Positions 1-64,000 are shown, counted from the first letter of the stretch. The stretch: 64,000 nt of DNA from Candidatus Bathyarchaeia archaeon (GCA_049516875.1 JBEKSS010000001.1:192001-256000); one strand, 5' to 3'. Numbers and translations are program-made. The notes: a model not told the origin generated them from the letters alone.

Positions 1-489
1 CCCCAGATGTTGCGGCTTCAAACGAGTCCCGACCTCTGCTGCAACATCTCCTCTTTGAATGTCCTCACCTTTTTTTGAAACATTCTCGCCTGGTGTCACT
101 TGGCTCCAAACCTGGATTTTTTCTTTCACTCTCTTGGTGTTTTCTAGCATCACCACGGCGTTTGCGCCTTCAGGAAGTGGGTTTCCCGTCCAGACCTGTT
201 TTGCCTTCCCAGCGTCTATTCGATTCTTGTCGGTTAGCTGGGCGACCTTAGGTTTGAACTGTGTTGCTCCGATGGTTTCTTCAGCTTCAATAGCGTATCC
301 GTCAACCGCCGACCTGTCGAATCTCGGCACGTCCACTTTGGCGACGACATTCTCGGCCAGAACGCGGTTCAAAACTGAATTTAGTGGAACAGTAGCGGTT
401 TTGAGCTGCTTGAACTCGATGGCTGCAAAAAACTTCTGCAGCGCGTCGTCGATTGACGTTAGTTTTTGGAAACCTTTGAGTCGCACCAA
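1..489 (-). CDS. moeA: Molybdopterin molybdotransferase MoeA, N-terminal part (runs off the window start)
   Basis: Not in ORF track; manual translation from TTG at 489: MVRLKGFQKLTSIDDAL...RVLAENVVAKVDVPRFDRSAVDGYAI...TGNPLPEGANAVVMLE...GENVSKKGEDI, typical MoeA motifs. Confidence 0.9.
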   Translation of the reverse strand, partial: MVRLKGFQKLTSIDDALQKFFAAIEFKQLKTATVPLNSVLNRVLAENVVAKVDVPRFDRSAVDGYAIEAEETIGATQFKPKVAQLTDKNRIDAGKAKQVWTGNPLPEGANAVVMLENTKRVKEKIQVWSQVTPGENVSKKGEDIQRGDVAAEVGTRLKPQHLG

Positions 490-554
490 AATTTGTACCC
501 ATAAACAGCACTGGAGGAATTGGTAGAAAAATGTATCGCAGCAAGCTCGCTGCT

Positions 555-1421
555 TTAGCTTCTAATCCACTCCTTTTGGAGTATGTCACGCATTTTTGCA
601 GCGTCTATATCTAGGATTGGGCTTTCGCTTATGATAACGGGTTTCAGCCTGAATTCGGATATAACCTCTGCCAGCATTTCAAATTCTGGTCCATAGCGTG
701 TTTCTTCAATTGTATGATGACGTTTCTCGCCTTTGCTTGTAAATTCGATTTTCGTGAAGTGGCAGTGCATGTTCTCAACTACTTCTGTTCCAAGCCTGAT
801 TTCTACGCTTTCCACAACCCTTCGAAAATCATCAACCGTGCGAAACCGTCCTAAGTCTCTTGCGTGCAAGTGTGACCAATCAATTACCAACTGCGTTTGT
901 TCAACCCTTTCGCATAGTTCTAGTATCTCATCCAAACTGCCAAGCTGACAAAGCCGGCCCATAGTTTCGGGACCGATCCTAACGTCATTGATTCCTAGCG
1001 ATCGGATAGCTTCAACTGTCTCTAGCAAAGCCTTTAGACATGTATCAAAGGCTTGTTTGGGCGACTTCTCACCGTAGAACCCTGGATGAAAAACGACGAC
1101 ATGTGCGTTCATCCATTTGGCCGCGGTGGCACACGCGATCAGTCGTTGTTTGCTTGCTTCAAGAATTTCCTTCCTGCCACAGAAGTTTATGAAATATGAA
1201 CCGTGCAGGCTGAGCCACACATCATTTTCTGCAGCGGCTAAGCCAAGCTCTTCGGCGTCCTCTTTCTTTATTTGTGGTTTCTTCCCCCAACGCACTGCCT
1301 CATATTCAAAGGCGTCAAGATCCTCTTCCTGCAAAAGTCTTGGAACGTCAGCTAAGGCCGCCTTCATACACCTGAATGATGGAGGAACCCCAGCCGGACC
1401 AAACCTGGGGTGGTCAGCCAT
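555..1421 (-). CDS. Endonuclease IV-like TIM-barrel (AP endonuclease family 2)
   Basis: RFGPAG start, HGSYFIN, HPGFY, ETMG, DWSHLHAR, HCHF, ISESP motifs of archaeal Nfo-like proteins. Confidence 0.85.
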   Translation of the reverse strand: MADHPRFGPAGVPPSFRCMKAALADVPRLLQEEDLDAFEYEAVRWGKKPQIKKEDAEELGLAAAENDVWLSLHGSYFINFCGRKEILEASKQRLIACATAAKWMNAHVVVFHPGFYGEKSPKQAFDTCLKALLETVEAIRSLGINDVRIGPETMGRLCQLGSLDEILELCERVEQTQLVIDWSHLHARDLGRFRTVDDFRRVVESVEIRLGTEVVENMHCHFTKIEFTSKGEKRHHTIEETRYGPEFEMLAEVISEFRLKPVIISESPILDIDAAKMRDILQKEWIRS

Positions 1422-1439
1422 TGAAATCCCTTGATTCTT

Positions 1440-2303
1440 CTATTTCTTCCTGTATCGGTAGCTTTTCCGCGCATATTCCCCGTAAAACAGAATCAACAGA
1501 ACTGAAATCCACGCCGCAGTGTTTTGGAAGACCAAGTACTTACCAGCGGGATCTAAATTCGCCAAGGGCTCGATTAAGCCGCCAAGAGCAAGACCCAAGT
1601 CTCTAACCCCAGGGGCGATGGCCAGCAGACCATTGTTTATTGTTGAAGCGATCCAACCTATGGGCGATACAGCTTGCGCAAAGCCTCTTAAAGAATTGGC
1701 GACAGACACAACAAAGTCATACAGTGAAGAATGGTTTTGATAGGCGCTCGATATAGTCTGATAGACAAGCGCCGGATATGCCAGCAAAGATACTATGAGA
1801 ACGAGTACCAGAAAAGCTAGAAATACGGTTAAGGCGCTTTTGATGGTCGCCCTTGCAAAATATATTTTTTCCCAGAGATAGGAAATTCCTCTGACTCTGG
1901 CGGGACCTGGCTTTGTCTTGTCAAGAGAACTTTTTGTAGTTTGGCTTGCTTTAGATGTTGGTTGCTTCATTTCCGTTCTTCTTCCACCGGAGGCTTCAGT
2001 TCTTCCTACTCTCTGCAGTGGCTTCACCGAAAGCTTCTTTGTAAAGTACATCCAAGTGAACAAAAGTGTAACAACAACGGCCGTTGGAACTAGGTGAAAC
2101 AATGGACTGATGGTGGTTGTCACTGGCCAATTGATTGTCAGAACACCTACATCTTTTACGCCCAAATCCATAGCGTATACGACCACAAGATATTCAGCTA
2201 ACACTGCCACCGCCAAGAATACGATTGGTGTAATTAACCCCTTCAATGTTATCCAGCGAATGACTAGACGCTTTGGGGTAGGTTGAGATGACAAGCATTT
2301 CAC
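1440..2303 (-). CDS. Multi-pass membrane protein of unknown function
   Basis: 287 aa ORF with several hydrophobic segments. Confidence 0.7.
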   Translation of the reverse strand: MKCLSSQPTPKRLVIRWITLKGLITPIVFLAVAVLAEYLVVVYAMDLGVKDVGVLTINWPVTTTISPLFHLVPTAVVVTLLFTWMYFTKKLSVKPLQRVGRTEASGGRRTEMKQPTSKASQTTKSSLDKTKPGPARVRGISYLWEKIYFARATIKSALTVFLAFLVLVLIVSLLAYPALVYQTISSAYQNHSSLYDFVVSVANSLRGFAQAVSPIGWIASTINNGLLAIAPGVRDLGLALGGLIEPLANLDPAGKYLVFQNTAAWISVLLILFYGEYARKSYRYRKK

Positions 2304-2656
2304 CGTAATCTACTGATCGCCGTTAAGTTGAATACGTGCTGGAAATATGAAGGTTCTCATTAAAAAGGGTAACGTTGGAGAGTCCTGCCAGGCAACTCCG
2401 ATTTTCTCAGTTAAAAGAAGGTGCGAAGCCTGAATACATCTGATGCAATAAGTCAGTGTGCACTTGAACAGTAAAGGATTTAGGGCGCACGCGATTGGAA
2501 AAAAAGTCCTGTTCTCTGGAAATGTTTAAACGGTTTGAAGAGGAAGTGTTAACAGATCTTAGAACAATTAGAACCGTGTTAGTCCTGGAGTGAAATGCAA
2601 CGACGGGCAAAGCGGAACGACTAGAACTTTACAAGAATCGGAATACGCAAGTATTT

Positions 2657-3580
2657 TTGAGCAAATTCTTAAGTGGTGAACTCAACGAAATTGAGCCTTC
2701 CTATGATCCTAAACTTGGATATCGATACAAGACAGTTGAAACTATTGTCGGAGACCCTTCAAAGGCCGAAGCATTTTTGGACAACCTCTATGAGGCTGAA
2801 ATACTGACGAGGAACCTTCACGATGAAGTTATCTTTTGTCCAAAATGCAATTCCGCAGGTATTTCTATCCGCTATTGTTGTCCATACTGTAAATCATTCA
2901 ACATCAAGAGGAGTTCCTTGATTGAACACGTCAAATGCGGGTACATGGATGTGGAAGAAAACTTTCACAAAGGTGACAAACTCGTCTGCCAGAAATGTCA
3001 TGATGAACTGAGAAAATCCGATGTTGACTACAGACGGGCTGGAATATGGTGCACCTGCAAGGACTGCAGCAAGAGCTTCGACATTCCTGTTGTCAAACTA
3101 TTCTGCCGTGACTGCCATGAAGATTTCACATTCGAGAACGCAGTGATCAAGGAAGTCTATACTTATGCTCTGAAAGAAGAGGCTAGAAGAGAAGCCGCCG
3201 GAGGCTGGGTTTTGATTTCACCCATAAGTGAGTTTCTTGTACAGAACGGGTTTGAGGTAAAGAGCCCTGCCTTCTTGAAGGGGAAGTCTGGGGCTAATCA
3301 CATGTTCGACATAGTCGCCTCAAGAGGAGAAACCGCAAAAAGGGTAACGGTGATTGATCTAGCAATGTCAGCTGACAACGTTGTGTCAGAGCAGCCTGTA
3401 ATTACGCTGTTCGCGAAGATATTTGATGTATTGCCTGACACTGCCTACCTCATCGCAATTCCCAAGCTGAATGACAATGCGAGGAAAATGGCAGAATTAT
3501 ATAATATTCAGGCAATCGAAGCTAAGAACCAAAAAGAAGCAATAAACAACCTGAAAGAAAAAGTGATAGGAACAAAGTAA
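2657..3580 (+). CDS. TackOD1-type multi-Zn-ribbon protein with C-terminal restriction-endonuclease-like domain
   Basis: Several CxxC pairs (CPKC, CPYC, HVKCG, CQKC, CKDC, CRDC); C-terminal GKSGANHMFD motif; real start probably near 2595 (see findings). Confidence 0.7.
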   Translation: MSKFLSGELNEIEPSYDPKLGYRYKTVETIVGDPSKAEAFLDNLYEAEILTRNLHDEVIFCPKCNSAGISIRYCCPYCKSFNIKRSSLIEHVKCGYMDVEENFHKGDKLVCQKCHDELRKSDVDYRRAGIWCTCKDCSKSFDIPVVKLFCRDCHEDFTFENAVIKEVYTYALKEEARREAAGGWVLISPISEFLVQNGFEVKSPAFLKGKSGANHMFDIVASRGETAKRVTVIDLAMSADNVVSEQPVITLFAKIFDVLPDTAYLIAIPKLNDNARKMAELYNIQAIEAKNQKEAINNLKEKVIGTK

Positions 3581-3594
3581 AAGACGTCCTTAGG

Positions 3595-3660
3595 TCAGTT
3601 GCCCGCAAGCACTAATTTTCTTCCTGATTCTGCAGTAATTTTGAGGTTGTACGTTTTTCT
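3595..3660 (-). pseudogene. C-terminal fragment of a pilin-like gene
   Basis: Reads KTYNLKITAESGRKLVLAGN*, resembling the Y-x-x-x-I-x-T/A-x-x-G C-terminus of the adjacent pilin; no intact upstream part. Confidence 0.3.
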
Positions 3661-3814
3661 GGCAAGGTTACGCAGCCAGACAACTTAATGTGAATCTCGG
3701 ACTTTAGTGCATGTTTCCTAGCCGCATCTCTGACGTGTTGAGATCACAAACATAGCGCAAAGCGTGCCGATAACCTCAAAGAACTACATCGGAACCATGA
3801 TAACTACCGTGCAC

Positions 3815-4234
3815 TTATGGCGCTTCAAAGTAGTCTCTAACATGCGTCCCCCTCGTTGTAACAATATCCACATAGTATGTGCTGCCCGAAATCCAGTTTT
3901 GTGAAATACTGAACCACCGATGTTCTCCTATTTCGAGCCTGAAAGGTCCTGCGAAAGACTGGGAAGTGTGGTTTACATAGACCCCGGAGACTTGGATGAC
4001 CACTTGGCCGACATTTCGAAGGTAGACATCGATACTTTGCGTCGAATTGTTGAACCACAAATCTTCTATGATGACACGCTCACTCATTGTTTCTCGAAGG
4101 TTGGTCGTTATGACATAAGTTGCTGTGGTGGCAAGTGCCATGGCCGCGACAGCCACGACTGTTAGCAGTAGATTGCTGAGAACGGGAGTTATAGCCCGTT
4201 TGTCCCGGATGAGTTTTTGGAGCATTTTAGCCAT
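3815..4234 (-). CDS. Type IV pilin/archaellin-like protein
   Basis: Class III signal peptide DKRA|ITPVLSNLLLTVVAVAAMAL. Confidence 0.85.
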   Translation of the reverse strand: MAKMLQKLIRDKRAITPVLSNLLLTVVAVAAMALATTATYVITTNLRETMSERVIIEDLWFNNSTQSIDVYLRNVGQVVIQVSGVYVNHTSQSFAGPFRLEIGEHRWFSISQNWISGSTYYVDIVTTRGTHVRDYFEAP

Positions 4235-4243
4235 CTTGTCGCC

Positions 4244-5059
4244 TCATAGGAAGAGTTTCAGGGCTACGTAACCGCACAGCATTAGGAATAAGCTGTGCTT
4301 CAATCCAGCTTTTATTGTTCCGTCTCCCATTTTTCCAGCAACGAGTCCCCCGAAAAAAGCCTGAATTGATGTCATGTGAAAGAATATTCGTTCAATTGCA
4401 CCTGGAGACATCTCTGCAGTCGCGAGCATTGACAAGCTCTGTATGCTTGCAAAAAACGATCGGAAAAGCAGGATTATGGTGAAAAGAAAAACGAAAAAAG
4501 CCACATAGATTATTGCAATGTATGGTCTAGTTTGGGTTCGACGTTCCTTGTCAAGAAGAAGCGTCGTTTGTATGAACTTGCCCATAGGGTCGAATACCTT
4601 CTCAACTCGCCCTCCTGACCGGCTTGCCTCGATAATCATCGGCACGGTTCTCTGCATCAACACGGTGTTAACTCGCTTTCCCAAACTCAAGAGACTCTCT
4701 TCAAAACTCATTCCCCAGGAAATCTGTGCCGTCATCTTCTTCAATTCTTCGGTGAGCGGTCCGTAGTCCCTCTTAGATGCCTCCTCTATAGCTTGGGGCA
4801 GGGTCATTCCTGTCTCTTGAGCTTGTACAATGCTTCTAAAAAGATCTGGTAAGTGTTCATCTATGGCTTTTCTCCACTTATAATCCACATAGTTCAACAT
4901 TGCAGCCGGAAAAACAGATACTATGATGGCGAAGAACGCGAACTCATCGAACGTGGCTGTCGACCAAAACCTAAGAAATCCATACGACATTATAGCTGCA
5001 GCTAGCGCGACTGAGACTATCCACGTTGTTTTCTTCAGTTTGTCATTTATTCTTGGCAT
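4244..5059 (-). CDS. Type II/IV secretion platform membrane protein (TadC/GspF-like)
   Basis: IDEHLPDLFR, GMTLPQA, YGPLTEEL, FFGGLVAGKM motifs; in operon with ATPase. Confidence 0.88.
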   Translation of the reverse strand: MPRINDKLKKTTWIVSVALAAAIMSYGFLRFWSTATFDEFAFFAIIVSVFPAAMLNYVDYKWRKAIDEHLPDLFRSIVQAQETGMTLPQAIEEASKRDYGPLTEELKKMTAQISWGMSFEESLLSLGKRVNTVLMQRTVPMIIEASRSGGRVEKVFDPMGKFIQTTLLLDKERRTQTRPYIAIIYVAFFVFLFTIILLFRSFFASIQSLSMLATAEMSPGAIERIFFHMTSIQAFFGGLVAGKMGDGTIKAGLKHSLFLMLCGYVALKLFL

Positions 5060-5063
5060 TTTA

Positions 5064-6071
5064 TCACCACTTAGGTGATACCGTATCCAAGATTATTAGG
5101 AAGGTTATTGCGCCCAATGGGATTCCCATGTATGTTAGTAGTTCTAACATGAGATCTGGGCTAATTATCCCAAAATTACCTCCGCCAAGCATCGCCATGA
5201 CGACGAGCATTATTACCAGAAACAATGGACCTGTCAAGAGAAGGGTTACGTAAAACTCTGACAACATCGACAGAGTATCTGAATACTTCTTGAGGTTTAT
5301 TCTCTTCAGCCTCATGTATTCCTTGGATTTTTCCCGAAGATAAGCTGCCAAATTGCCTCCTGAATGAATTGTTGTGATGAATCCTTCAATCGTCTCGCGG
5401 AATCTCTGAGAAGGAGTTCGCTTCGACGTTTCCTCGAGAGCAGAAATTATGTCTGAGCCAAAAAGGTTCACATCCCTCACAACGTTCTTTGCCTCTGCGG
5501 TCACAGCTAGCGGCAGGCTGAGATTCGACAGTGAGTAGAATATCTTTTCTGGGGAGACGCCAGCACTCGTTAGGATCGCCATGTAACCTGTTGTGAATGG
5601 CAATTCATCTTCCAATTCTCTCTTGAGCATGTCCGCACGATAAATCGGATAGAGATAGAACCCGAGAATTGAGAATGCGAAAGCGAACAAGCTTCCGCCG
5701 ACACCGAACAAGACCGCTGGTAAAAGTGGCAAATTGAAAACTAGAAATAGCAAGCATGGTATCAGCAAAATGGTAGTAGTGCAAATTAATGCCGTAGCGA
5801 AGATTGTCAGACTGACGTACGCCTTGAAGTTGACTTTAAGCCCTGACCTATGTAGTTTTACGTCCAAATCTTTGAACAAAGGCAGAACCCATGCTGTTTT
5901 GTCTCCAATAATATTGTAAGCTACAGATTGTGGACTTTCAAACGGAATCTTGAACTTTTTCTTGGGCACTTCTCGTTTGGCCCTAGGTGATTTCAAAAGA
6001 GACCGTCCTAGCCTCATTCTTAGACGAACGTAGAATGCCTTGATTTTTTCAAGAGGTTTCCCGTTTTTCAC
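5064..6071 (-). CDS. Type II/IV secretion platform membrane protein (TadB/TadC-like)
   Basis: ELPFTTGYMAIL, RTPS..FRE, SGGNL motifs, TM helices. Confidence 0.88.
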   Translation of the reverse strand: MKNGKPLEKIKAFYVRLRMRLGRSLLKSPRAKREVPKKKFKIPFESPQSVAYNIIGDKTAWVLPLFKDLDVKLHRSGLKVNFKAYVSLTIFATALICTTTILLIPCLLFLVFNLPLLPAVLFGVGGSLFAFAFSILGFYLYPIYRADMLKRELEDELPFTTGYMAILTSAGVSPEKIFYSLSNLSLPLAVTAEAKNVVRDVNLFGSDIISALEETSKRTPSQRFRETIEGFITTIHSGGNLAAYLREKSKEYMRLKRINLKKYSDTLSMLSEFYVTLLLTGPLFLVIMLVVMAMLGGGNFGIISPDLMLELLTYMGIPLGAITFLIILDTVSPKW

Positions 6072-7675
6072 TTTAGTCCAACTCTGGCTTTTTGGAAAAC
6101 ACGATCTGGATTAGCGTAATACTCTCGAATGACACTTGCAACTTCTGTGTAATGACGGATGCCTTTGCTTGTCATCCAATCTAACACCGTTTGTCTTCGA
6201 CTCAACTCGCGTTTTACTTCTTCTTCATCGATTTCCAATTTCTTCATCTGTTTCTCCAAGAGGGTGCTGTGGTTTGAGCAGGAGAATCTGTCGAATTTCG
6301 GGTTCCAGTGGAAAACCTCTTCAGTGACTATGTTTCTTGACTGTTGATCAAGCCCCAGAACCTCTGTTGTCGTGTTTATTCTCCTCGCCGGTTTGCCGTC
6401 AACTTCTGTCCTTGCCATGACCATTACTACGTTTGTCATAGCTACCAGCGGCTTCGGAATATTCATAGGTTCAGATTCTAGTCGGTTTATCACTGCCTCA
6501 ACCGATTCGGCGTGTATTGTGCACATTCCTAGGTGGCCTGTTGCCATGGCCTGAAACAATGTGTAGGCTTCCTCACCGCGGACCTCCCCCACAATTATGT
6601 AGTCAGGCCTTTGCCTTACTGCAGCTTTCAACAGATCGAAAAGCGTGATTGATCCGCTCTTCTTGTCCTCATGCCCGAAGCCTAGCCGCACGACCGAAGG
6701 TATCCAGTTTTCATGGGGCAGGTTAAGCTCTTGAGTGTCCTCTACACTAACCACCTTCATTTCGGGCTTTATGAACATCGACAAGCAGTTTAACATCGTT
6801 GTTTTTCCAGAGGCTACACCTCCTGCTACCAAGACCGAGGCCCTGTTTTCCACAACGTACCACAAGTACGCAGCCATTTCTGAGGAAATAGTTTTGAATG
6901 CAATCAAGTCGGAGATAGTTAACGGGTCAACTCTGAAACGTCGAATCGTAAAAGTTGAACCTCTTCGCGTGATTTCATTCCCATAAGTGAGCTGAACACG
7001 ACTTCCATCTGGAAGTGACGCGTCCAGAATCGGCGATGCTATCGAAATGTTTTTCCCGGACAGATATGCCATGCGAATTGTGAAGGAGTCCAATTCCGCA
7101 TCAACGTTGAATATGATGTTTGTGGGCAAGGATTCGTAGATTCTGTGCCAGACGTAGATTGGAATGTTTACCCCATCTGCGGATATGTCTTCGATAAGAT
7201 GGTCTTTCATTAATGGATCTATCTTACCGTAGCCTATGAAATCTCTTATTATGTAGTATGTAAACTTGTCAATGGCTTCCGGTGGCACTTTAATCCGGTA
7301 TTTTCTAATTATCTTCTTTGTCTGTTCTCTCAGATAGCTTTCTGCTTTTTCCCTCGTTTCTATTTCCTTGAGGTTCACGTCAACTTCTTCAATAAGCAGA
7401 GCCTTCACTTCTTTTAGTTGCTTCTCTTCCTCTCTCTGAAGAGTCGGCTCTATGACTTCGTAGCGTATTTTCTGTGTTTCTGGATCTTTGACTATGGCTG
7501 CATAGACGTAAGGCTCTTGTATAGGGTAGGCTTCTCTGAAAGCCGTCGGTCTCTTGGCTTCCTCTTTCAACGTGATGTCTACGGTTGTCTTTTCCACTGT
7601 GGACGCTTTTGACACTGATTCTTTCATCGTTGGTACTGCCCTCTTTAGTTTAGACTGTATAGTACTTTTCGACAT
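6068..7675 (-). CDS. Type IV pilus assembly ATPase (VirB11/FlaI family)
   Basis: Walker A GGVASGKTT, RQRPDYIIVGEVRG, ATGH; start placed at ATG 7675 downstream of a TATA-like TTTATTAA (ORF track extends to 7726). Confidence 0.93.
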   Translation of the reverse strand: MSKSTIQSKLKRAVPTMKESVSKASTVEKTTVDITLKEEAKRPTAFREAYPIQEPYVYAAIVKDPETQKIRYEVIEPTLQREEEKQLKEVKALLIEEVDVNLKEIETREKAESYLREQTKKIIRKYRIKVPPEAIDKFTYYIIRDFIGYGKIDPLMKDHLIEDISADGVNIPIYVWHRIYESLPTNIIFNVDAELDSFTIRMAYLSGKNISIASPILDASLPDGSRVQLTYGNEITRRGSTFTIRRFRVDPLTISDLIAFKTISSEMAAYLWYVVENRASVLVAGGVASGKTTMLNCLSMFIKPEMKVVSVEDTQELNLPHENWIPSVVRLGFGHEDKKSGSITLFDLLKAAVRQRPDYIIVGEVRGEEAYTLFQAMATGHLGMCTIHAESVEAVINRLESEPMNIPKPLVAMTNVVMVMARTEVDGKPARRINTTTEVLGLDQQSRNIVTEEVFHWNPKFDRFSCSNHSTLLEKQMKKLEIDEEEVKRELSRRQTVLDWMTSKGIRHYTEVASVIREYYANPDRVFQKARVGLK

Positions 7676-7783
7676 ATATTGTGTCGCTAGTCTTAATAAA
7701 TGATATGCACAACTAATCCTTAGCACACTTAACGCAAGTGAAACTTAAAAAAGCTCAAAACAGCTATTCCTCTGGGTCTTCGA

Positions 7784-8110
7784 TTGAAAATTAAAAGGGA
7801 AGAAGCTGGCAACAGTCAAAAACCTAAACTCGCAAAAGACCACTCGCAAGAAAAATCAAACAGTAAGAAATCAAAACCTCTAGATGCGTTTCAGGCAAGA
7901 TCAGAGGAAAACAGCACCGAGGGCAAAGTGCGAGGCGTGTTGTTCTGTCCAAAATGCGGTTCAACTGACGTTTTTTGGGCCTCCGGTCTTCCCCAACTTT
8001 GGTCCGTTTGGGATTGCAGAAACTGTAGGTATCGCGGCGCCCTCATACTTAGAGATAGCAAGCTAGCAAAAAAACTCAGAGAAGTATATGCCAAAAGATT
8101 TGCAAAATGA
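7784..8110 (+). CDS. Small Zn-ribbon protein
   Basis: FCPKCGS...WDCRNCRYRG. Confidence 0.65.
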   Translation: MKIKREEAGNSQKPKLAKDHSQEKSNSKKSKPLDAFQARSEENSTEGKVRGVLFCPKCGSTDVFWASGLPQLWSVWDCRNCRYRGALILRDSKLAKKLREVYAKRFAK

Positions 8111-8166
8111 TAAGACCAGCTTGGTTTCGGACTTCTCTTCTTAGCTTTTTTCCAATTCTTGTTGTT

Positions 8167-8759
8167 CTATTCTATTGTTGCGTGTCTGCGTTTCAAATCT
8201 GCTTCAGTTCGACCCATTCTATGCATTAATTCGACTACCAAACTGTCCAGAAAAACCATGCAGTTAATCTCGAAGATGCTCCCAAGGGGAGTCAGTGGTT
8301 CGCGTTCACCGATAATTTGTCTGACCAAGTAGTCTTCTTCTACGGGCATACCCGCCTTTGTCCTCCCCTTAACTGTGACCACCAGGTCAGCCAGTTGTCC
8401 TAGAGCAGATTCTAGGAAAGACGTGATTGCCACAACGTTGGCGCCAATTTCTTTGGCGGCCGTACTCGCGGTCAACACAATCTTTGTGCTGCCCGTGCCT
8501 GAAATGGCTATAAGCAGATTTCCGCTGCTGGTGTTATAGTTTCGCCCAGAAAATATACGTTGAAGCCCAAATTCATCAGGCGCAAAGCAAAAGCCCTAGC
8601 TACGAATCCGCTTCTTCCCATTCCAACAGTGAATATCTTCTTTTCCTTTGCTTCAAGGATAAGCTCGATAAGTCGCTCGACCTCTTTCATGTTAAGCGCT
8701 TCAATAGAGACTTTTATGCACTCAACAATTTCGTCTGCTGCGGCCTTTAACCATTTCAA
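8167..8759 (-). pseudogene. hxlB: 6-phospho-3-hexuloisomerase (SIS domain), frameshifted near 8520
   Basis: GMGRSGFV..FALRL..LG, GETITPA in one frame; LLIAISGTGST...PLGSIFE...RRHATIE in another frame. Confidence 0.85.
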
Positions 8760-8817
8760 CCGCTTGAATCTCCCCGACGAACGCTTTACACCAGGTCCAA
8801 ATTAAAAGGCTTCTGGT

Positions 8818-9612
8818 TCAGAACAAACGTGCTAATAGACTATGTAGTGACGGGATCCCGACAAACAATCGAACATAAATCGCCGACGCCAGAAGCCCAA
8901 TGGTGATGGCCATCATGACAATATCGCCTATATGCATCCTTAACACATACAAGTTCGTGCGTTTCTTTGTGGCTCCCCAAGCACGAGACTCCATGGCTTC
9001 AGCTAATTCTAAGCTTCTACGAATCGCGCTCACAATCAAGGGGATAAGAATTGGAATATAGTTTCTGATTCTCTTTAAGAAGTTACCTTTTTCAAGCTCT
9101 AATCCCCTAGCCTTTTGAGCGTCCATGATTGTTTGAGCTTCCTCTGCCAAAACCGGGACAAAACGCACCGCCGTTGTGAAGGCAAAAACGAACTCGTACG
9201 GCACATGTGTCTGTTCCATGGCAAGACCCAAGTGATCTGGCGAAGTTGTAAGAAAGAAAACGGAGAAGGATTCCACAAGTACTACGAAACGCAACGTCAA
9301 AGCTGTAGCAGTTTCCACCCCATCAGCTGTGAGTACGTAGTTGCTGCTGAAAAACCTGAAGATTAAATTAGTCGAGAAGATTATAGCAGCCAGAAATGCT
9401 GCCCCACGCATTGAACGAAGCCATTCACGTTTGACGCCGGCCAAGAGAACAAATGGAATTTGAATGAGGAAAAGCGCTATCAGGGGCAGAAGTTCCCCGA
9501 AAATAATCGCAACTGCAAAGATAGCAATCACATAGACAAACTTTATCCTTGGGTCTAGATTATGTATCGGCGAGTAGACTCTCCGAAACTTGAGTCCGTT
9601 GAAAACGCTCAT
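8818..9612 (-). CDS. ecfT: ECF transporter transmembrane T component
   Basis: LDPRIK, QKARG and AMESRAW (two X-Arg-X motifs). Confidence 0.92.
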   Translation of the reverse strand: MSVFNGLKFRRVYSPIHNLDPRIKFVYVIAIFAVAIIFGELLPLIALFLIQIPFVLLAGVKREWLRSMRGAAFLAAIIFSTNLIFRFFSSNYVLTADGVETATALTLRFVVLVESFSVFFLTTSPDHLGLAMEQTHVPYEFVFAFTTAVRFVPVLAEEAQTIMDAQKARGLELEKGNFLKRIRNYIPILIPLIVSAIRRSLELAEAMESRAWGATKKRTNLYVLRMHIGDIVMMAITIGLLASAIYVRLFVGIPSLHSLLARLF

Positions 9613-10433
9613 TTGCCGCCCTTCTCCAACATCTCTAGTAGAATTTTCCGCGCCTCATAGATGTCGATGACATCCAACCGAACGTTCAGGTCCCGGAGTT
9701 CTAGGAATATCTGCGCTATCTGAGGAGGCACAATCGATGCTTGTGTCAAGATGCCCTGGTCTGTGAGGATCGTTCTTGCTTCGCCGTCGGCGATGATTTT
9801 TCCTTCACGCATCAACAGAACCCTTGGGTTGCATTCAGCCACAAATTCGACGTCGTGTGTAACGATGATTACAGTTTTTTTCTGAGTCTTCATCTGCATG
9901 ATGAACTGTCGGAGTTTTTCTTTTTGTTCATAATCCTGTCCTATAGTTGGCTCGTCCAATATCAACATCGCCGGATCCCAAGCTAACACTGAAGCCAAAG
10001 CCACACGCTTTCTTTCTCCTCCACTGAGCAAGAATGGAGATGTCTTTCTGTACTGAGTTAACCCTAATAGGTTCAGGGCCCAAGTTATCCTTTTTTCGAT
10101 GATTTCTTCACTGAAATTGAAATTTCTCAGAGCAAACGCTATTTCTTCCTCTACTGTTTCACTAAAAAGTTGATTGTCCGGATTTTGAAAAACAAATCCA
10201 ACGTTTCGGGAAAGAGTTGCCACACTGACCTTTTTCGTGTCAACTCCGTCTACGAACACCTGTCCGGTGCTTGGCTTAAGCAGACCGTTGAAATGTTTCA
10301 CTAATGTTGTCTTTCCAGCTCCATTCTGTCCCATTATAGCGACAAACTCGCCTTCTTCAATGGTTAAGCATATTCCCTTCAATGCTTCCACATCGTTTTG
10401 ATACGTAAAATGGACATCTTTGACTTCTATCAT
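9609..10433 (-). CDS. ECF transporter ATPase A'
   Basis: GQNGAGKT, FQNPDNQ, LSGGE, DEPT. Confidence 0.92.
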   Translation of the reverse strand: MIEVKDVHFTYQNDVEALKGICLTIEEGEFVAIMGQNGAGKTTLVKHFNGLLKPSTGQVFVDGVDTKKVSVATLSRNVGFVFQNPDNQLFSETVEEEIAFALRNFNFSEEIIEKRITWALNLLGLTQYRKTSPFLLSGGERKRVALASVLAWDPAMLILDEPTIGQDYEQKEKLRQFIMQMKTQKKTVIIVTHDVEFVAECNPRVLLMREGKIIADGEARTILTDQGILTQASIVPPQIAQIFLELRDLNVRLDVIDIYEARKILLEMLEKGGK

Positions 10434-11281
10434 CGGCTTTCGAAAGCCTCCTTAAGCAAGTTTGCCATTTCATCAGAAGACAAAGGAACAACGTCGCCGA
10501 GTTTTGCCCCATCCTTCATCAGCATCTGATAAAGCCTCGTTGCCTTTGGAATGCCGACTCCGACGAGGCGGGCTTCTTCAGATTTCAAAATCTCATGTGG
10601 ATCACCGTCCAGAAGGACCTTTCCTTTGTCCATCACAATTATGTGATCTGCGTACCTGGCTGTTAAATCGAGCCTGTGCTCAACGAGCACGACGGTGATT
10701 CCGAGGTTTCGGTTCAACTCATGGATTACTTCAAATATCCTTCTTGCACTCAACGGATCAAGGAAAGAAGTCGGTTCATCCAGAACAATTACTTCGGGCT
10801 TCATTGCCAGCACCGAAGCTATCGCAACGCGTTGTTGTTGTCCACCCGAAAGTTCATGCGGCGCTCTTTCCCTCAAATCATCGATGCCTGTCAGCTGCAG
10901 TGCCCAGTCAACATTCTTGCGCATTTCTTCTCTTGGAACCCCCAAGTTTTCAAGTCCGAACGCCACGTCTTTTTCCACAGACAAAGCAAAAAGTTGATTT
11001 TCTGGATTTTGAAATACGAGGCCCAAATGTTGTGCAAGCTCGTATGTGGGGTGTTCGCTGACATTAAGCCCCGCAACGGTTATTTCACCCCTCATTTCAC
11101 CCTGATAGAAATGAGGAATCAACCCGTTGAAACACCGGCAGAGGGTTGTTTTTCCGCATCCGCTTGGGCCTGTGACGAGAGTGAACTGACCTTTCTCTAT
11201 TCTTATGGAAACATCGCTGATTGACGGGCTAGTCCCGCCTGGATAAGTGTACGTCAGATTCGTCGTTTCAATTATTGCCAT
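10430..11281 (-). CDS. ECF transporter ATPase A
   Basis: GPSGCGKT, FQNPENQ, LSGGQQQR, DEPT. Confidence 0.92.
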   Translation of the reverse strand: MAIIETTNLTYTYPGGTSPSISDVSIRIEKGQFTLVTGPSGCGKTTLCRCFNGLIPHFYQGEMRGEITVAGLNVSEHPTYELAQHLGLVFQNPENQLFALSVEKDVAFGLENLGVPREEMRKNVDWALQLTGIDDLRERAPHELSGGQQQRVAIASVLAMKPEVIVLDEPTSFLDPLSARRIFEVIHELNRNLGITVVLVEHRLDLTARYADHIIVMDKGKVLLDGDPHEILKSEEARLVGVGIPKATRLYQMLMKDGAKLGDVVPLSSDEMANLLKEAFESR

Positions 11282-11336
11282 GTAAATAATGCCTGCCCAC
11301 TTGAAGCGGGTTGTCCGCTCATTTAAGAGTAACTAC

Positions 11337-12332
11337 CTAATTATGGTTACCCAGTTTTTCCTTCAAAAGAAACAGGCATCGCTTAAGCCCGATTTCTACA
11401 TTGCCTTGCCCGTTGACTCCTGCCGCTGTGGCATGTCCCCCGCCCATGCCATGCAGGTATTCGCCCAATGGCTTAGCTATGTCTTTTCCGAGATGAACAC
11501 TCGTTTTCTTGTAGAATTCAAGTGAACTTCGCAGGCTGATTTCCAGGTTCCCGTCTTTTGCCCCTGCCACAGCGGCAACATGGGCCCCCAGTTCTACCAT
11601 TGCCCGCGCAGCCGAAGCCTGATAGGCACTGACGTGTGATAAAGCGATTATCCATTCCCCGACCCTGAAGAGTCTGGTTCTCCTAGAAGCCTTAAGCCTC
11701 GCCACACGCTCGGAGAAATCCATAGGCAACGAAAGCAACGGCAACGTTTCTTGAGCGTTCACGCCTGCATCGATTAACCCCACAATGTTCTTTAACGTCA
11801 TTGAGCTGGCAAGGACAAAATGCCGCGTATCAAAAGCTATGCCCAAGAACAGAGCTTTGGCCTCGTTTCCACCGGGTTTTATTCCAGTTTGCCTGTAGAA
11901 ATCGTATACGATCTCACAGGTGGATGATGCCCCTTCATCCGTTATAGAAATCTTCGCGAGCTGCTTGGTTTCAGGGTGACCAGTGTGATGATCAACAACG
12001 ATGATCGGAGCTTTCGAATTCTTGACCCTTTCAGCCAAATCGTCCAACTGCTGGACAGTGTTCGTGTCGAGCAGCACTATGGCATGTGCTTTTTCTACAC
12101 TCGGTTGTGTCTTCACTTCTACAGCCAAATGTTCGAGGACATGCCTTGAAAGTCGACTTATCCCATGGGCCGCCCCAATTTCAACGTCCGTTTGAGGCCG
12201 TGACTGTTTAAGCAAGCTTGCAAAAGCATAGGCGGAACAAATTGCGTCTGGATCGGCATTATGGTGACAGAGCAGAACAACAAACTTGGCGTCAACCGCG
12301 TCTAGAAGGGTGATTATATCTGCGAATGACAC
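11337..12332 (-). CDS. DHH family phosphoesterase
   Basis: HNADPD, DHH, DT, GGGHATAAG motifs. Confidence 0.9.
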   Translation of the reverse strand: MSFADIITLLDAVDAKFVVLLCHHNADPDAICSAYAFASLLKQSRPQTDVEIGAAHGISRLSRHVLEHLAVEVKTQPSVEKAHAIVLLDTNTVQQLDDLAERVKNSKAPIIVVDHHTGHPETKQLAKISITDEGASSTCEIVYDFYRQTGIKPGGNEAKALFLGIAFDTRHFVLASSMTLKNIVGLIDAGVNAQETLPLLSLPMDFSERVARLKASRRTRLFRVGEWIIALSHVSAYQASAARAMVELGAHVAAVAGAKDGNLEISLRSSLEFYKKTSVHLGKDIAKPLGEYLHGMGGGHATAAGVNGQGNVEIGLKRCLFLLKEKLGNHN

Positions 12333-12625
12333 GTCAGTTCCCTCAAATGTTTTTCAGCAGAAGAAAATGCTTCTCTGACGGCTTCGTCAACAAGGTTCTG
12401 CACGTTGAAATTGCCCATTGAAGGAGAGAGCGTGACGGCCACATCAACCCTTAGCGCTACAGGTTTTGTACCTTCTGCTTCCGCGCTTATGTCTAGTGCT
12501 TCTATCTTCTTCGAAGGGACTTTTGACAGAACGTGTTCTCTGGCTGCTTTTTCAGCGATCAGACATAGCTCTTCAATCTGCTCACTAGTTAACTCTGGTA
12601 TTCCCAGTGCTTCCATAAACCTCAC
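12314..12625 (-). CDS. DUF3194-like protein
   Basis: Size, acidic helical sequence and conserved position between pfdB and DHH gene. Confidence 0.7.
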   Translation of the reverse strand: MRFMEALGIPELTSEQIEELCLIAEKAAREHVLSKVPSKKIEALDISAEAEGTKPVALRVDVAVTLSPSMGNFNVQNLVDEAVREAFSSAEKHLRELTCHSQI

Positions 12626-12642
12626 TTGGAGAGGATAATCGG

Positions 12643-13017
12643 CTAGGGAGGAGGAGAAGCTGGGTTTAGGTCTTGTTGAAGCTTTGTCTGTACGTCTTTC
12701 AATTGACTGCGTAAACGCTCTTCTTGTTTTACGAGAATTGTGGCTCGTGTGTTGAGCAGTTCCTTTCTCTCAGTTAATTCGGTGAGTACTTTCACCCTTT
12801 CAGATTTCATCAACAACGAACCTGCCGCCTTGTATATCACCGCGTCGTCGGTCAGTTTTTGCAGTTCATTCAAGGCTTGATCAATCTCGGTTACCTCAAG
12901 ATCCACCTGTTGCTTCTGCCCAAGAATTGACTGAAGCGTTTGTTGGAGCTGCTGAAGTCTGAGTAAACGTTCTTGAACCGGCGGCGGAAGCTGCGAAATC
13001 TCGTCACTCACTTCCAT
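12643..13017 (-). CDS. pfdB: Prefoldin beta subunit
   Basis: LPPPVQERL..QQLQQ, YKAAGSLL, coiled coils; start about 13011-13017. Confidence 0.92.
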   Translation of the reverse strand: MEVSDEISQLPPPVQERLLRLQQLQQTLQSILGQKQQVDLEVTEIDQALNELQKLTDDAVIYKAAGSLLMKSERVKVLTELTERKELLNTRATILVKQEERLRSQLKDVQTKLQQDLNPASPPP

Positions 13018-13267
13018 CCTTCCATCTGCACAGCAATAAGCTGGGCTATTAATTAACATTTTCTCAGATTACGTGAAGGTTCTCAATCCAAGCTGTTACG
13101 CCTTGCATCTTTGCTGCTGATTCTTGTTCTTGCCTAGAAATAGCATAGGCGTAAGTTGTTTCGATCGTTAATATGGTTGGCAGTGGCTTCGCCTGGAAAA
13201 ATCGAGGTTTGTTCTAGGAACGAGCATCGTAGAATTGAACGGGACATTCCCTGGAACTGCACGTCCC

Positions 13268-13555
13268 TCAAGACTGTGATTTCGAGGCTGAACTTTCTTT
13301 TCCTTCTTCTCCTTCAAGTGTCTTGAATACATTCAGAATGGAATTTATCCACCTCAGGTATGCGTTCAGCGCAGCACGCAGCGCAACGGTATCTTTGGCT
13401 TCAATCTTCAAAATCAGGAAACTTCCTTCTTTCGCCAAACTCGCCTGCGAACGGGCGCTGGTCGGACTGTTAACCTCTGGTTCTAAAGATCTGAGAATCG
13501 TTTCCAACTTTTTCCCTGAGGGAAACTTCAAGCGTACAGTTGCTCTTGCTTTCAT
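13268..13555 (-). CDS. pcc1: KEOPS complex subunit Pcc1
   Basis: SLEPE, A.DTVALRAALNAYLRWI. Confidence 0.9.
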   Translation of the reverse strand: MKARATVRLKFPSGKKLETILRSLEPEVNSPTSARSQASLAKEGSFLILKIEAKDTVALRAALNAYLRWINSILNVFKTLEGEEGKESSASKSQS

Positions 13556-13621
13556 TCAGGCATTTCCAGAAAATTGTTTGAAAGCCCAGATTCAGCATGA
13601 ATCCGACAGAAACGGGGAAGA

Positions 13622-13924
13622 CTAGGCGCTTTCTTCTTGCGCCGTCTTTAACGTTTCTTCTACCTGTATGCCTTTGGCTGAGCGTTTTGCCACTATTCCA
13701 AGCTTTGTGATTGGCGTGTAGGCCCCACCCGTATAGGTGAAACCGCATTTTCTGCATTTCCAGATTCCGACGCTTTCCCTTTTCACTCTTGAGAAACCAC
13801 ATTGTGGACATTTGTGCGGCTTCTTCATCTCTTGCATTACCTTAATGTAGCGCTTTCTGACGGTCGAACCATAACGGGGGCCCAGTCCGCGTGTAGGTCC
13901 AACTTTCTTCGTTCTGTTCCCCAT
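13622..13924 (-). CDS. rpl37ae: 50S ribosomal protein L37Ae (eL43)
   Basis: RTKKVG..GPRYG..RK, CPQC..GIWKCRKC..GGAY. Confidence 0.97.
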   Translation of the reverse strand: MGNRTKKVGPTRGLGPRYGSTVRKRYIKVMQEMKKPHKCPQCGFSRVKRESVGIWKCRKCGFTYTGGAYTPITKLGIVAKRSAKGIQVEETLKTAQEESA

Positions 13925-13931
13925 AGCGTCT

Positions 13932-14723
13932 TCACCAGTTCAGTTGCTTTCGCATTTCCTCAACTTTCTCTTTAGCTATTCTTGCCGCTTCGAACACTTG
14001 TTTCGGTTCGAAATATCCGCTTCCGCCCTTCTGAATCGCACATATGTTGCCGTCGTCATCAAATGCCATTGAAATCCTAGCGTCCATGACCTGTTCCTCT
14101 TCCAGCCACGGATCGACCACAAGCTTGTCGCCTATCTTTGCGCAGGTGACCGTTATGGGACGTTTCTTTATTGGAAGCGGCTCATAACCCGGCTTGATTT
14201 TCACTTCTCCATCCTCAACTTCGTACTTAGCCATTTTCGTGTTAAGCAACGCAGCCATCGCGGCCAATGCTGAGGCATCTATCAGGTTTCCATCATGATT
14301 CAACACGTAAACATCAACGAAGACCACGAACACCTTCTTCCCAGGCGCGATGCACAGTTTCTCCAGGTCAATGGCTTTCGACTCTCTGATTCCCCTGTCA
14401 ACGACCCTTGCCAGCTCTATCGAGTTCTCGTCTGGAGGTCCCGGTTCAAAACGGGGCGAGGCCAACGGCACAAGTTCAACGTTAACCGTTAAGACTCCTT
14501 CGTCAGGCGTGTCCGGAAACGGCTCACCCATCTCAATTTTTGTTCCAACGACAACTTCAGTTCTTCCAAGAAGCACCTTTGCTGAACCCTCTGCTCGCTC
14601 AATTATACCCTGTTCGATCTTTATTTCGCGATAGTCTGTCAGCCCTCTGCCGTCCAGACGTTTTCCTTTGGCGATCAACTGTTCAATCTGCTTTTTTTTC
14701 ACCCGAGTGATTACTGCAGCCAT
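13932..14723 (-). CDS. rrp42: Exosome complex component Rrp42
   Basis: RLDGR, AEGSA, FEPGPP, ELARVVDRGIRES, DGNLIDA. Confidence 0.97.
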   Translation of the reverse strand: MAAVITRVKKKQIEQLIAKGKRLDGRGLTDYREIKIEQGIIERAEGSAKVLLGRTEVVVGTKIEMGEPFPDTPDEGVLTVNVELVPLASPRFEPGPPDENSIELARVVDRGIRESKAIDLEKLCIAPGKKVFVVFVDVYVLNHDGNLIDASALAAMAALLNTKMAKYEVEDGEVKIKPGYEPLPIKKRPITVTCAKIGDKLVVDPWLEEEQVMDARISMAFDDDGNICAIQKGGSGYFEPKQVFEAARIAKEKVEEMRKQLNW

Positions 14724-15472
14724 TATTCTTCAGCCTCCTCCTTGTTCTCTTCTTTAAGATTCACGTACTTGGTTCTTAACGCTTCTTTCTGAAGAGCGTA
14801 GATTTGTCTGCATCCTTCAAGGGCCAAGTTTACTGCGCTTTCAAATTCGTCGGTTGACAGTGTTCCATCCATCTGCAGCAACGTGACGGCGTTCAGGTTG
14901 GGCATCAGAGCCACGGGAACATCAGCGGAACCCACCTTGTCCTCAGTGTCCATCAAGTCCAGCACGATTGTGTCATCCACTTTACCTGCTGCGCAAGCCA
15001 CGACGAGGTCTCGCATTGGGATGCCCGAGTCTGCCAAGGCCAAAGCGGCTGCTGTGATGCTCGCGCATCTTGTTCCACCGTCGGCCTGCAACACTTCAAC
15101 GAATACGTCTATCATTGTGCGCGGGTAGTATTCCATGAAAATGGCGGGTTCAAGCGATTCCCTTATCACTTTTGAAAGTTCGATTTCTCTTCTTGACGGC
15201 GCAGGCGACTTGCGTTCCTGAACTGAGAACGGCGCCATGTGGTAGCGGCATTTAAGAACCGTTCGGTCAGGAAGGGCTAAGTGTTTGGGATGCACTTCTC
15301 TCGGCCCGTACACACCTGCTAGAATCTTGTTTTTTCCATGTTCAATGTACGCTGAGCCGTCGGCGTTTGAAATCACGCCTACTTGAAGCTTCACCGGCCT
15401 TAACTCATCGGGCTTTCTCCCGTCCAGTCTTAGGCCTTTTTTATCAATTAATCTTTCAGGTTTATCATTCAT
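14723..15472 (-). CDS. rrp41: Exosome complex exonuclease Rrp41
   Basis: [25 protein letters not shown]. Confidence 0.97.
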
Positions 15473-16175
15473 TCTTCTTTTCCTCCTTTCTAGATTTTTC
15501 TTCTTTAAGCATCTTGGTTATGCGGTCTGTGAGACCGCTTGTGTGTGATTCTTCTTCTATTTTGAGAATCGCCATCATCGCCAACTGTTCGTCTTCAAGA
15601 GTCTTTCCCGTAATTAGCACGACTCCGTTGACGCCTAGGATTATGTCGCAGCCTGTTTCCTGTTTTATCATGGATATCATTGAGCCTTTTCTGCCTATCA
15701 CGCGGGGGATTTTCGTCGGCGTGACTTTCACTATCTGCCCGCGTGTTATCTTTCCGAGGCCAGGTTCTGCCACTGTCAACTGTGGATCGTGAGTCCTGTC
15801 GTAAGAGACTATTTTGGCAACCAGCAGGTCCCCTATGTCAAGAACTTGGGGTAAATCGTCTTTCTGCGGTCTGAAGGGTCTGCTCAACACGTCTGAAGCC
15901 CTCAGAAGGGCTGGGTACGGCGAGTTTATGTCAGCCGTCCACCCGCTGAACCCAACTTCCGTGATTGTTCCTATGATTATGTCTCCCATTCTTGGGACGT
16001 AAAAGGATTTCAGGGCGACGACGTCCACTTTTTTGGTTTCATACTCGACGATTCCAACTCTTGAAGCGTAAATCTTGTTGTTTTCCATGTACGTATTTTC
16101 TCCAGCTATGTATTCGCCCTCTGCGATTAAGTCGCCAGGCGTCACAAGCTGTCTTCTTTCCAAAAGTATTGGCAT
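15465..16175 (-). CDS. rrp4: Exosome RNA-binding protein Rrp4
   Basis: VTPGD, S1 domain, KH motif [19 protein letters not shown]. Confidence 0.96.
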
Positions 16176-16207
16176 AAAATCACTCCTTTCGGGTCATAAC
16201 AAACTCG

Positions 16208-16897
16208 TTAGGGGTTAATCTTTGCTTCTCCGTTGCCCTTGGTTATTTCTCCGAGTTTATCTAGGAATGGGGCGTACACTCCTGCCGGAATTTCCAAGAC
16301 TCCGTACCATGAACCGTTTGCACGCCATTCTTCATGTTTTATCGTTCCGAATCCCTTGATTGTTCCGTAGGCCCTCGTCGAATACTCCGCTGGTACGGTG
16401 ACTCCTACTGTTATTTGTTCCATCTTAAGGGGCAGAATTATCCGTAGAAGCTTGATTATTTCTTTAGCCTGTTCTTCCACAGGCTTGAAGGGGTCTATCG
16501 AGTAGCGAACTTGCTCCATGGCGTTTTCTATTCGTGTCGGCGGATGAGGAAGGTTAGTCTTGGGATCAACGCTCTGCCTTGCTATGAAGTCCACTATCTG
16601 TTTTCTCTTGTCTTCAATCATTTTCCTGCGCTGTTCGGTGGTCAGCTGCAACGTTCCCTTGGTCAGTATCGTCTCAGCTATTTTCAGCGAATCCGTAGTG
16701 CCGAAAGCCTTGCGCAGGTTTTCCTCTGGCGGTTTTGTGCCTTTGTTAGCGTCGGAAAATATCGTTTCAGCCGCTAAAACTTCGGTTATTGCCGCTATTT
16801 TTCCCATGCGAAAATCTAGGGCTTTTTGAGGTTTTACAAGCACTTCAAAGTGTTCGTCGTCTACTTTCATGCGTGCAACGGTGTACTTATCACTCAT
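16208..16897 (-). CDS. Ribosome maturation protein SBDS/Sdo1
   Basis: FEVLV, QLTTEQRR, DPKTNLPHPPTRIE. Confidence 0.96.
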   Translation of the reverse strand: MSDKYTVARMKVDDEHFEVLVKPQKALDFRMGKIAAITEVLAAETIFSDANKGTKPPEENLRKAFGTTDSLKIAETILTKGTLQLTTEQRRKMIEDKRKQIVDFIARQSVDPKTNLPHPPTRIENAMEQVRYSIDPFKPVEEQAKEIIKLLRIILPLKMEQITVGVTVPAEYSTRAYGTIKGFGTIKHEEWRANGSWYGVLEIPAGVYAPFLDKLGEITKGNGEAKINP

Positions 16898-16904
16898 CAG
16901 TGTG

Positions 16905-17633
16905 TCACTTGCCCACGCCTAGCTCTTTCATGATATCCTCAATTTTCTCGTCGCTCAGCATATCCATTTTCTTAGTTTCTGAGGACACCACTGCTACTTT
17001 GATCCTCGGCGGCAATTGTCTTGCTTCCAAGGCTTTTGCCAAGCATTTCACTGCGAGTTTCGTGGTTTCTTTGAGGCCCATCTCTTCTTTGTACTCCTCT
17101 TTCAGAATGTTGAACACTGTTTCTCTTCCAGCGCCTTCCGCTCTGGCTTTGTAGCCCCTGTAGGTTCCGCTCGGGTGGGTTCCGAACACGCGGTTTCCCG
17201 TCTTGTCAACGCCGACAAACACCATTGACACACCGAAGGGTCTTACACCCGCGTGTTGCGTGTAAAGCTGCTTTATGTCGCATATTCTTTTTGTCACAAC
17301 TTCAACGTCTATTGGTTCATCATAAGTCAGCTTGTTAGACTGAGCCATAACTCGCGCCTGATCTATGAGTATACGTGCGTCTGAGCTTAAACCAACGATG
17401 GCTGCACCCACGTGATCGTCTATCCGGAAGATTTTCCATGAATACTCCGTTTCTTCCAGTGGATCCACGGTTTCTTCGGCTCCAAGAACGACTCCTTCTG
17501 AGCATCGTATTGCAAGGATGGTAGCCCCGCGGTTAACAAGCTCCATTGCGTATTCAACCTGAAAAAGCCGCCCGTCCGGTGAAAAAACGGTTATAGCACG
17601 GTCGTATGCACCTGGTGCTGCAAACACTGACAT
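16905..17633 (-). CDS. psmA: Proteasome subunit alpha
   Basis: YDRAITVFSPDGRLFQVEYA, YTQHAGVRPFGVS. Confidence 0.97.
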   Translation of the reverse strand: MSVFAAPGAYDRAITVFSPDGRLFQVEYAMELVNRGATILAIRCSEGVVLGAEETVDPLEETEYSWKIFRIDDHVGAAIVGLSSDARILIDQARVMAQSNKLTYDEPIDVEVVTKRICDIKQLYTQHAGVRPFGVSMVFVGVDKTGNRVFGTHPSGTYRGYKARAEGAGRETVFNILKEEYKEEMGLKETTKLAVKCLAKALEARQLPPRIKVAVVSSETKKMDMLSDEKIEDIMKELGVGK

Positions 17634-17792
17634 CCATTTCATCCTCACAGTATATCCTAACTATTTGCAGTCTCTCATATGACAACTATACTAAAAACCT
17701 TTCCTATCCTTTTCAGCCTTTATTTTAAGGTCTCATTAACCGATGTCTTCGTGTCTTGATGCTTGGGTGAACGGAAAACTATTGAACTGAGT

Positions 17793-19019
17793 CTATTCTT
17801 CCCAGTTTAGCAGCCTTCTTTCTCCTTCAATCTTCTTCAGGTCGGTCAAATCCTGAGTGACTTCCATAGTTCCCAAATATTCCCCGTTCTTGTCTTTCAC
17901 TGCGAAGTATCGTATGTGGACTATGCGATTGTTCATTGTGATCCAGAATTCCGCCGTGTCTTTTTCGCCCGTTGTGAAGGCCTCGATGATTTTGTTGACT
18001 ATATGGACGCTTTTCTGAGGGTGGCACAGCTGCACGCTTCTGCCGATGACCGCTTTGGTCCTTACGAATATTCTCTTTTCAGCCTTGTTGAAGTATTTCA
18101 CACGGTCATTTTTGTCGATGAAGGATATGTCCACTGGCAACGTGTCTAATATTGCCTCAGCTTCCTCTTTTGAGAGGCTTCCAGTTTCAAACTGCAAGGT
18201 CTCCTCGGACGGTTGTACTTTTCTGGGTTCGGGTTTTGCAGCGTGAAACGGCGCTAAGACGTGTGGAGACGTAAAACTGGAGTATCCAATCTCGTCAAAG
18301 TCTCTCCTCACGTCTTCCCATTCTTTGTCTGGGACAACTTGAAGCGCAGTGGGGAATAGTATGTTGTTTTCTTTGAAAAAGTGATCTGGTAGGATGCTGC
18401 ACAATGGTTTTGCAGCTTCGCTCAGCCGTGTCTTGAAGTCTGAGTAAGGCATGGTGTTCCATTTTTCAACTAGGCCTTGGAGTTTCTTTTTTATCTCTCT
18501 TATTCGGTTGTGTTCCATCCACATTATTGCTGGAGGCTCGGTGACTCCGTGCTTTTCCATGGTTGGGAAAAGAACGTTTTCTTCTCGCAGATAATGTTTC
18601 TCTGAGTCCTGAAAATCCTTCTCTGCGCTCTGCAGTTCTGTCAATGCGTCGCCAACGTAGACGGAGTCGCATGCTTCTTCAATCATTTTCACAAGGGTTT
18701 CGAGTCTTTCAGCCCTTTCCAGTAGGACTCTGTGTTCTTCGATAAGGATGCTTATGGGATGGCCTGCGGGAATGTGCAGTTCTTGATCTTGCACCTGCTC
18801 GCCAAAGACAGCCAGATGGACGTCGCAGAGCCTTTGAAGCTCTTCTCTCGGCATTCCTTCCTTGACGAGTTCCTGTTCGATCTTGGCAATATCCTCGGGT
18901 TTCGTGCCCTTCAGGACTTCTTTGAATCTTTCTTTAACTTCCTTGGGTGACGCTCCCCCGTGTAACTCTTTGATTACTTCTTTCAACATCCTTTTCTTGT
19001 TTGCACTTTCCTTCGCCAT
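17793..19019 (-). CDS. DUF438 / hemerythrin / PAS domain protein
   Basis: LCDVH, GHP, KHYLREEN.LFP, MWMEH, FKENNILFP, C-terminal PAS (CHPQKS). Confidence 0.88.
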   Translation of the reverse strand: MAKESANKKRMLKEVIKELHGGASPKEVKERFKEVLKGTKPEDIAKIEQELVKEGMPREELQRLCDVHLAVFGEQVQDQELHIPAGHPISILIEEHRVLLERAERLETLVKMIEEACDSVYVGDALTELQSAEKDFQDSEKHYLREENVLFPTMEKHGVTEPPAIMWMEHNRIREIKKKLQGLVEKWNTMPYSDFKTRLSEAAKPLCSILPDHFFKENNILFPTALQVVPDKEWEDVRRDFDEIGYSSFTSPHVLAPFHAAKPEPRKVQPSEETLQFETGSLSKEEAEAILDTLPVDISFIDKNDRVKYFNKAEKRIFVRTKAVIGRSVQLCHPQKSVHIVNKIIEAFTTGEKDTAEFWITMNNRIVHIRYFAVKDKNGEYLGTMEVTQDLTDLKKIEGERRLLNWEE

Positions 19020-19084
19020 TTTAACACGCCTTCTTGATCGCTGAACTCATGAATTTCAGGATGATAAAAGTTTGGGGTTTCCTG

Positions 19085-20272
19085 TCAATTTTCTTCCTTG
19101 ATCTTCTTTGCAAGCGCCTTGCCAAACTCCACTATTTTGTCGATGTCGCTTTCGATAGGCGGACCGTTGATTTCCAATGCTCCAACGAGTTCCATTTTGG
19201 TCGGTCCCAGTGTTTCCTGGATGTGTTTTATTGCTCCTCCTGCCCATCCATAGGAGCTGAGGACCACCGCGTATTTTGTCGGTGGTTTCAGAGCTTTCAC
19301 TAGATAGGCTGCGTACACTGCAAGTGGATGCGCACCGCCCAAAACCGTGGGCGCGCCTAGGACGACGGCTCTTGAGTCGACCAGGTCCTTTGCAATATCA
19401 CCTATGTCGGCCACGGCCAAGTTATGCCGCACGAGTTCAACGCCTTCAGAGGCCAAGACATCTGCGATTGGCCGAATCATCTTCTCTGTGCTGTTCCACA
19501 TGGTTACATAGATTATGACTGCCTTTTGCCTGGTTTCACCGTTTGACCATTTTCTGTAAGCTTGAAGGATGCGTTCGGAGTTCTTGTGTATTGGCCCGTG
19601 GCTGGGGGCTATAGTTTCAATCTGTAAGTCCTTTATTTTTTCCATTGCTTTTTGTGCATTGAACCTAAAAGGCATCATTATCTCGCCGAAGTATTTCTGG
19701 GCAAAAACAAGCAGGTCATCCACTTCATTATCGTAAAGTCCTTCAGCGACGTGTGAGCCGAAGAAGTCGCATGAAAACAGGGTTTTGTTCTCTGGAACAT
19801 AAGTGAACATGGTTTCGGGCCAGTGGAGCATTGGAGCCTCAATGAATCGAAGCGTTTTGCCGCCTAAATCAATAATTTCTCCGTCAGCGACGGCTTTTAT
19901 TCTGTTTTCGGGAACTTTGTAGAATGTTTGTGCCATTTTGGCGCCTTTGCTGGTGGTTACTAGTTTGGCCTTGTTGTTTATTGACATGATATACGGGATT
20001 GAACCCGCGTGGTCAGGCTCTGCGTGGTTCATTATCACATAATCCAGATCGGCTGGGTCGGCGACTTTCCTGATTTTTTCGTCCAATTCTTTCTCAAAGC
20101 CCGGGTTAACCGTGTCGATGAGGGCTTTCTTGTTCTCGCCTATCACGAGGTAAGCGTTGTAGGTTGTTCCCCTTGGAAGGGGAATTAACGCGTCAAAGAG
20201 CCTGCGGTTCCAGTCTCTGGCTCCTACCCAGTAAACGTTTTTGAAGAGTTCCGCAATGTTTCGCCAGTTCAT
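19085..20272 (-). CDS. fprA: Flavodiiron protein (FprA family)
   Basis: GTTYNAY, NHAEPDH, HWPE, SHG plus flavodoxin domain SYGW. Confidence 0.93.
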   Translation of the reverse strand: MNWRNIAELFKNVYWVGARDWNRRLFDALIPLPRGTTYNAYLVIGENKKALIDTVNPGFEKELDEKIRKVADPADLDYVIMNHAEPDHAGSIPYIMSINNKAKLVTTSKGAKMAQTFYKVPENRIKAVADGEIIDLGGKTLRFIEAPMLHWPETMFTYVPENKTLFSCDFFGSHVAEGLYDNEVDDLLVFAQKYFGEIMMPFRFNAQKAMEKIKDLQIETIAPSHGPIHKNSERILQAYRKWSNGETRQKAVIIYVTMWNSTEKMIRPIADVLASEGVELVRHNLAVADIGDIAKDLVDSRAVVLGAPTVLGGAHPLAVYAAYLVKALKPPTKYAVVLSSYGWAGGAIKHIQETLGPTKMELVGALEINGPPIESDIDKIVEFGKALAKKIKEEN

Positions 20273-20319
20273 GTTCCGACACCTTCAAATTTGTATTACG
20301 ATTGTAATAAAGTATATTT

Positions 20320-20754
20320 ATGTCTTTCGACAACAGCACAGTGGAAGTCCCGTTGATGTCCGCGCCGTGCGAAGTGGCCGTGAAATGCGTCCTGCCCGTG
20401 GTCCGTGCCATGTTGGCCAAAGAGCTTATGGCAAAATATCGGTTGAAGCAGACGGAAGTGGCTGAGATACTCAGAGTGAGCCAACCGGCCATAAGCCTAT
20501 ATTGCAGGAAGATACGCGGTAGAGCCATCGATTTGGAAAATGATGAGGACATTGGAAATCTGGTGCGCAACTTCGCAAGAGCATTGGCCGCAAACAAGCT
20601 TTCACGCCGAGACTTAATTCCCAAGTACTGTGAAATCTGCAAGACGATAAGAGCAAAGGGTCTGCTGTGCGAGTTGCACAAGGCCTTCGATCCGACTATC
20701 AACATCGAAACATGTGAGCTGTGCAACAGGAACGATTCTCTGAATTGCATGTAG
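20320..20754 (+). CDS. HTH transcriptional regulator with Cys-rich C-terminus
   Basis: PCE...KQTEVAEIL.VSQPAIS.Y; CxxC, CELH, CxxC; divergent from fprA. Confidence 0.8.
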   Translation: MSFDNSTVEVPLMSAPCEVAVKCVLPVVRAMLAKELMAKYRLKQTEVAEILRVSQPAISLYCRKIRGRAIDLENDEDIGNLVRNFARALAANKLSRRDLIPKYCEICKTIRAKGLLCELHKAFDPTINIETCELCNRNDSLNCM

Positions 20755-20879
20755 CGTTCCTGCCGATGTTCTTCATCGACATGAAAGTTCTTAAGTTCGG
20801 CGTCTGAGAAACCGTCTGCTCAATTCAACGAGGCTCTACGTTCCAAACGCTTCTTGATGGAAACAAACTGAAGTTTAGT

Positions 20880-21236
20880 CTATGCTTTCTGGAGAAAAGC
20901 GGCTAGCGCGACTGCCTGGTTGTGTTCTTCGTCTTTTGCTGAATAGAGAATCGTCACTGTTCCTTTTTCTTTCTCTGCTTGCTTCATTTTGCGCAGCAGT
21001 TCTTGCTTGTCTTTCAACTCCTTTTCGTACCGTTTCTTGAACTCTTGCCATTTCTTCGGGTCGTGAGAGAACCACTTTCGCAAATCATCGCTTGGCGCGA
21101 CCTCTTTTAGCCACAGGTCAACCTTGACTTTGTCTTTGGACATTCCTCTGGGCCACAATCTGTCCACGAGAATTCGGAATCCATCTTCCTTGGAAGCCTG
21201 ATCGTAAACTCGTTTCATCCTTATCATTACAACCAC
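20880..21236 (-). CDS. DUF488 (YeaO-like) protein
   Basis: [31 protein letters not shown]. Confidence 0.9.
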
Positions 21237-21527
21237 AGCACAGGCTTATCCAAATATTTGCGTATGCTTCTTCTTCCTTCACTGCTTCATCGACTTGCAT
21301 GAACGCAAACCTAGGAGATTCTTGAATTCTGGACCTCTTGAGAATTCTGCTCCCTAAGCGTGCGGGGCCCAGAACACCAGCAAACTGCACGCCTAATGCA
21401 GAGCGGGCGCCTTGCAAACGGAAGCATCAAGTGTGTTCTTAGATTGCCTGAACCTCGGAGGCGACTGAACCTGTCAATGGGCATGCTTGTTCTGGCGTGC
21501 TTTCTAGCACCGTGTGCATAGCATCGA

Positions 21528-21800
21528 TTATTGATTCTGCTGTTGCGGAGGTGTTTGTGGTTTTGGCTTTCTTGCTCTTTCAGCGATAGTGTAGATGAGC
21601 CAGATTATCACGCCATATATGACTCCATTGAAAATTGCAACGATGAGTGTCGTCGCTGGGAGCCCTAACACCGAGTAGTCTGTGGTCGGAACTTTTAGCG
21701 AGTTGTAGATCTGTCTACCTGGGGGCAAATCCGAATATCCTAGGCTTACTGGCAGCACGAGTATGAAAACCGCAAGAAATACTATAGCCTCTCATTTCAT
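21528..21800 (-). pseudogene. Small membrane protein with disrupted 5' end (in-frame TGA at codon 3)
   Basis: RBS GAGGT then ATG AAA TGA GAG GCT ATA GTA TTT CTT..., in frame with the 21528-21758 ORF; hydrophobic N-terminus lies upstream of the called GTG. Confidence 0.5.
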
Positions 21801-22011
21801 TTTACCTCATTAATAACTTGCTAAATGCTTCATTAAAGAACAGTGGTGAGAATAAAAATCTTGTCCAAACCAAAAAGGCCAGCCATCGTAAAGAAGCGCG
21901 CTAGGTTGAAGAAGGGAAGATAAAATAGCACACCGATTAATATGATTCAGCCGCTGTTAAGTAACTTGTCACGCGCGTTACGAGGACATGCGACAGAAGT
22001 CAAAGGTGTGT

Positions 22012-22977
22012 TCACACTTGCGTCAGTTTCAGGTTGAATCTGTCTGACAGATTGTTCAGGTCGTGAAGCACGTAGATGAAGACGTAGCCTCTCCACTGGC
22101 CCCATCTGTCCTCTGCGATCTTTTTAAGCTTTTGAATTAGGTTGCGTGGCGATTCTGCCTCTTCTCCAAGGAGGAGCATGCTGAATATTTTTGTGCTCCA
22201 GACGTCCAGCGCGAACCCCGGATGGGGCGAGACTATGTCTGCGGAGTATTCGCCTATCCCCTTGAGTTCCATCAGCTTAGCTTTTGCCTCCTGAGCCGAC
22301 AGCTCTTCAAGCTCCTGCAGCGACGGAAAACCTCGTCGTATGGATTCTGCTATGCTTTTGAGAGGTTTTGCTCTGTAACCAAGCTTGCACTTTTGCTCAA
22401 GCTCTCTGACATCAGCATTCGCTATCCTTTCTGGAGAAGGCCAGTACAAGATTTCTTTTTCATCGAACCTGACTCTGTCGCCGTATTCCTTGATTAGCAA
22501 GGTCATCATTTGGTTGCTTCTCGTTATCGGGGCCATCTGTAAGGTTACCGCTAATATGAGACGTGAGAAGATGTCAGGCTGTTTCGTGTTTCTCATCCCG
22601 TACAGATCTTTCACTAACGCTCTGACGAGTGGGTCGCGCTTAGCAAGGGCGTAGAATTCTCTAATATCCTCCCTGAGACTTAGCATCCACGTTGCGGTTT
22701 TCGACAGCTCTCTTCTTTCGCTTGCTCCAAGCTCTTGGCGGGAGTACACCTCACAAGATATCGCCGGTCTCCCCACTGTTCCAGTAGACTTTAACTTCAG
22801 CCCGAACACGTCTCCAGAAGGTGTCCTCATCGCAGTCCACAACACGCCTTTCTCGAATATTTCGAAGGGTGTTAGTAACGACCACCCAGCGGGCTTGTGA
22901 ACTGTGAGCGCAAAGTCATACGGGGGAACTGCCTTAAGCCTTAGAATTGTAGAATAGGTCAAATCGTTTGAGAGCAT
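22012..22977 (-). CDS. HhH-GPD DNA glycosylase (AlkA/Ogg1-like)
   Basis: KLGYRAK, LKGIGEYSAD, LDVW, WGQWRGY; start uncertain (22977-23100). Confidence 0.85.
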   Translation of the reverse strand: MLSNDLTYSTILRLKAVPPYDFALTVHKPAGWSLLTPFEIFEKGVLWTAMRTPSGDVFGLKLKSTGTVGRPAISCEVYSRQELGASERRELSKTATWMLSLREDIREFYALAKRDPLVRALVKDLYGMRNTKQPDIFSRLILAVTLQMAPITRSNQMMTLLIKEYGDRVRFDEKEILYWPSPERIANADVRELEQKCKLGYRAKPLKSIAESIRRGFPSLQELEELSAQEAKAKLMELKGIGEYSADIVSPHPGFALDVWSTKIFSMLLLGEEAESPRNLIQKLKKIAEDRWGQWRGYVFIYVLHDLNNLSDRFNLKLTQV

Positions 22978-23132
22978 TCTCACACCCATCGCCTTTCTCA
23001 GTCTCTTCGACCGCCTCTGAAACCATTTTTTTCGAATCTTGATTCGCGCAATTATCCGAACAATCTGAACTAAACGGCTCTTGCAAATATGCCTTTGCAA
23101 GTGAACGTGATGTCAGAAAGTCAGCGCGTGCG

Positions 23133-24050
23133 TCATTGGGTTTCTCCGTACATTTGATTCGGGACTAGTATGTCTGCGAATCTGTTTCGTAATGTCAAGC
23201 GTGCGGCAAAACACAGGTGGCACGCGTCAGCATAGGTGTCGTCGTGTGGCAGATTGAACTTTTCAACTAGGGCTGCTGGACCTCCGTGAATCAGGGGTTC
23301 CAGAATTGGATTCTTGGACGGGTCGTACTCCTCAATTATCTTTGACAGCGGTTTTTGGAACGCGTTGCCTATTGAGATGCCTTGGCAAACGTGCACGTAC
23401 CCAAATGGGTCTATGTGGACTCTTTTCTGATTGACGAAGTCTTCGTACGGGCACTTTGTGAATTCGCGCCAGGGCTTTTTGCTTGCCCTTTCAGTCAGTT
23501 TTGAAGCGGCTCGACCGCGGAACATTAGCTCCCAAGGATCAACTTTTACTCCTTCAATCTGGTTTGGGCAGGGAACTTGAGCGAAAGGATCCTTAACAGC
23601 TATCACCCCTGCCTTGATTTTCAGCTTGCTCGCAGCTTTCACAGCATTTCTCACTTGTTCAGTTTCCCAGGTTTCGCCGTGATAAAGGTCGCTGCTAAAG
23701 CTAAACTCAACATTTTCGGTTTTTGCCATTGGAAGAAGCCATTCCACAGCATCTTCCACGCTGTTAGCCCAGTAACAGTTCGAAAGAACCTCTACGTGAA
23801 AACCCAGGCTTGTAGCCTCCCTGACAAGATGAACCATGATTGGATAGTACAAGAAGGGCTCCCCGCCTTCCGCCGAGACGAAGTTCACCGTTCCAAGCTT
23901 CCTAGCTTCTGTCAGAATCCCTCTTATTCGCTCAAGAGTGAACGCACCCTGCGCCTTTGGACCGCCCCAAACGAAGCAATGATCACATTCCAACCCGCAT
24001 TTATATGTCAAAATAAAGTGAACACCCTTCAAATCCAACGGAAACACCAA
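23133..24050 (-). CDS. Radical SAM protein
   Basis: CGLECDHC, GGEP, C-terminal Cys cluster (SPASM/twitch-like). Confidence 0.9.
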   Translation of the reverse strand: MVFPLDLKGVHFILTYKCGLECDHCFVWGGPKAQGAFTLERIRGILTEARKLGTVNFVSAEGGEPFLYYPIMVHLVREATSLGFHVEVLSNCYWANSVEDAVEWLLPMAKTENVEFSFSSDLYHGETWETEQVRNAVKAASKLKIKAGVIAVKDPFAQVPCPNQIEGVKVDPWELMFRGRAASKLTERASKKPWREFTKCPYEDFVNQKRVHIDPFGYVHVCQGISIGNAFQKPLSKIIEEYDPSKNPILEPLIHGGPAALVEKFNLPHDDTYADACHLCFAARLTLRNRFADILVPNQMYGETQ

Positions 24051-24285
24051 CCAAGTGTAAAGAAACCAGGATAATTAAGTTTTAGACATTCACGCGTGCT
24101 AACGCTAGGCGAGTTGGCACATCATCCGCAACTCTGTTTTTTTCTGTCGAATCGATTAAGACATATTGCGTTGCATAATCGATAAAGGGCAGAGATGCGG
24201 ACAATGATTTGCTGGTCCCATCGAAATCAGGTCAGCGAGGAGAGCGCCTTTCCTCAGAACAAGAATTCAACCGTCGCCTACATAG

Positions 24286-25131
24286 TTGATGGATAGAAAC
24301 GTCTTGAGAAACCTAATTTCAGTCTCGAGTGCACCGATTGCAAAGCTAGGAGGCAAGAAGTACTATGACCTCTCTGGCACGCTGGAGGTATTGAGAATGG
24401 TTTTTCGAGACTCGGCTGTTGATGGCTTCGAACTGCAACTTGAGCCGGAATGGGATGGTGAAAATCCGCCGCTGACGGACGCGGAACTCGCAGATTGGGC
24501 AGAAACTCCCAAGTTCACATTCAGAGAGATTCTCACTCTGCTGAGAGAGCAAAGGCTGCCAGTTTTGTCGATTCATGCAAGCAGAGATGTCGGCAACTAT
24601 CTTTGTTCCGGCCGAAAACGAGACTTGGAAAAGGGAAAGCGATTGATCAGTGATTCGTTGTCTCTTGCTGACGACTTGGAAACTGAGATTTGCGTGTTCC
24701 ACATTTGGGACACTTGGAAGACAAAATTCGACCCGAACAAATTGACGAAGGGTTTTCTTGACATTGCGTCTCAGTTCCCTAGAGTGAAGGCTTCTGTAGA
24801 GAATATTCCAACTCACCTTAAGCACTACACACCGTTTTCTTTGGTTGAACAGTTTGATTTCGTAACCCTTGATCTGAGATGGGCAGCACTCTATGATGAG
24901 CTGGACAAGTTTGAATCAGTAATCGACAAGGTTGTAAATGTTCACCTGCGAGGAAGACTGGAACAGAATACTTGGGTTCTTGATAGGTCGAGTTTCAGTT
25001 TTCAAGAGGCGCTAGATAGAATTACAAATAGATGGAGATACCAAGGGCTTCTCACAGTCGAACCTGAAGGCGGCGTAGAGAGTCCCTGCTATGACAGTTT
25101 CATCAGAGCCATGAAATCTCTTAAGAACTAA
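24286..25131 (+). CDS. Sugar phosphate isomerase/epimerase-like TIM-barrel protein
   Basis: SIHA, VFH, VEN, TLD, NVHL, TVE metal-ligand pattern. Confidence 0.75.
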   Translation: MMDRNVLRNLISVSSAPIAKLGGKKYYDLSGTLEVLRMVFRDSAVDGFELQLEPEWDGENPPLTDAELADWAETPKFTFREILTLLREQRLPVLSIHASRDVGNYLCSGRKRDLEKGKRLISDSLSLADDLETEICVFHIWDTWKTKFDPNKLTKGFLDIASQFPRVKASVENIPTHLKHYTPFSLVEQFDFVTLDLRWAALYDELDKFESVIDKVVNVHLRGRLEQNTWVLDRSSFSFQEALDRITNRWRYQGLLTVEPEGGVESPCYDSFIRAMKSLKN

Positions 25132-25265
25132 TGTGTCGCATTCTGATGCTTGCTCTTCATCCAGAACATGTTGATGGTGCCGGGGATGGGATTTGAATGA
25201 TAGACGAATGAACACGTCATCCGCAAATCCCTGTTTTTCTTTTCAGCGAAGGGCTCCACACATGG

Positions 25266-26114
25266 CTAGTGAAGCCTGTGCTGGTGCTTCCGCATGCTGT
25301 GCTTGATTCCCACGATTTCTAGGTGCCCTCCAATCCCGACTAGACCTGGAGCGTCACAGAATCTTGATTCCAGCTCAAGTATTCTTCTAAAATTCTCTGT
25401 AATTATTTCATCTCTTTCTTCTCGAGTAAACAATTGAGTTAGGATTGGTTTTCCTATTATTCGGACAGCTTCTAATCCACATGTTTCAAACAGATTCTTC
25501 AATTCCTCTGGTGTAAACGACTGGAACTTGAAGTCTCTTTTCTCAACACCTGATTTATCAAATTCTAGCAATCTTCTGATTGATTGTTCTGAGAATTTTT
25601 CTTCAATCAAACAAGGAATCAGGCCTCTATGAATCATAGCGTATTTGCTGTCTACGGAAGCAACTACGTGCGCATTTTCTTTTGCAACCCTGGCTAGTTC
25701 TCTTACGGCCTTTTCAGCATCTAGACAATAAGAGACGGGATCTCCTTCGGCTAGTGCCATGTCAAAATGGTTTGATTCGAAGCAGGACATGTCTCTTATG
25801 TCAACTATGCTCGTTTCAATCTTGTCCTGCAACTTTACCGTTCTTATTTTTTCTTCCGCCACTTTCAACATGTTTTTGGATATGTCTGTCAAAACGACTC
25901 TGTAACCGTGCTTTGCTAACCTAATGGCCCAGTAACCGGTTCCTCCGCCAGCATCTAAAATAACCGCATTTCTTCCTTTCGGAAGGAAGCGTTTTATGTT
26001 ACGCCAAGTGATCTCATGGTAAAGCCTCCAATAAGGTGTCTCATACCCTTTATCGTACTCTTCGGCTGTCCTTTCATAAAATTCTTTTACCGCGTTTGAG
26101 TCTTGAATTCTCAC
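25266..26114 (-). CDS. Class I SAM-dependent methyltransferase
   Basis: ILDAGGGTG, DIS..ML. Confidence 0.9.
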   Translation of the reverse strand: MRIQDSNAVKEFYERTAEEYDKGYETPYWRLYHEITWRNIKRFLPKGRNAVILDAGGGTGYWAIRLAKHGYRVVLTDISKNMLKVAEEKIRTVKLQDKIETSIVDIRDMSCFESNHFDMALAEGDPVSYCLDAEKAVRELARVAKENAHVVASVDSKYAMIHRGLIPCLIEEKFSEQSIRRLLEFDKSGVEKRDFKFQSFTPEELKNLFETCGLEAVRIIGKPILTQLFTREERDEIITENFRRILELESRFCDAPGLVGIGGHLEIVGIKHSMRKHQHRLH

Positions 26115-26243
26115 GAGACAAATACCACGTGGATTTGCTATTTCAATCTATTTACAAGCGCGAATGAATTCAAGCCAACCGAAAAAGTGGTCGATGTCTC
26201 CTCTTTTCTGACATGCTACGGCGCACGCTAACTTGCCTTTGGC

Positions 26244-27140
26244 TCAGGCGCTCTTCAACTTCTTACGCAGGATTTTTCTGACAATGTCCACCTGAAAGCC
26301 TAGACTTCGCAGCAAAGTAATCGAGGAAACGTTCTGTTCCGAAGTTCCCAGTCTAACCGAGCCAATTCCTTTTTCAAACAGGAAATTCATAGCTCGAACC
26401 GTAAGTGCTGACGCAAGATGCTTGTTTCGAAATTCTGGAAGCGTTGCAGCTGGACCAAGATAACCCCTCTTAAGATGCAGATACTTCACATAATCCGTGT
26501 CTGGCTTTGCCACGACAGCTGAAACAATTCTTTCGTCAACCTCAGCGACTTGAACCCAGTCTTCGCTGAACGGCGGATCGTCGGACTTCCATTTTCCAAG
26601 AACTCCAAGTTCCGTTCTTTGCCATCCGAATCCAGTGTTCATGAGAGCAACAAGTTCTTCTTCCTCTTCAGATTTTAAGTTTCGAAGTTTGATGCCTTCG
26701 GCGATCTCTGGAATTGGTTTCAGGCCGTCGAGTTTTGCGGACATTCGCAGCCAGCCAGGATTCAGTACATAGCCGCGGTTAATCCAATCGTTTATTCTTG
26801 GGCTTCCTTCTTCAATGGTTGTTGTAACAGTATCGCCCTTGGCGTTTTTCTCAACCTCGTTTACGAGCGTGTTTTCAATGATTCTTCGGTTGGGCCCTTC
26901 GTCAGCGGCGAGCCATGAGATATTCTCTTCACCGCGTTCCTCAAGGTGAGTTCCGACAAGACCTAACATGTTGCCGTTTTCTTCTGCTACGAGAATCTTG
27001 AGGTCTCGCCTTCGGATCTGGGACAGGACCCTTTCCTCGGTGTATGGGATGAACTCGTGCGAGTCTCTATATTCTTCGTTCAAAAATCTTACGATAGTTG
27101 GCAAATGTCTGCTTTCGAATTTTAGAATCTGGATGGTCAT
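26244..27140 (-). CDS. Tandem GNAT acetyltransferase
   Basis: PEFRNKHLASAL motif A, N..S..L.RSLGF. Confidence 0.85.
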   Translation of the reverse strand: MTIQILKFESRHLPTIVRFLNEEYRDSHEFIPYTEERVLSQIRRRDLKILVAEENGNMLGLVGTHLEERGEENISWLAADEGPNRRIIENTLVNEVEKNAKGDTVTTTIEEGSPRINDWINRGYVLNPGWLRMSAKLDGLKPIPEIAEGIKLRNLKSEEEEELVALMNTGFGWQRTELGVLGKWKSDDPPFSEDWVQVAEVDERIVSAVVAKPDTDYVKYLHLKRGYLGPAATLPEFRNKHLASALTVRAMNFLFEKGIGSVRLGTSEQNVSSITLLRSLGFQVDIVRKILRKKLKSA

Positions 27141-27333
27141 TTCGCCTAGAGCAGGAGTTGATAGTGGCTATAAACTTTTGGTTACTGGCAGTTGGCGCGG
27201 GGCAGGGGGTTTGCACTTGTGATTGAGCGGCAGTGTCCAGCGTCCTGTCCATCTTTTGTGCGCAGTAGTTCCAATATCAGGAAAAACAAGCTGAACTCTG
27301 GTCACGTCTGAAATCGCGATTATGCAAGCCATC

Positions 27334-27603
27334 TCATTCTTGACAAGTTATTTCCCAAATAACTCTTCCTTTGGGATCCGGGCATTCCACCTCGAAGACC
27401 TTGGGCAGCCAATCGTTCGGTTCCTCTATTTTCCTTTGTTTAGCCGGCAACATTGGGAGCAGACTGGAGAGAGCATAAATGCAAACGTGTTTGTTCTCTT
27501 CGGGGAAGCCCAGTCTCCCACCTTCGAGCCGGAAGCAGTCTCCGACTTTATGTGTGTCACAGACACCCTCGATTCTCTTAACTCTGACGATTAGAGTTTT
27601 CAT
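27334..27603 (-). CDS. TIGR04076-like small Cys protein
   Basis: GVC..HKVGD, CIYAL, CPDP. Confidence 0.75.
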   Translation of the reverse strand: MKTLIVRVKRIEGVCDTHKVGDCFRLEGGRLGFPEENKHVCIYALSSLLPMLPAKQRKIEEPNDWLPKVFEVECPDPKGRVIWEITCQE

Positions 27604-27706
27604 AATGACTGCAAAATGGATAAAAGCAGCTTCAACTTAAACGTTTCTCACACAAGCGTCGTCAACATCCTGTGGAAATCTCGTAGATGGAGCAGCAACT
27701 GTTTAT

Positions 27707-28177
27707 ATGAAGAGAATAATCGTCGATGTCGATCGATGTTCTGGATGCAGACTGTGTGAGGCAGTATGCTCGTTTGCTCATGAAAACCTGTTTGGATCTT
27801 CTGCTTCAAGGATTACGGTTGTGAAAGATGATGCTTTCGGATTCGACCTGCCGGTTATGTGTTGGCATTGTAGCCGCTGTCTTCCCATGGAAACCTGCCC
27901 CTCGAAAGCTCTGAAAAGAAACCCAGAAGGATTGATCTACGCAAGTGAAGAATGCATTGGCTGCGGAAAATGCGTAGAAACATGCCTCGTCGGAGCGATC
28001 AAGCTACATCCTGAGAGGCATACTCCTCTAATTTGCGATCAGTGCGGCGGAAAACCAATATGTGTTAGGAAATGCCCGACCAAAGCATTAACGTATTCGG
28101 AAACGAATGTGCAACGGCCCAAATTGCCAGTTAAGGTTCTTGAAGAAACATTGAGAAAGTGGAGAATAATTGCCTGA
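27707..28177 (+). CDS. 4Fe-4S dicluster protein (AOR small subunit)
   Basis: Four Fe-S Cys groups, overlaps the AOR start. Confidence 0.9.
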   Translation: MKRIIVDVDRCSGCRLCEAVCSFAHENLFGSSASRITVVKDDAFGFDLPVMCWHCSRCLPMETCPSKALKRNPEGLIYASEECIGCGKCVETCLVGAIKLHPERHTPLICDQCGGKPICVRKCPTKALTYSETNVQRPKLPVKVLEETLRKWRIIA

Positions 28178-30086
28178 GTATTTCGGTTATGCTGGAAGAG
28201 TTCTTCGAGTAGATCTCACGAGAAGCAGGATTAAGACAAAACCTACAGAAAAAATTTTGATAATGGAGTTTATCGGTGGAAGAGGCTTCAACTCTGCGAG
28301 ACTTTACAGGGAAGTCCCAGCAAACGTAGACCCTCTTTCTCCGGAAAACAAGCTCATGTTTGCAACAGGCCCGCTGGTCGGGACAGCTTTCCCTCTGGGT
28401 GCACGGTTCAACGTGAGTGCTAAATCTCCACTTACGGGGATATTGGGAGACTCAAATGCTGGAGGTCATTTTGCCGCTGAACTGAAGTTCGCTGGGTATG
28501 ATCAAATAATAATCGAGGGCAGAAGTCCGAAACCGTGCCTCATTTTCATACGCGACCAAGAAACCCAGATTCTAGATGCTGCACATCTTGTCGGAAAAGA
28601 CGTTTACGAAACGACCAGAATCATTAGAAGAGATTTGGGCAGGCAGGTTCAGGTTGCGACGGTTGGGCCGGCAGCTGAGAATGTTGTTCTTTATTCTGGA
28701 ATATTCGTCAATCTAGCAAGGCCTGCTGCCAGAACGGGCATGGGTACGGTTATGGCTTCCAAGAACTTGAAGGCGATAGCGTTAGAAGGAACGGGCAGCG
28801 TGAAGGTTGCTGATTCTGGCGCGTTCTGGAGGATTGTTGAGAAAGTTGAAGAAGAGACCTATGCTCATCCCCAGTATTGGCCTCGCAGGATAATGGGAAC
28901 AACCAGAATTCTGAGCCTCGCGGACAATCTGGGCTTTCTGCCCACGAGGCATTTCACTTCTGCCACGTTCGAGCACGCGGCTAAAGTAAGTGGCGAAAGA
29001 CTAGCAAGAGAGTACAACGTGAAAAATCGCGCCTGCTACTCGTGTATAGTCCCATGCAGCAGATTCTATGTTGTAAGGGAAGGAGATTACGCTGGCCTTT
29101 ACGGTGAAGGACCAGAGTATGAAGCGCTGAGCAGCTTCACCGCTAGAGTTGGAAACTCGAGCCTTAATCTGGCCCTGAAGGCCGTTGATTTGGCTAACAA
29201 GTTGGGTTTGGATGCGATAACGACCGCCGAGTGCATTGCTTGGGCTATGGAGCTTTACGAAAGAGGGGAATTAGACAAGAAGGAAACAGATGGTCTTGAG
29301 CTGGATTGGGGAAACGGCAAGACGATACTCGAATTGATTGAAAGAATAGCCTATCGCAAGGGATTTGGAGATTTGCTTGCTGATGGAGTTAGAAGAGCGG
29401 CGGAAAAACTTGGAAAGGGAAAGGAGATAGCCTTCCACGTGAAGGGTTTAGAACTCATACAGGCTGATCCTCGCGGTTTGAAAGGTTACGGTCTAGGATA
29501 TGCTGTCTCGAGCAGAGGAGCAGACCATCTGAGATCCGAGCCTTTCCTAGAGCTAAGCGACGACCCCGATGAAGGCATGAAGAAGTTTGGGATTGCAGAG
29601 GCAACGTTAAGGCTTGCCCACAGAGGTAAAGGCAGGCTGGTACGCTACTTCGAAGACTGGTGCGCAGTAGTAGACTCCTTGGAAATCTGCAAAAACTTGG
29701 CCGAAAACATGGAGTTGCTGCCCCTGAAGAGGGCAGCCGAGATAACGGAGGCCGTGACGGGTTTCCACTTCACAGAAGAGTCGATGTCCGAAATCGGGGA
29801 GAGGATAGTCAACCTAGAAAGAGCCTTTCTCGTTCGGCAAGGAATTACAAGAAAAGACGACTACCTGCCCCCAAGATTTCTCAATGAGCCCCTGCCCAAC
29901 GGAAATTCAAAGGGATCAGTATTCGAGTTAGAGCCTATGCTCAACGAATATTATGAGGAAAGAGGATGGGACTCCAACGGAATCCCGAAAACACGAAAAT
30001 TAAGAGAACTCCATCTCGAATATGCCATCAAAGATTTGAAAAGAACTGACGTCAAAGTCAGGAAGAAAAGGAATCTGAAGAACTGA
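28170..30086 (+). CDS. aor: Aldehyde:ferredoxin oxidoreductase family protein
   Basis: GYAGRVLRVDL, KSPLTG, SKNLKA, CYSCIVPC, EGPEYE, RGADH. Confidence 0.94.
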   Translation: MPEYFGYAGRVLRVDLTRSRIKTKPTEKILIMEFIGGRGFNSARLYREVPANVDPLSPENKLMFATGPLVGTAFPLGARFNVSAKSPLTGILGDSNAGGHFAAELKFAGYDQIIIEGRSPKPCLIFIRDQETQILDAAHLVGKDVYETTRIIRRDLGRQVQVATVGPAAENVVLYSGIFVNLARPAARTGMGTVMASKNLKAIALEGTGSVKVADSGAFWRIVEKVEEETYAHPQYWPRRIMGTTRILSLADNLGFLPTRHFTSATFEHAAKVSGERLAREYNVKNRACYSCIVPCSRFYVVREGDYAGLYGEGPEYEALSSFTARVGNSSLNLALKAVDLANKLGLDAITTAECIAWAMELYERGELDKKETDGLELDWGNGKTILELIERIAYRKGFGDLLADGVRRAAEKLGKGKEIAFHVKGLELIQADPRGLKGYGLGYAVSSRGADHLRSEPFLELSDDPDEGMKKFGIAEATLRLAHRGKGRLVRYFEDWCAVVDSLEICKNLAENMELLPLKRAAEITEAVTGFHFTEESMSEIGERIVNLERAFLVRQGITRKDDYLPPRFLNEPLPNGNSKGSVFELEPMLNEYYEERGWDSNGIPKTRKLRELHLEYAIKDLKRTDVKVRKKRNLKN

Positions 30087-30123
30087 CGTCGTTGCGCATG
30101 TGCTTTTATGTCATAGATTGAAT

Positions 30124-32700
30124 TCAGATGCCATTATCGTATTTCGCTAGGGCTGCTACTTCGATGGGCACCACTTTTCTGTATACACACTCTGGTCTTC
30201 TTATGACCCCATCAACATTCAAGAGGTCTTTGACTTGTATTCCGAATGCTTTTTCGTTTTCTTTCAGCAACGGTAGGATTCTTTCCCAATCTTCTCTGGA
30301 AATTGTGCTGATTTTGCCGCCGTTGAGCTGTTCTTCGCCGACTGTTTCTCTAGGGTCTCTCAGGTATACAGCGCTTGCTGCAGCGAGGGGGAACAGGTTT
30401 CCGCCTTGGTAGGGGGTTTCTTGCTCTGTGATTTTTCCGTGGTCATCGAATGTCATTCCGTTTAGAATTGTAAATCCTCTCGCTGCCATGCAAGATTCGC
30501 CCATGTAATCTTTGCATGAACCATTGATTACAGCCGTAGCACTTCCGACGGAGTTGATCAATGGTCTGTCGATGAGATCGCCTAAAACGAACGTCACTCC
30601 ACCCTTAGCCCCGTATTCAAACGCTTTTCCCGCATCTCCATAGATTACCAGTTTTCCTGACTTGAAGCAATAAGCGACAGAGTCCTGAGCGCTTTCGTGC
30701 ACATAAAATTCTGGGCCGTCTGCGAAAGCAGCAAGGCAGTCGCCAGTTCTTCCGTATACGTCGATTCTGACTTTGTCTCTTGCAATCAGACCAGCTCCGA
30801 AATTTCTCTGTCCTCTGAAGTCATAGGCAATAAAGTTCGTCCAGCCTAGCTTGTAAGCTCTTTCAAGAAACCGGCATGTTCCTTCTTCTCCCTCGGGGTG
30901 AAATTCAGAGGCGTCTATGACGAGGGTTTGACCTGAGCGTATTGGACCTTTCAGCTCGTTTCTTGTTTCAAAGTTGATCAAACAGTAATTGCCATTTTTG
31001 TTGGATTCGGGGGAATGTACTGAATTGAAAATTCCGAAGAGTTTTTCTTCGAGTAGAGAGACGATGTCACTTCTTCTTTTGCTGCCAGTATCATATTTTC
31101 TGTCTATAAGCAGGGTGAGTGTCTCTATGACGACTGACTTCTCTTCATCACCTCTATCAGCGTATTTCCTCAGGGCATCTGCAAACGAACACACTTCGTC
31201 AAAATTCCAGTCTTCAATGTTCTTTGCAGCGTATACGAATAGATCGCCGGCTTTCGGTCTTTCTTTTAGTTTTTCATCAATGCTAGAAGATTGAGGTGGA
31301 TTATGACTGTTTGTTCTCTTGTAATGTTGCTGATGTTTTGGAGCTGAGAGGGGTTTCCCAAACTTATCCGTGCATAGGAGGTTCTTTGACTTGTCGATAG
31401 TGAAGACAAAAGCGCCACCATCAGTATAGCTTCCTCCTCTGGCGTACCAGTATAGGTCACACATTGGATAGAATCTTGAATCATACTCCGACAAACTCTG
31501 TACCATTGTATCTATTGCCTGTTTCTCAGAAGCTATGAATCCTATTTTTACCTCTCCTTCTTGGAGTGCAAAGACTTGTGGCCTTAACATTGAAGTGTCA
31601 GTTATGCCGATTAGCTGAAACTCGCTTCTGTAAGGATTATTTCGGGCAATGATGAAGAACCAGGGTCCATCGGGAGAATATTGAATGTGTGTTGCTTGGA
31701 CAGCCTTATAGATTTTCTTCTTACTTTCTGGAAGCATCGCAAAATCTCTTTCAGTCGTTGGTGCAATAGCCTCGATTGCGTATTCCAGTGGGTATCCATA
31801 AATCCTTGTGAGGAGATCCCAGTATAGGGCGGCAACCTCGGTGTCCGTCAAGAATAAGGGGAAAATGTCTCTTTGCCTCAGGTATTCTGTTATTGAATAA
31901 TAATTCGCAAAATCGCCATTGTGAACCAAGGCATCGTGCAAGCCTATGAATGGGTGGGAACCCCCAGGATGCCAGATTTTTCCTTTCGTCGGATATCTTT
32001 GATGCCCAATCCAGACATGGGCTTCAAGATCTTCAAGCTTATAATACCGGAGAACTTGCTCAGCATATCCCACAATCTTGAAAACGATGATATTTTTTCC
32101 GTGAGAAACAACGAACGCTTTCTTATCGCCTAGAGAAGCATAATATTTTTTGTTCAGAGCAAAACTGTTTCGATAGATGAACTCATCCTCTACTTTGCTT
32201 TGCTCGAGCCCTTCAAATCCATTCTTTTCAATGAATTGCCTTAATTTGTCTTCTTTTACTCGTACAAAATACCTCCAAACCTCTGGAGGTCTGACCTCTA
32301 GACCTATAGTTCTGTAGTTCTCAATCACTGGGACTTTTTCTGCGAGCTCAACGTTGAGGTAGGGGTTTACGAATTGAGATTCGACTTCCACTCTTGAGTT
32401 TGGGTCAATGTATGCTATCTGCATTAAGTAGTCTTCTTCTAACACCCTCTCTGAAACGCCCAGTTGCTTCGCAGAAAGACCGACCGCTGCTATACCGCCA
32501 CCTTTGCCGTTTCCTCTGTTATGCATCTGGATAAGTGGTTGCAGCAAGTGTCTTCCCTTTATTGGAACAGAACTAGCTACTCCAAGGACGCCGCATCCGC
32601 CCTCTGCCACGTTTTCATAAGTCGAATTGTTGGAGTGGTTGGCAGCACATTCTTTCCCTGAAACCATTGGACTTTGAGTGTTCCTGTCCAAAACTATCAC
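30124..32700 (-). CDS. Glutamate synthase subunit: class II glutamine amidotransferase plus C-terminal GXGXG domain
   Basis: EGGCGV (Ntn Cys after a propeptide), RGNGKGGG, HQRYPT, HPF, VHNGD, TDTE; C-terminal beta-helix. Confidence 0.88.
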   Translation of the reverse strand: MIVLDRNTQSPMVSGKECAANHSNNSTYENVAEGGCGVLGVASSVPIKGRHLLQPLIQMHNRGNGKGGGIAAVGLSAKQLGVSERVLEEDYLMQIAYIDPNSRVEVESQFVNPYLNVELAEKVPVIENYRTIGLEVRPPEVWRYFVRVKEDKLRQFIEKNGFEGLEQSKVEDEFIYRNSFALNKKYYASLGDKKAFVVSHGKNIIVFKIVGYAEQVLRYYKLEDLEAHVWIGHQRYPTKGKIWHPGGSHPFIGLHDALVHNGDFANYYSITEYLRQRDIFPLFLTDTEVAALYWDLLTRIYGYPLEYAIEAIAPTTERDFAMLPESKKKIYKAVQATHIQYSPDGPWFFIIARNNPYRSEFQLIGITDTSMLRPQVFALQEGEVKIGFIASEKQAIDTMVQSLSEYDSRFYPMCDLYWYARGGSYTDGGAFVFTIDKSKNLLCTDKFGKPLSAPKHQQHYKRTNSHNPPQSSSIDEKLKERPKAGDLFVYAAKNIEDWNFDEVCSFADALRKYADRGDEEKSVVIETLTLLIDRKYDTGSKRRSDIVSLLEEKLFGIFNSVHSPESNKNGNYCLINFETRNELKGPIRSGQTLVIDASEFHPEGEEGTCRFLERAYKLGWTNFIAYDFRGQRNFGAGLIARDKVRIDVYGRTGDCLAAFADGPEFYVHESAQDSVAYCFKSGKLVIYGDAGKAFEYGAKGGVTFVLGDLIDRPLINSVGSATAVINGSCKDYMGESCMAARGFTILNGMTFDDHGKITEQETPYQGGNLFPLAAASAVYLRDPRETVGEEQLNGGKISTISREDWERILPLLKENEKAFGIQVKDLLNVDGVIRRPECVYRKVVPIEVAALAKYDNGI

Positions 32701-34247
32701 CTCAAATGATCGAGATGCACCATGTTATTGAATCGGCCTTTTCTGAACTTCACTTCATCGTTGGGTCGAAGTTCTCGGATATTCTCTAGGTCAAGCTTCC
32801 TCAGAATATAGCTCCATTGTCTCTTCCATGAACTATAAAGGTTGATTATCCTTTGAGAACCCCAGTCTATGTCGATAAAATACTTAAGTGCTGGATCTGT
32901 CGTGGCTATACCAGATGGACAGCCTTTTCCTCTTTCACAGTTTTCACATCTTTTGCATCCTAGTGCAACTAGTTCCGCTGTTCCAATTACCGCTCCATCA
33001 GCTCCTAAGGCTATGGCCTTAGCGACGTCGAACGCCGTTCTTATCCCGCCGCTGGCCATTATTGTTATCTCGTCTCTGACTCCTTCTCTTACCAGATAAT
33101 TGTGGACAATCGGGATTGCGTATTCAACTGGCATAGCAATGTTTTTCTTGGCTATGTCAGGGGCTGCGCCTGTTCCGCCATACCCACCATCTATTTGTAG
33201 AATGTGAGCCCCTGCATAGTAACTTCCAATCGCTACCATATCAACATCCGTGGGAGTTGAAACTTTCACGGAAATCAAGGCTTGAGGATTCACATCTTCC
33301 ATTAATTGAACGTGCCTGTAGTGATCTTCCACAGAATAAACGTTATGAAAGGGGAATGGAGAAAACAAACTTATACAGGGAACTACTTCGCGTATCTTTG
33401 CAACATCAGGAGTGACCTTGTCAGCAAGCAAGTGTCCTCCTAAGCCGGGTTTCGCGCCCTGGGCGTATTTCAGGACTATGATCTTTGTTCTTTTGATAGT
33501 TTCAGCGTTCACCCCAAAGTGGCCAGTGGCAACTTGGGTTATGACGTGATTTTTGTATTGGATTAACTCGTCAGGATAGCCTCCCTCACCGGTGCTGGTG
33601 AAGGTGTTCCAAGCCTCTGCTGCTTTGGCTCTCGCGAGCATCACGTTCAAGCTTACGGAGCCAAAGGACATGTCCGCGCCGTAGACTGGTATAGGAATCT
33701 TGATTTCTGGCCGTCCATCTTTTCTCTTGTTCAGAATTATAGAAGTATCTCTGTTTTCTTCGCTGACAAGCTCATCTCCACAGATTTCTTTATCCTCTAA
33801 TTCAAAATCAAATCGTAGCTTGTCGAAGCCTCCTCCGGATTCCCCAATTTTGTACTCGTGTTCTTTTGATACCCTTCCGACTTCAGCCTGTTCCGAGGTG
33901 GACAATATCAAGTCAGCAGTCCATCGTAGGTCGCCGAGGGCAATGTACTGTGGGCTGAGTTCAACGGATAAAGCATTGTTTGGGCACTCATTCACGCATC
34001 GTTTACACGAAAGACCCGTACAAGAAACCTTGGGGACAGTTAGACGCAGATATCCATTCGGCTTTTTGTAGGCTTCATAATCTATCGGTGAAGCTCCTAT
34101 GTATGAAGGGCAGACTTCAGCGCAAATTCCACACATTGAACATTTGGACCTATCGATAATTACTTCATACTTTTCTATTGAGCCGGGATATTGGGAAGGT
34201 GCGGGTTTTATTTCTGGCGTTTGAAAAAGGAGTTCCTTCTGCATCAT
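32697..34247 (-). CDS. Glutamate synthase FMN-binding subunit with N-terminal ferredoxin
   Basis: MSFGS, TGEGG, QGAKPGLGGHL, GGTGAA, SGGIR, C..C..C....C. Confidence 0.92.
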   Translation of the reverse strand: MMQKELLFQTPEIKPAPSQYPGSIEKYEVIIDRSKCSMCGICAEVCPSYIGASPIDYEAYKKPNGYLRLTVPKVSCTGLSCKRCVNECPNNALSVELSPQYIALGDLRWTADLILSTSEQAEVGRVSKEHEYKIGESGGGFDKLRFDFELEDKEICGDELVSEENRDTSIILNKRKDGRPEIKIPIPVYGADMSFGSVSLNVMLARAKAAEAWNTFTSTGEGGYPDELIQYKNHVITQVATGHFGVNAETIKRTKIIVLKYAQGAKPGLGGHLLADKVTPDVAKIREVVPCISLFSPFPFHNVYSVEDHYRHVQLMEDVNPQALISVKVSTPTDVDMVAIGSYYAGAHILQIDGGYGGTGAAPDIAKKNIAMPVEYAIPIVHNYLVREGVRDEITIMASGGIRTAFDVAKAIALGADGAVIGTAELVALGCKRCENCERGKGCPSGIATTDPALKYFIDIDWGSQRIINLYSSWKRQWSYILRKLDLENIRELRPNDEVKFRKGRFNNMVHLDHLR

Positions 34248-35620
34248 TCTTTATCACCGAAGACTTTTGCTTCAAGATCCTCGTAGAACATCGCTCTGCC
34301 AACCTCGCCCGTTTGCCTTCTCACTTCCCGCAAGCCCATTCCTCCGAGCACTTCCAACAATTGGTCCCTCCATGCGCCGATGAGGTTCGTAATTCTCTGG
34401 GTTGCCAGTTCAACGTCTCCATTTTCCACATTCATCCTGCAGTCTTGGCTATGCATAGTTCCATAGCAAACTTTGCATCCAAGAGCAATTTGATATGCCA
34501 TTCCAACGGCGACAGCATTGGCTCCAAGAATTATGGATTTGGGAACATGAGCCGCCTCTGCTATTCCTCCACTAGAGATTAGAGTGATCTTGTCTCGATT
34601 GCGTTTATCAACGAGATATGAGTGAACAGAGCGGATAGCGTTTTTGATCGCGTCAGGATCTCGCTCAACAACTCCATCGTCAACGTGAAAATGAACGATA
34701 TCGCCTCCCATCCTTGCAATTGCATCCGCCCTTTCAGGAGCTTCCTTATCATAAGAAAAGTAGAAGGAGACTAACGCTGAAGGATTAGTCGCCTTGATCT
34801 TCTCCAAGTGATCTTTTATTTCGCCGCCCCTAAACTCAACTTCAACGATTTGCGATATTTTGACCAGATCTTCAAATTCGTCTATTTCGTCAGAGTTGAT
34901 TCTGGGTATTAGATTTGCTTCATAATGCGTCAGATCGGACGAATATTCTCTTGCGTTTACTATGGCAAAAGTCTTGAGTCCAGCTGCAGCCTTCGCCAAA
35001 GCTAGCTGGAGGTTCCTGTTTGTTCTGCAACCTAGCGGAGCATCGAAAATCATGGGTATCGGAATCTCTATAGTTCTGGGAACATTAGAAACCAGCTCCT
35101 CATTCTCATCAAATTCGAGGGATTGAAGTCTCCTTCCCAAGTCTACCGAAGTCGAAATATACTCTCTACCATGAATTCCATCCCTCGTTGGTCTGACTAT
35201 CTCTGAAAAATCGAGCCAGATGCTGTCAAAACCCTCTCCCGCAAAGGGGCCAGTATACCCAGCGCCAGAAACAGGAACCCTGCCGGTTTCTGCTTCAAAA
35301 TAGATTGTTTTTATTCTGTCTGGAGAGAAATAGGAATTTCCCAATTTTTCGAATTCAGGGTTGATTCCGATTGAGATGGCGCCTTTTGGACATTTCAAGA
35401 CGCACATGTAACACCCCCTGCACAAATCTTGTATGGGCTCTGCAATCTGACTATCCTCGCGCAACTCATGGACGCCATATATGCAAGCTTGGGTACATTC
35501 CTGAGCGTTTGTGCAGTTATTGTAGCGATTGACTATAAACTTTGGAGGCAACTTGATTTTTGGAGGGGCTTCTTCCACCTCTATGTGATATCTCTCGTAA
35601 TCGGCTTTCATTTGAAACAC
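34244..35620 (-). CDS. Glutamate synthase-related protein (ferredoxin plus degenerate FMN domain)
   Basis: CRGCYMC..CP, GRVPVSGAGY, VRPTRDGIHGRE, SGGIA; lacks QGAKPG. Confidence 0.85.
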   Translation of the reverse strand: MFQMKADYERYHIEVEEAPPKIKLPPKFIVNRYNNCTNAQECTQACIYGVHELREDSQIAEPIQDLCRGCYMCVLKCPKGAISIGINPEFEKLGNSYFSPDRIKTIYFEAETGRVPVSGAGYTGPFAGEGFDSIWLDFSEIVRPTRDGIHGREYISTSVDLGRRLQSLEFDENEELVSNVPRTIEIPIPMIFDAPLGCRTNRNLQLALAKAAAGLKTFAIVNAREYSSDLTHYEANLIPRINSDEIDEFEDLVKISQIVEVEFRGGEIKDHLEKIKATNPSALVSFYFSYDKEAPERADAIARMGGDIVHFHVDDGVVERDPDAIKNAIRSVHSYLVDKRNRDKITLISSGGIAEAAHVPKSIILGANAVAVGMAYQIALGCKVCYGTMHSQDCRMNVENGDVELATQRITNLIGAWRDQLLEVLGGMGLREVRRQTGEVGRAMFYEDLEAKVFGDKE

Positions 35621-35806
35621 CTAGCCTTCGAATCGTAGTTAGGAATTGTTCGTAGCTTAGTGCGTGTCATGTTGCTACCTGAATGTGCAAATTAATAATA
35701 TAGTGAAGTTTGAATGTACATATAAAAACTTTATTACCAGATTGAAAGACAAATGTTAAACAAAAGCCATGAATCTTGGATGAACGTGCAGTGGCGGTGT
35801 TTAAAC

Positions 35807-35950
35807 ATGCATCTGGACGAGACAGATGTCAAAACCTTGAAAGCGTTGACTGCGAAGGCTAGACTCTCATCAAGACAAGTTGACAAGCAGTGCGACATTT
35901 CAATCGGCACGACGCCAGACCAAAAAAGAGAGTTTATCGTCCAGAAGTAA
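35807..35950 (+). pseudogene. Truncated Lrp/AsnC regulator (HTH only)
   Basis: MHLDETDVKTLKALTAKARLSSRQVDKQCDISIGT then similarity stops just before the att-like repeat. Confidence 0.7.
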
Positions 35951-35981
35951 GTTGAAGGTGCGGGGGATGGGGTTTGAACCC
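35951..35981 (-). repeat. att site: 31-bp direct repeat of the tRNA-Leu(TAG) 3' end
   Basis: GTTGAAGGTGCGGGGGATGGGGTTTGAACCC is identical at 35951-35981 and 39215-39245. Confidence 0.9.
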
Positions 35982-36325
35982 GTCTCCGAGTGGCGATGTC
36001 TCCACAGTCTCCCGCAACTCCCCTCTTTTTCTGTCACTGTTACCTTTCAGCGAGGAGCATTTAAAACGCGCCCGATTCTGAAGGGTATCGTAACGCCGTG
36101 GGCACGTCGGACTGCGGCGCTATTGGACCTTTTTTCGTTCAAGATTTTTCGAACGAGTGCTGATGCTAATAGCTCAGCCGCCGGATACTCTGCATGAACA
36201 AGCGCCTGGGACATGAGACTTGCGAGAAACTGTTCGAGAAGCGAGGCTGGAAGTGGGCTCTTAGTCGTTTTGCTTTTGATGTTTGGGGTGACGGAAGCGA
36301 AGAAACGACTAGAATGTAAGCTAAA

Positions 36326-36538
36326 ATGAAGCTGGTTGATCGACTCGATAGAGTAGCCGAGCTTCGGAAGACAAACAGGACGAACATTGTCAGAAGCGCA
36401 TGCATCGCGTACCTAAGAAACACAGACATAGCCCCTAAGAGGAACGCTAGAGATAAGCAACAGGTGGAGCGGCATTGTGATTCAATCGCAGTTAATTGCG
36501 TGCGCTTCATACATAAACGAGGGTGTATTGGGGCTTAA
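36326..36538 (+). CDS. Ribbon-helix-helix (CopG-like) protein or remnant
   Basis: LVDRLDRVAELRKTNRTNIVRSACIAYL two-helix pattern. Confidence 0.5.
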   Translation: MKLVDRLDRVAELRKTNRTNIVRSACIAYLRNTDIAPKRNARDKQQVERHCDSIAVNCVRFIHKRGCIGA

Positions 36539-36638
36539 AACCGTCTACAAGTGACGGCGTCTCTCCATAAGGAACTTCCAAAGTCGATTCTCTCCACTTT
36601 ATTCTGCGAACGTGTGCATCATGAACCCACGATCGGTT

Positions 36639-37457
36639 CTACTTCCCGTCTTTTCCTCGCATTGAGTGAAAATGTTTTCTTTTGTAAGCTGTGATTACAA
36701 ACAGTGTTGCTATCATGAATAGTAACAGAATCATTATTGAAGGAAACTCTGGAACTACGGTATAAGGCGTGCCGTTCGCAGATGTTGCACTATTCCCATG
36801 ATAATCCCAGGCAACTATTCTGAAACTCACGTAGGTGCCGTTAGGCTGCCCTGGAACCGTTCCGCTGTAAGAGAGGAGCAACGAGTCTTTTGGGTACACG
36901 GTTAGATTGAGGTCCATCGGCACATTAACCCAGTCTGTACCGTTGTTCAGATTGTACTGCAGAGTTGCATTCTGCACTCCGGACCCCACATCGGAAACTA
37001 CAGCTGAGGCAATCACGCTCTGGTTGTCGCTCACGTTTCCTGAAGGAGTTCTTGTTATACTGTCAATACTCGGCAGGATAGTAAAACTTCCGTTGTTCGG
37101 GCCCAAGTAGGCTACAAACCCGTTCGTTGACAAATAATCTGCATATTCAACTGTTATCCTAGGTGTGACCAACGCTGCTTCTGATATTAAGTCGTTAGAA
37201 GAGCTCAATCCACGTTCAATGTTGAAGTCTGCATACTCCATCACTATTCTTTGAGTCACATTTCCAGCTACGCTAACAAGACCTGAGGAATACGCAGTGA
37301 CATTGGTCGAATTGTAGTCAGCACCTTGAATAACAATGCCTTGATCTGCAGCAATTGCTTGCCTGAAGGAGAAAGCCAGCATGGTCGTCGCTGACAAAAG
37401 AAACAGAGCTATGCATGCTACAGCCAAGGGCTTTCTCATCAATTTCGGTTCACTCAA
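36639..37457 (-). CDS. Secreted surface protein with PEF-CTERM-like sorting signal
   Basis: N-terminal signal peptide, Ig-like beta region, VVPEFPS + TM + KRK tail. Confidence 0.8.
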   Translation of the reverse strand: MSEPKLMRKPLAVACIALFLLSATTMLAFSFRQAIAADQGIVIQGADYNSTNVTAYSSGLVSVAGNVTQRIVMEYADFNIERGLSSSNDLISEAALVTPRITVEYADYLSTNGFVAYLGPNNGSFTILPSIDSITRTPSGNVSDNQSVIASAVVSDVGSGVQNATLQYNLNNGTDWVNVPMDLNLTVYPKDSLLLSYSGTVPGQPNGTYVSFRIVAWDYHGNSATSANGTPYTVVPEFPSIMILLLFMIATLFVITAYKRKHFHSMRGKDGK

Positions 37458-37463
37458 TGATAT

Positions 37464-38333
37464 TTATCCTTCTTGATAGGCTAGCACCAAGCAGACACCA
37501 TCAGCTTCAGCACCATAATCACGGTACCACACGTTATGGACGTCGGGAGCTACAGTCAGCAAGGTTGAAAGTTTTCCGTAGATTGTCTGAGTGTGTACAA
37601 TCTCGTACAGATGTAGTTGGTCGATATAGAAATCTGATTCAGCACTGTTTCTTGCATAGCAAGACCAAGATTCCTCCCAAAAGGTGAATCCGGTCGCAGG
37701 AAGCGTAACATTGAAACCTCTAATAACATTGCCCAACTGAGCCTTAACTATAAGCATGAACTTGTTCGCACTGGGATACGCAAAATCGTAGTATTGCGCA
37801 CCTGCCGTGCTCGCGCTGTAGGCATCAGCGATCTTCTTCAAGCCTTGTTGGAGCTTGTTCCCCGTAAATTGAATTCCGTTCCACCAACTCCAATCTATTA
37901 TTTTGCTAACTGGCTCAGATTTGAGGTAATAGACCACGATCCAACCAGTCTTGTGAACAAAACAGTGAGCATCTTCGGTGGGTTCTAAGGTCCCAGTAGA
38001 GTTTGGAATGGATATGGAGCCAATCACATAGTCAGATGTGTTAGATTCAATAGTTCTAAATGGAGGAAGCTGGGACAAGTCAAGCGACATCCCCGCGTTC
38101 ATGTAAATTGATATTCCCGCCTGATCTTCCAGAAACGTGGTCGCTGAGGCCACGCTCGCTGCAAATGCAGGACGTACCAGAAAGAGACCTTGTCCATTTC
38201 CAGTTGACGCATCATTTTGCAATCCGCTATTTCTCGAATACACGTACAATCCTAAACAAAGCATTAAAGTTGTCACTATCAATATGCTTGCTTTCACTTT
38301 ATTGTTTCTGGGCTTCACACTTAATCCTTCCAT
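37464..38333 (-). CDS. Secreted/membrane-anchored protein of unknown function
   Basis: N-terminal hydrophobic helix, 289 aa. Confidence 0.75.
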   Translation of the reverse strand: MEGLSVKPRNNKVKASILIVTTLMLCLGLYVYSRNSGLQNDASTGNGQGLFLVRPAFAASVASATTFLEDQAGISIYMNAGMSLDLSQLPPFRTIESNTSDYVIGSISIPNSTGTLEPTEDAHCFVHKTGWIVVYYLKSEPVSKIIDWSWWNGIQFTGNKLQQGLKKIADAYSASTAGAQYYDFAYPSANKFMLIVKAQLGNVIRGFNVTLPATGFTFWEESWSCYARNSAESDFYIDQLHLYEIVHTQTIYGKLSTLLTVAPDVHNVWYRDYGAEADGVCLVLAYQEG

Positions 38334-38641
38334 TGTTCATTCAAAATTGAAGTCCTGTTAAGATCAAATTGATTTTTAAGACTTGCGGTAGAAGCAACTG
38401 AACCGTGTTTTGAGTGGAATATACGTCTCTTTGACAGGCGCTCAATACGGATAAAGTGTGAAAGCTTAAAAGCAGATTCTAGCCGAGTCTAATCATAGGA
38501 CCTGCGGGCTCATTTCTCGAATATTCTGTAGCTGCGTCCTCCAACAAGAGAGGTTAACGTGGCAGTAGACGCGGTTTTTGATGAGGCACAAGCGTAGTGA
38601 GGCTTCACAGCAGAGACGATTCATCAAACGGTTGGTTATGT

Positions 38642-38905
38642 GCGCGCAAAAGACTTATGAAAATCTACGGTCTAGTCAGAACTTACCGTCTTGACTGCGT
38701 TGAACAGAACGTCGCATGGGCAAGCAGCCTGGTCAACTATTTTGAGCAGAAGGCTTCCGCAGGCACGGTTCTCGCATTCACAAGCGACCTTTCCGTTAGA
38801 GCGGTCATTAGCACAAACGTATACATTACAGGGGTCAATTTCACCGCCGAAAACATAGGGACCCAGAACATAAGAAACTTCACGCTTGCTCTCCAGGAAG
38901 CCTAG
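38642..38905 (+). pseudogene. 3' gene fragment, possibly of viral origin
   Basis: Open, protein-like frame from GCGCGC at 38642 to a stop just before GCGCGCGC at 38907; lies inside the island; viral origin is inference. Confidence 0.35.
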
Positions 38906-38914
38906 AGCGCGCGC

Positions 38915-39184
38915 TTAATCAAGCAGATAAGCTTCAAGACACTGCGACATTGGAAAGCTACTATGGAGTATCAGCGAACAAAAGACATTCTTCACGTCAT
39001 GAACGTACTCGGCCACAAGAACATCAAGAACACCCTTATCTACACGCACATGGTGAACTTGGAAGGCGACGAATACGTCTCAAAAGCCGCATGGAACCTC
39101 GAAGAAGCATGCAAGCTTGTGGACGATGGCTTCGACTACGTGACAGACATGGAAGGAGTCAAACTCTTCAGAAAACGCAAGTAA
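38915..39184 (+). pseudogene. Tyrosine integrase C-terminal fragment
   Basis: LIKQISFKTLRHWKATMEY...LGHKNIKNTLIYTH with catalytic R, H and Y; N-terminal part missing. Confidence 0.9.
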
Positions 39185-39222
39185 CATGCATTAGGGGGGT
39201 TCATCCAAAAACATGTTGAAGG

Positions 39223-39364
39223 TGCGGGGGATGGGGTTTGAACCCATGCAGCCCTACGGCAACAGGTTTCTTAAAACGGTGTCTGTTCCAACCAAACTGG
39301 TTTTTCTTTTCTGGGCAACGTTTTCCTAAGCCTGTCTCCTTTGGCCAAACTCGGACACCCCCGC
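39223..39364 (-). tRNA. tRNA-Leu(TAG) with 57-nt canonical 37/38 intron (39258-39314)
   Basis: GCGGGGG/CCCCCGC acceptor, ACAGG-CTTAGG^intron^A-CCTGT, long variable arm; BHB with CTTA/TAAG central helix. Confidence 0.93.
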
Positions 39365-39511
39365 GGATTGAGAGGGGTTCAGATGCTGAATCAGTATCTT
39401 CTTTTATATTTGTTTGGTCTTCCAAGGATGACATCCTAGTTTTGGTCTTCCTAAGGGTTATATTTGCTCAAATATCTATAATCAAATGGCAACAGCTCGG
39501 AGAAAGGCGAA

Positions 39512-40135
39512 GTGATTATGAAAAAAAAGTATAGTCAGCATAAAAGACAAGGAATAATTCGCGACCCCAAAGTCGAGAGAAAAGATTTGAAAGACACTGA
39601 GATGGCGCTTGTCTCAGAACTGATCAAGAACTCTAGAAGAAGTGACAGAGAACTCGCGAGGGCCATTGGAGTCTCCCAGCCGACAGTGAGCAGGATGATT
39701 AGGAAGCTGGAGAAAGAAGGAATTATAAACGAATACACTATGATACCCGATTTCAGAAAACTGGGGTATAATCTATGTGCGTTCATTTTCTTTAGACTGA
39801 AAGCTCCCATCGCCCCAGAGAGGATTAAATGGGCAAGAGAAGCCACAGCAGAAAGGTTGAGTCAGACTCCGTTTGTAATTCTGTTGCTTGAGAGAGGGAT
39901 AGGCTTAGACCGCGAAGCTGTGATGATCTGCCTCTACAAGGACTACGCATCGTATACTGAGCACAGAAACATAATTAGGGAATTCCCATTCCTCGTTCCT
40001 TCAGATGTCGATAGTTTTCTAATAGATCTTAACGACGAGGTCCATTATCGATACCTAACCTTCGCAAGCGTAGCCAAAGATCTCTTAAGATCAATAGACA
40101 AAGGGAATAGCCCTACAAGAAAAGAGGGTCCCTGA
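39512..40135 (+). CDS. Lrp/AsnC family transcriptional regulator
   Basis: KNSRRSDRELARAIGVSQPTVSR..KLEKEG.I..YT.IPDF.KLG. Confidence 0.9.
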   Translation: MIMKKKYSQHKRQGIIRDPKVERKDLKDTEMALVSELIKNSRRSDRELARAIGVSQPTVSRMIRKLEKEGIINEYTMIPDFRKLGYNLCAFIFFRLKAPIAPERIKWAREATAERLSQTPFVILLLERGIGLDREAVMICLYKDYASYTEHRNIIREFPFLVPSDVDSFLIDLNDEVHYRYLTFASVAKDLLRSIDKGNSPTRKEGP

Positions 40136-40196
40136 ACAGCGACTTCAAATAGAAAACTCTAAATTTCAAAGAATCTTCTTCAGGAGGAGGGTCTAC

Positions 40197-40273
40197 GCCT
40201 CGGTAGCCTAGCCCGGTGGGGCTCCGCCTTGGTAAGGCGGGGGTCGCGGGTTCGAATCCCGCCCGAGGCTCCA
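40197..40273 (+). tRNA. tRNA-Thr(GGT)
   Basis: GCCTCGG/CCGAGGC acceptor, CCGCC-TTGGTAA-GGCGG, TTCGAAT loop, encoded CCA. Confidence 0.95.
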
Positions 40274-40362
40274 CGGAAGCTTCTTTCGTGAAAGAAACTT
40301 TCAAGAGAGCACGCGCGCAGATTTATCTACACCTTGAGAATCATGAAATACAGGGATGTTGG

Positions 40363-40899
40363 ATGGTTTACAGGACTGTCAGACTTGCTGATGGTCGAAC
40401 AGCCGCGCTTGATTGGTTGAAAGAAGATGAACTGCCCGAGGTTATAGAGGCGCTTAACAGCGTAATCCGAGAGGGAAAATACCTTTTCATGAACAGCGAG
40501 ATAACGGACATGAAAGAAGAGCGCCGATGGTTTGAGCATGGAACAAAAGAAGAAATGCGCTACCTCGTTGCCAGGGTTGACGGCAGAGTGGTTGGAGGTG
40601 CGAGCATTCACCCTCATACCGAGAAGCGTGCACACGTTGCAGATTATGGGATATACATTCGCGAAGGTTACCGTAACGTAGGCCTCGGAACAGCTTTGAC
40701 AAAAGAACTAATAGGAATCGCCAAGAAACAGAGACTCAAGATTCTTCAGCTTTCAGTTTATGCGACGAACGAGAGAGCTTTTCATGTCTACGAGAAATGT
40801 GGCTTTAAGGAATGCGGAAGATTGACCCGAGACATAAAATTCCTTGATGGAACATACGCCGATAGAATACTGATGGAGTTGCCTTTGAGAGGAATTTGA
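40363..40899 (+). CDS. GNAT acetyltransferase
   Basis: YRNVGLGTAL, N.RA..VYEKCGF..GRL; the longer ORF overlaps the tRNA, so start moved to ATG 40363. Confidence 0.88.
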   Translation: MVYRTVRLADGRTAALDWLKEDELPEVIEALNSVIREGKYLFMNSEITDMKEERRWFEHGTKEEMRYLVARVDGRVVGGASIHPHTEKRAHVADYGIYIREGYRNVGLGTALTKELIGIAKKQRLKILQLSVYATNERAFHVYEKCGFKECGRLTRDIKFLDGTYADRILMELPLRGI

Positions 40900-40984
40900 A
40901 AGAGAAAGGAGAGGCGTGAGCAATTTTTTCCTAGGCTAAAGGTTAAAATTCGGGCTGAGTGCATTTTTTATTTGGTGTTTTACC

Positions 40985-41860
40985 ATGCTACCCAATGAAG
41001 GAATTGGGAAAATCACGAGCAACCCGTTTACGAGAGATGGCAAAGTCCTCTTGAGCAAGATTGCGACGACGGGAGACCTGAGAAAAGACATCCTTAAAGC
41101 CGTTAACGTGATTGGCGGATTCAGCAAGGTCATCGACAAGGGTGACCGAGTTTTGCTTAAACCCAACTATAACACCGCCGACCATCCACCTGCTTCAAGC
41201 GACCCAGAATTTCTTAAGGCAATAGTTGAGTTGTTGTTTGAACAGGGCGCTGGAAAAGTCATCCTGGGAGAGTCTTCTTGGCAAGGCCTATCCACTCGGA
41301 AGGCGCTGGAACAGGCTGGAACTCCTGCTGTGCTGAAAGATACGGGCGCAGAGATCGCGTTTTTCGACGAAGAAAAATATGTCAAAGTCAACGTGGGTGG
41401 GGAATACCTCAAACACGTCAGCTTGGCAGAAGAAGCCATGCATGTGGACAAGATAGTCTATTCCTGCTGTATGAAGACGCATTTCCGGGCTGACTTCTCT
41501 CTCAGCCTAAAACTGGGCTTTGGGTTCACGAAGAAGAGCGAGAGAATGGGATTTCACATCAGACATTTGAAAGAAAAACTCGTCGATCTAAACCTAGTCG
41601 TGCATCCAAACCTGATAATCATGGACGGAAGAAAATGCTTCATAACGGGAGGACCCTTCAGCGGCGAGGTACGAAACGCAAACGTCATTCTTGCTTCAGG
41701 AGACCGAGTGGCCATGGATGTTGAATCCATCAAGGTCATCGAAAGTTTTGAAGGTTCCAAGCTGAAAGACAACCCATGGAGCTACACGCAAATCCGCTGC
41801 GCAACCGCACTCGGGCTTGGAGTAAAAAGCGAAGACGAATACACGGTCGTCAACGAATAA
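40985..41860 (+). CDS. DUF362 domain protein
   Basis: VLLKPN, MKTH, SLK, IMDG...GGP, D.VAMD. Confidence 0.88.
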   Translation: MLPNEGIGKITSNPFTRDGKVLLSKIATTGDLRKDILKAVNVIGGFSKVIDKGDRVLLKPNYNTADHPPASSDPEFLKAIVELLFEQGAGKVILGESSWQGLSTRKALEQAGTPAVLKDTGAEIAFFDEEKYVKVNVGGEYLKHVSLAEEAMHVDKIVYSCCMKTHFRADFSLSLKLGFGFTKKSERMGFHIRHLKEKLVDLNLVVHPNLIIMDGRKCFITGGPFSGEVRNANVILASGDRVAMDVESIKVIESFEGSKLKDNPWSYTQIRCATALGLGVKSEDEYTVVNE

Positions 41861-41937
41861 GAAACAAATAGCGCGTTGCCGTCCCTTTCAAAAGTTTCAA
41901 ATAACCCAACTCACCTACCCAGTTGTGTGGTCCTAAC

Positions 41938-42183
41938 TTGGAAAGCGGTCAGCGCAAGTTTACTTTAGAAGAGTTGAAGCAGTATGACGGTAAGGAGGGC
42001 AGGCCTGCCTACATTGCCTACAAAGGCAAGGTCTATGATGTCACGGACAACTTTTTGTGGATAGATGGAGATCATCAGGGTGAACATGCGGCGGGCAAAG
42101 ATTTGACCGGAGCAATGGCAAACGCTCCTCACGGCGAAGAATACCTCGAAAGAGTCAAACTCATCGGCGTGCTCGTCCCCTAA
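41938..42183 (+). CDS. Cytochrome b5-like heme/steroid-binding protein
   Basis: FTLEELKQYDG..GRPAYIAYKGKVYDVT..W..G.H...H.AG.DLT...APH. Confidence 0.9.
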   Translation: MESGQRKFTLEELKQYDGKEGRPAYIAYKGKVYDVTDNFLWIDGDHQGEHAAGKDLTGAMANAPHGEEYLERVKLIGVLVP

Positions 42184-42465
42184 CTTCAAGAGACCGCGGC
42201 ATCGACCCGTCTCTAAACTCGCAGCCCAGAAACCCGTTGAAACTTCCTTCCGTAAATCCCATACAACATACACGCACACGGCGAGAGTGCATGAGAAGTA
42301 TTTGTTAAATTTAGTGAGCAGCGAGCACTAGGCCTTACAACGACTCTCTGGACGATTTGTTGCCTCGGCGTTTATATGATTCCCTGTCCATTTGGTTTCA
42401 ATGATGTTTTTCCTTGCAGACAGACTTTTTAGTTGGTTTCGCCATCTACGAGTATTCGTGGTTGC

Positions 42466-42813
42466 ATGGCTGATAAAATTGAGGTTTACATTAGGAATGA
42501 AGAGGTTGTAACCGGTGAGGCTGTCTATGGGAAAGTCGTTGCAGAACACGGATGCCCTGTCGTAAGAGGTGTCAAAACTGAAAAAGTCATGCCTGAAGCC
42601 GATAGAACGGCTCTCGACGTTGTAAACCGTTTCGCAGATGACAAGGGATTGCAAGTCGAAATCTGCAGCCTCGGCACGTTTACTGGAAGATTGAAGGCTA
42701 GGCAGAAGGGGGTTAAGACGACACCCACGATAGTGATTGGCAAGTTCAGAATTGAAGGAGAACTCACTCCAGAACTGTTAAGAAGCAAGTTAGAATTAGC
42801 CTTGAAAGAATAG
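42466..42813 (+). CDS. Thioredoxin/glutaredoxin-fold-like small protein
   Basis: GVKTTPTIVIG cis-Pro motif; no CxxC. Confidence 0.6.
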   Translation: MADKIEVYIRNEEVVTGEAVYGKVVAEHGCPVVRGVKTEKVMPEADRTALDVVNRFADDKGLQVEICSLGTFTGRLKARQKGVKTTPTIVIGKFRIEGELTPELLRSKLELALKE

Positions 42814-42878
42814 TCTGAGTTACGGCTCGTTTCGACAGCTACGGGAATGAGGGTAGTGGGGAAAGTAGCGGGTTGAGA

Positions 42879-42968
42879 GGAGAAAGTTTGGTTTTGGATA
42901 AAACTGTACCGCACTACTCAAGTCATTCACACACGGGTAAAGTTTAGGTTTGGGATAAAACTTTACCC
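42879..42968. repeat. Tandem pair of ~33-bp palindromic sites
   Basis: GGGTAAAGTTT-N12-AAACTTTACCC (42935-42968) and degenerate copy GGAGAAAGTTTGGTTTTGGATAAAACTGTACC (42879-42910). Confidence 0.7.
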
Positions 42969-43173
42969 CACCAACCAACCACTACCACAACCCACACCGC
43001 AACCTCTGCCTATCTGCACTCCTGCCACTGCACCTACCACTCCTCCTATACCTACCTATACCAGCACACACACGCACGCACACGGCGAGTGTGTGAGTGA
43101 AGCGCGCGTCTCCGAACGGCGAGGTCACCAGGTCTCTCCAAAATCCCCATTTTTATCTTTACTGAGGCGCACG

Positions 43174-43938
43174 CTACTCTTCAGAAATAGTCTCTATGAT
43201 AGCTTTCAAGAGGACCTCTGTGCTCTCTCTGACTGACTGGTCTCCAAAAGCTAGCTGCCACCCATTCTCAGTCAAGATATCAGAGATAACCTGCGCTGAA
43301 GCAGCCCTAACATTCCTGTATTTCGCAATTGCGAAAACAGCCGACGTCTCCATGTCCACCGCCAAGATTCCGGTTTCTTTGAACTTTCGAAGTTTTCCTC
43401 GGGTTTCTCTATAAGCTCCATCAGTCGACCAGACAGGGCCAATGAAGTGTCTGATTCTCTTCTCCTTCAGATGCTCAACTAGCTTGTCTCTAAGTGGAAT
43501 GTCGGACTCAACTTCCACTTCTGGTGAGAAATAATGGTGTGAGGTTCCCTCATCGCGAATCGCTCCAGTTACGACAACAATGTCGCCTGGTTGAAGGTAA
43601 GACTGTATTCCACCTGAGACGCCAACTTCAAAAACAGTCTTTGCACCACATGCGATGGCTTCCTCCAACGTGAAACCGGCTGCAGGAGCTCCTATCCAGA
43701 AGCGGCCAACTCCGACTTCTAAGCCGTCTACCTGTCCAACGCAGAAAGGCTGGCTTTCACCATAAAGCCATTCAACGCATTTTCCTTTGATCAGGTTTCT
43801 TGCACATTCAAACGTGCTTCTCTGGTAAGTCAATACAAGGCGCTGAGGGATTCCTAGCGATTCTATCGAGACCTTTTTGCTTTTGGCAGCATAGCTGACG
43901 ACATCAGATGGCTTGGAAACGGACTCGTCGTCGCTCAA
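43174..43938 (-). CDS. Nucleoside phosphorylase (PNP/UDP family)
   Basis: IGAP, IRDEGTSHHY, WSTDG.YRET, VDMETSA, ISD. Confidence 0.9.
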   Translation of the reverse strand: MSDDESVSKPSDVVSYAAKSKKVSIESLGIPQRLVLTYQRSTFECARNLIKGKCVEWLYGESQPFCVGQVDGLEVGVGRFWIGAPAAGFTLEEAIACGAKTVFEVGVSGGIQSYLQPGDIVVVTGAIRDEGTSHHYFSPEVEVESDIPLRDKLVEHLKEKRIRHFIGPVWSTDGAYRETRGKLRKFKETGILAVDMETSAVFAIAKYRNVRAASAQVISDILTENGWQLAFGDQSVRESTEVLLKAIIETISEE

Positions 43939-44152
43939 TTCTCTCTCTACCCTTGCACTAATCTATCTGGTATGGTTCAGCTATATCCTTTCCGTACCAC
44001 TCCGCTGCGAACACCTGCTGTTTTGTCCAAGCAAAACATGAACAATCCCCTTTTCTTCTTAGCAACATGGCTTCAAACTGAAAACCACATATTTTTGCGA
44101 GAATTTCCCTAGGAAGAGCCTGTTGGACGCATAACATACGTGCCATGTTCTA

Positions 44153-44199
44153 GGTGCGGGGGGTGGGATTCGAACCCCCGCCACAGTGGCGACGTCTCC
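44153..44199 (-). repeat. Orphan tRNA-Leu-type 3' fragment plus conserved arm (att-like)
   Basis: Minus strand GGGTTCGAATCCCACCCCCCGCACC; plus-strand flank AGTGGCGACGTCTCC matches the arm at 35989 and 47125. Confidence 0.75.
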
Positions 44200-44389
44200 C
44201 GCAAAATCCCTTTTTTCTTTTTTGCAGAAATAAATTGAGCCAACCAACTACGCCACGAACATTCGATGAAGCCTCCGAAAATGCGGGTGCTCTTTTTTTT
44301 GAGAACGATAGATTGAAATCGCACCTCTAATCATTTAGAATTGTTGGACGTGGTGTAAGCTGAATTCTAAGCTTCCGGCCGAGCCAATT

Positions 44390-47065
44390 TTGGTGGGCAG
44401 GGACCAAGAAATCAAACAGTTTACACAATACTTTGACTCTGCCATGAGGGGAAAGGGAGCCACCATATTCGCTTGTGGTGAGGCGGGAGTCGGAAAGACA
44501 AGACTGGTCAATGAGTTTTTGAACCAAGCAAAGAAAAAAGGAGCAAAAATTCTTCAGGGCTATTGCTTGAGCGAGGTGGACATACCCTACTTTCCTTTTA
44601 CAGAGGCATTTAACACCTATATGTCAGCGATGAGTGATGAAAAGGCGAAATCCTCCGTGACAAAGCAGCTGGGAATTACAGGATGGCTGAGAGGGTCTGG
44701 AATCACACGTGAAGCGAAAGCAAGTGAACTCTTTTCAACTCCAGAAATAGAACGAGACAGAACGTTTGAGGCAGTGGCAAGAGTTCTCCTTCAGCTGTCC
44801 ACTCAAGAACCATTAATCCTGTTTCTGGATGACTTGCAGTGGGCAGACCACCTAAGCTTGGCTATACTTCACTACTTGGCAAGGAAGTGTAGAAACTCTC
44901 GGCTTCTCATAATCGGCACGTATAGACCAGAAGACCTTGTTCACACTAAAGAAGAGAAACTCCATCCACTAGAAGAAATCATGTTTTCGATGAGTCGAGA
45001 AGACCTATTGGTTAAAATGGAGTTGAAACGCTTAAGGCGAAACGATTTCCCAGACTTTTTACGGTCAATCTTTCACTCTTCATTGGATGAAGCATTCGTA
45101 GAAAAACTGTATGAGGAAACTGAAGGCAACCCTTTTTTTGCGGTTGAGACGCTAAACCTCCTTGTAGAAGAAGGTTTCCTTTCAGAAAAAGAGGGTCGCT
45201 GGATGCTAATGGCTCCAACGGAGAAAATCGGAATACCTTCAAAGGTTCACGATGTCATCATTCGGAGAATCGCGAGACTCGAACGAGAAGAAAGAAAACT
45301 ATTGGACCTCGCCGCAGTCTGCGGTCATTCCTTCACTCCAGACACCCTAAGCAGAACCTTAGCTCTAGACATAGCCGATGTTCTGCAAGAACTGGTGGAG
45401 ATTGAACAGAGACACCGACTAATACGCTCCACTGACACAACATTTGAATTCACACACCAAAAAATAAGAGAAGTCATATACTCAAACTTGCCAGGCGAGT
45501 TAAGGAGAGTATACCATCTCAAAACGGCAAATTGCCTCGAACAAGCCCTCACCGAAAGAACTTCAGACGGTTACATAGCTGACATAGCCCTTCACTACGT
45601 CGAAGGAGCAGCTCCAGAGAAAGCGTTCGAATATCTTCTCAAACTTGGCGAAAAAGCTGTAAACATCTTTGCAAACATGCAAGCAATAGATTATCTAGAC
45701 AAGGCATTAGAAGCCACACAGAAAAATGCAAACCTTGCCCAGGGTGAAAATCTTGTTGAAATCTACAAGCTCAGAGGCAGAGCTTGGCTGAGTCAAGGAG
45801 AAATGGCAAAAGCTAGCAACGATTTCAATTTGTTGCTACAAAATGCTACTTCCATCGGTGATGAATCAATGATTGCAGAAGCGCACTATTGGCTAGGTTA
45901 TGCTCTAACGGGGCTAGGAAAAATAGATGAGGCTAAGCTACATCTTACAAGAGCGCTGGAAATCGCGCGAAAGATAGGCAATAAACACGTTGAAGCTGGA
46001 AGTCTACTTCAACTTGTCGAATCGCTCTTTGTATACGCAGACACCATGGAAGAAGCTCTTATGCAAATTGAAGAGTCGCTTAGAATATGTAGAGAGATAA
46101 CGGACAGAGTCCTCGAAGCCAAATGCCTCGGTTACCTCGGATTCTACTATGACTGGAAAGGCGAGTTCAAGCAAGCCAAAAAAAACATCAATGAGGCGTT
46201 GGCGTTAGCTGAGGAAATGGACGATAACCCCGGAAAAATGTGGGCATTATTGCTTTCGGGCATGGTTCATGCTGGTGAAGGGGAATACGATGATGCCATT
46301 TCAATCTTACAAAGATGTCTCCAACTCTCCCGAGATTGGGGCATTGTTTTTTTCGTTCCGCGAGCCCTCAATGTCCTCGGTTGGATTTATCATGACTTAG
46401 GAGACATCGAATTTGCAATTAAATACAACAACGAAGGACTAAAAATTACCAGAATACACCAAGAGAGTATGGGCATATCCGGAGTGCAGCTAGCTTGTTT
46501 AGTAAATCTAGGAATGGACTATCTACACAAGAACGATTATGGAAATGCAAAGAAGTACTTCCAAGAAGCAAACAGCGTGATTCATTTACATCCAATGGCT
46601 AAGTGGCGTTTCGAAACTCGTATACTTCTAGGTCTCGTTGAAATATCACTCGCTGAGGGCGATTATTCACAAGCACTAAAATTCGGTGAAGACTCTTTAG
46701 CCATATCTGAAAAGGCAGGCGCCAAAAAATACATATCCAAAAGTTTGAAGTTAAAAGCTGAAATACTCGCAAAAATGGGCAAAACCGAGGAAGCAATCGA
46801 GCTAATGCAGAACGCCTTGAAATTTGCACAAGAGGTTGGCAACCCACCGCTCCTTTGGCAAACACATTATTCTCTCGGGCTTTTGCTCGAAAAACAAGGT
46901 AACCTACAAAAAGCCAATGAACACTATGCCCAGGCCATAGCCCGCATGGAAGAGACAGCATCAAAACTCAAAGATGAATCCCTTAAGAACAGTCTGTTAA
47001 CGGCTCAACAGACAAAGGCAATATACGACGCTTACGCCAAAACAAAACCGACTTCTAACACCTAA
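44390..47065 (+). CDS. STAND-like AAA ATPase with C-terminal TPR array
   Basis: VGRDQE, GEAGVGKTRL, LDDLQWAD, TYR, TEGNPFF, FTHQKIRE, long TPR region; no obvious effector domain. Confidence 0.88.
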   Translation: MVGRDQEIKQFTQYFDSAMRGKGATIFACGEAGVGKTRLVNEFLNQAKKKGAKILQGYCLSEVDIPYFPFTEAFNTYMSAMSDEKAKSSVTKQLGITGWLRGSGITREAKASELFSTPEIERDRTFEAVARVLLQLSTQEPLILFLDDLQWADHLSLAILHYLARKCRNSRLLIIGTYRPEDLVHTKEEKLHPLEEIMFSMSREDLLVKMELKRLRRNDFPDFLRSIFHSSLDEAFVEKLYEETEGNPFFAVETLNLLVEEGFLSEKEGRWMLMAPTEKIGIPSKVHDVIIRRIARLEREERKLLDLAAVCGHSFTPDTLSRTLALDIADVLQELVEIEQRHRLIRSTDTTFEFTHQKIREVIYSNLPGELRRVYHLKTANCLEQALTERTSDGYIADIALHYVEGAAPEKAFEYLLKLGEKAVNIFANMQAIDYLDKALEATQKNANLAQGENLVEIYKLRGRAWLSQGEMAKASNDFNLLLQNATSIGDESMIAEAHYWLGYALTGLGKIDEAKLHLTRALEIARKIGNKHVEAGSLLQLVESLFVYADTMEEALMQIEESLRICREITDRVLEAKCLGYLGFYYDWKGEFKQAKKNINEALALAEEMDDNPGKMWALLLSGMVHAGEGEYDDAISILQRCLQLSRDWGIVFFVPRALNVLGWIYHDLGDIEFAIKYNNEGLKITRIHQESMGISGVQLACLVNLGMDYLHKNDYGNAKKYFQEANSVIHLHPMAKWRFETRILLGLVEISLAEGDYSQALKFGEDSLAISEKAGAKKYISKSLKLKAEILAKMGKTEEAIELMQNALKFAQEVGNPPLLWQTHYSLGLLLEKQGNLQKANEHYAQAIARMEETASKLKDESLKNSLLTAQQTKAIYDAYAKTKPTSNT

Positions 47066-47091
47066 GGAAAAGCGACCCCAAATTTGCAGGG

Positions 47092-47139
47092 TGGTGCGGG
47101 GGATGGGGTTTGAACCCGTCTCCGAGTGGCGATGCCTCC
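47092..47139 (-). repeat. Orphan tRNA-Leu 3' fragment plus arm (att-like)
   Basis: 47093-47134 is identical to 35957-35998 (42 bp); ends in ACCA on the minus strand. Confidence 0.88.
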
Positions 47140-47332
47140 CGAAATCCGCCATCACATGACCGTTTTCTTCTGAGAAAAGAAAGGTCAAACTGGCTTAAAA
47201 GGACCGATAGAGGATAATTCTACAATTTTCTCCCATTTACTCGGAAGCAGTTCCCTTTGCTTTTTCTGTGTATTTTACAACACCCAGTTCTTCGTATATT
47301 TCCAACAAGTTTGAGGCTCCCCAATTAAGCTG

Positions 47333-48001
47333 TTATTTTAACTCAAAAGTATGGACAGTCTTGAGTTTTGGATGTTTCTTGAATAAATGAGCGTTCACTA
47401 GCTCTATGGAATCAACAGTCATTTTTCCAAACTCTGTATCCCTCAGCTTTTCTAGGTAGCTGATTAGTCTGGTGAAATCTTCTTTCTTCTGAAAATGCAT
47501 TATGCTGATGTGAGGCAAAAAACTTGGATAATCAAATTTCCTCTTTCTTATCTCGGGTATTGCCTGCAGTCTTCTATGTATCTCTTCAATCTTGTCCCCA
47601 TCATGAACCTCCACAAAGACAACATCTGGGAAAATGTTGAGTTTAGAAAGGAATACATCAAATTTGCTGAATTGTTGTAAAACTTCTTTCGCTTGATTGA
47701 TTATTCTCTGCAAGTTCTCAACCAAAATATCGTCTTCATATTCTTCTGATTTTGCCAAGAATCCAAGCCCCATTACAGATATGTGAAAATAGTCTTTCGG
47801 GAAGGGAGCAACACAAGAAATAGTGGATAGCCACCTCTGAATCTCAACTATCTTCTCAATCAGTCCCGCATCTCTAATCCTTACATGAAAAGTCAGATAT
47901 TGATTTCTTCCTTTAGCCCATTCATTGTCAACCCAATATTTCGTTAGATTCAATTGGACGTTCTTTCTTCTTTCCCAAACATCTGTAAATCTGTCGCTCA
48001 T
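47333..48001 (-). CDS. 2H phosphoesterase (2'-5' RNA ligase-like family)
   Basis: Two HxS motifs: YFHISV and LPHISI. Confidence 0.85.
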   Translation of the reverse strand: MSDRFTDVWERRKNVQLNLTKYWVDNEWAKGRNQYLTFHVRIRDAGLIEKIVEIQRWLSTISCVAPFPKDYFHISVMGLGFLAKSEEYEDDILVENLQRIINQAKEVLQQFSKFDVFLSKLNIFPDVVFVEVHDGDKIEEIHRRLQAIPEIRKRKFDYPSFLPHISIMHFQKKEDFTRLISYLEKLRDTEFGKMTVDSIELVNAHLFKKHPKLKTVHTFELK

Positions 48002-48258
48002 ACATTCAATTGACAGTCTTTCTTACCTAAAGTCTTTTTGAACTATGCGGTTCAGCTATAACTTTTCCGCAAAATCGAAAGTTCTTTTAGGACTCGGTGA
48101 CACTCTTCTCGTAAGACAAAGATGGAAACCTGAAAATTAACCAGTTGGTTAAAAAATGGCACATGCAGTTAACGCGCGCGCCTGCTCATGGCGGGGTGCC
48201 ACTGGCCATGGCGATGGCACTGGAGGTGTGTAGGTCTTACGGAGCTCCGCTTTATGGC

Positions 48259-48987
48259 CTATTGCGAGGGTCGTTTTGAGCCAGGCTTCGGCAGGAAGCA
48301 TGTCTCCGTAGCCAATGACCCATATATCTTCTTGATAAGTCGCAACCCCGATTTGCGATCCAGGCCCGGCTTCCAGCACCTTGCCAACAGGTCCCGTGCT
48401 TTCATGTCTCCGTAGCCAATCGCCCAAGCGTCACACTCGGCCTGAGATCCCAGTACGTCTATGTCAGCAATCTTCTGGACCCCGTCGTCAAACCCTCCGA
48501 GGAGAACGAAGAGAGCAAGCGGTCGGTTGACCGTGCTCACCGCGTGCTCGTGGAGGATGCCCCGAATCCTGTGTGCTGCATCCCTGAATGTCTGGATGTC
48601 CTCGCTCGTAAGCACATCATGAACATGGAACATGTCTCCCTTATTGCCAGTGGCCACGAACGCCAGCGATTGGGCTACGTGCCAGACCGAAGGAATCTCG
48701 CTCCTCAATCCTGGCTTGACAGAAGCTTTCCCTTTGGCTATGAGCAGCCCATCCGTCGTCTTCATCGCGATAGCGAGGTTGCCGCCTGATGGACACTTCC
48801 GTGCCCACTCCACCTGGAGCAGTCTCCCCTCTGGCGTGAACATGCCGGGCTTGGCAAACTCCGAGCTCTCGGGAAGCGGCTGGTATTTGCTCGGCGTTCC
48901 AATGCATGGTTTTGCCCTAGCCATCGAACTCACCTGTTGAATGAATGCGCGATGCGTTATTTCAAGCTTTTTCTGCCATCCTTCCAC
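48259..48987 (-). CDS. Divergent proteasome alpha-like protein
   Basis: MFTPEGRLLQVEWA, IAMKTTDG, ATG..GD, RPL..VLLGGFD, AIGYG. Confidence 0.75.
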   Translation of the reverse strand: MEGWQKKLEITHRAFIQQVSSMARAKPCIGTPSKYQPLPESSEFAKPGMFTPEGRLLQVEWARKCPSGGNLAIAMKTTDGLLIAKGKASVKPGLRSEIPSVWHVAQSLAFVATGNKGDMFHVHDVLTSEDIQTFRDAAHRIRGILHEHAVSTVNRPLALFVLLGGFDDGVQKIADIDVLGSQAECDAWAIGYGDMKARDLLARCWKPGLDRKSGLRLIKKIYGSLATETCFLPKPGSKRPSQ

Positions 48988-49091
48988 ACCAAACTGTCTT
49001 TCTCCCGCGCGCGCAAAATCGAGAAAAACCCAGACGGCTTCATAACCGTGAGAAAGGAGGCTTAAACACGGCCTCTTTTTCTTTTTTTAAG

Positions 49092-49286
49092 ATGAGTTTC
49101 AAGAAGCCGCAGGTTATGCTTATGCTTTCCATTGCCGTGTTGATGTTCGCTCTTGACTGGCTTTTTCTTTGGATAGACGATTTGCAGAGACTCAAGAAAG
49201 GAAGGTTAGTCATCAGCGCGCACAAAGGAATGGCGCTTACAATAGAGAAAAATGCGGATAACTCTGCAACCATTCACAAAGCCTAA
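49092..49286 (+). CDS. Small membrane protein or fragment
   Basis: One hydrophobic helix; GCGCGC inside suggests a junction. Confidence 0.35.
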   Translation: MSFKKPQVMLMLSIAVLMFALDWLFLWIDDLQRLKKGRLVISAHKGMALTIEKNADNSATIHKA

Positions 49287-49448
49287 GACCCTTCTTTTTT
49301 TGCAACCTCTACATTTTTCAGTCAATCTAACCCTAGCCCCTATACTCCTTTCCTTGCGCGCTAGACATTGAATCCAAAAGCACAGAGCAACCAGAATAAT
49401 TGTTTAAATATGGATTATGTGCAATGAAGATAAAGAGGGACGCGGTTA

Positions 49449-50150
49449 TTGCCCTTCGATGACGCCTTGACTGTTGCAATAATCACGGTAGCGGTGATCA
49501 TCGCTTGTTTAATCGTTGTTTTTTCCATGCGAAGGCGAGGAAAAAAGGAGAAAAAAGCCGCCGAAGAGGAACTGCAGGCTGATCTTAGGGGTTACCCGTT
49601 TAAAGTCAGCAAAAGCGTCCCTGCCGAGGATGCTTCACACGCCAAGGAAGAACTCCGGATATTGGATTTAGAGAGGGAGATTCTAAGCGACGCGATCAGG
49701 CGGCTTTATGAAGCACACGCGGAAGGAAAAATAACGGAAGAAGAGAGAGAAAGGCTTGCACAGACGTACAAGTCTCGAATGATGACGGTGAAGGACGCCA
49801 TTTCGAAAGACGAGTCTGTCGTGGCTTTGCACGAGCTTGAAAACATGCAGCAGGACTTGATGAAACTGTTCAGCGAACGATTCGACGAACTGAGCTCAAA
49901 AATCGAAGAGTTGCGGACAAAGACCGAAATCAAATCGATAAAAGAAATAACCATCGCTTCAAAAGCGTTGACAACGGAAACCCCTGCTTCTGAAGAAAAA
50001 CCAGGGGAAGAAGAGAAGGTCAAAAAGAAGAAGAAACCAGCGCCAGCCAAACCCAGTCCGAGAACAGAAGCAGAGAAAAGAATAGAAGAAATCAGAGCCG
50101 AAGTAGAAAAGGTCCTGGACAAACTGGGGCAGATGGAAATTGAATCCTAA
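49449..50150 (+). CDS. Membrane-anchored coiled-coil protein
   Basis: N-terminal TM, long heptad-rich region; overlaps rpiA start. Confidence 0.8.
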   Translation: MPFDDALTVAIITVAVIIACLIVVFSMRRRGKKEKKAAEEELQADLRGYPFKVSKSVPAEDASHAKEELRILDLEREILSDAIRRLYEAHAEGKITEEERERLAQTYKSRMMTVKDAISKDESVVALHELENMQQDLMKLFSERFDELSSKIEELRTKTEIKSIKEITIASKALTTETPASEEKPGEEEKVKKKKKPAPAKPSPRTEAEKRIEEIRAEVEKVLDKLGQMEIES

Positions 50151-50862
50151 ACAAGACTGGGTTGAAAAAGCCAAGAAAAGCGCCGCCCTAGAAGCTGTAA
50201 AACATGTCAAAGACGGCTTCACAGTCGGGCTGGGAAGCGGAACCACAGCCGCCTACGCTATCGAAGAAATCGGAAAAAAGATGAAACGCGAAAAGCTGCG
50301 CGTTCAGGGCGTTCCAACATCATACCAAGCCTTCATGCTCGCCGTACAACACGGAATCCCAGTAACAACCCTTGAGGAACAGCCCATACTGGATTTGACA
50401 ATTGACGGAGCAGACCAGATAGACCCAGAACTGAACCTCATCAAAGGCATGGGCGGAGCACTCGCACGTGAAAAAATCGTTGCCTCCGCATCGAAAAAAC
50501 TGATCATAATCGCCGATGAAAACAAGAAAGTCAAGGCTCTAGGAGAAAACAATCACCCAGTGCCCATAGAAGCACTGCCCTTTGCAGCTTCATTTGTAAT
50601 GAAAAGAATAAGAGAAATGTACGGAACACCTGTTTTAAGGGAAGGAAAGGGGAAAGTCGGACCAGTCATAACGGACAACGGAAACGTCATCATCGACGCT
50701 GACTTTGGACTTGTGCACAAGCCGACAGAGTTGGAACGCAAACTGAGGCCCATGCCAGGAATTGTAGAAACCGGTCTATTTGTCAATATGGCAGACATAG
50801 CATACATAGGAAAACATTCCAACGTCGAGAAACTAACAAAAAAGCAGGCCCAAGATTTCTAG
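50140..50862 (+). CDS. rpiA: Ribose-5-phosphate isomerase A
   Basis: GLGSGTT, DGADQ, IKGMGGALAREK, TDNGN, PGIVETGLF. Confidence 0.97.
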   Translation: MNPKQDWVEKAKKSAALEAVKHVKDGFTVGLGSGTTAAYAIEEIGKKMKREKLRVQGVPTSYQAFMLAVQHGIPVTTLEEQPILDLTIDGADQIDPELNLIKGMGGALAREKIVASASKKLIIIADENKKVKALGENNHPVPIEALPFAASFVMKRIREMYGTPVLREGKGKVGPVITDNGNVIIDADFGLVHKPTELERKLRPMPGIVETGLFVNMADIAYIGKHSNVEKLTKKQAQDF

Positions 50863-50991
50863 CAGGTAATATTCGCACCCACCAACAAAACCCTGAATTA
50901 TATTCGACCCAAGTAGCAAACGCTTGACAAGACAATGGCATAAATAACCTTAAATCAACCCTTCCCAAACAAAATAGCCAAGAAACACACC

Positions 50992-51107
50992 GCCGGGGTA
51001 GCCTAGCCTGGCCAGGGCGCCAGACTCATAATCTGGAGAACAATAAACGGGGCACAAAGGCGCCCAGTGTCCAGAAGTCGCGGGCTCGAATCCCGCCCCC
51101 GGCACCA
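50992..51107 (+). tRNA. Elongator tRNA-Met(CAT) with 38-nt non-canonical intron in the variable loop (51039-51076)
   Basis: GCCGGGG/CCCCGGC acceptor, CCAGA-CTCATAA-TCTGG; removing 51039-51076 restores AGGTC; encoded CCA. Confidence 0.9.
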
Positions 51108-51218
51108 CTATCACGTACTTGGCACGATTGTCGTCTATGGCAATTTGATGACGGTTAAGCATTAGGTCTTGATGGCCCTCTCCGACCAAGACAGCGCGCG
51201 TTAACAGATCGAGCTGCC

Positions 51219-51803
51219 CTAGAAGTGCTGGTACGAGACCGTTTCCTCAAGCTTCTTCCTGTACGGAGCGGGAGGCTCAACGCTCGGATGACCAATCTGG
51301 ACTATCCCCGTTATCCTGTAGTTTTTCGGCACCCACAGAATACGTTTCACACTGCTCTCTTCCCTTCGACTGTAAAACGTGTACACACAACTACCCAGTC
51401 CCTCAGCCGTAGCAGCCAGCAACACGTTTTCAACAGCCATCCAAACAGACGCCAGCACCAGCTCCTCTTTCACGTCCTGCAAAAGCTCGTAGCACACCGT
51501 CATCAGAACCGGCACGTTCCTCATGTACGATTTGTCCCAAGTTCCACCCCGAGCAACCAAATACTTCGCCCGCTCAGGAGAAAAACTCCTCCAGTGCTCC
51601 CTGCTAAAACCCGTGCAAACCTCCGCTATTTTCCCTTTAACCTGAACATCAGTGACCAACACGAAGCGCCAAGGCTGACAGTTGCCAGCCGAGGGAGCCC
51701 AACGCCCAGCCTCAAGAACCCTGCCAAGCACATCCGCAGCAACAGGATCCGGCCTAAACTTCCTAATACTCCGCCGTTTCGCAGCGAGCACCATAAACTC
51801 CAT
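51219..51803 (-). CDS. Nitroreductase family protein
   Basis: RRSIRKF, WAPSAGNCQPW, LAATAEGLGS. Confidence 0.92.
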   Translation of the reverse strand: MEFMVLAAKRRSIRKFRPDPVAADVLGRVLEAGRWAPSAGNCQPWRFVLVTDVQVKGKIAEVCTGFSREHWRSFSPERAKYLVARGGTWDKSYMRNVPVLMTVCYELLQDVKEELVLASVWMAVENVLLAATAEGLGSCVYTFYSRREESSVKRILWVPKNYRITGIVQIGHPSVEPPAPYRKKLEETVSYQHF

Positions 51804-51894
51804 TCACTTGCAGCCTCCCACTCACACCATATGCAGCAACACACTTACAAAACTAACGACTAACCCGTTACCAGCGCGCACAAGAAACAAACAC

Positions 51895-52045
51895 ATCAAA
51901 ACACCCAAAACTTTTGACACTCAAAAACTAGGCAGAATTGAGTAAAAAAAGCACGGAACCAACATGCTTCAACAATGTTTTGACACTCAAAGAAATCACG
52001 GATTGAGCACTCAAACACAAGGCCTCGAAACCCAACACACAGCCA
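51895..52045 (+). repeat. 151-bp non-coding element, copy 1 (TTTTGACACTCAAA / TTGAG box array)
   Basis: Colinear with the reverse complement of 58273-58423; 18 mismatches by hand alignment. Confidence 0.9.
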
Positions 52046-52145
52046 ACTCAGGCATGCAGTCGGCCCAATTGCAATAGCCTAAAAACGCGCCCAACATGAT
52101 TTCTTTGAGAATTCAGCTTCGCAATGATTCTTTCAGCGCAGCCCT

Positions 52146-53303
52146 TCAGGTTTCCTTAGATATGGACGTTGCGTTTCTCGTCGACAACTCAAGCTGGTCC
52201 CCGAAGCCCCTTTTAACATAGGCGTTCTTGATGACGATTCTGTCGCCCACCTTCAAGTCCTTCACAGAATCCACATGGCCTCGCCACGCTGAAACCCACA
52301 TCCTGCCCGTTTCATCCATCAACTCGAAAGTAGCCAACTTCAAAACCTCCTGCCTCGACGTTTTCACGTCCCTAACCATCGACCCAGTAACAACCTCTCC
52401 CACAACGTTAACACCTTCCAAACCCTCCTTCAAACCCGCCAACGGCAAAAACTCCGAAAAAGCCTGAACCCCAACATAAGTTGCTCCGTCAACGTGAACC
52501 TCCAGTTCTCCACCCGCCGCTCTCTTGACCTTCGCGTTCACCACCTCCAACCCCGCGCCCACCTTAAGCAACCCTTCAAACTCGTCAACCTTCTCGTTCC
52601 AAACCACAACCGAAGCTTCCCCCGTGCCATCAGACAAAACAAACCGCATAACCTTCCCAGAACTCGAATCCGACCGCTCAAACTGCGACACCGAACCCAA
52701 CCGTTTAACAGTGCCAGCCACATTCACCCTACCGCCCTTCTGAACACGCGGCAACTCACCGATTCTCGTCGTAAACTTGCCAATCGAAGGATAATCCTTC
52801 GACCTCACGTCCGCCGGGTTAACCTCAACAGTGCACTTCTCTCCAGCGTGCACCTCGACCCTGCCACCATAATCCTCACGAGTGTACACGTGCCGCAAAC
52901 GAATCACCTCTCCAACATTCACCCCGCCAGACTCTGTCAAACCCGCCTTGTCGTTCCACAGCACCACCCGCAGGACACCACTCTCATCGACGATGAGCAA
53001 GCCTGCAAACCTCCCCCGCCTGCTCCCGTTAAAAGCTCTCGGAGAAAACACGGCAACAACTCGCCCGACCACGCTGATGCCATTCAGCCCAGGAATCAAA
53101 CCCCCCAGCAACAGAGCAGGCGCCACAGCCTCACCGTTCACAACCTCACAGCCAAACCCCGCCGCAACCATCCGCAGAAGAGTCTCATCAGCAATCAAGC
53201 CGCCAGCCCTTCTCCTCTCCGCCTCCAGCCTCTCCAGAACGGATTCCTTCGAAACCCCAGGACAACACGAAAGAATACGCTCGACCATCTCTTCAAACGT
53301 CAT
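52146..53303 (-). CDS. Replication protein A / multi-OB-fold ssDNA-binding protein
   Basis: Three OB folds (DESG.LRVVLW, DGTG..SVVVW, DETG..WVSAW). Confidence 0.9.
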   Translation of the reverse strand: MTFEEMVERILSCCPGVSKESVLERLEAERRRAGGLIADETLLRMVAAGFGCEVVNGEAVAPALLLGGLIPGLNGISVVGRVVAVFSPRAFNGSRRGRFAGLLIVDESGVLRVVLWNDKAGLTESGGVNVGEVIRLRHVYTREDYGGRVEVHAGEKCTVEVNPADVRSKDYPSIGKFTTRIGELPRVQKGGRVNVAGTVKRLGSVSQFERSDSSSGKVMRFVLSDGTGEASVVVWNEKVDEFEGLLKVGAGLEVVNAKVKRAAGGELEVHVDGATYVGVQAFSEFLPLAGLKEGLEGVNVVGEVVTGSMVRDVKTSRQEVLKLATFELMDETGRMWVSAWRGHVDSVKDLKVGDRIVIKNAYVKRGFGDQLELSTRNATSISKET

Positions 53304-53381
53304 CTCAACCTCAACAACACTGCAAAAGTGAAACGGCTCGCGCTATAAAGCTTATTAAAAGCCGCCGGCGACTCTAAACAT

Positions 53382-53660
53382 TTGAAGGAGCAAAAAATGG
53401 ACACACAGACACTATACAGCCTAGGCACGACGCTAGCCTTCGCCGGAATTCTAATCATCATAGTCGCAACCGCACTCATCGTCCTGTCAAAAAACAGAAA
53501 GAAAGGAAACGTCAAAGGGGCCGGAGCAATAATAATCGGGCCAATCCCGATAGTCTTCGGCACAGACAAAGAATCGCTAAAAACGGTCCTGCTGCTCTCA
53601 ATCGGGCTCACAGCACTCCTGATAATACTAATCCTAGTGCTCCACTTCTTATCCAGATAA
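53382..53660 (+). CDS. DUF131 (TIGR00304-like) membrane protein
   Basis: GAGAIIIGPIPIVFGT. Confidence 0.88.
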   Translation: MKEQKMDTQTLYSLGTTLAFAGILIIIVATALIVLSKNRKKGNVKGAGAIIIGPIPIVFGTDKESLKTVLLLSIGLTALLIILILVLHFLSR

Positions 53661-53677
53661 ACGAGGAAAACACGACA

Positions 53678-53983
53678 ATGGCAACGCACCAAACAGCCAA
53701 ACCCGGCAAATACGAACCTGACACACCGCCAAAGTTCCTAACCCTGCTCATCCTCGAGTTCTCATTAATGATCCTCGGCCTAATACTCGTCACAGTCGCC
53801 ACCGCGCTTTCACAGGACGGCTCAACAAGCTTCGGCGGAATCATCTTCATCGGCCCCCTCCCAATCGTCTTCGGCGCCGGTCCGGGAGCACAGTGGCTGA
53901 TTCTTTTCGCCGCAATCCTGACAGTTCTAAGCGTCATCACTTTTCTAGCATTGCGCAGAAAACCGGACAACACAAAGGTCTAA
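53678..53983 (+). CDS. DUF131-like membrane protein (second copy)
   Basis: FGGIIFIGPLPIVFG. Confidence 0.82.
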   Translation: MATHQTAKPGKYEPDTPPKFLTLLILEFSLMILGLILVTVATALSQDGSTSFGGIIFIGPLPIVFGAGPGAQWLILFAAILTVLSVITFLALRRKPDNTKV

Positions 53984-54139
53984 GATTCTTCCTTTTCCTC
54001 TTTACCATAAAACACGTACAGAAATATCAGAGCCAACGCGATAAACGTCGCAGCCATCATCACAAACTTGAGTAGTGTAAAGTACTCTCCCAGTTCCATT
54101 GGAACAGTCTCCTTTCACACTCTATTCGAGTTTAAATAT

Positions 54140-54568
54140 TTAAACAGTAGCTTTTTTCCACTCGTTCATGAGCGAATCGTAAAGCTCATCATGCTCCTCT
54201 ATGCCTTCATACCAGCCCAAAGCCTTAGCCAGCTTCTGCGCAATCAGATGATAGCACAAGTGAACCTTCTTGTCCACAACTCGAAAATAAAAGTCATCAC
54301 ACGTGCAGAACTCAGCCTCAGGCATTATCAGGTAATCCCGCTCCTTCCCAACAACTATCCAAACGATCCTGCCACTCGGCCTGAAAACATACCTCTTCAC
54401 CCGATTCTCCTTCAAAGCCTCAAAAGCCCTCGTGAAACGCTGCCAAAAGACCTCATAAAGCCTCGTCAAATCCTTACCGGTCAGTCTACCCTCTGCCTTT
54501 GCTCCTTTGCACACAGCGTTTAACAGTTCATTCTCAGATTCTTCGTCCATAACACGCAAACTACCCAA
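54140..54568 (-). CDS. SWIM zinc-finger protein
   Basis: FCTCDDF...CYHL. Confidence 0.85.
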   Translation of the reverse strand: MGSLRVMDEESENELLNAVCKGAKAEGRLTGKDLTRLYEVFWQRFTRAFEALKENRVKRYVFRPSGRIVWIVVGKERDYLIMPEAEFCTCDDFYFRVVDKKVHLCYHLIAQKLAKALGWYEGIEEHDELYDSLMNEWKKATV

Positions 54569-54593
54569 TCAGCAACGTCAAAGAAAGACGAGG

Positions 54594-55202
54594 CTACTCT
54601 ATGCTTATGGGTTCGCCCCTAGGCGGTTTTCCATCTTTTGCTCTTGGCAAGGTGACCTCCAGCACACCGTTCTTGTACTGCGACTTTGCCTCTCTCACCC
54701 TGACTTTCCCAGGCAAAGAGACCTCCTTGAAGTACTTGCGCTGAGGGGTGTCCACCATTATGGTCAAAGTGTCCTCGGTTCCGCTCAGCTTTATGTCCTC
54801 CTTCTCAACGCCTGGCAGTTCAGCCACAACCTGGATTTCACCGTTCATCTCAACTATGTCCACCAGAGGCTCACGCTCCTCCTGCACGTGGGGAAGTCCG
54901 TTTCGCCTCGGCTTGACGTTTCCAAACTCGCGGATTTTAGGCTTCCCGTCAGGACCCACTTTCATACTGTAGCCGTACACGAAAGGCCCAAACTCGCGCG
55001 CTGTCGAACCGTCCGGCAGTCTACGCTCCCTCACGTAGTCTTTGGGAACTCGGGAAGCGAAATCTCTGAACTCTTCTTCCATCATCTTCTCCATCTCTTC
55101 GAAAATCTTGTCAACATCATCAAAGCCCCAGTCTCTGAAGAAGGGAGATCGCCTCTTCCTGTACCACTCTGGATCATCCTCCGAAGGCATCGCATCCATC
55201 AC
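54594..55202 (-). CDS. hsp20: Archaeal small heat shock protein Hsp20
   Basis: GPFVYGYS..VGPDGKP..REFGN, ELPGV.KEDI, YKNGVLEV. Confidence 0.95.
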   Translation of the reverse strand: MMDAMPSEDDPEWYRKRRSPFFRDWGFDDVDKIFEEMEKMMEEEFRDFASRVPKDYVRERRLPDGSTAREFGPFVYGYSMKVGPDGKPKIREFGNVKPRRNGLPHVQEEREPLVDIVEMNGEIQVVAELPGVEKEDIKLSGTEDTLTIMVDTPQRKYFKEVSLPGKVRVREAKSQYKNGVLEVTLPRAKDGKPPRGEPISIE

Positions 55203-55256
55203 CCTTGCCTAAAATGAACAACGCGTTTGTCTATAAATGTTGTGCGGCACGGGCGC

Positions 55257-56102
55257 TCAGCTCAAGATTCTAAGCTGCTCGATGGTCCCAAGCAGAGTCC
55301 CGTCAAGTAGATAAGCCTCAGCCGTCCTCATGTCAACGGCCTCCGACCTCAGAACCGGTCCCGTCACCATCTCAGCCCTGGAACTGCCGGTTGACCTCCT
55401 CTCGTTTAACGGTTTCCCCCCTAAAAAATCGTTAAAGGAAGGCATTATGAAGAGCTGCGAGGCCCGTGGCTTCATCCCGTAATGCTCATAAAAAGTCTCC
55501 TCAGCACTTCCTTCAATCTTTACTCTGTGTTTCCGCAGCAAAACCTCGGAAAGCTTGCTCCCATCACAGCCTGCCTTCACCCAAACCTGCCTCGTCACCC
55601 TGAACCCCGCGGGGTCACGAAACACGACCACGGGGTGAACGTGTCCCATCACCAACGTCTTGCATTTCAGAAGGGCTGGCGAAGGCCACTGATGCCCGTG
55701 GAAAAAGCCCACATCATCAAAAGCCACGCCTGTTCCCGGCAGAACACTTATTCCCTCGGGCAACAGCGGCTCAAGGTTTCCGTCATGATTACCACGAATT
55801 ATGAATACTTGTTGCACACGCTTCTTCAACGCGCTGAAGAAGTCAGGGATGTCGCGCCACTCCATCGCCTCCGCCTTGGCAACCGTGTGCTTCACATCGC
55901 CCAACACGAGGAGTTCATCCGCCTTGTATTCTGACAAGAGATCCATGAGTCTGTTCAGAAGCTTGGGCGTTTGTGTTGGAACGTGTATGCCCTTACCTGA
56001 AAGAGACATCTCCCACCCTATGTGCAGGTCGGCTACGGCCATAAGCCGAGTCCCACGCGATTTCAGAAGCGCGGCTGGAAAAGGTGGCAGCGGCGTTATC
56101 AT
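55257..56102 (-). CDS. Metallophosphoesterase (calcineurin-like)
   Basis: DLH, GD, GNHD, HGH, GHVHP, PSFN. Confidence 0.9.
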   Translation of the reverse strand: MITPLPPFPAALLKSRGTRLMAVADLHIGWEMSLSGKGIHVPTQTPKLLNRLMDLLSEYKADELLVLGDVKHTVAKAEAMEWRDIPDFFSALKKRVQQVFIIRGNHDGNLEPLLPEGISVLPGTGVAFDDVGFFHGHQWPSPALLKCKTLVMGHVHPVVVFRDPAGFRVTRQVWVKAGCDGSKLSEVLLRKHRVKIEGSAEETFYEHYGMKPRASQLFIMPSFNDFLGGKPLNERRSTGSSRAEMVTGPVLRSEAVDMRTAEAYLLDGTLLGTIEQLRILS

Positions 56103-56935
56103 TCTTTTTCCTTTCCAGACTTCACCAAACCGAGTATAGACCTGTGCATTTCAGCGTTAGCGGCGGCTATAAACTCCACCTTCTGCCCGGGATCGAGCTT
56201 CACATCTAACGGTTTCCCATCTGGCATCGTTAGCATCGCGCCCGCCTCCTCAACAATCAGGCAAGCAGCCGCAACATCCGTGGCGCGCAACTTTCCACGA
56301 ATGTCAACGAAGGCGTCGGTTGTCCCATCCGCCACGTAACACAGTTCCAGCGCGTTAGCCCCGAAGTGCCGTATGTGCCTCGTCTTCTTGATCAACCTTG
56401 TCAGTCTGGAAGCGATTCTCTCCACCTTGTAGCTGTTCAAGTCCACTCCTATGACCGCCTCTTCAAGCGAGACGTTGTCGGAAGGAGAGATCCTTCGATT
56501 GTCACGAAGGGAACCCCTAGCCTTCTGCGCTGTGTACGTTACACCGTGGAATAAGTCTGCCACCAAAGCTGAGTGTGCATCCTTCAAAAATGGTTTCTCG
56601 GACACTGCAATTGAAGTTGCGTAGAAGGGAACCCTCCTCATCAAGTTTGTCGTGCCGTCTATCGGGTCAACCGTCACGTAACATTCTTGAGGGCGTTCCC
56701 CGTATTTTCGCACGCCGGATTCCTCGCTTATCAACGTGAAAGAAACTCCCCGCCTCGTCAACGTGCCGACTACAGCGTTTTCAGCCGCCAAATCTATCTT
56801 TCTTATTGGATCGCCGCCTGCTCCGATGCCCAAGTCTGGCTGAGGCTGATCCAGCGTTTCAAGCAGTGGAGCGATTTGCTCCTGTATCTTGTTCTTACAC
56901 TGCACCAGTATCTCCAGCCAGCTATTCTGCCTCAT
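56099..56935 (-). CDS. Inositol monophosphatase / fructose-1,6-bisphosphatase
   Basis: SEE, DPIDGTTN, R.FGANALE, DVAA...EEAG; start placed at ATG 56935. Confidence 0.92.
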   Translation of the reverse strand: MRQNSWLEILVQCKNKIQEQIAPLLETLDQPQPDLGIGAGGDPIRKIDLAAENAVVGTLTRRGVSFTLISEESGVRKYGERPQECYVTVDPIDGTTNLMRRVPFYATSIAVSEKPFLKDAHSALVADLFHGVTYTAQKARGSLRDNRRISPSDNVSLEEAVIGVDLNSYKVERIASRLTRLIKKTRHIRHFGANALELCYVADGTTDAFVDIRGKLRATDVAAACLIVEEAGAMLTMPDGKPLDVKLDPGQKVEFIAAANAEMHRSILGLVKSGKEKE

Positions 56936-57140
56936 CAAAGCTCTCCGTCCTTCCATACGACTGCTCTCGTTAAAGCCTTTGCTGAAGACGACGGCAGCAC
57001 GGGAAAATTGAACTGAAAAACCTCGTCCTAAGCCGCGGTTGACGTGCACTAGAAAAGAATATTCTAGAAAAGAGTTCTCTAACATAACATCAGAAAGTCT
57101 TTAAACGCATGTGCACAATCAGCATCTGCTGGATCTGTCG

Positions 57141-57359
57141 ATGGCTTTCAAGATTGCGGGAGTACTGGAGATGCTGAGCGATGGAAAATGGCACACGTTG
57201 CAGGGAATTCGAAGGAAAACGAGCTTGAACAGTGGTCAGGTCCAGCAGGTTGTTGGGTTTCTGAAGGAGTACGAGTTCGTGACAATCGATGAGACAGGAA
57301 AGAAGATAAGAATCGAAGAAGCTGTTAGAAAATTCCTGACTCAAGAGACTACTTCATGA
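57141..57359 (+). CDS. Small winged-helix protein
   Basis: LSDGKWHTL, FLKEYEFV. Confidence 0.65.
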   Translation: MAFKIAGVLEMLSDGKWHTLQGIRRKTSLNSGQVQQVVGFLKEYEFVTIDETGKKIRIEEAVRKFLTQETTS

Positions 57360-57642
57360 GGGCTTTCAAACCCCTGTACGCCTTTAGAAATTCTCTGCCT
57401 TTTTCAGTGACCTCGAAAGTGTCGGACTCAGACCTGTTTGCATGGCCGTTCAGGTGCAGCAATCCATTCCCAAGCAGAAAACTTGAATAACTCTTCAACT
57501 GTTTAAAACTCAAGTTGCACCGGTACATCAGATAAGTCTTTTTAACCCCGCCATAGGAAGCATCCAAAATATCTGCGATGATGTCAAAATTGCCACGATG
57601 GTTATTGCTTATGCTTCCTTCAGGCTCGATCAATAAACCCAC
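57349..57642 (-). CDS. Winged-helix transcriptional regulator
   Basis: DIIADIL, KKTYLMYRCNLSFKQL..Y, TEKGREFL. Confidence 0.85.
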   Translation of the reverse strand: MGLLIEPEGSISNNHRGNFDIIADILDASYGGVKKTYLMYRCNLSFKQLKSYSSFLLGNGLLHLNGHANRSESDTFEVTEKGREFLKAYRGLKALMK

Positions 57643-57779
57643 GACCGTAGACTGTTTACAGGGCCAGTGGAAACTTCTTTCTCCCAGATAATATACAGAG
57701 AACGGAAATTTAAACGTTCTGAAAAATGGAAAATCATAAAAAATGGCTAGAATGGATACGGGTGGAGAGAAAAAGACGT

Positions 57780-58118
57780 TTATTGTCTGAAAAAGGATCT
57801 GCAGTTGCCCGTTCTCTTGCGTCTGACTATACTGATAACCATGCCAAAAGCTGCAATAGCAGTTGCGTAGTAGGCGAGCGGAGGGCTGGCAGGCGTTTTC
57901 GCGAAGGAAACGGAGTAACCTCCTACTGGTCGAGGGCGCACGCTTCGCGTCCGCCCATTCTCCGAACGAAATGGGTCTGTTGATGACAGGGACGGTGCCA
58001 GCCCATTTGCTGTCTATGGGGGTTCCAGTGTGAGCGGAGCAGATTGAAGCTTCAAAACTGGGAGGAAGAGGATAATCAGCGTTACTGCGAGAAACACAGT
58101 TGCTGCTACCCTCTTCAT
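57780..58118 (-). pseudogene. Internally deleted surface-protein gene (signal peptide joined to PVGG-TM-basic anchor)
   Basis: MKRVAATVFLAVTLIILFLPV.. / HTGTPIDSKWAGTVPVINRPISFGEWADA / PVGGYSVS..YYATAIAAFGMVISIVRRKR in successive frames. Confidence 0.7.
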
Positions 58119-58272
58119 GGTCTTACCCTTCTCCTCCCCGTGATTTTGTAAGTGTCATGCGCCAGCTTTTAAGAATTGTGGAATTAAGTTCTATCTGACG
58201 TACAACAGTTCAGAAATCAAATTACGATGCACCTGTGGATGGGCGGCCTCCATTTTCCCATGATTGGCGCGC

Positions 58273-58423
58273 TGGCTACATGTTGGAATTCGAGACCTTG
58301 TGTTTGAGTACTCAATCCGTGATTTCTTTGAGTGCCAAAACATTGTTGAACAATGTTGGTTCAGCGCTTTTTTTACTCAATTCCGCGAGGCTTTTGAGTG
58401 CCAAAAGTTTTGGGTGTTTTGAT
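58273..58423 (-). repeat. 151-bp non-coding element, copy 2 (inverted)
   Basis: Reverse complement matches 51895-52045; contains perfect palindrome TTGAGTACTCAA. Confidence 0.9.
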
Positions 58424-58599
58424 TTTTCTTGAGGTCTCTGTTTTGCTGGTTTCTTCCGTTAGAGAGTGGGTTTTGGAGTGGGTTCTGGTTGGGTGGCGAG
58501 GTGGTGTGTAGGTTGCGCTTCAGGATGGTTTTGCCCTGCTGTTTTTATGTTTGAAGGATCTGTGTATTCAGTCAGAGTCGGGTTGGGTGGGGTTTTCAG

Positions 58600-58893
58600 G
58601 TGCTTGAGTATCTTGTTGTTATGTTGGTCTTTGCGCTTCCTTTCGTTTTGTTTGCTCTGCACAAGAGGCGGTTTTCCGCGCTGGGTTTGGCAGCTGTCAC
58701 GGGTCTGACTATAAGTGTGCTGTGGGACTTGATTTCCGCTGTTCTTTCCACATGTGGTTGTGGAATGCAGACATCCTTCTTTGTGTGATGATAGGCCGTT
58801 GCCGCTTGAAGAATACCTGTTCATGGTGCTGGTTCCGATGATGCTTGTAGGAGCGGCGCTAATCTTCAATCTCTATGAGCCTGCCCCAAGATG
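58600..58893 (+). pseudogene. Lycopene cyclase domain (CrtYc/d-type) gene, frameshifted
   Basis: ..LWDLISAV / FHMWLWNADILL.VMIG / LPLEEYLFMVLVP spread across shifted frames. Confidence 0.7.
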
Positions 58894-58996
58894 AACACTT
58901 TGAAGACTTGCGGATTTGAACAAATCGCATGTGCCGCGAAATGTTTCTCTTCGATTGAAAATTCAAGGTTGGCTCAAGAACTGACTGAAACCACGT

Positions 58997-59665
58997 CTAG
59001 GATAATTTAGATATCTTTATGACTTTGAAGACTTCGCAGTACTTGCCTTTTCCTGTCATGGTTCCTCGGTATCTCGCGAGGCCTTTGAAAGCTTCATCGT
59101 ATGGGTTCATCTTGATCTGTGATTCGTGCTTCCTCAAGGCAGCAACTTTTTTGTCGATGAATTCCGAGATGTCTTCAACATACTCGAAATCTGAGAGCGG
59201 CGTCCAGACTTCATAGGCCAACACGGTCTCGGCAGACCAAGGAGACCCTTTGTACTCCTGAAACAGAGGAACACTAGCCCTTCCCAATGATTCATTCACA
59301 AGCTGGAAAGTCGCTCTGTGATCCTGATGAGCATCAGACGGATGATGAACATAGATTATGTTCGGTTGTTTCTTCCTAATCAGTTCCACCAGCTTTTTCA
59401 AGCTGCCCTGATCGTATTCCAAGTGGCCGTCGGGTTTTTTTAGGTATGTCAAATCTTGAAAACCAATTGCTTGAGCGGCGTTTCTAGCTTCTTCTTCTCT
59501 TATTCTTGCCAATTCCGCTTTGGAGTAGTCTAGACTGCCAGCCTCTCCAGAGGTCATGTAACAGGCTGAGACCCGATTTCCTAGTTTTACGTGCTTTGCT
59601 AAACTGCCGCCACATCCGATAATGTCGTCATCAGGATGTGCTGCAAAAACAAGTATACGCTTCAT
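58997..59665 (-). CDS. PIG-L/LmbE family deacetylase
   Basis: AHPDD, GEAG, R..E, HQDH, HESQ. Confidence 0.92.
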   Translation of the reverse strand: MKRILVFAAHPDDDIIGCGGSLAKHVKLGNRVSACYMTSGEAGSLDYSKAELARIREEEARNAAQAIGFQDLTYLKKPDGHLEYDQGSLKKLVELIRKKQPNIIYVHHPSDAHQDHRATFQLVNESLGRASVPLFQEYKGSPWSAETVLAYEVWTPLSDFEYVEDISEFIDKKVAALRKHESQIKMNPYDEAFKGLARYRGTMTGKGKYCEVFKVIKISKLS

Positions 59666-59794
59666 AATAAACTTGCCTTAGCTGCCATTTCTATTAAATA
59701 TTTGCCCCTCCGTTGCCGATTTTACCTGAAAGCCGCGTCCGAATCATAAGCTCGCCACCAGCCGTGCACGTTTCATAAAGGATCCGAGTTAGAC

Positions 59795-60781
59795 CTAGGA
59801 TATATAAGTCAGAGCGGTAGCGATGGCTCCATAGAGGCCAATGTCGTCGCCTAAGGGTGTAACCATTATTTTGGGGATTCTGTTTATTACGTAGTCTTTC
59901 ACATGTTTTGTTATTGGAGACATGACCATCTTCTTGTTCTTCAGCGTCACGGTCCCACCGACAGTGATCAGTGATGGATCATACGCGTTTACAACGTTCG
60001 CAAAGCCTATTGCGTTTAATACGCCAATTTCCTTGACCAGTTCCACGGACATATTGTCGGCTTCTTTTGCGGCAGCGAACAAGTCACTTGCAGTCAACCT
60101 TGACAAATTGCCTCCTATCCTTTTGAGCAGCAAACTTTGCTTCACTGCTTTTTCGGGCATGTCTTTGAGTCTCATCCTAATGAAGTTTGGGATGTTGCTC
60201 CCTGAACAGTAAGCTTCCCAGTGGCCCCGCTTTCCGCAGCCGCACGTAAGCCTGCCCTCAAAGTCTATGACGATATGACCGACTTCGTGAGCGTTCCCGT
60301 CTTTTCCCAAAAGCAAAGTGCCGTTAACCATAGCTCCGCAGCCTATGCCGGTGCTTATGGTTATGTAGGCATAGTTGTCCAATCCTTTTGCAGCCCCAAA
60401 CATTTTTTCGCCAAGAGCCGCTCCAGCAGCATCGTTGATCAAGCATGAGGGTATGCCCAGTTGCTCTGAGACAGGTTTCGTGAGGGGCACGTAATCAAAC
60501 GGCATGGCCGTAGGATGGATGAGTGCGCCTTCTCTTTGGACCAGAGGACCCGTGGCCGCTATGCCGACGCCCCTTATAGATTTGACGTCACAGCCATGTT
60601 TGCTGCATAAGAAACGCGCAAGCCTGATCATCTGGTCGCTAACTGCCTTGGCACTGCTCTTGTCAACTTTTTCACTTGTTTTCGCCACGAAGTGCCCCTT
60701 TTCGTCTGTAAGAACAACTCTTACCCAAGTGCCTCCTAGATCTATCCCCATCCAGCGTTCGCCCTTAACCAAGCTCCTCAC
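59795..60781 (-). CDS. ROK family sugar kinase
   Basis: DLGGT, ND, STGIG, EVGH, CGCG..GHWE. Confidence 0.93.
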   Translation of the reverse strand: MRSLVKGERWMGIDLGGTWVRVVLTDEKGHFVAKTSEKVDKSSAKAVSDQMIRLARFLCSKHGCDVKSIRGVGIAATGPLVQREGALIHPTAMPFDYVPLTKPVSEQLGIPSCLINDAAGAALGEKMFGAAKGLDNYAYITISTGIGCGAMVNGTLLLGKDGNAHEVGHIVIDFEGRLTCGCGKRGHWEAYCSGSNIPNFIRMRLKDMPEKAVKQSLLLKRIGGNLSRLTASDLFAAAKEADNMSVELVKEIGVLNAIGFANVVNAYDPSLITVGGTVTLKNKKMVMSPITKHVKDYVINRIPKIMVTPLGDDIGLYGAIATALTYIS

Positions 60782-60920
60782 CCACAGAAAACACGTGCTA
60801 CTGCGCTAACATCTCGTACGTGCAGTTTTTATGATTTGTGGGGGTTTTCTGCTAACGTGGGTTAGCCGTTTCAAACCTGTATATGCGGTCGTAAACAAGC
60901 TATGGGTCTGATGTAAGAAA

Positions 60921-61287
60921 ATGGACCACACAGTCGTTCATTTTGACATCCCTACAAACGATGTCGCAAAATTGAGGAAGTCCTACGCGAATTTGTTTGG
61001 ATGGAAGAAGGAAAAGTGGCCTGGATCGGGAATGGAATACTGGGTGATTGAGACGGTTCCGCAAGATAAGAAAGGACGCCTGCTCAGACCAGGCGTCAAC
61101 GGTGGCATTGGAAAGAGACAGAGAGACGAAAGCCGCTTAACTGCATCTCGCAGAATCCGTCGACGAATACAGTAAGAGAATAGAGAAGCTCGGAGGCAAG
61201 ATTACTGTTCCTAAGCAAGAGATTCCTTGAATAGGCTGGTTTGCTATGGCAGTTGATCCAGAAGGCAACCCATTCGCTATAATGTAA
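60921..61287 (+). pseudogene. VOC/glyoxalase family gene, frameshift plus nonsense codon
   Basis: VVHFDIP...LFGW...NGG, then shifted frame ESVDEY..IEKLGGKI..PKQEIP*IGWFA..DPEGNPF. Confidence 0.85.
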
Positions 61288-61417
61288 CTCATGGAAACGT
61301 AGTACCTCTGCTCTGACAAAACTCGATTCTTTTTTTCAATTCTTGTTCTCTTTTTTGCTCTCAGTAGGCGCGCTCTGAGCACATCGTCGTTGAAGCGCGC
61401 GCTAACCAAAAAGACCT

Positions 61418-61810
61418 CTACGTTATCAGAACTGCCTCTCTGACACTCTTGAAGTGCATGTCTCCAGTCAAAACCTTCGCCTTAAGCCTTCTTGCCGTAG
61501 CCAACACGTATGCATCGGCCAACCCGAAATCTTTTTCAGTTTTTCGCATTTCTGCGTGCAGAACACCAGCTTCCTTCGAGATTTCCTCATTAACACTGAC
61601 AACTTGTGAATCACTCAACAGAATGTCGTAAGCAGCTTCCACATCCTGTCCATCTCTAGCCGCCTTGCTTATGACCTCGGCAACAGTCACCGCACAAGTA
61701 TACGCTTCATTATTCTCCTCTCCAAAAACAGTGGCAACCTTTGACCCACACTTGCTCCCAATGAGGTACTCTACCCAAGCGTACGCATCCACGACAAACC
61801 TCTTAGTCAT
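61418..61810 (-). CDS. vapC: VapC PIN-domain toxin
   Basis: VVDAYAW, AE, LADA, LTGD.HF. Confidence 0.9.
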   Translation of the reverse strand: MTKRFVVDAYAWVEYLIGSKCGSKVATVFGEENNEAYTCAVTVAEVISKAARDGQDVEAAYDILLSDSQVVSVNEEISKEAGVLHAEMRKTEKDFGLADAYVLATARRLKAKVLTGDMHFKSVREAVLIT

Positions 61811-61997
61811 GCGCTTTCAACTCGTCTTCAGCAGCAAAGCGGCTCATACCTCTAAGAACGCCAAAACCATCCTTTCTAACCTTCTTGACAGCTATCTCGA
61901 GGATTTCTCCCTCTCTGATTCTCTTGCTTTCCACAAGCTCCTTAGGCAAAGTAACCACTAAAGAACCGCCGACCCTGCGCGTTTTAACCACAGCCAC
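61803..61997 (-). CDS. AbrB/MazE-type antitoxin
   Basis: KTRRVGGSLVVTLPKE; overlaps toxin start. Confidence 0.9.
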   Translation of the reverse strand: MAVVKTRRVGGSLVVTLPKELVESKRIREGEILEIAVKKVRKDGFGVLRGMSRFAAEDELKAHD

Positions 61998-62171
61998 AGT
62001 ATCACTGCCATTAAACTAAATAACACTAAAGTTATATTTAACAATTCCGCAGGAGCCAAATCAACGTCCCTAGAAATAGGCTACCTTGTCTTTCTCTTCC
62101 TTCAACTCATATAGCGCGCGCTCAGCCATGTTTATAAGCGCTCAACACTATTGAGCAAATTGCAGGGGGTC

Positions 62172-62209
62172 ACATGTCTGAATCGGAATGGAGATGTCTC
62201 CAGACATGT
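62172..62209. promoter_or_regulatory. Inverted repeat upstream of a winged-helix gene (candidate operator)
   Basis: ACATGTCTG...CAGACATGT with inner GGAGA-TG-TCTCC, upstream of an AT-rich promoter-like stretch. Confidence 0.4.
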
Positions 62210-62282
62210 TTCACAAATCGTAATATAGGTTAAATCTTTTAAAGGGCGAAGGATATACAAGAAACGGGCAAGATGATTTGAA

Positions 62283-62615
62283 ATGAAAGACGGAGAAGAG
62301 AAGAAGGCGATACACATTCTGACGGATCCGAAGCTTTCGGCGATTAAAGCCATGCTTGAAAAAGACCATGCAATAGACTGCATTCTGCTGCTCAACATGA
62401 ACCGTGGAAAATGGAAGGAAGCGAAGGATTTCATGCGCCAAAACCGTTTGACGCTCAGCGATGGCACTTTCAGGGCCAGAATGATAGAAATCGAACAGCT
62501 AGGCCTGGCCAAGAGCGAGCGAATAGACCCACTCAAGAAACTCTACAAAATAACGCCACAGGGCAAAAAAATCGCGGAGCTACTCATAGGACTGTTCGAC
62601 AAACTGGAACAATAA
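62283..62615 (+). CDS. Winged-helix protein (HxlR/MarR-like)
   Basis: LSDGTFRARMIEIEQLGL, YKITPQGKKIA. Confidence 0.8.
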   Translation: MKDGEEKKAIHILTDPKLSAIKAMLEKDHAIDCILLLNMNRGKWKEAKDFMRQNRLTLSDGTFRARMIEIEQLGLAKSERIDPLKKLYKITPQGKKIAELLIGLFDKLEQ

Positions 62616-62813
62616 TCCCGAAAAAGGCAAACGCGCACAACTGTACAACACTTCTTTTTTCAACGTTCACTGTACACTAGGCTGGCCGTCCTTCCTTGGA
62701 GTTTGCGTATTTTTGTCATACACATAGGTAATCTTGTGTAGTGAGTCGTAAGATTTAAAAGTGTAGCCTCCACTAAAATACTCAATAACTCCAGAAGGAG
62801 GGATAAGAAAAAA

Positions 62814-63236
62814 ATGAAAATATTGAGAAGCAGAAAAGCCCTAAGCCCCGTAGTAGCCTCAATCATACTCATCGCCGTAACAGTCGCAGTCAGCATAGCA
62901 GTAGCAGCATGGATGGGAGCACTAACATTCAACTTCATGGCAACAGAACAAGGACAAGTGACAAATCTAACATTCACAGTGGGAGACGCTACCAGTGGAA
63001 AGATTATGGTCACATTCAATAACACTGGAACGAACGCCATAACAATCAATGAATTGTGGGTGAATAACGCGAAGGTAACAACCGGCATAAGCCCAGCATT
63101 AGGCACGTCAACATTAGCTAATTCAGGAACCCAGTACACGGTGACAATAGCTGTTGTTGCAGGCTCCCAGTACGAAGTTAAATTGGTGTCCTCGAAGGGC
63201 AACGCATTCCCAAGATCTGGCACAGCGCCCACCTAG
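62814..63236 (+). CDS. Type IV pilin/archaellin-like protein
   Basis: RKA|LSPVVASIILIAVTVAVSIAVAAW class III signal peptide. Confidence 0.9.
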   Translation: MKILRSRKALSPVVASIILIAVTVAVSIAVAAWMGALTFNFMATEQGQVTNLTFTVGDATSGKIMVTFNNTGTNAITINELWVNNAKVTTGISPALGTSTLANSGTQYTVTIAVVAGSQYEVKLVSSKGNAFPRSGTAPT

Positions 63237-63318
63237 TCTCCCTTTATTTCACTAATGTCAAGGGCGGGGTGAAGAATCCATAGTTTCCCATATTGTTTCA
63301 TGTTTGGAGGTGCAATGA

Positions 63319-63744
63319 ATGGTTGTGGAAATAAAAGAGTACGGTTCAGCAGAAGAGATAGCAGAAACCTTGGATAAAGATATTTCCGAAACGAAAAGCA
63401 CGTTAGGCGAGTACCTGCGTCGGTTGGATGACATCAGAGCCTTGGCTGAGAAGTCGAAGAAGATTCGTGAGGTAGTCATGAAGCTCGCTGGAAAGAAGGC
63501 GTCGTCTGAAAGCTTGGGAGAGATTTCAGTCGGCAGTTTGAGCATAGTGTTGGATGCAAATCCGTTCCACGAGTTGACGGCCATCGAGGAAGTTGTGCGA
63601 AGCCATCAGGAAAGGTTGCTGGTTTTGCAGAAGGCTCGCGACGCGTTAAAATGGCTTGACCAGCTCGGCGACACCGAAGGCCTAAAGTATCTCGTCATTG
63701 AGAGCGACGGCGTTCCTGAACGAATACTCTTCAGAATAACTTAG
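63319..63744 (+). CDS. Coiled-coil hypothetical protein
   Basis: Good RBS (GGAGGTG), 141 aa helical ORF. Confidence 0.75.
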   Translation: MVVEIKEYGSAEEIAETLDKDISETKSTLGEYLRRLDDIRALAEKSKKIREVVMKLAGKKASSESLGEISVGSLSIVLDANPFHELTAIEEVVRSHQERLLVLQKARDALKWLDQLGDTEGLKYLVIESDGVPERILFRIT

Positions 63745-63763
63745 CCAGACGAGAAGTGAAAAC

Positions 63764-64000
63764 ATGGAAAACGACGTTTACTCTTTTGCCTTAAGGAACA
63801 CTCTGAACGAAATCACTAACGCATGCCCAGACATCCAAAGCATTTTCTTGTTCAAAGAAGACGGTGACATCATAAGCGGAGAAGAAAAAGCCCAAGAAGA
63901 AGCCGCAGTGCACACTGTCGACGCACTTGATGACGTTCTGGAAAAAGCTCAAACCCTAGGCGGCGTGCAAAACATAATCCTTGAGGGCACGAAGGGCACC
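63764..64000 (+). CDS. Hypothetical protein with possible roadblock-like N-terminal domain (runs off the window end)
   Basis: MENDVYSFALRNTLNEITNACPDIQSIFLFKEDGDII..., open to the window end. Confidence 0.6.
   Translation, partial: MENDVYSFALRNTLNEITNACPDIQSIFLFKEDGDIISGEEKAQEEAAVHTVDALDDVLEKAQTLGGVQNIILEGTKGT

Follow-up and report, generated by a model that had tools for sequence, protein, structure and literature searches.

Alternating C/G tracts punctuate the 64,000-nt stretch of bathyarchaeal DNA analysed here (the window), and the question they raise is whether they are parts of a system that moves genes or traces of something else. The first-pass annotation had proposed the former, namely that they bound accessory gene modules as sites of an unrecognised cassette system. 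Its coordinates and letters were exact for all nine main and all 13 degenerate sites, and its gene names were right (HhH-GPD glycosylase, radical SAM, GNAT, DUF362, proteasome-like, nitroreductase, and a PIN/MazE-type pair). Alternating C/G tracts of at least 6 nt number 20 in the window, and 19 of these lie past position 21,800. The tracts discussed below and a variable island are as follows, with no strand assigned to any of them.

21896..21901, solo tract GCGCGC, then TA; intergenic
21972..21977, solo tract CGCGCG; intergenic
38642..38647, tract GCGCGC where a small unannotated ORF begins
38906..38915, perfect AGCGCGCGCT immediately 3' of the stop of ORF 38657-38905
40312..40318, tract CGCGCGC, 39 nt past tRNA-Thr (40197-40273)
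42262..49404, 7.1-kb variable island with PNP_UDP_1, AAA_16+TPR, 2'-5' RNA ligase-like and proteasome-like genes
43102..43108, solo tract GCGCGCG within the variable island
48173..48181, solo tract CGCGCGCGC in the spacer between the 2'-5' RNA ligase-like and proteasome-like genes
49006..49014, solo tract CGCGCGCGC, 19 nt 5' of the proteasome-like gene start
49356..49361, tract GCGCGC, then TA
51194..51200, tract GCGCGCG, 90 nt past an intron-containing tRNA
51874..51879, tract GCGCGC, outside a 150-nt inverted repeat and 16 nt from its left copy
54995..55001, coding tract CGCGCGC within hsp20; kept in contig L036
58267..58272, tract GCGCGC adjoining the inner end of the right 150-nt inverted repeat copy
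61368..61373, tract GCGCGC, 3' of the PIN-domain gene
61394..61403, perfect AGCGCGCGCT, 16 nt past the stop of the PIN-domain gene
62113..62122, perfect AGCGCGCGCT with TA at its left

Abundance and shape of the tracts

Nine tracts in the window are at least 7 nt long. Seven are intergenic, the one at 40312 falls at the 5' end of the GNAT ORF, where the call is uncertain, and that in hsp20 is the clear case inside an intact gene, as had been claimed. An assembly artefact is an unlikely source of the tracts; it is spoken against by contig L033 (possibly from the same sample), which covers 43102-49356 with 99.98% identity over 10,371 nt, and by L036 (~96% identical), which retains the tracts at 51194, 51874, 54995, 56283 and 58267.

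Our own dicodon gene caller predicted 2525 genes genome-wide, with 81.8% of the DNA coding. Counts in coding and intergenic DNA, respectively, were 234 and 269 for tracts of 6 nt, 61 and 143 for 7 nt, 50 and 190 for 8 nt, 28 and 84 for 9 nt, and 15 and 41 for 10 nt, giving intergenic:coding density ratios of 5.2, 10.6, 17.1, 13.5, and 12.3; beyond 10 nt the length series breaks off abruptly. The reported excess between genes thus holds throughout the genome, at 10-17 times the coding density for tracts of 7-10 nt. Coding DNA is not depleted of tracts, since its 158 tracts of at least 7 nt exceed the mean of 20 synonymous-codon shuffles (87.5 ± 8.7); the shuffle comparison that had been suggested placed coding DNA above the null rather than below it. 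Solo tracts number ~1,000 in the genome, ~700 of these intergenic. No intergenic 8-mer is more over-represented than the palindrome GCGCGCGC (341 observed compared to 15.6 expected), and intergenic A(GC)4T occurs 82 times compared to twice for the reversed control T(CG)4A; for A(GC)nT with n = 3 to 6, intergenic counts are 64, 82, 14, and 1.

The tract excess greatly surpasses what chance would give, but it is genome-wide and not local. From 21,801 to 64,000, 13 intergenic tracts in 8,535 nt amount to 1.52 per kb compared to a genome mean of 1.66 per kb, so that the accessory part, which had been singled out, has only average density. The claimed absence of tracts from the core spacers (1-21,800) holds weakly, with none in 2,478 intergenic nt where ~4 are expected. 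Tract-bearing spacers are ~1.8-fold clustered and bracketed modules are common, because the spacers on both sides carry a tract for 177 of 2,485 genes (7.1%), compared to 3.9% under spacer independence.

The motif is the palindrome tA-GCGCGCGC-Ta, and one defined palindrome is favoured (GCGCGCGC, 176 sites; CGCGCGCG, 13 sites). Among the 176 sites, A stands at -1 in 73% and T at +1 in 64%, and conservation reaches no farther than 2 nt from the 6-10-nt core in either direction. Tract lengths are mostly even (6, 8, or 10 nt), with an upper limit of 10-12 nt.

The tract motif is the end sequence of an IS5/IS1182-like family

In three subfamilies, an IS5/IS1182-like insertion sequence (IS) of ~1.1 kb and its 186-bp MITE derivatives have inverted ends whose outermost hexamer is GCGCGC, and these elements usually lie between two TA dinucleotides. 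We conclude that the tract motif is the end sequence of this one small IS/MITE family. This genome (G000) carries ~20 complete elements with paired ends and 16 lone ends, and MITE copies also occur in G001, G002, and G004. The autonomous copy G000:C7:36805-37906, with terminal inverted repeat (TIR) GCGCGCTGSCTTGTC, contains a 332-aa ORF that matches PF01609 (DDE_Tnp_1; 52.4 bits against a cut-off of 23, residues 125-310) and PF05598 (DUF772; 35.6 bits against 23.1), and PF01609 matches over the cut-off are present in all five genomes of the genus. The NCBIfam equivalog cut-offs were missed (IS1182, 83.7 against 270 bits; IS5, NF033581, 66 against 140 bits), and scores so far below them mark the element as a divergent branch and a superfamily relative.

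Inverted arms of 38 nt (74% identity) bracket the transposase in L159 (1411-1448 and 2475-2512), and TIR arms elsewhere measure 28 nt (89%) in G002, 27 nt (100%) in G003, and 23 nt (91%) in G004:C77. The G003 IS is flanked by AATA|...|TATT, TA is present at just one end of the G002 IS copy, and a 1.1-kb contig of G004 ends in CGCGCCAGTGC. Thirteen of the 14 listed MITE copies (175-215 bp) have ends GCGCGCATGCGTGTTCC..., the fourteenth having IS-B-type ends, and TA adjoins both ends in 12 of the 14. Over its first 21 nt, the MITE TIR is identical to the TIR of the G002 IS. Across tracts, 55 of 2,242 sides run into a TIR-like 11-mer, compared to 6 in the control; at these 55 ends the tract is 6 nt long in 50 and 7 nt in five, and TA is the outer dinucleotide at 36. 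Ends of recognisable elements account for only ~4% of tracts of at least 6 nt, and solo end-like palindromes outnumber elements by more than 20:1.

Motif and family have the same distribution. Copies of AGCGCGCGCT number 29-115 in each of the five genomes of the genus and 0-9 in 26 neighbouring genomes, none of which has the motif amplified. Close transposase homologues (43-100% identity) are likewise present in all five, compared to only distant ones (26-36%) in four of the 26. A single cause explains this shared 5/5 versus 0/26 split.

The element resembles IS5/IS1182 in its ~330-aa transposase with DUF772 and DDE_Tnp_1 domains, its length of ~1.1 kb, its inverted terminal repeats of 17-28 nt, and its short non-coding derivatives that share its ends and vary in presence among strains. 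It differs in falling below the family cut-offs, in its self-complementary GCGCGC termini, and in the great surplus of solo palindromes. Contrary to the earlier statement that no described archaeal system was known to have this signature, an IS with MITEs is an element of a described kind and accounts for the motif; a candidate new archaeal cassette system is thus replaced by a concrete element.

Filled and solo sites

The MITE at G000:C9:103895-104078 varies in presence among near-identical strains. In contigs of runs X7 and X8 (two other studies; records of 3,158 and 736 nt with flanks ~99% identical), 176 nt are skipped and the joint reads TA-GCGCGCGC-TA. At three further MITE sites, a sister genome has a solo 6-10-nt tract instead, either exactly at the corresponding place or no more than 3 nt away. 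The counterpart of the MITE at C9:105335 is TA-GCGCGCGCGC in G002 and TA-GCGCCCGC in G004; one G004 MITE site is matched by TA-GCGCGCGC-TA in G000:C12 and another by GCGCGC, 3 nt off, in G000:C1; and one G001 MITE end is matched by CGCGCGCGC in G000:C14. Where L040 has 21 nt, L038 has an 8-nt tract instead, and both flanks are conserved. MITE copies 1 and 3 of C9 differ by 2%, compared to ~0.7-1.2% between strains, which leans toward loss over recent gain.

We favour, with modest confidence, the interpretation that the tracts are the signature of this genus-specific family and that solo tracts are scars in which two element ends were fused after element loss. The joints would be GCGC|GCGC and also 3+3 and 5+5; the even lengths and the stop at 10-12 nt fit fusion of two 6-nt ends in different registers. 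Transposase may cut a few bases inside the ends and leave the joint, or the element may be lost by deletion between its two self-complementary terminal hexamers. Scars would last only where they are harmless, which excludes genes and core promoters. Most would lie in flexible regions, in which elements land and adjoining deletions are tolerated; they would seem to mark the borders of accessory modules because it is there that they are retained. Point mutation would then erode them into the degenerate versions that had been listed with the main sites.

A possible, though unlikely, alternative is that TA-GCGCGCGC-TA is made in some other way and that the IS or MITE inserts at its centre and duplicates GCGC, in which case tracts would be landing pads and the hexamers flanking each element would be host DNA. 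The X7/X8 site, the sole clean two-flank comparison, fits this equally well, as an 8-mer with a 4-bp duplication gives 6+6 nt, and the L145 element has 6+8 nt at its ends, as predicted for a 10-mer target. IS5 makes 4-bp duplications, and some insertion sequences favour palindromes or REP sequences. No clean empty site, with plain TA and no tract, was found, so that a solo tract could be a pre-insertion target with a 4-bp GCGC duplication; TA and GCGC duplications are indistinguishable without such a site, both TA and GCGCGC being palindromic. However, this alternative requires a second, unknown, genus-specific motif generator; the motif and close homologues of the IS family share the same 5/5 versus 0/26 split. 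No C5 methyltransferase (PF00145) scored over the cut-off in the five genomes of the genus, where control genomes responded and G002 had one sub-threshold match, and Vsr (PF03852) matched in none of 31 genomes. Moreover, A..T-flanked solo 6-mers (64) nearly equal 8-mers (82), yet 50 of 55 element ends are 6 nt, and TA adjoins 65% of element ends compared to about one-third of solo 8-mer sides.

Three candidate empty sites were set aside when alignment showed one-sided homology or a degraded remnant. In solo 8-mers, A at -1 is better preserved than T at -2, and left TA is found in 34% compared to 65% of element ends; plain neutral decay of scars predicts neither.

Excision footprints of Tc1/mariner elements in eukaryotes likewise have TA on both sides, retain a few terminal bases of each end, and form palindromic joints of variable length. 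The likeness is limited to two alleles here, as opposed to excision events, and no DDE_3 or mariner-type transposase accompanies it: DDE_3 (PF13358) was absent from G000-G003, with one match in a GC-rich 1.9-kb contig of G004 that lacks these ends, and the mariner model (PF01359) was silent in all five genomes of the genus and also in control genomes. To our knowledge, hundreds of scars to ~20 elements have no prokaryotic precedent, and we know of no prokaryotic insertion sequences with footprints in such numbers. If the solo palindromes are excision scars, then the genome would preserve an unusually full record of past transposon loss in a prokaryote, and tracts would be a simple marker of flexible genome regions in these uncultured archaea of peat and sediment metagenomes.

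A partial archaeal parallel is Haloquadratum walsbyi, in which transposase-free elements outnumber transposons and cause most strain differences, mobile elements tend to hit other mobile elements, and MITE removal was proposed to occur by 'repeat-mediated deletion' between short direct repeats (PMC3119063). Those deletion repeats are target duplications, and no abundant solo palindrome is reported (PMC3119063).

It is conceivable, but doubtful, that the self-complementary termini are an adaptation, and that the ~1,000 palindromes, all alike and without orientation, act as landing pads for the same transposase and as portable microhomology for deletion, replacement, and module exchange. Donor ends would pair after the element's exit and a plain ligase would seal them into a GCGC|GCGC joint, in an archaeon without Ku-type end joining. 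If so, the breakpoints in the flexible genome of this genus would be set by a single IS family.

Rearranged spacers and other explanations

The earlier proposal that tracts are tied to DNA rearrangement was borne out. Tracts occur in 76 of 222 spacers (34%) where gene order has changed relative to a sister species, compared to 6 of 108 conserved spacers (5.6%); they are 2.5-3 times denser per kb in rearranged spacers, and the difference holds within length classes. One-sided homology borders were found at 66 of 67 tracts, compared to 47 of 64 random spacer sites. The comparison to G002 covered 393 kb of ~2.3 Mb. Homology ran through the tract in only one of the 67 tracts that abut dispersed repeats; a simple scar predicts such homology, and fused-end scars must therefore be assumed to have undergone extra deletions or replacements. 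The variable island is replaced by a spacer of ~60-220 nt in G003, G004, L034, L036, L037, L041, L042, L043, L044, and L092, and among the matches listed, the segment 48181-49006 had none in G001-G004.

The scarcity of tracts in conserved spacers is the opposite of what a conserved regulatory site would lead one to expect, which makes it improbable that the palindrome is functional punctuation, bound between transcription units by an abundant genus-specific protein (an insulator, roadblock terminator, or nucleoid organiser) and mimicked or exploited by the IS. Such a role could explain why tracts are sparse within 30 nt 5' of starts (0.24-0.46 per kb compared to ~1 per kb elsewhere) and in mild excess in the first 70 nt past stops (1.2-2.1 per kb), why they share an aligned position 3' of the cyt-b5 gene in several species, and why two double changes keep the palindrome (GCATGC and CGTGCACG). 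But no fixed register to gene starts, stops, or promoter consensus was found, tracts at orthologous positions decay freely by substitution, and one-mismatch variants follow ordinary transition bias (62 in 8 types compared to 31 in 16 types). Further evidence would be needed before the motif is annotated as a terminator, recombination site, or regulatory site.

The cassette system of the first-pass annotation, whether integron-like, based on GCGC-specific cleavage and end joining, or based on Z-DNA break points, would use tracts as recombination sites that move gene modules as units. It gains from the synteny breaks and one-sided borders above and from several local cases: upstream of gene 49449, homology shared by L035, G002, and the window starts at tract 49356, with different leftward DNA in all three; a 2-kb insert in G002 starts TTATATA|GCGCGC; in L071 and L072, a 909-nt segment has been gained or lost beside a tract; and at 40312, L036 has two tracts compared to one in the window, separated by a 10-nt indel (GCGCGCGAGA). 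It is nonetheless very unlikely. No module bounded by tracts was found in two contexts, and the two large differences from the 96% relative that pass through repeats, a 3.2-kb indel and a 6.45-kb inversion, use a tRNA-like 45-nt repeat and the 150-nt inverted repeat rather than tracts. Integron attC and dif-type sites, which also are short conserved sites at the borders of variable modules, span 28-141 bp with recombinase-binding arms, and integron cassettes are co-oriented and adjoin an integrase gene. By contrast, the tracts are 6-10 bp without arms for a tyrosine recombinase, are spread genome-wide at average density in the accessory part, and occur in tandem, divergent, and convergent spacers of all contigs (1.03, 0.87, and 1.42 per kb) with no co-oriented pattern; no attC-like imperfect palindrome of 57-141 bp was found, the 176 sites being conserved at most 2 nt beyond the core. 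A known kind of element, moreover, explains the motif. Of the proposed variants, cleavage with end joining comes close to the fused-end scars that we favour, but no gene modules were seen to move as tract-bounded units.

Hardly credible is an iterated palindrome like the cyanobacterial HIP1, an 8-bp GC-rich, lineage-specific top word, that arises through a matching cytosine methyltransferase together with biased very-short-patch repair: the top over-represented word here is such a palindrome and CpG-to-TpG/CpA variants are common, but the C5 methyltransferase and Vsr searches were negative as described above, and the motif is tied to transposon ends and 17-fold enriched between genes, unlike HIP1, which is frequent within genes too.

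Two window tracts recall element ends in their flanks. The inner flank of tract 51194 has a weak likeness to the IS end (GCGCGCTGTCTTGG), with three mismatches, the chance level; and tract 58267 is preceded by AGCCA, as is the IS right end.

Intergenic surplus of alternating C/G tracts

We called genes in the source genome (G000; 2.43 Mb in 20 contigs, with the window in contig C1) with a home-made dicodon caller, which predicted 2,525 genes covering 81.8% of the sequence; in the window, these calls were consistent with Pfam hits, except for two false calls on tRNA genes. Every tract coordinate in the first-pass annotation was exact, and the window contains 20 alternating C/G tracts of at least 6 nt, 19 of which lie beyond position 21,800. 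The placement of tracts mainly between genes was borne out genome-wide: 190 8-nt tracts fall in the intergenic 18% of the genome and 50 in the remainder, which is a 17-fold difference in density, and intergenic-to-coding density ratios are 5.2, 10.6, 13.5, and 12.3 for tracts of 6, 7, 9, and 10 nt, respectively. Tracts longer than 10 nt are nearly absent genome-wide. No intergenic 8-mer is more over-represented than GCGCGCGC (341 copies compared to 15.6 expected from a second-order Markov model). Genes show no depletion: their tracts of at least 7 nt number 158, compared to 87.5 ± 8.7 when synonymous codons are shuffled. What sets tracts apart is thus a surplus between genes. The window on its own would not have proved this case, since it contains 4 10-mers perfect to within one mismatch compared to 1.5 expected, and 4 were reached in 5 of 100 shuffles.

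The motif is a single palindrome, with 176 maximal tracts of GCGCGCGC and 13 of CGCGCGCG. A precedes 73% of sites and T follows 64%, with T at -2 in 42% and A at +2 in 45%; no flank conservation was found around tracts beyond this second base, nor any larger repeat unit or conserved flanks around solo tracts, which lack an adjoining element. Intergenic A(GC)nT with n = 2 to 6 occurs 100, 64, 82, 14, and 1 times, compared to 45, 9, 2, 2, and 0 times for the reversed controls. Relative to genes, the tract rate is flat at ≈1 per kb, except that tracts are depleted over the 30 nt ahead of starts and mildly enriched over the first 70 nt past stops, and they are present in tandem, divergent, and convergent spacers alike. 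We rejected a promoter or terminator register, given this flat rate and the lack of a positioned element, and likewise paired-tract hairpins, because successive tracts have no preferred spacing.

An insertion sequence family ending in the tract

Among the repeat families that terminate at tracts is one of ≈186-bp MITEs (short non-autonomous derivatives) with ends GCGCGCATGCGTGTTCC..., of which 12 of 14 copies are flanked by TA at either end. A search with DDE_Tnp_1 recovered an autonomous element of 1,102 bp in the source genome (C7:36805-37906) with ends GCGCGCTGSCTTGTC... and a 332-aa ORF (C7:36829-37824) containing DUF772 and DDE_Tnp_1. Among the other genomes of the genus (G001 to G004), G002 carries a 1,082-bp copy whose ends equal those of the MITE over 21 nt, a G003 copy is flanked by AATA and TATT, and a 1.1-kb contig of G004 has the end CGCGCCAGTGC.... 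Comparison of these ends thus defines three subfamilies that have only the terminal hexamer in common, and we conclude that tracts correspond to the hexamer at the termini of this IS family. Its transposase is nearest to IS1182 and IS5 in NCBIfam, with scores far under their cut-offs. Among the matches listed by full-text literature searches, none concerned such a motif in archaea.

In G000, 55 of 2,242 tract sides continue as an end-like 11-mer (6 in the control), and these 55 sides, whose tract is 6 nt long in 50 cases and 7 nt in 5, account for 20 complete elements plus 16 lone ends. About 96% of G000 tracts are solo. TIR-like (terminal inverted repeat) remnants beside the window's own tracts gave 4 matches compared to 2.2 expected, so that all window tracts were counted as solo.

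AGCGCGCGCT is present in 98 copies in G000, 29, 87, 69, and 115 copies in the four other genus genomes, and 0 to 9 copies in 26 genomes from other genera of the family and order, where each species is represented by one genome; its reversed control occurs 2 to 6 times within the genus. All 5 genus genomes contain close transposase homologues, whereas among the 26 others 4 have homologues, all distant. All genomes compared are metagenome assemblies, where collapse or loss of repeated elements is frequent. The phyletic spread of the transposase thereby matches that of the motif.

Searches of G000 to G003 recovered no transposase of the DDE_3, mariner Transposase_1, or DDE_Tnp_4 type. A DDE_3 contig of G004 (C58) was rejected as a source of the ends, which it lacks. 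This contig (C58:1-1927) is a circularly permuted 1.9-kb sequence, GC-rich in the half that encodes the DDE_3 transposase and AT-rich in the other; it is unlike the remaining G004 genome and may represent either foreign DNA or a small circular element.

Origin of solo tracts

Twelve public sequencing runs contain at least half of a test stretch for this organism. We compared contigs of four public sequencing runs with a 10-kb stretch containing three MITEs, a comparison that is informative only where contigs cover this stretch. In two runs from two studies, one contig each omits 176 nt of the first MITE, with flanks about 99% identical, and the MITE-lacking allele reads TA-GCGCGCGC-TA, a sequence identical to the solo-motif consensus. 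The sides of other inter-MITE joints (e.g., 2465 to 8891) are short, and these joints may reflect assembly effects. The left flank of the second MITE is followed by TA-GCGCGCGCGC in G002 and by TA-GCGCCCGC in G004. Conversely, the site of a G004 MITE reads TA-GCGCGCGC-TA in G000, a G001 MITE end has CGCGCGCGC as its G000 counterpart, and another G004 MITE corresponds to GCGCGC in G000 with an offset of 3 nt. In our reading, a solo tract is the state of the insertion site when the element is absent. Between more closely related metagenome contigs, L038 has an 8-nt tract in place of 21 nt in L040 with both flanks retained, and L036 differs from the window by a 10-nt indel between two tracts. Downstream of the cyt-b5 gene, three genomes retain an intact tract at an orthologous position, where four others carry versions degraded by substitutions.

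We favor the interpretation that solo tracts are scars left by element loss, in which the two 6-nt ends would fuse; what was observed is the solo tract, a possible product of excision. A single cause then accounts for the motif and for the agreement of its phyletic spread with that of the IS family, and the even tract lengths of 6, 8, and 10 and the stop at 10-12 follow from fusion of two 6-nt ends. This interpretation is further supported by the uniform 6-nt flanks of elements, yet nearly equal frequencies of solo 6-mers and 8-mers; by the variation of the solo state at one site between species (10 and 8 nt); and by the 2-5% divergence of MITE copies, compared to only about 1% between the strains that differ in MITE presence. 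The main alternative is that the palindrome is a preferred insertion target, with duplication of GCGC. Consistent with this alternative, no tract-free empty site survived alignment checks: for 18 MITEs, local data contained no empty site with both flanks, and three apparent TA-only sites were rejected as one-sided homology or a degraded remnant in G000 contig C14. Moreover, duplication and inverted repeat are indistinguishable in filled copies, because TA and GCGCGC are both palindromes. Under either interpretation, one-sided borders require extra events, such as deletions or replacements beside element ends. A methylation-driven origin of the motif has no support, as a C5 methyltransferase above cut-off was found in no genus genome and Vsr in 0 of 31 genomes.

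Rearrangements and other repeats

The proposed link of tracts to synteny breaks held in 393 kb of the sister genome G002 (≈1/6 of the genome). Tracts of at least 7 nt occur in 6 of 108 G002 spacers whose neighbors are conserved in G000 (0.62 per kb) compared to 76 of 222 other spacers (about 1.6 per kb), a difference that persists inside spacer-length classes. Orthologous spacers of G000 and G002 contain tracts in only 3 and 8 of 91 cases, which are very small numbers. Of 461 intergenic tracts, 67 adjoin a dispersed repeat, and homology ends at the tract in 66 of these, whereas at random spacer positions it stops in 47 cases and runs through in 17; for example, a paralogous gene and a repeat copy are each truncated at a tract. 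BLAST HSP ends between G002 and G000 lie within 3 nt of a tract in 8 of 145 cases (mean 2.9, maximum 9 in 300 randomizations), which is suggestive but biased, because a common GC-rich word lengthens HSPs. The tie to accessory modules stood for synteny breaks but not for density, since the "accessory" part of the window has 1.52 intergenic tracts per kb compared to a genome mean of 1.66; the "core" part has none, but only 2.5 kb of spacer. Genes flanked by tracts on both sides make up 7.1% of all genes compared to 3.9% if spacers were independent.

Features of the window that bear on its rearrangements, and others noted there, are as follows.

42262-49404: variable island genes, encoding an 891-aa AAA_16+TPR (STAND-like) protein, a 2'-5' RNA ligase-superfamily protein, and a divergent proteasome-subunit-like protein
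25156-25197, 35937-35981, 39201-39245, 44152-44200, and 47092-47140, minus strand: tRNA-like 3' fragments (T-arm and acceptor end), a dispersed family
51895-52045 and 58273-58422: 150-nt inverted repeat, from a dispersed family in which TGAGTACTCA occurs
48049-48081 and 43973-44000, minus strand: promoter-like consensus of 30 nt and GGAAAAGTTATAGCTGAAC type, preceding two genes on that strand
50992-51104: intron-containing tRNA (Rfam, 56.5 bits), missed by ARAGORN and overlain by a false gene call

The first-pass annotation had proposed tracts at module borders as recombination scars of a candidate cassette-shuffling or end-joining system or of Z-DNA-prone break points. Tracts are indeed linked to rearrangement, and its "cleavage plus end joining" option is near our interpretation, but the cassette system is without evidence: the site has no arms, orientation rule, or array. 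Of three large differences between the window and L036, a 96% relative, two involve repeats other than tracts. L036 lacks the 3.2 kb between 35981 and 39201, with the junction within a 45-nt tRNA-like direct repeat, and 6.45 kb between the 150-nt repeat copies, from an RPA-like gene to an HTH_45 winged-helix gene, are inverted. The third difference is the 7.1-kb island at 42262-49404, in place of which ten relatives have a spacer of ≈60-220 nt. Although tracts occur close to its borders, they do not mark both of them: in three genomes the right border coincides with tract 49356, and the left one is ≈80 nt past the cyt-b5 stop codon. Its gene set could represent a defense or stress island.

The tRNA-like fragments are present in all genus genomes, and two copies bracket the 891-aa AAA_16+TPR gene; the family could derive from integrase attachment sites or encode small RNAs. 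For the dispersed family of the 150-nt repeat, GAGTACTC occurs 46 times between genes compared to 2.5 expected, and GATCGATC, TCGATCGA, and ATCGATCG are likewise in strong intergenic excess in G000 (28-34 compared to about 2.5 expected). The GGAAAAGTTATAGCTGAAC-type consensus has many near-identical copies in all genus genomes. Lastly, gene 49449 has two unrelated promoter-region alleles (49362-49412 in the window) that are mixed across lineages, one in the window, G002, and contig L035, and the other in L036, G003, and G004; G002 also retains the second allele as an orphan, 2 kb farther upstream.
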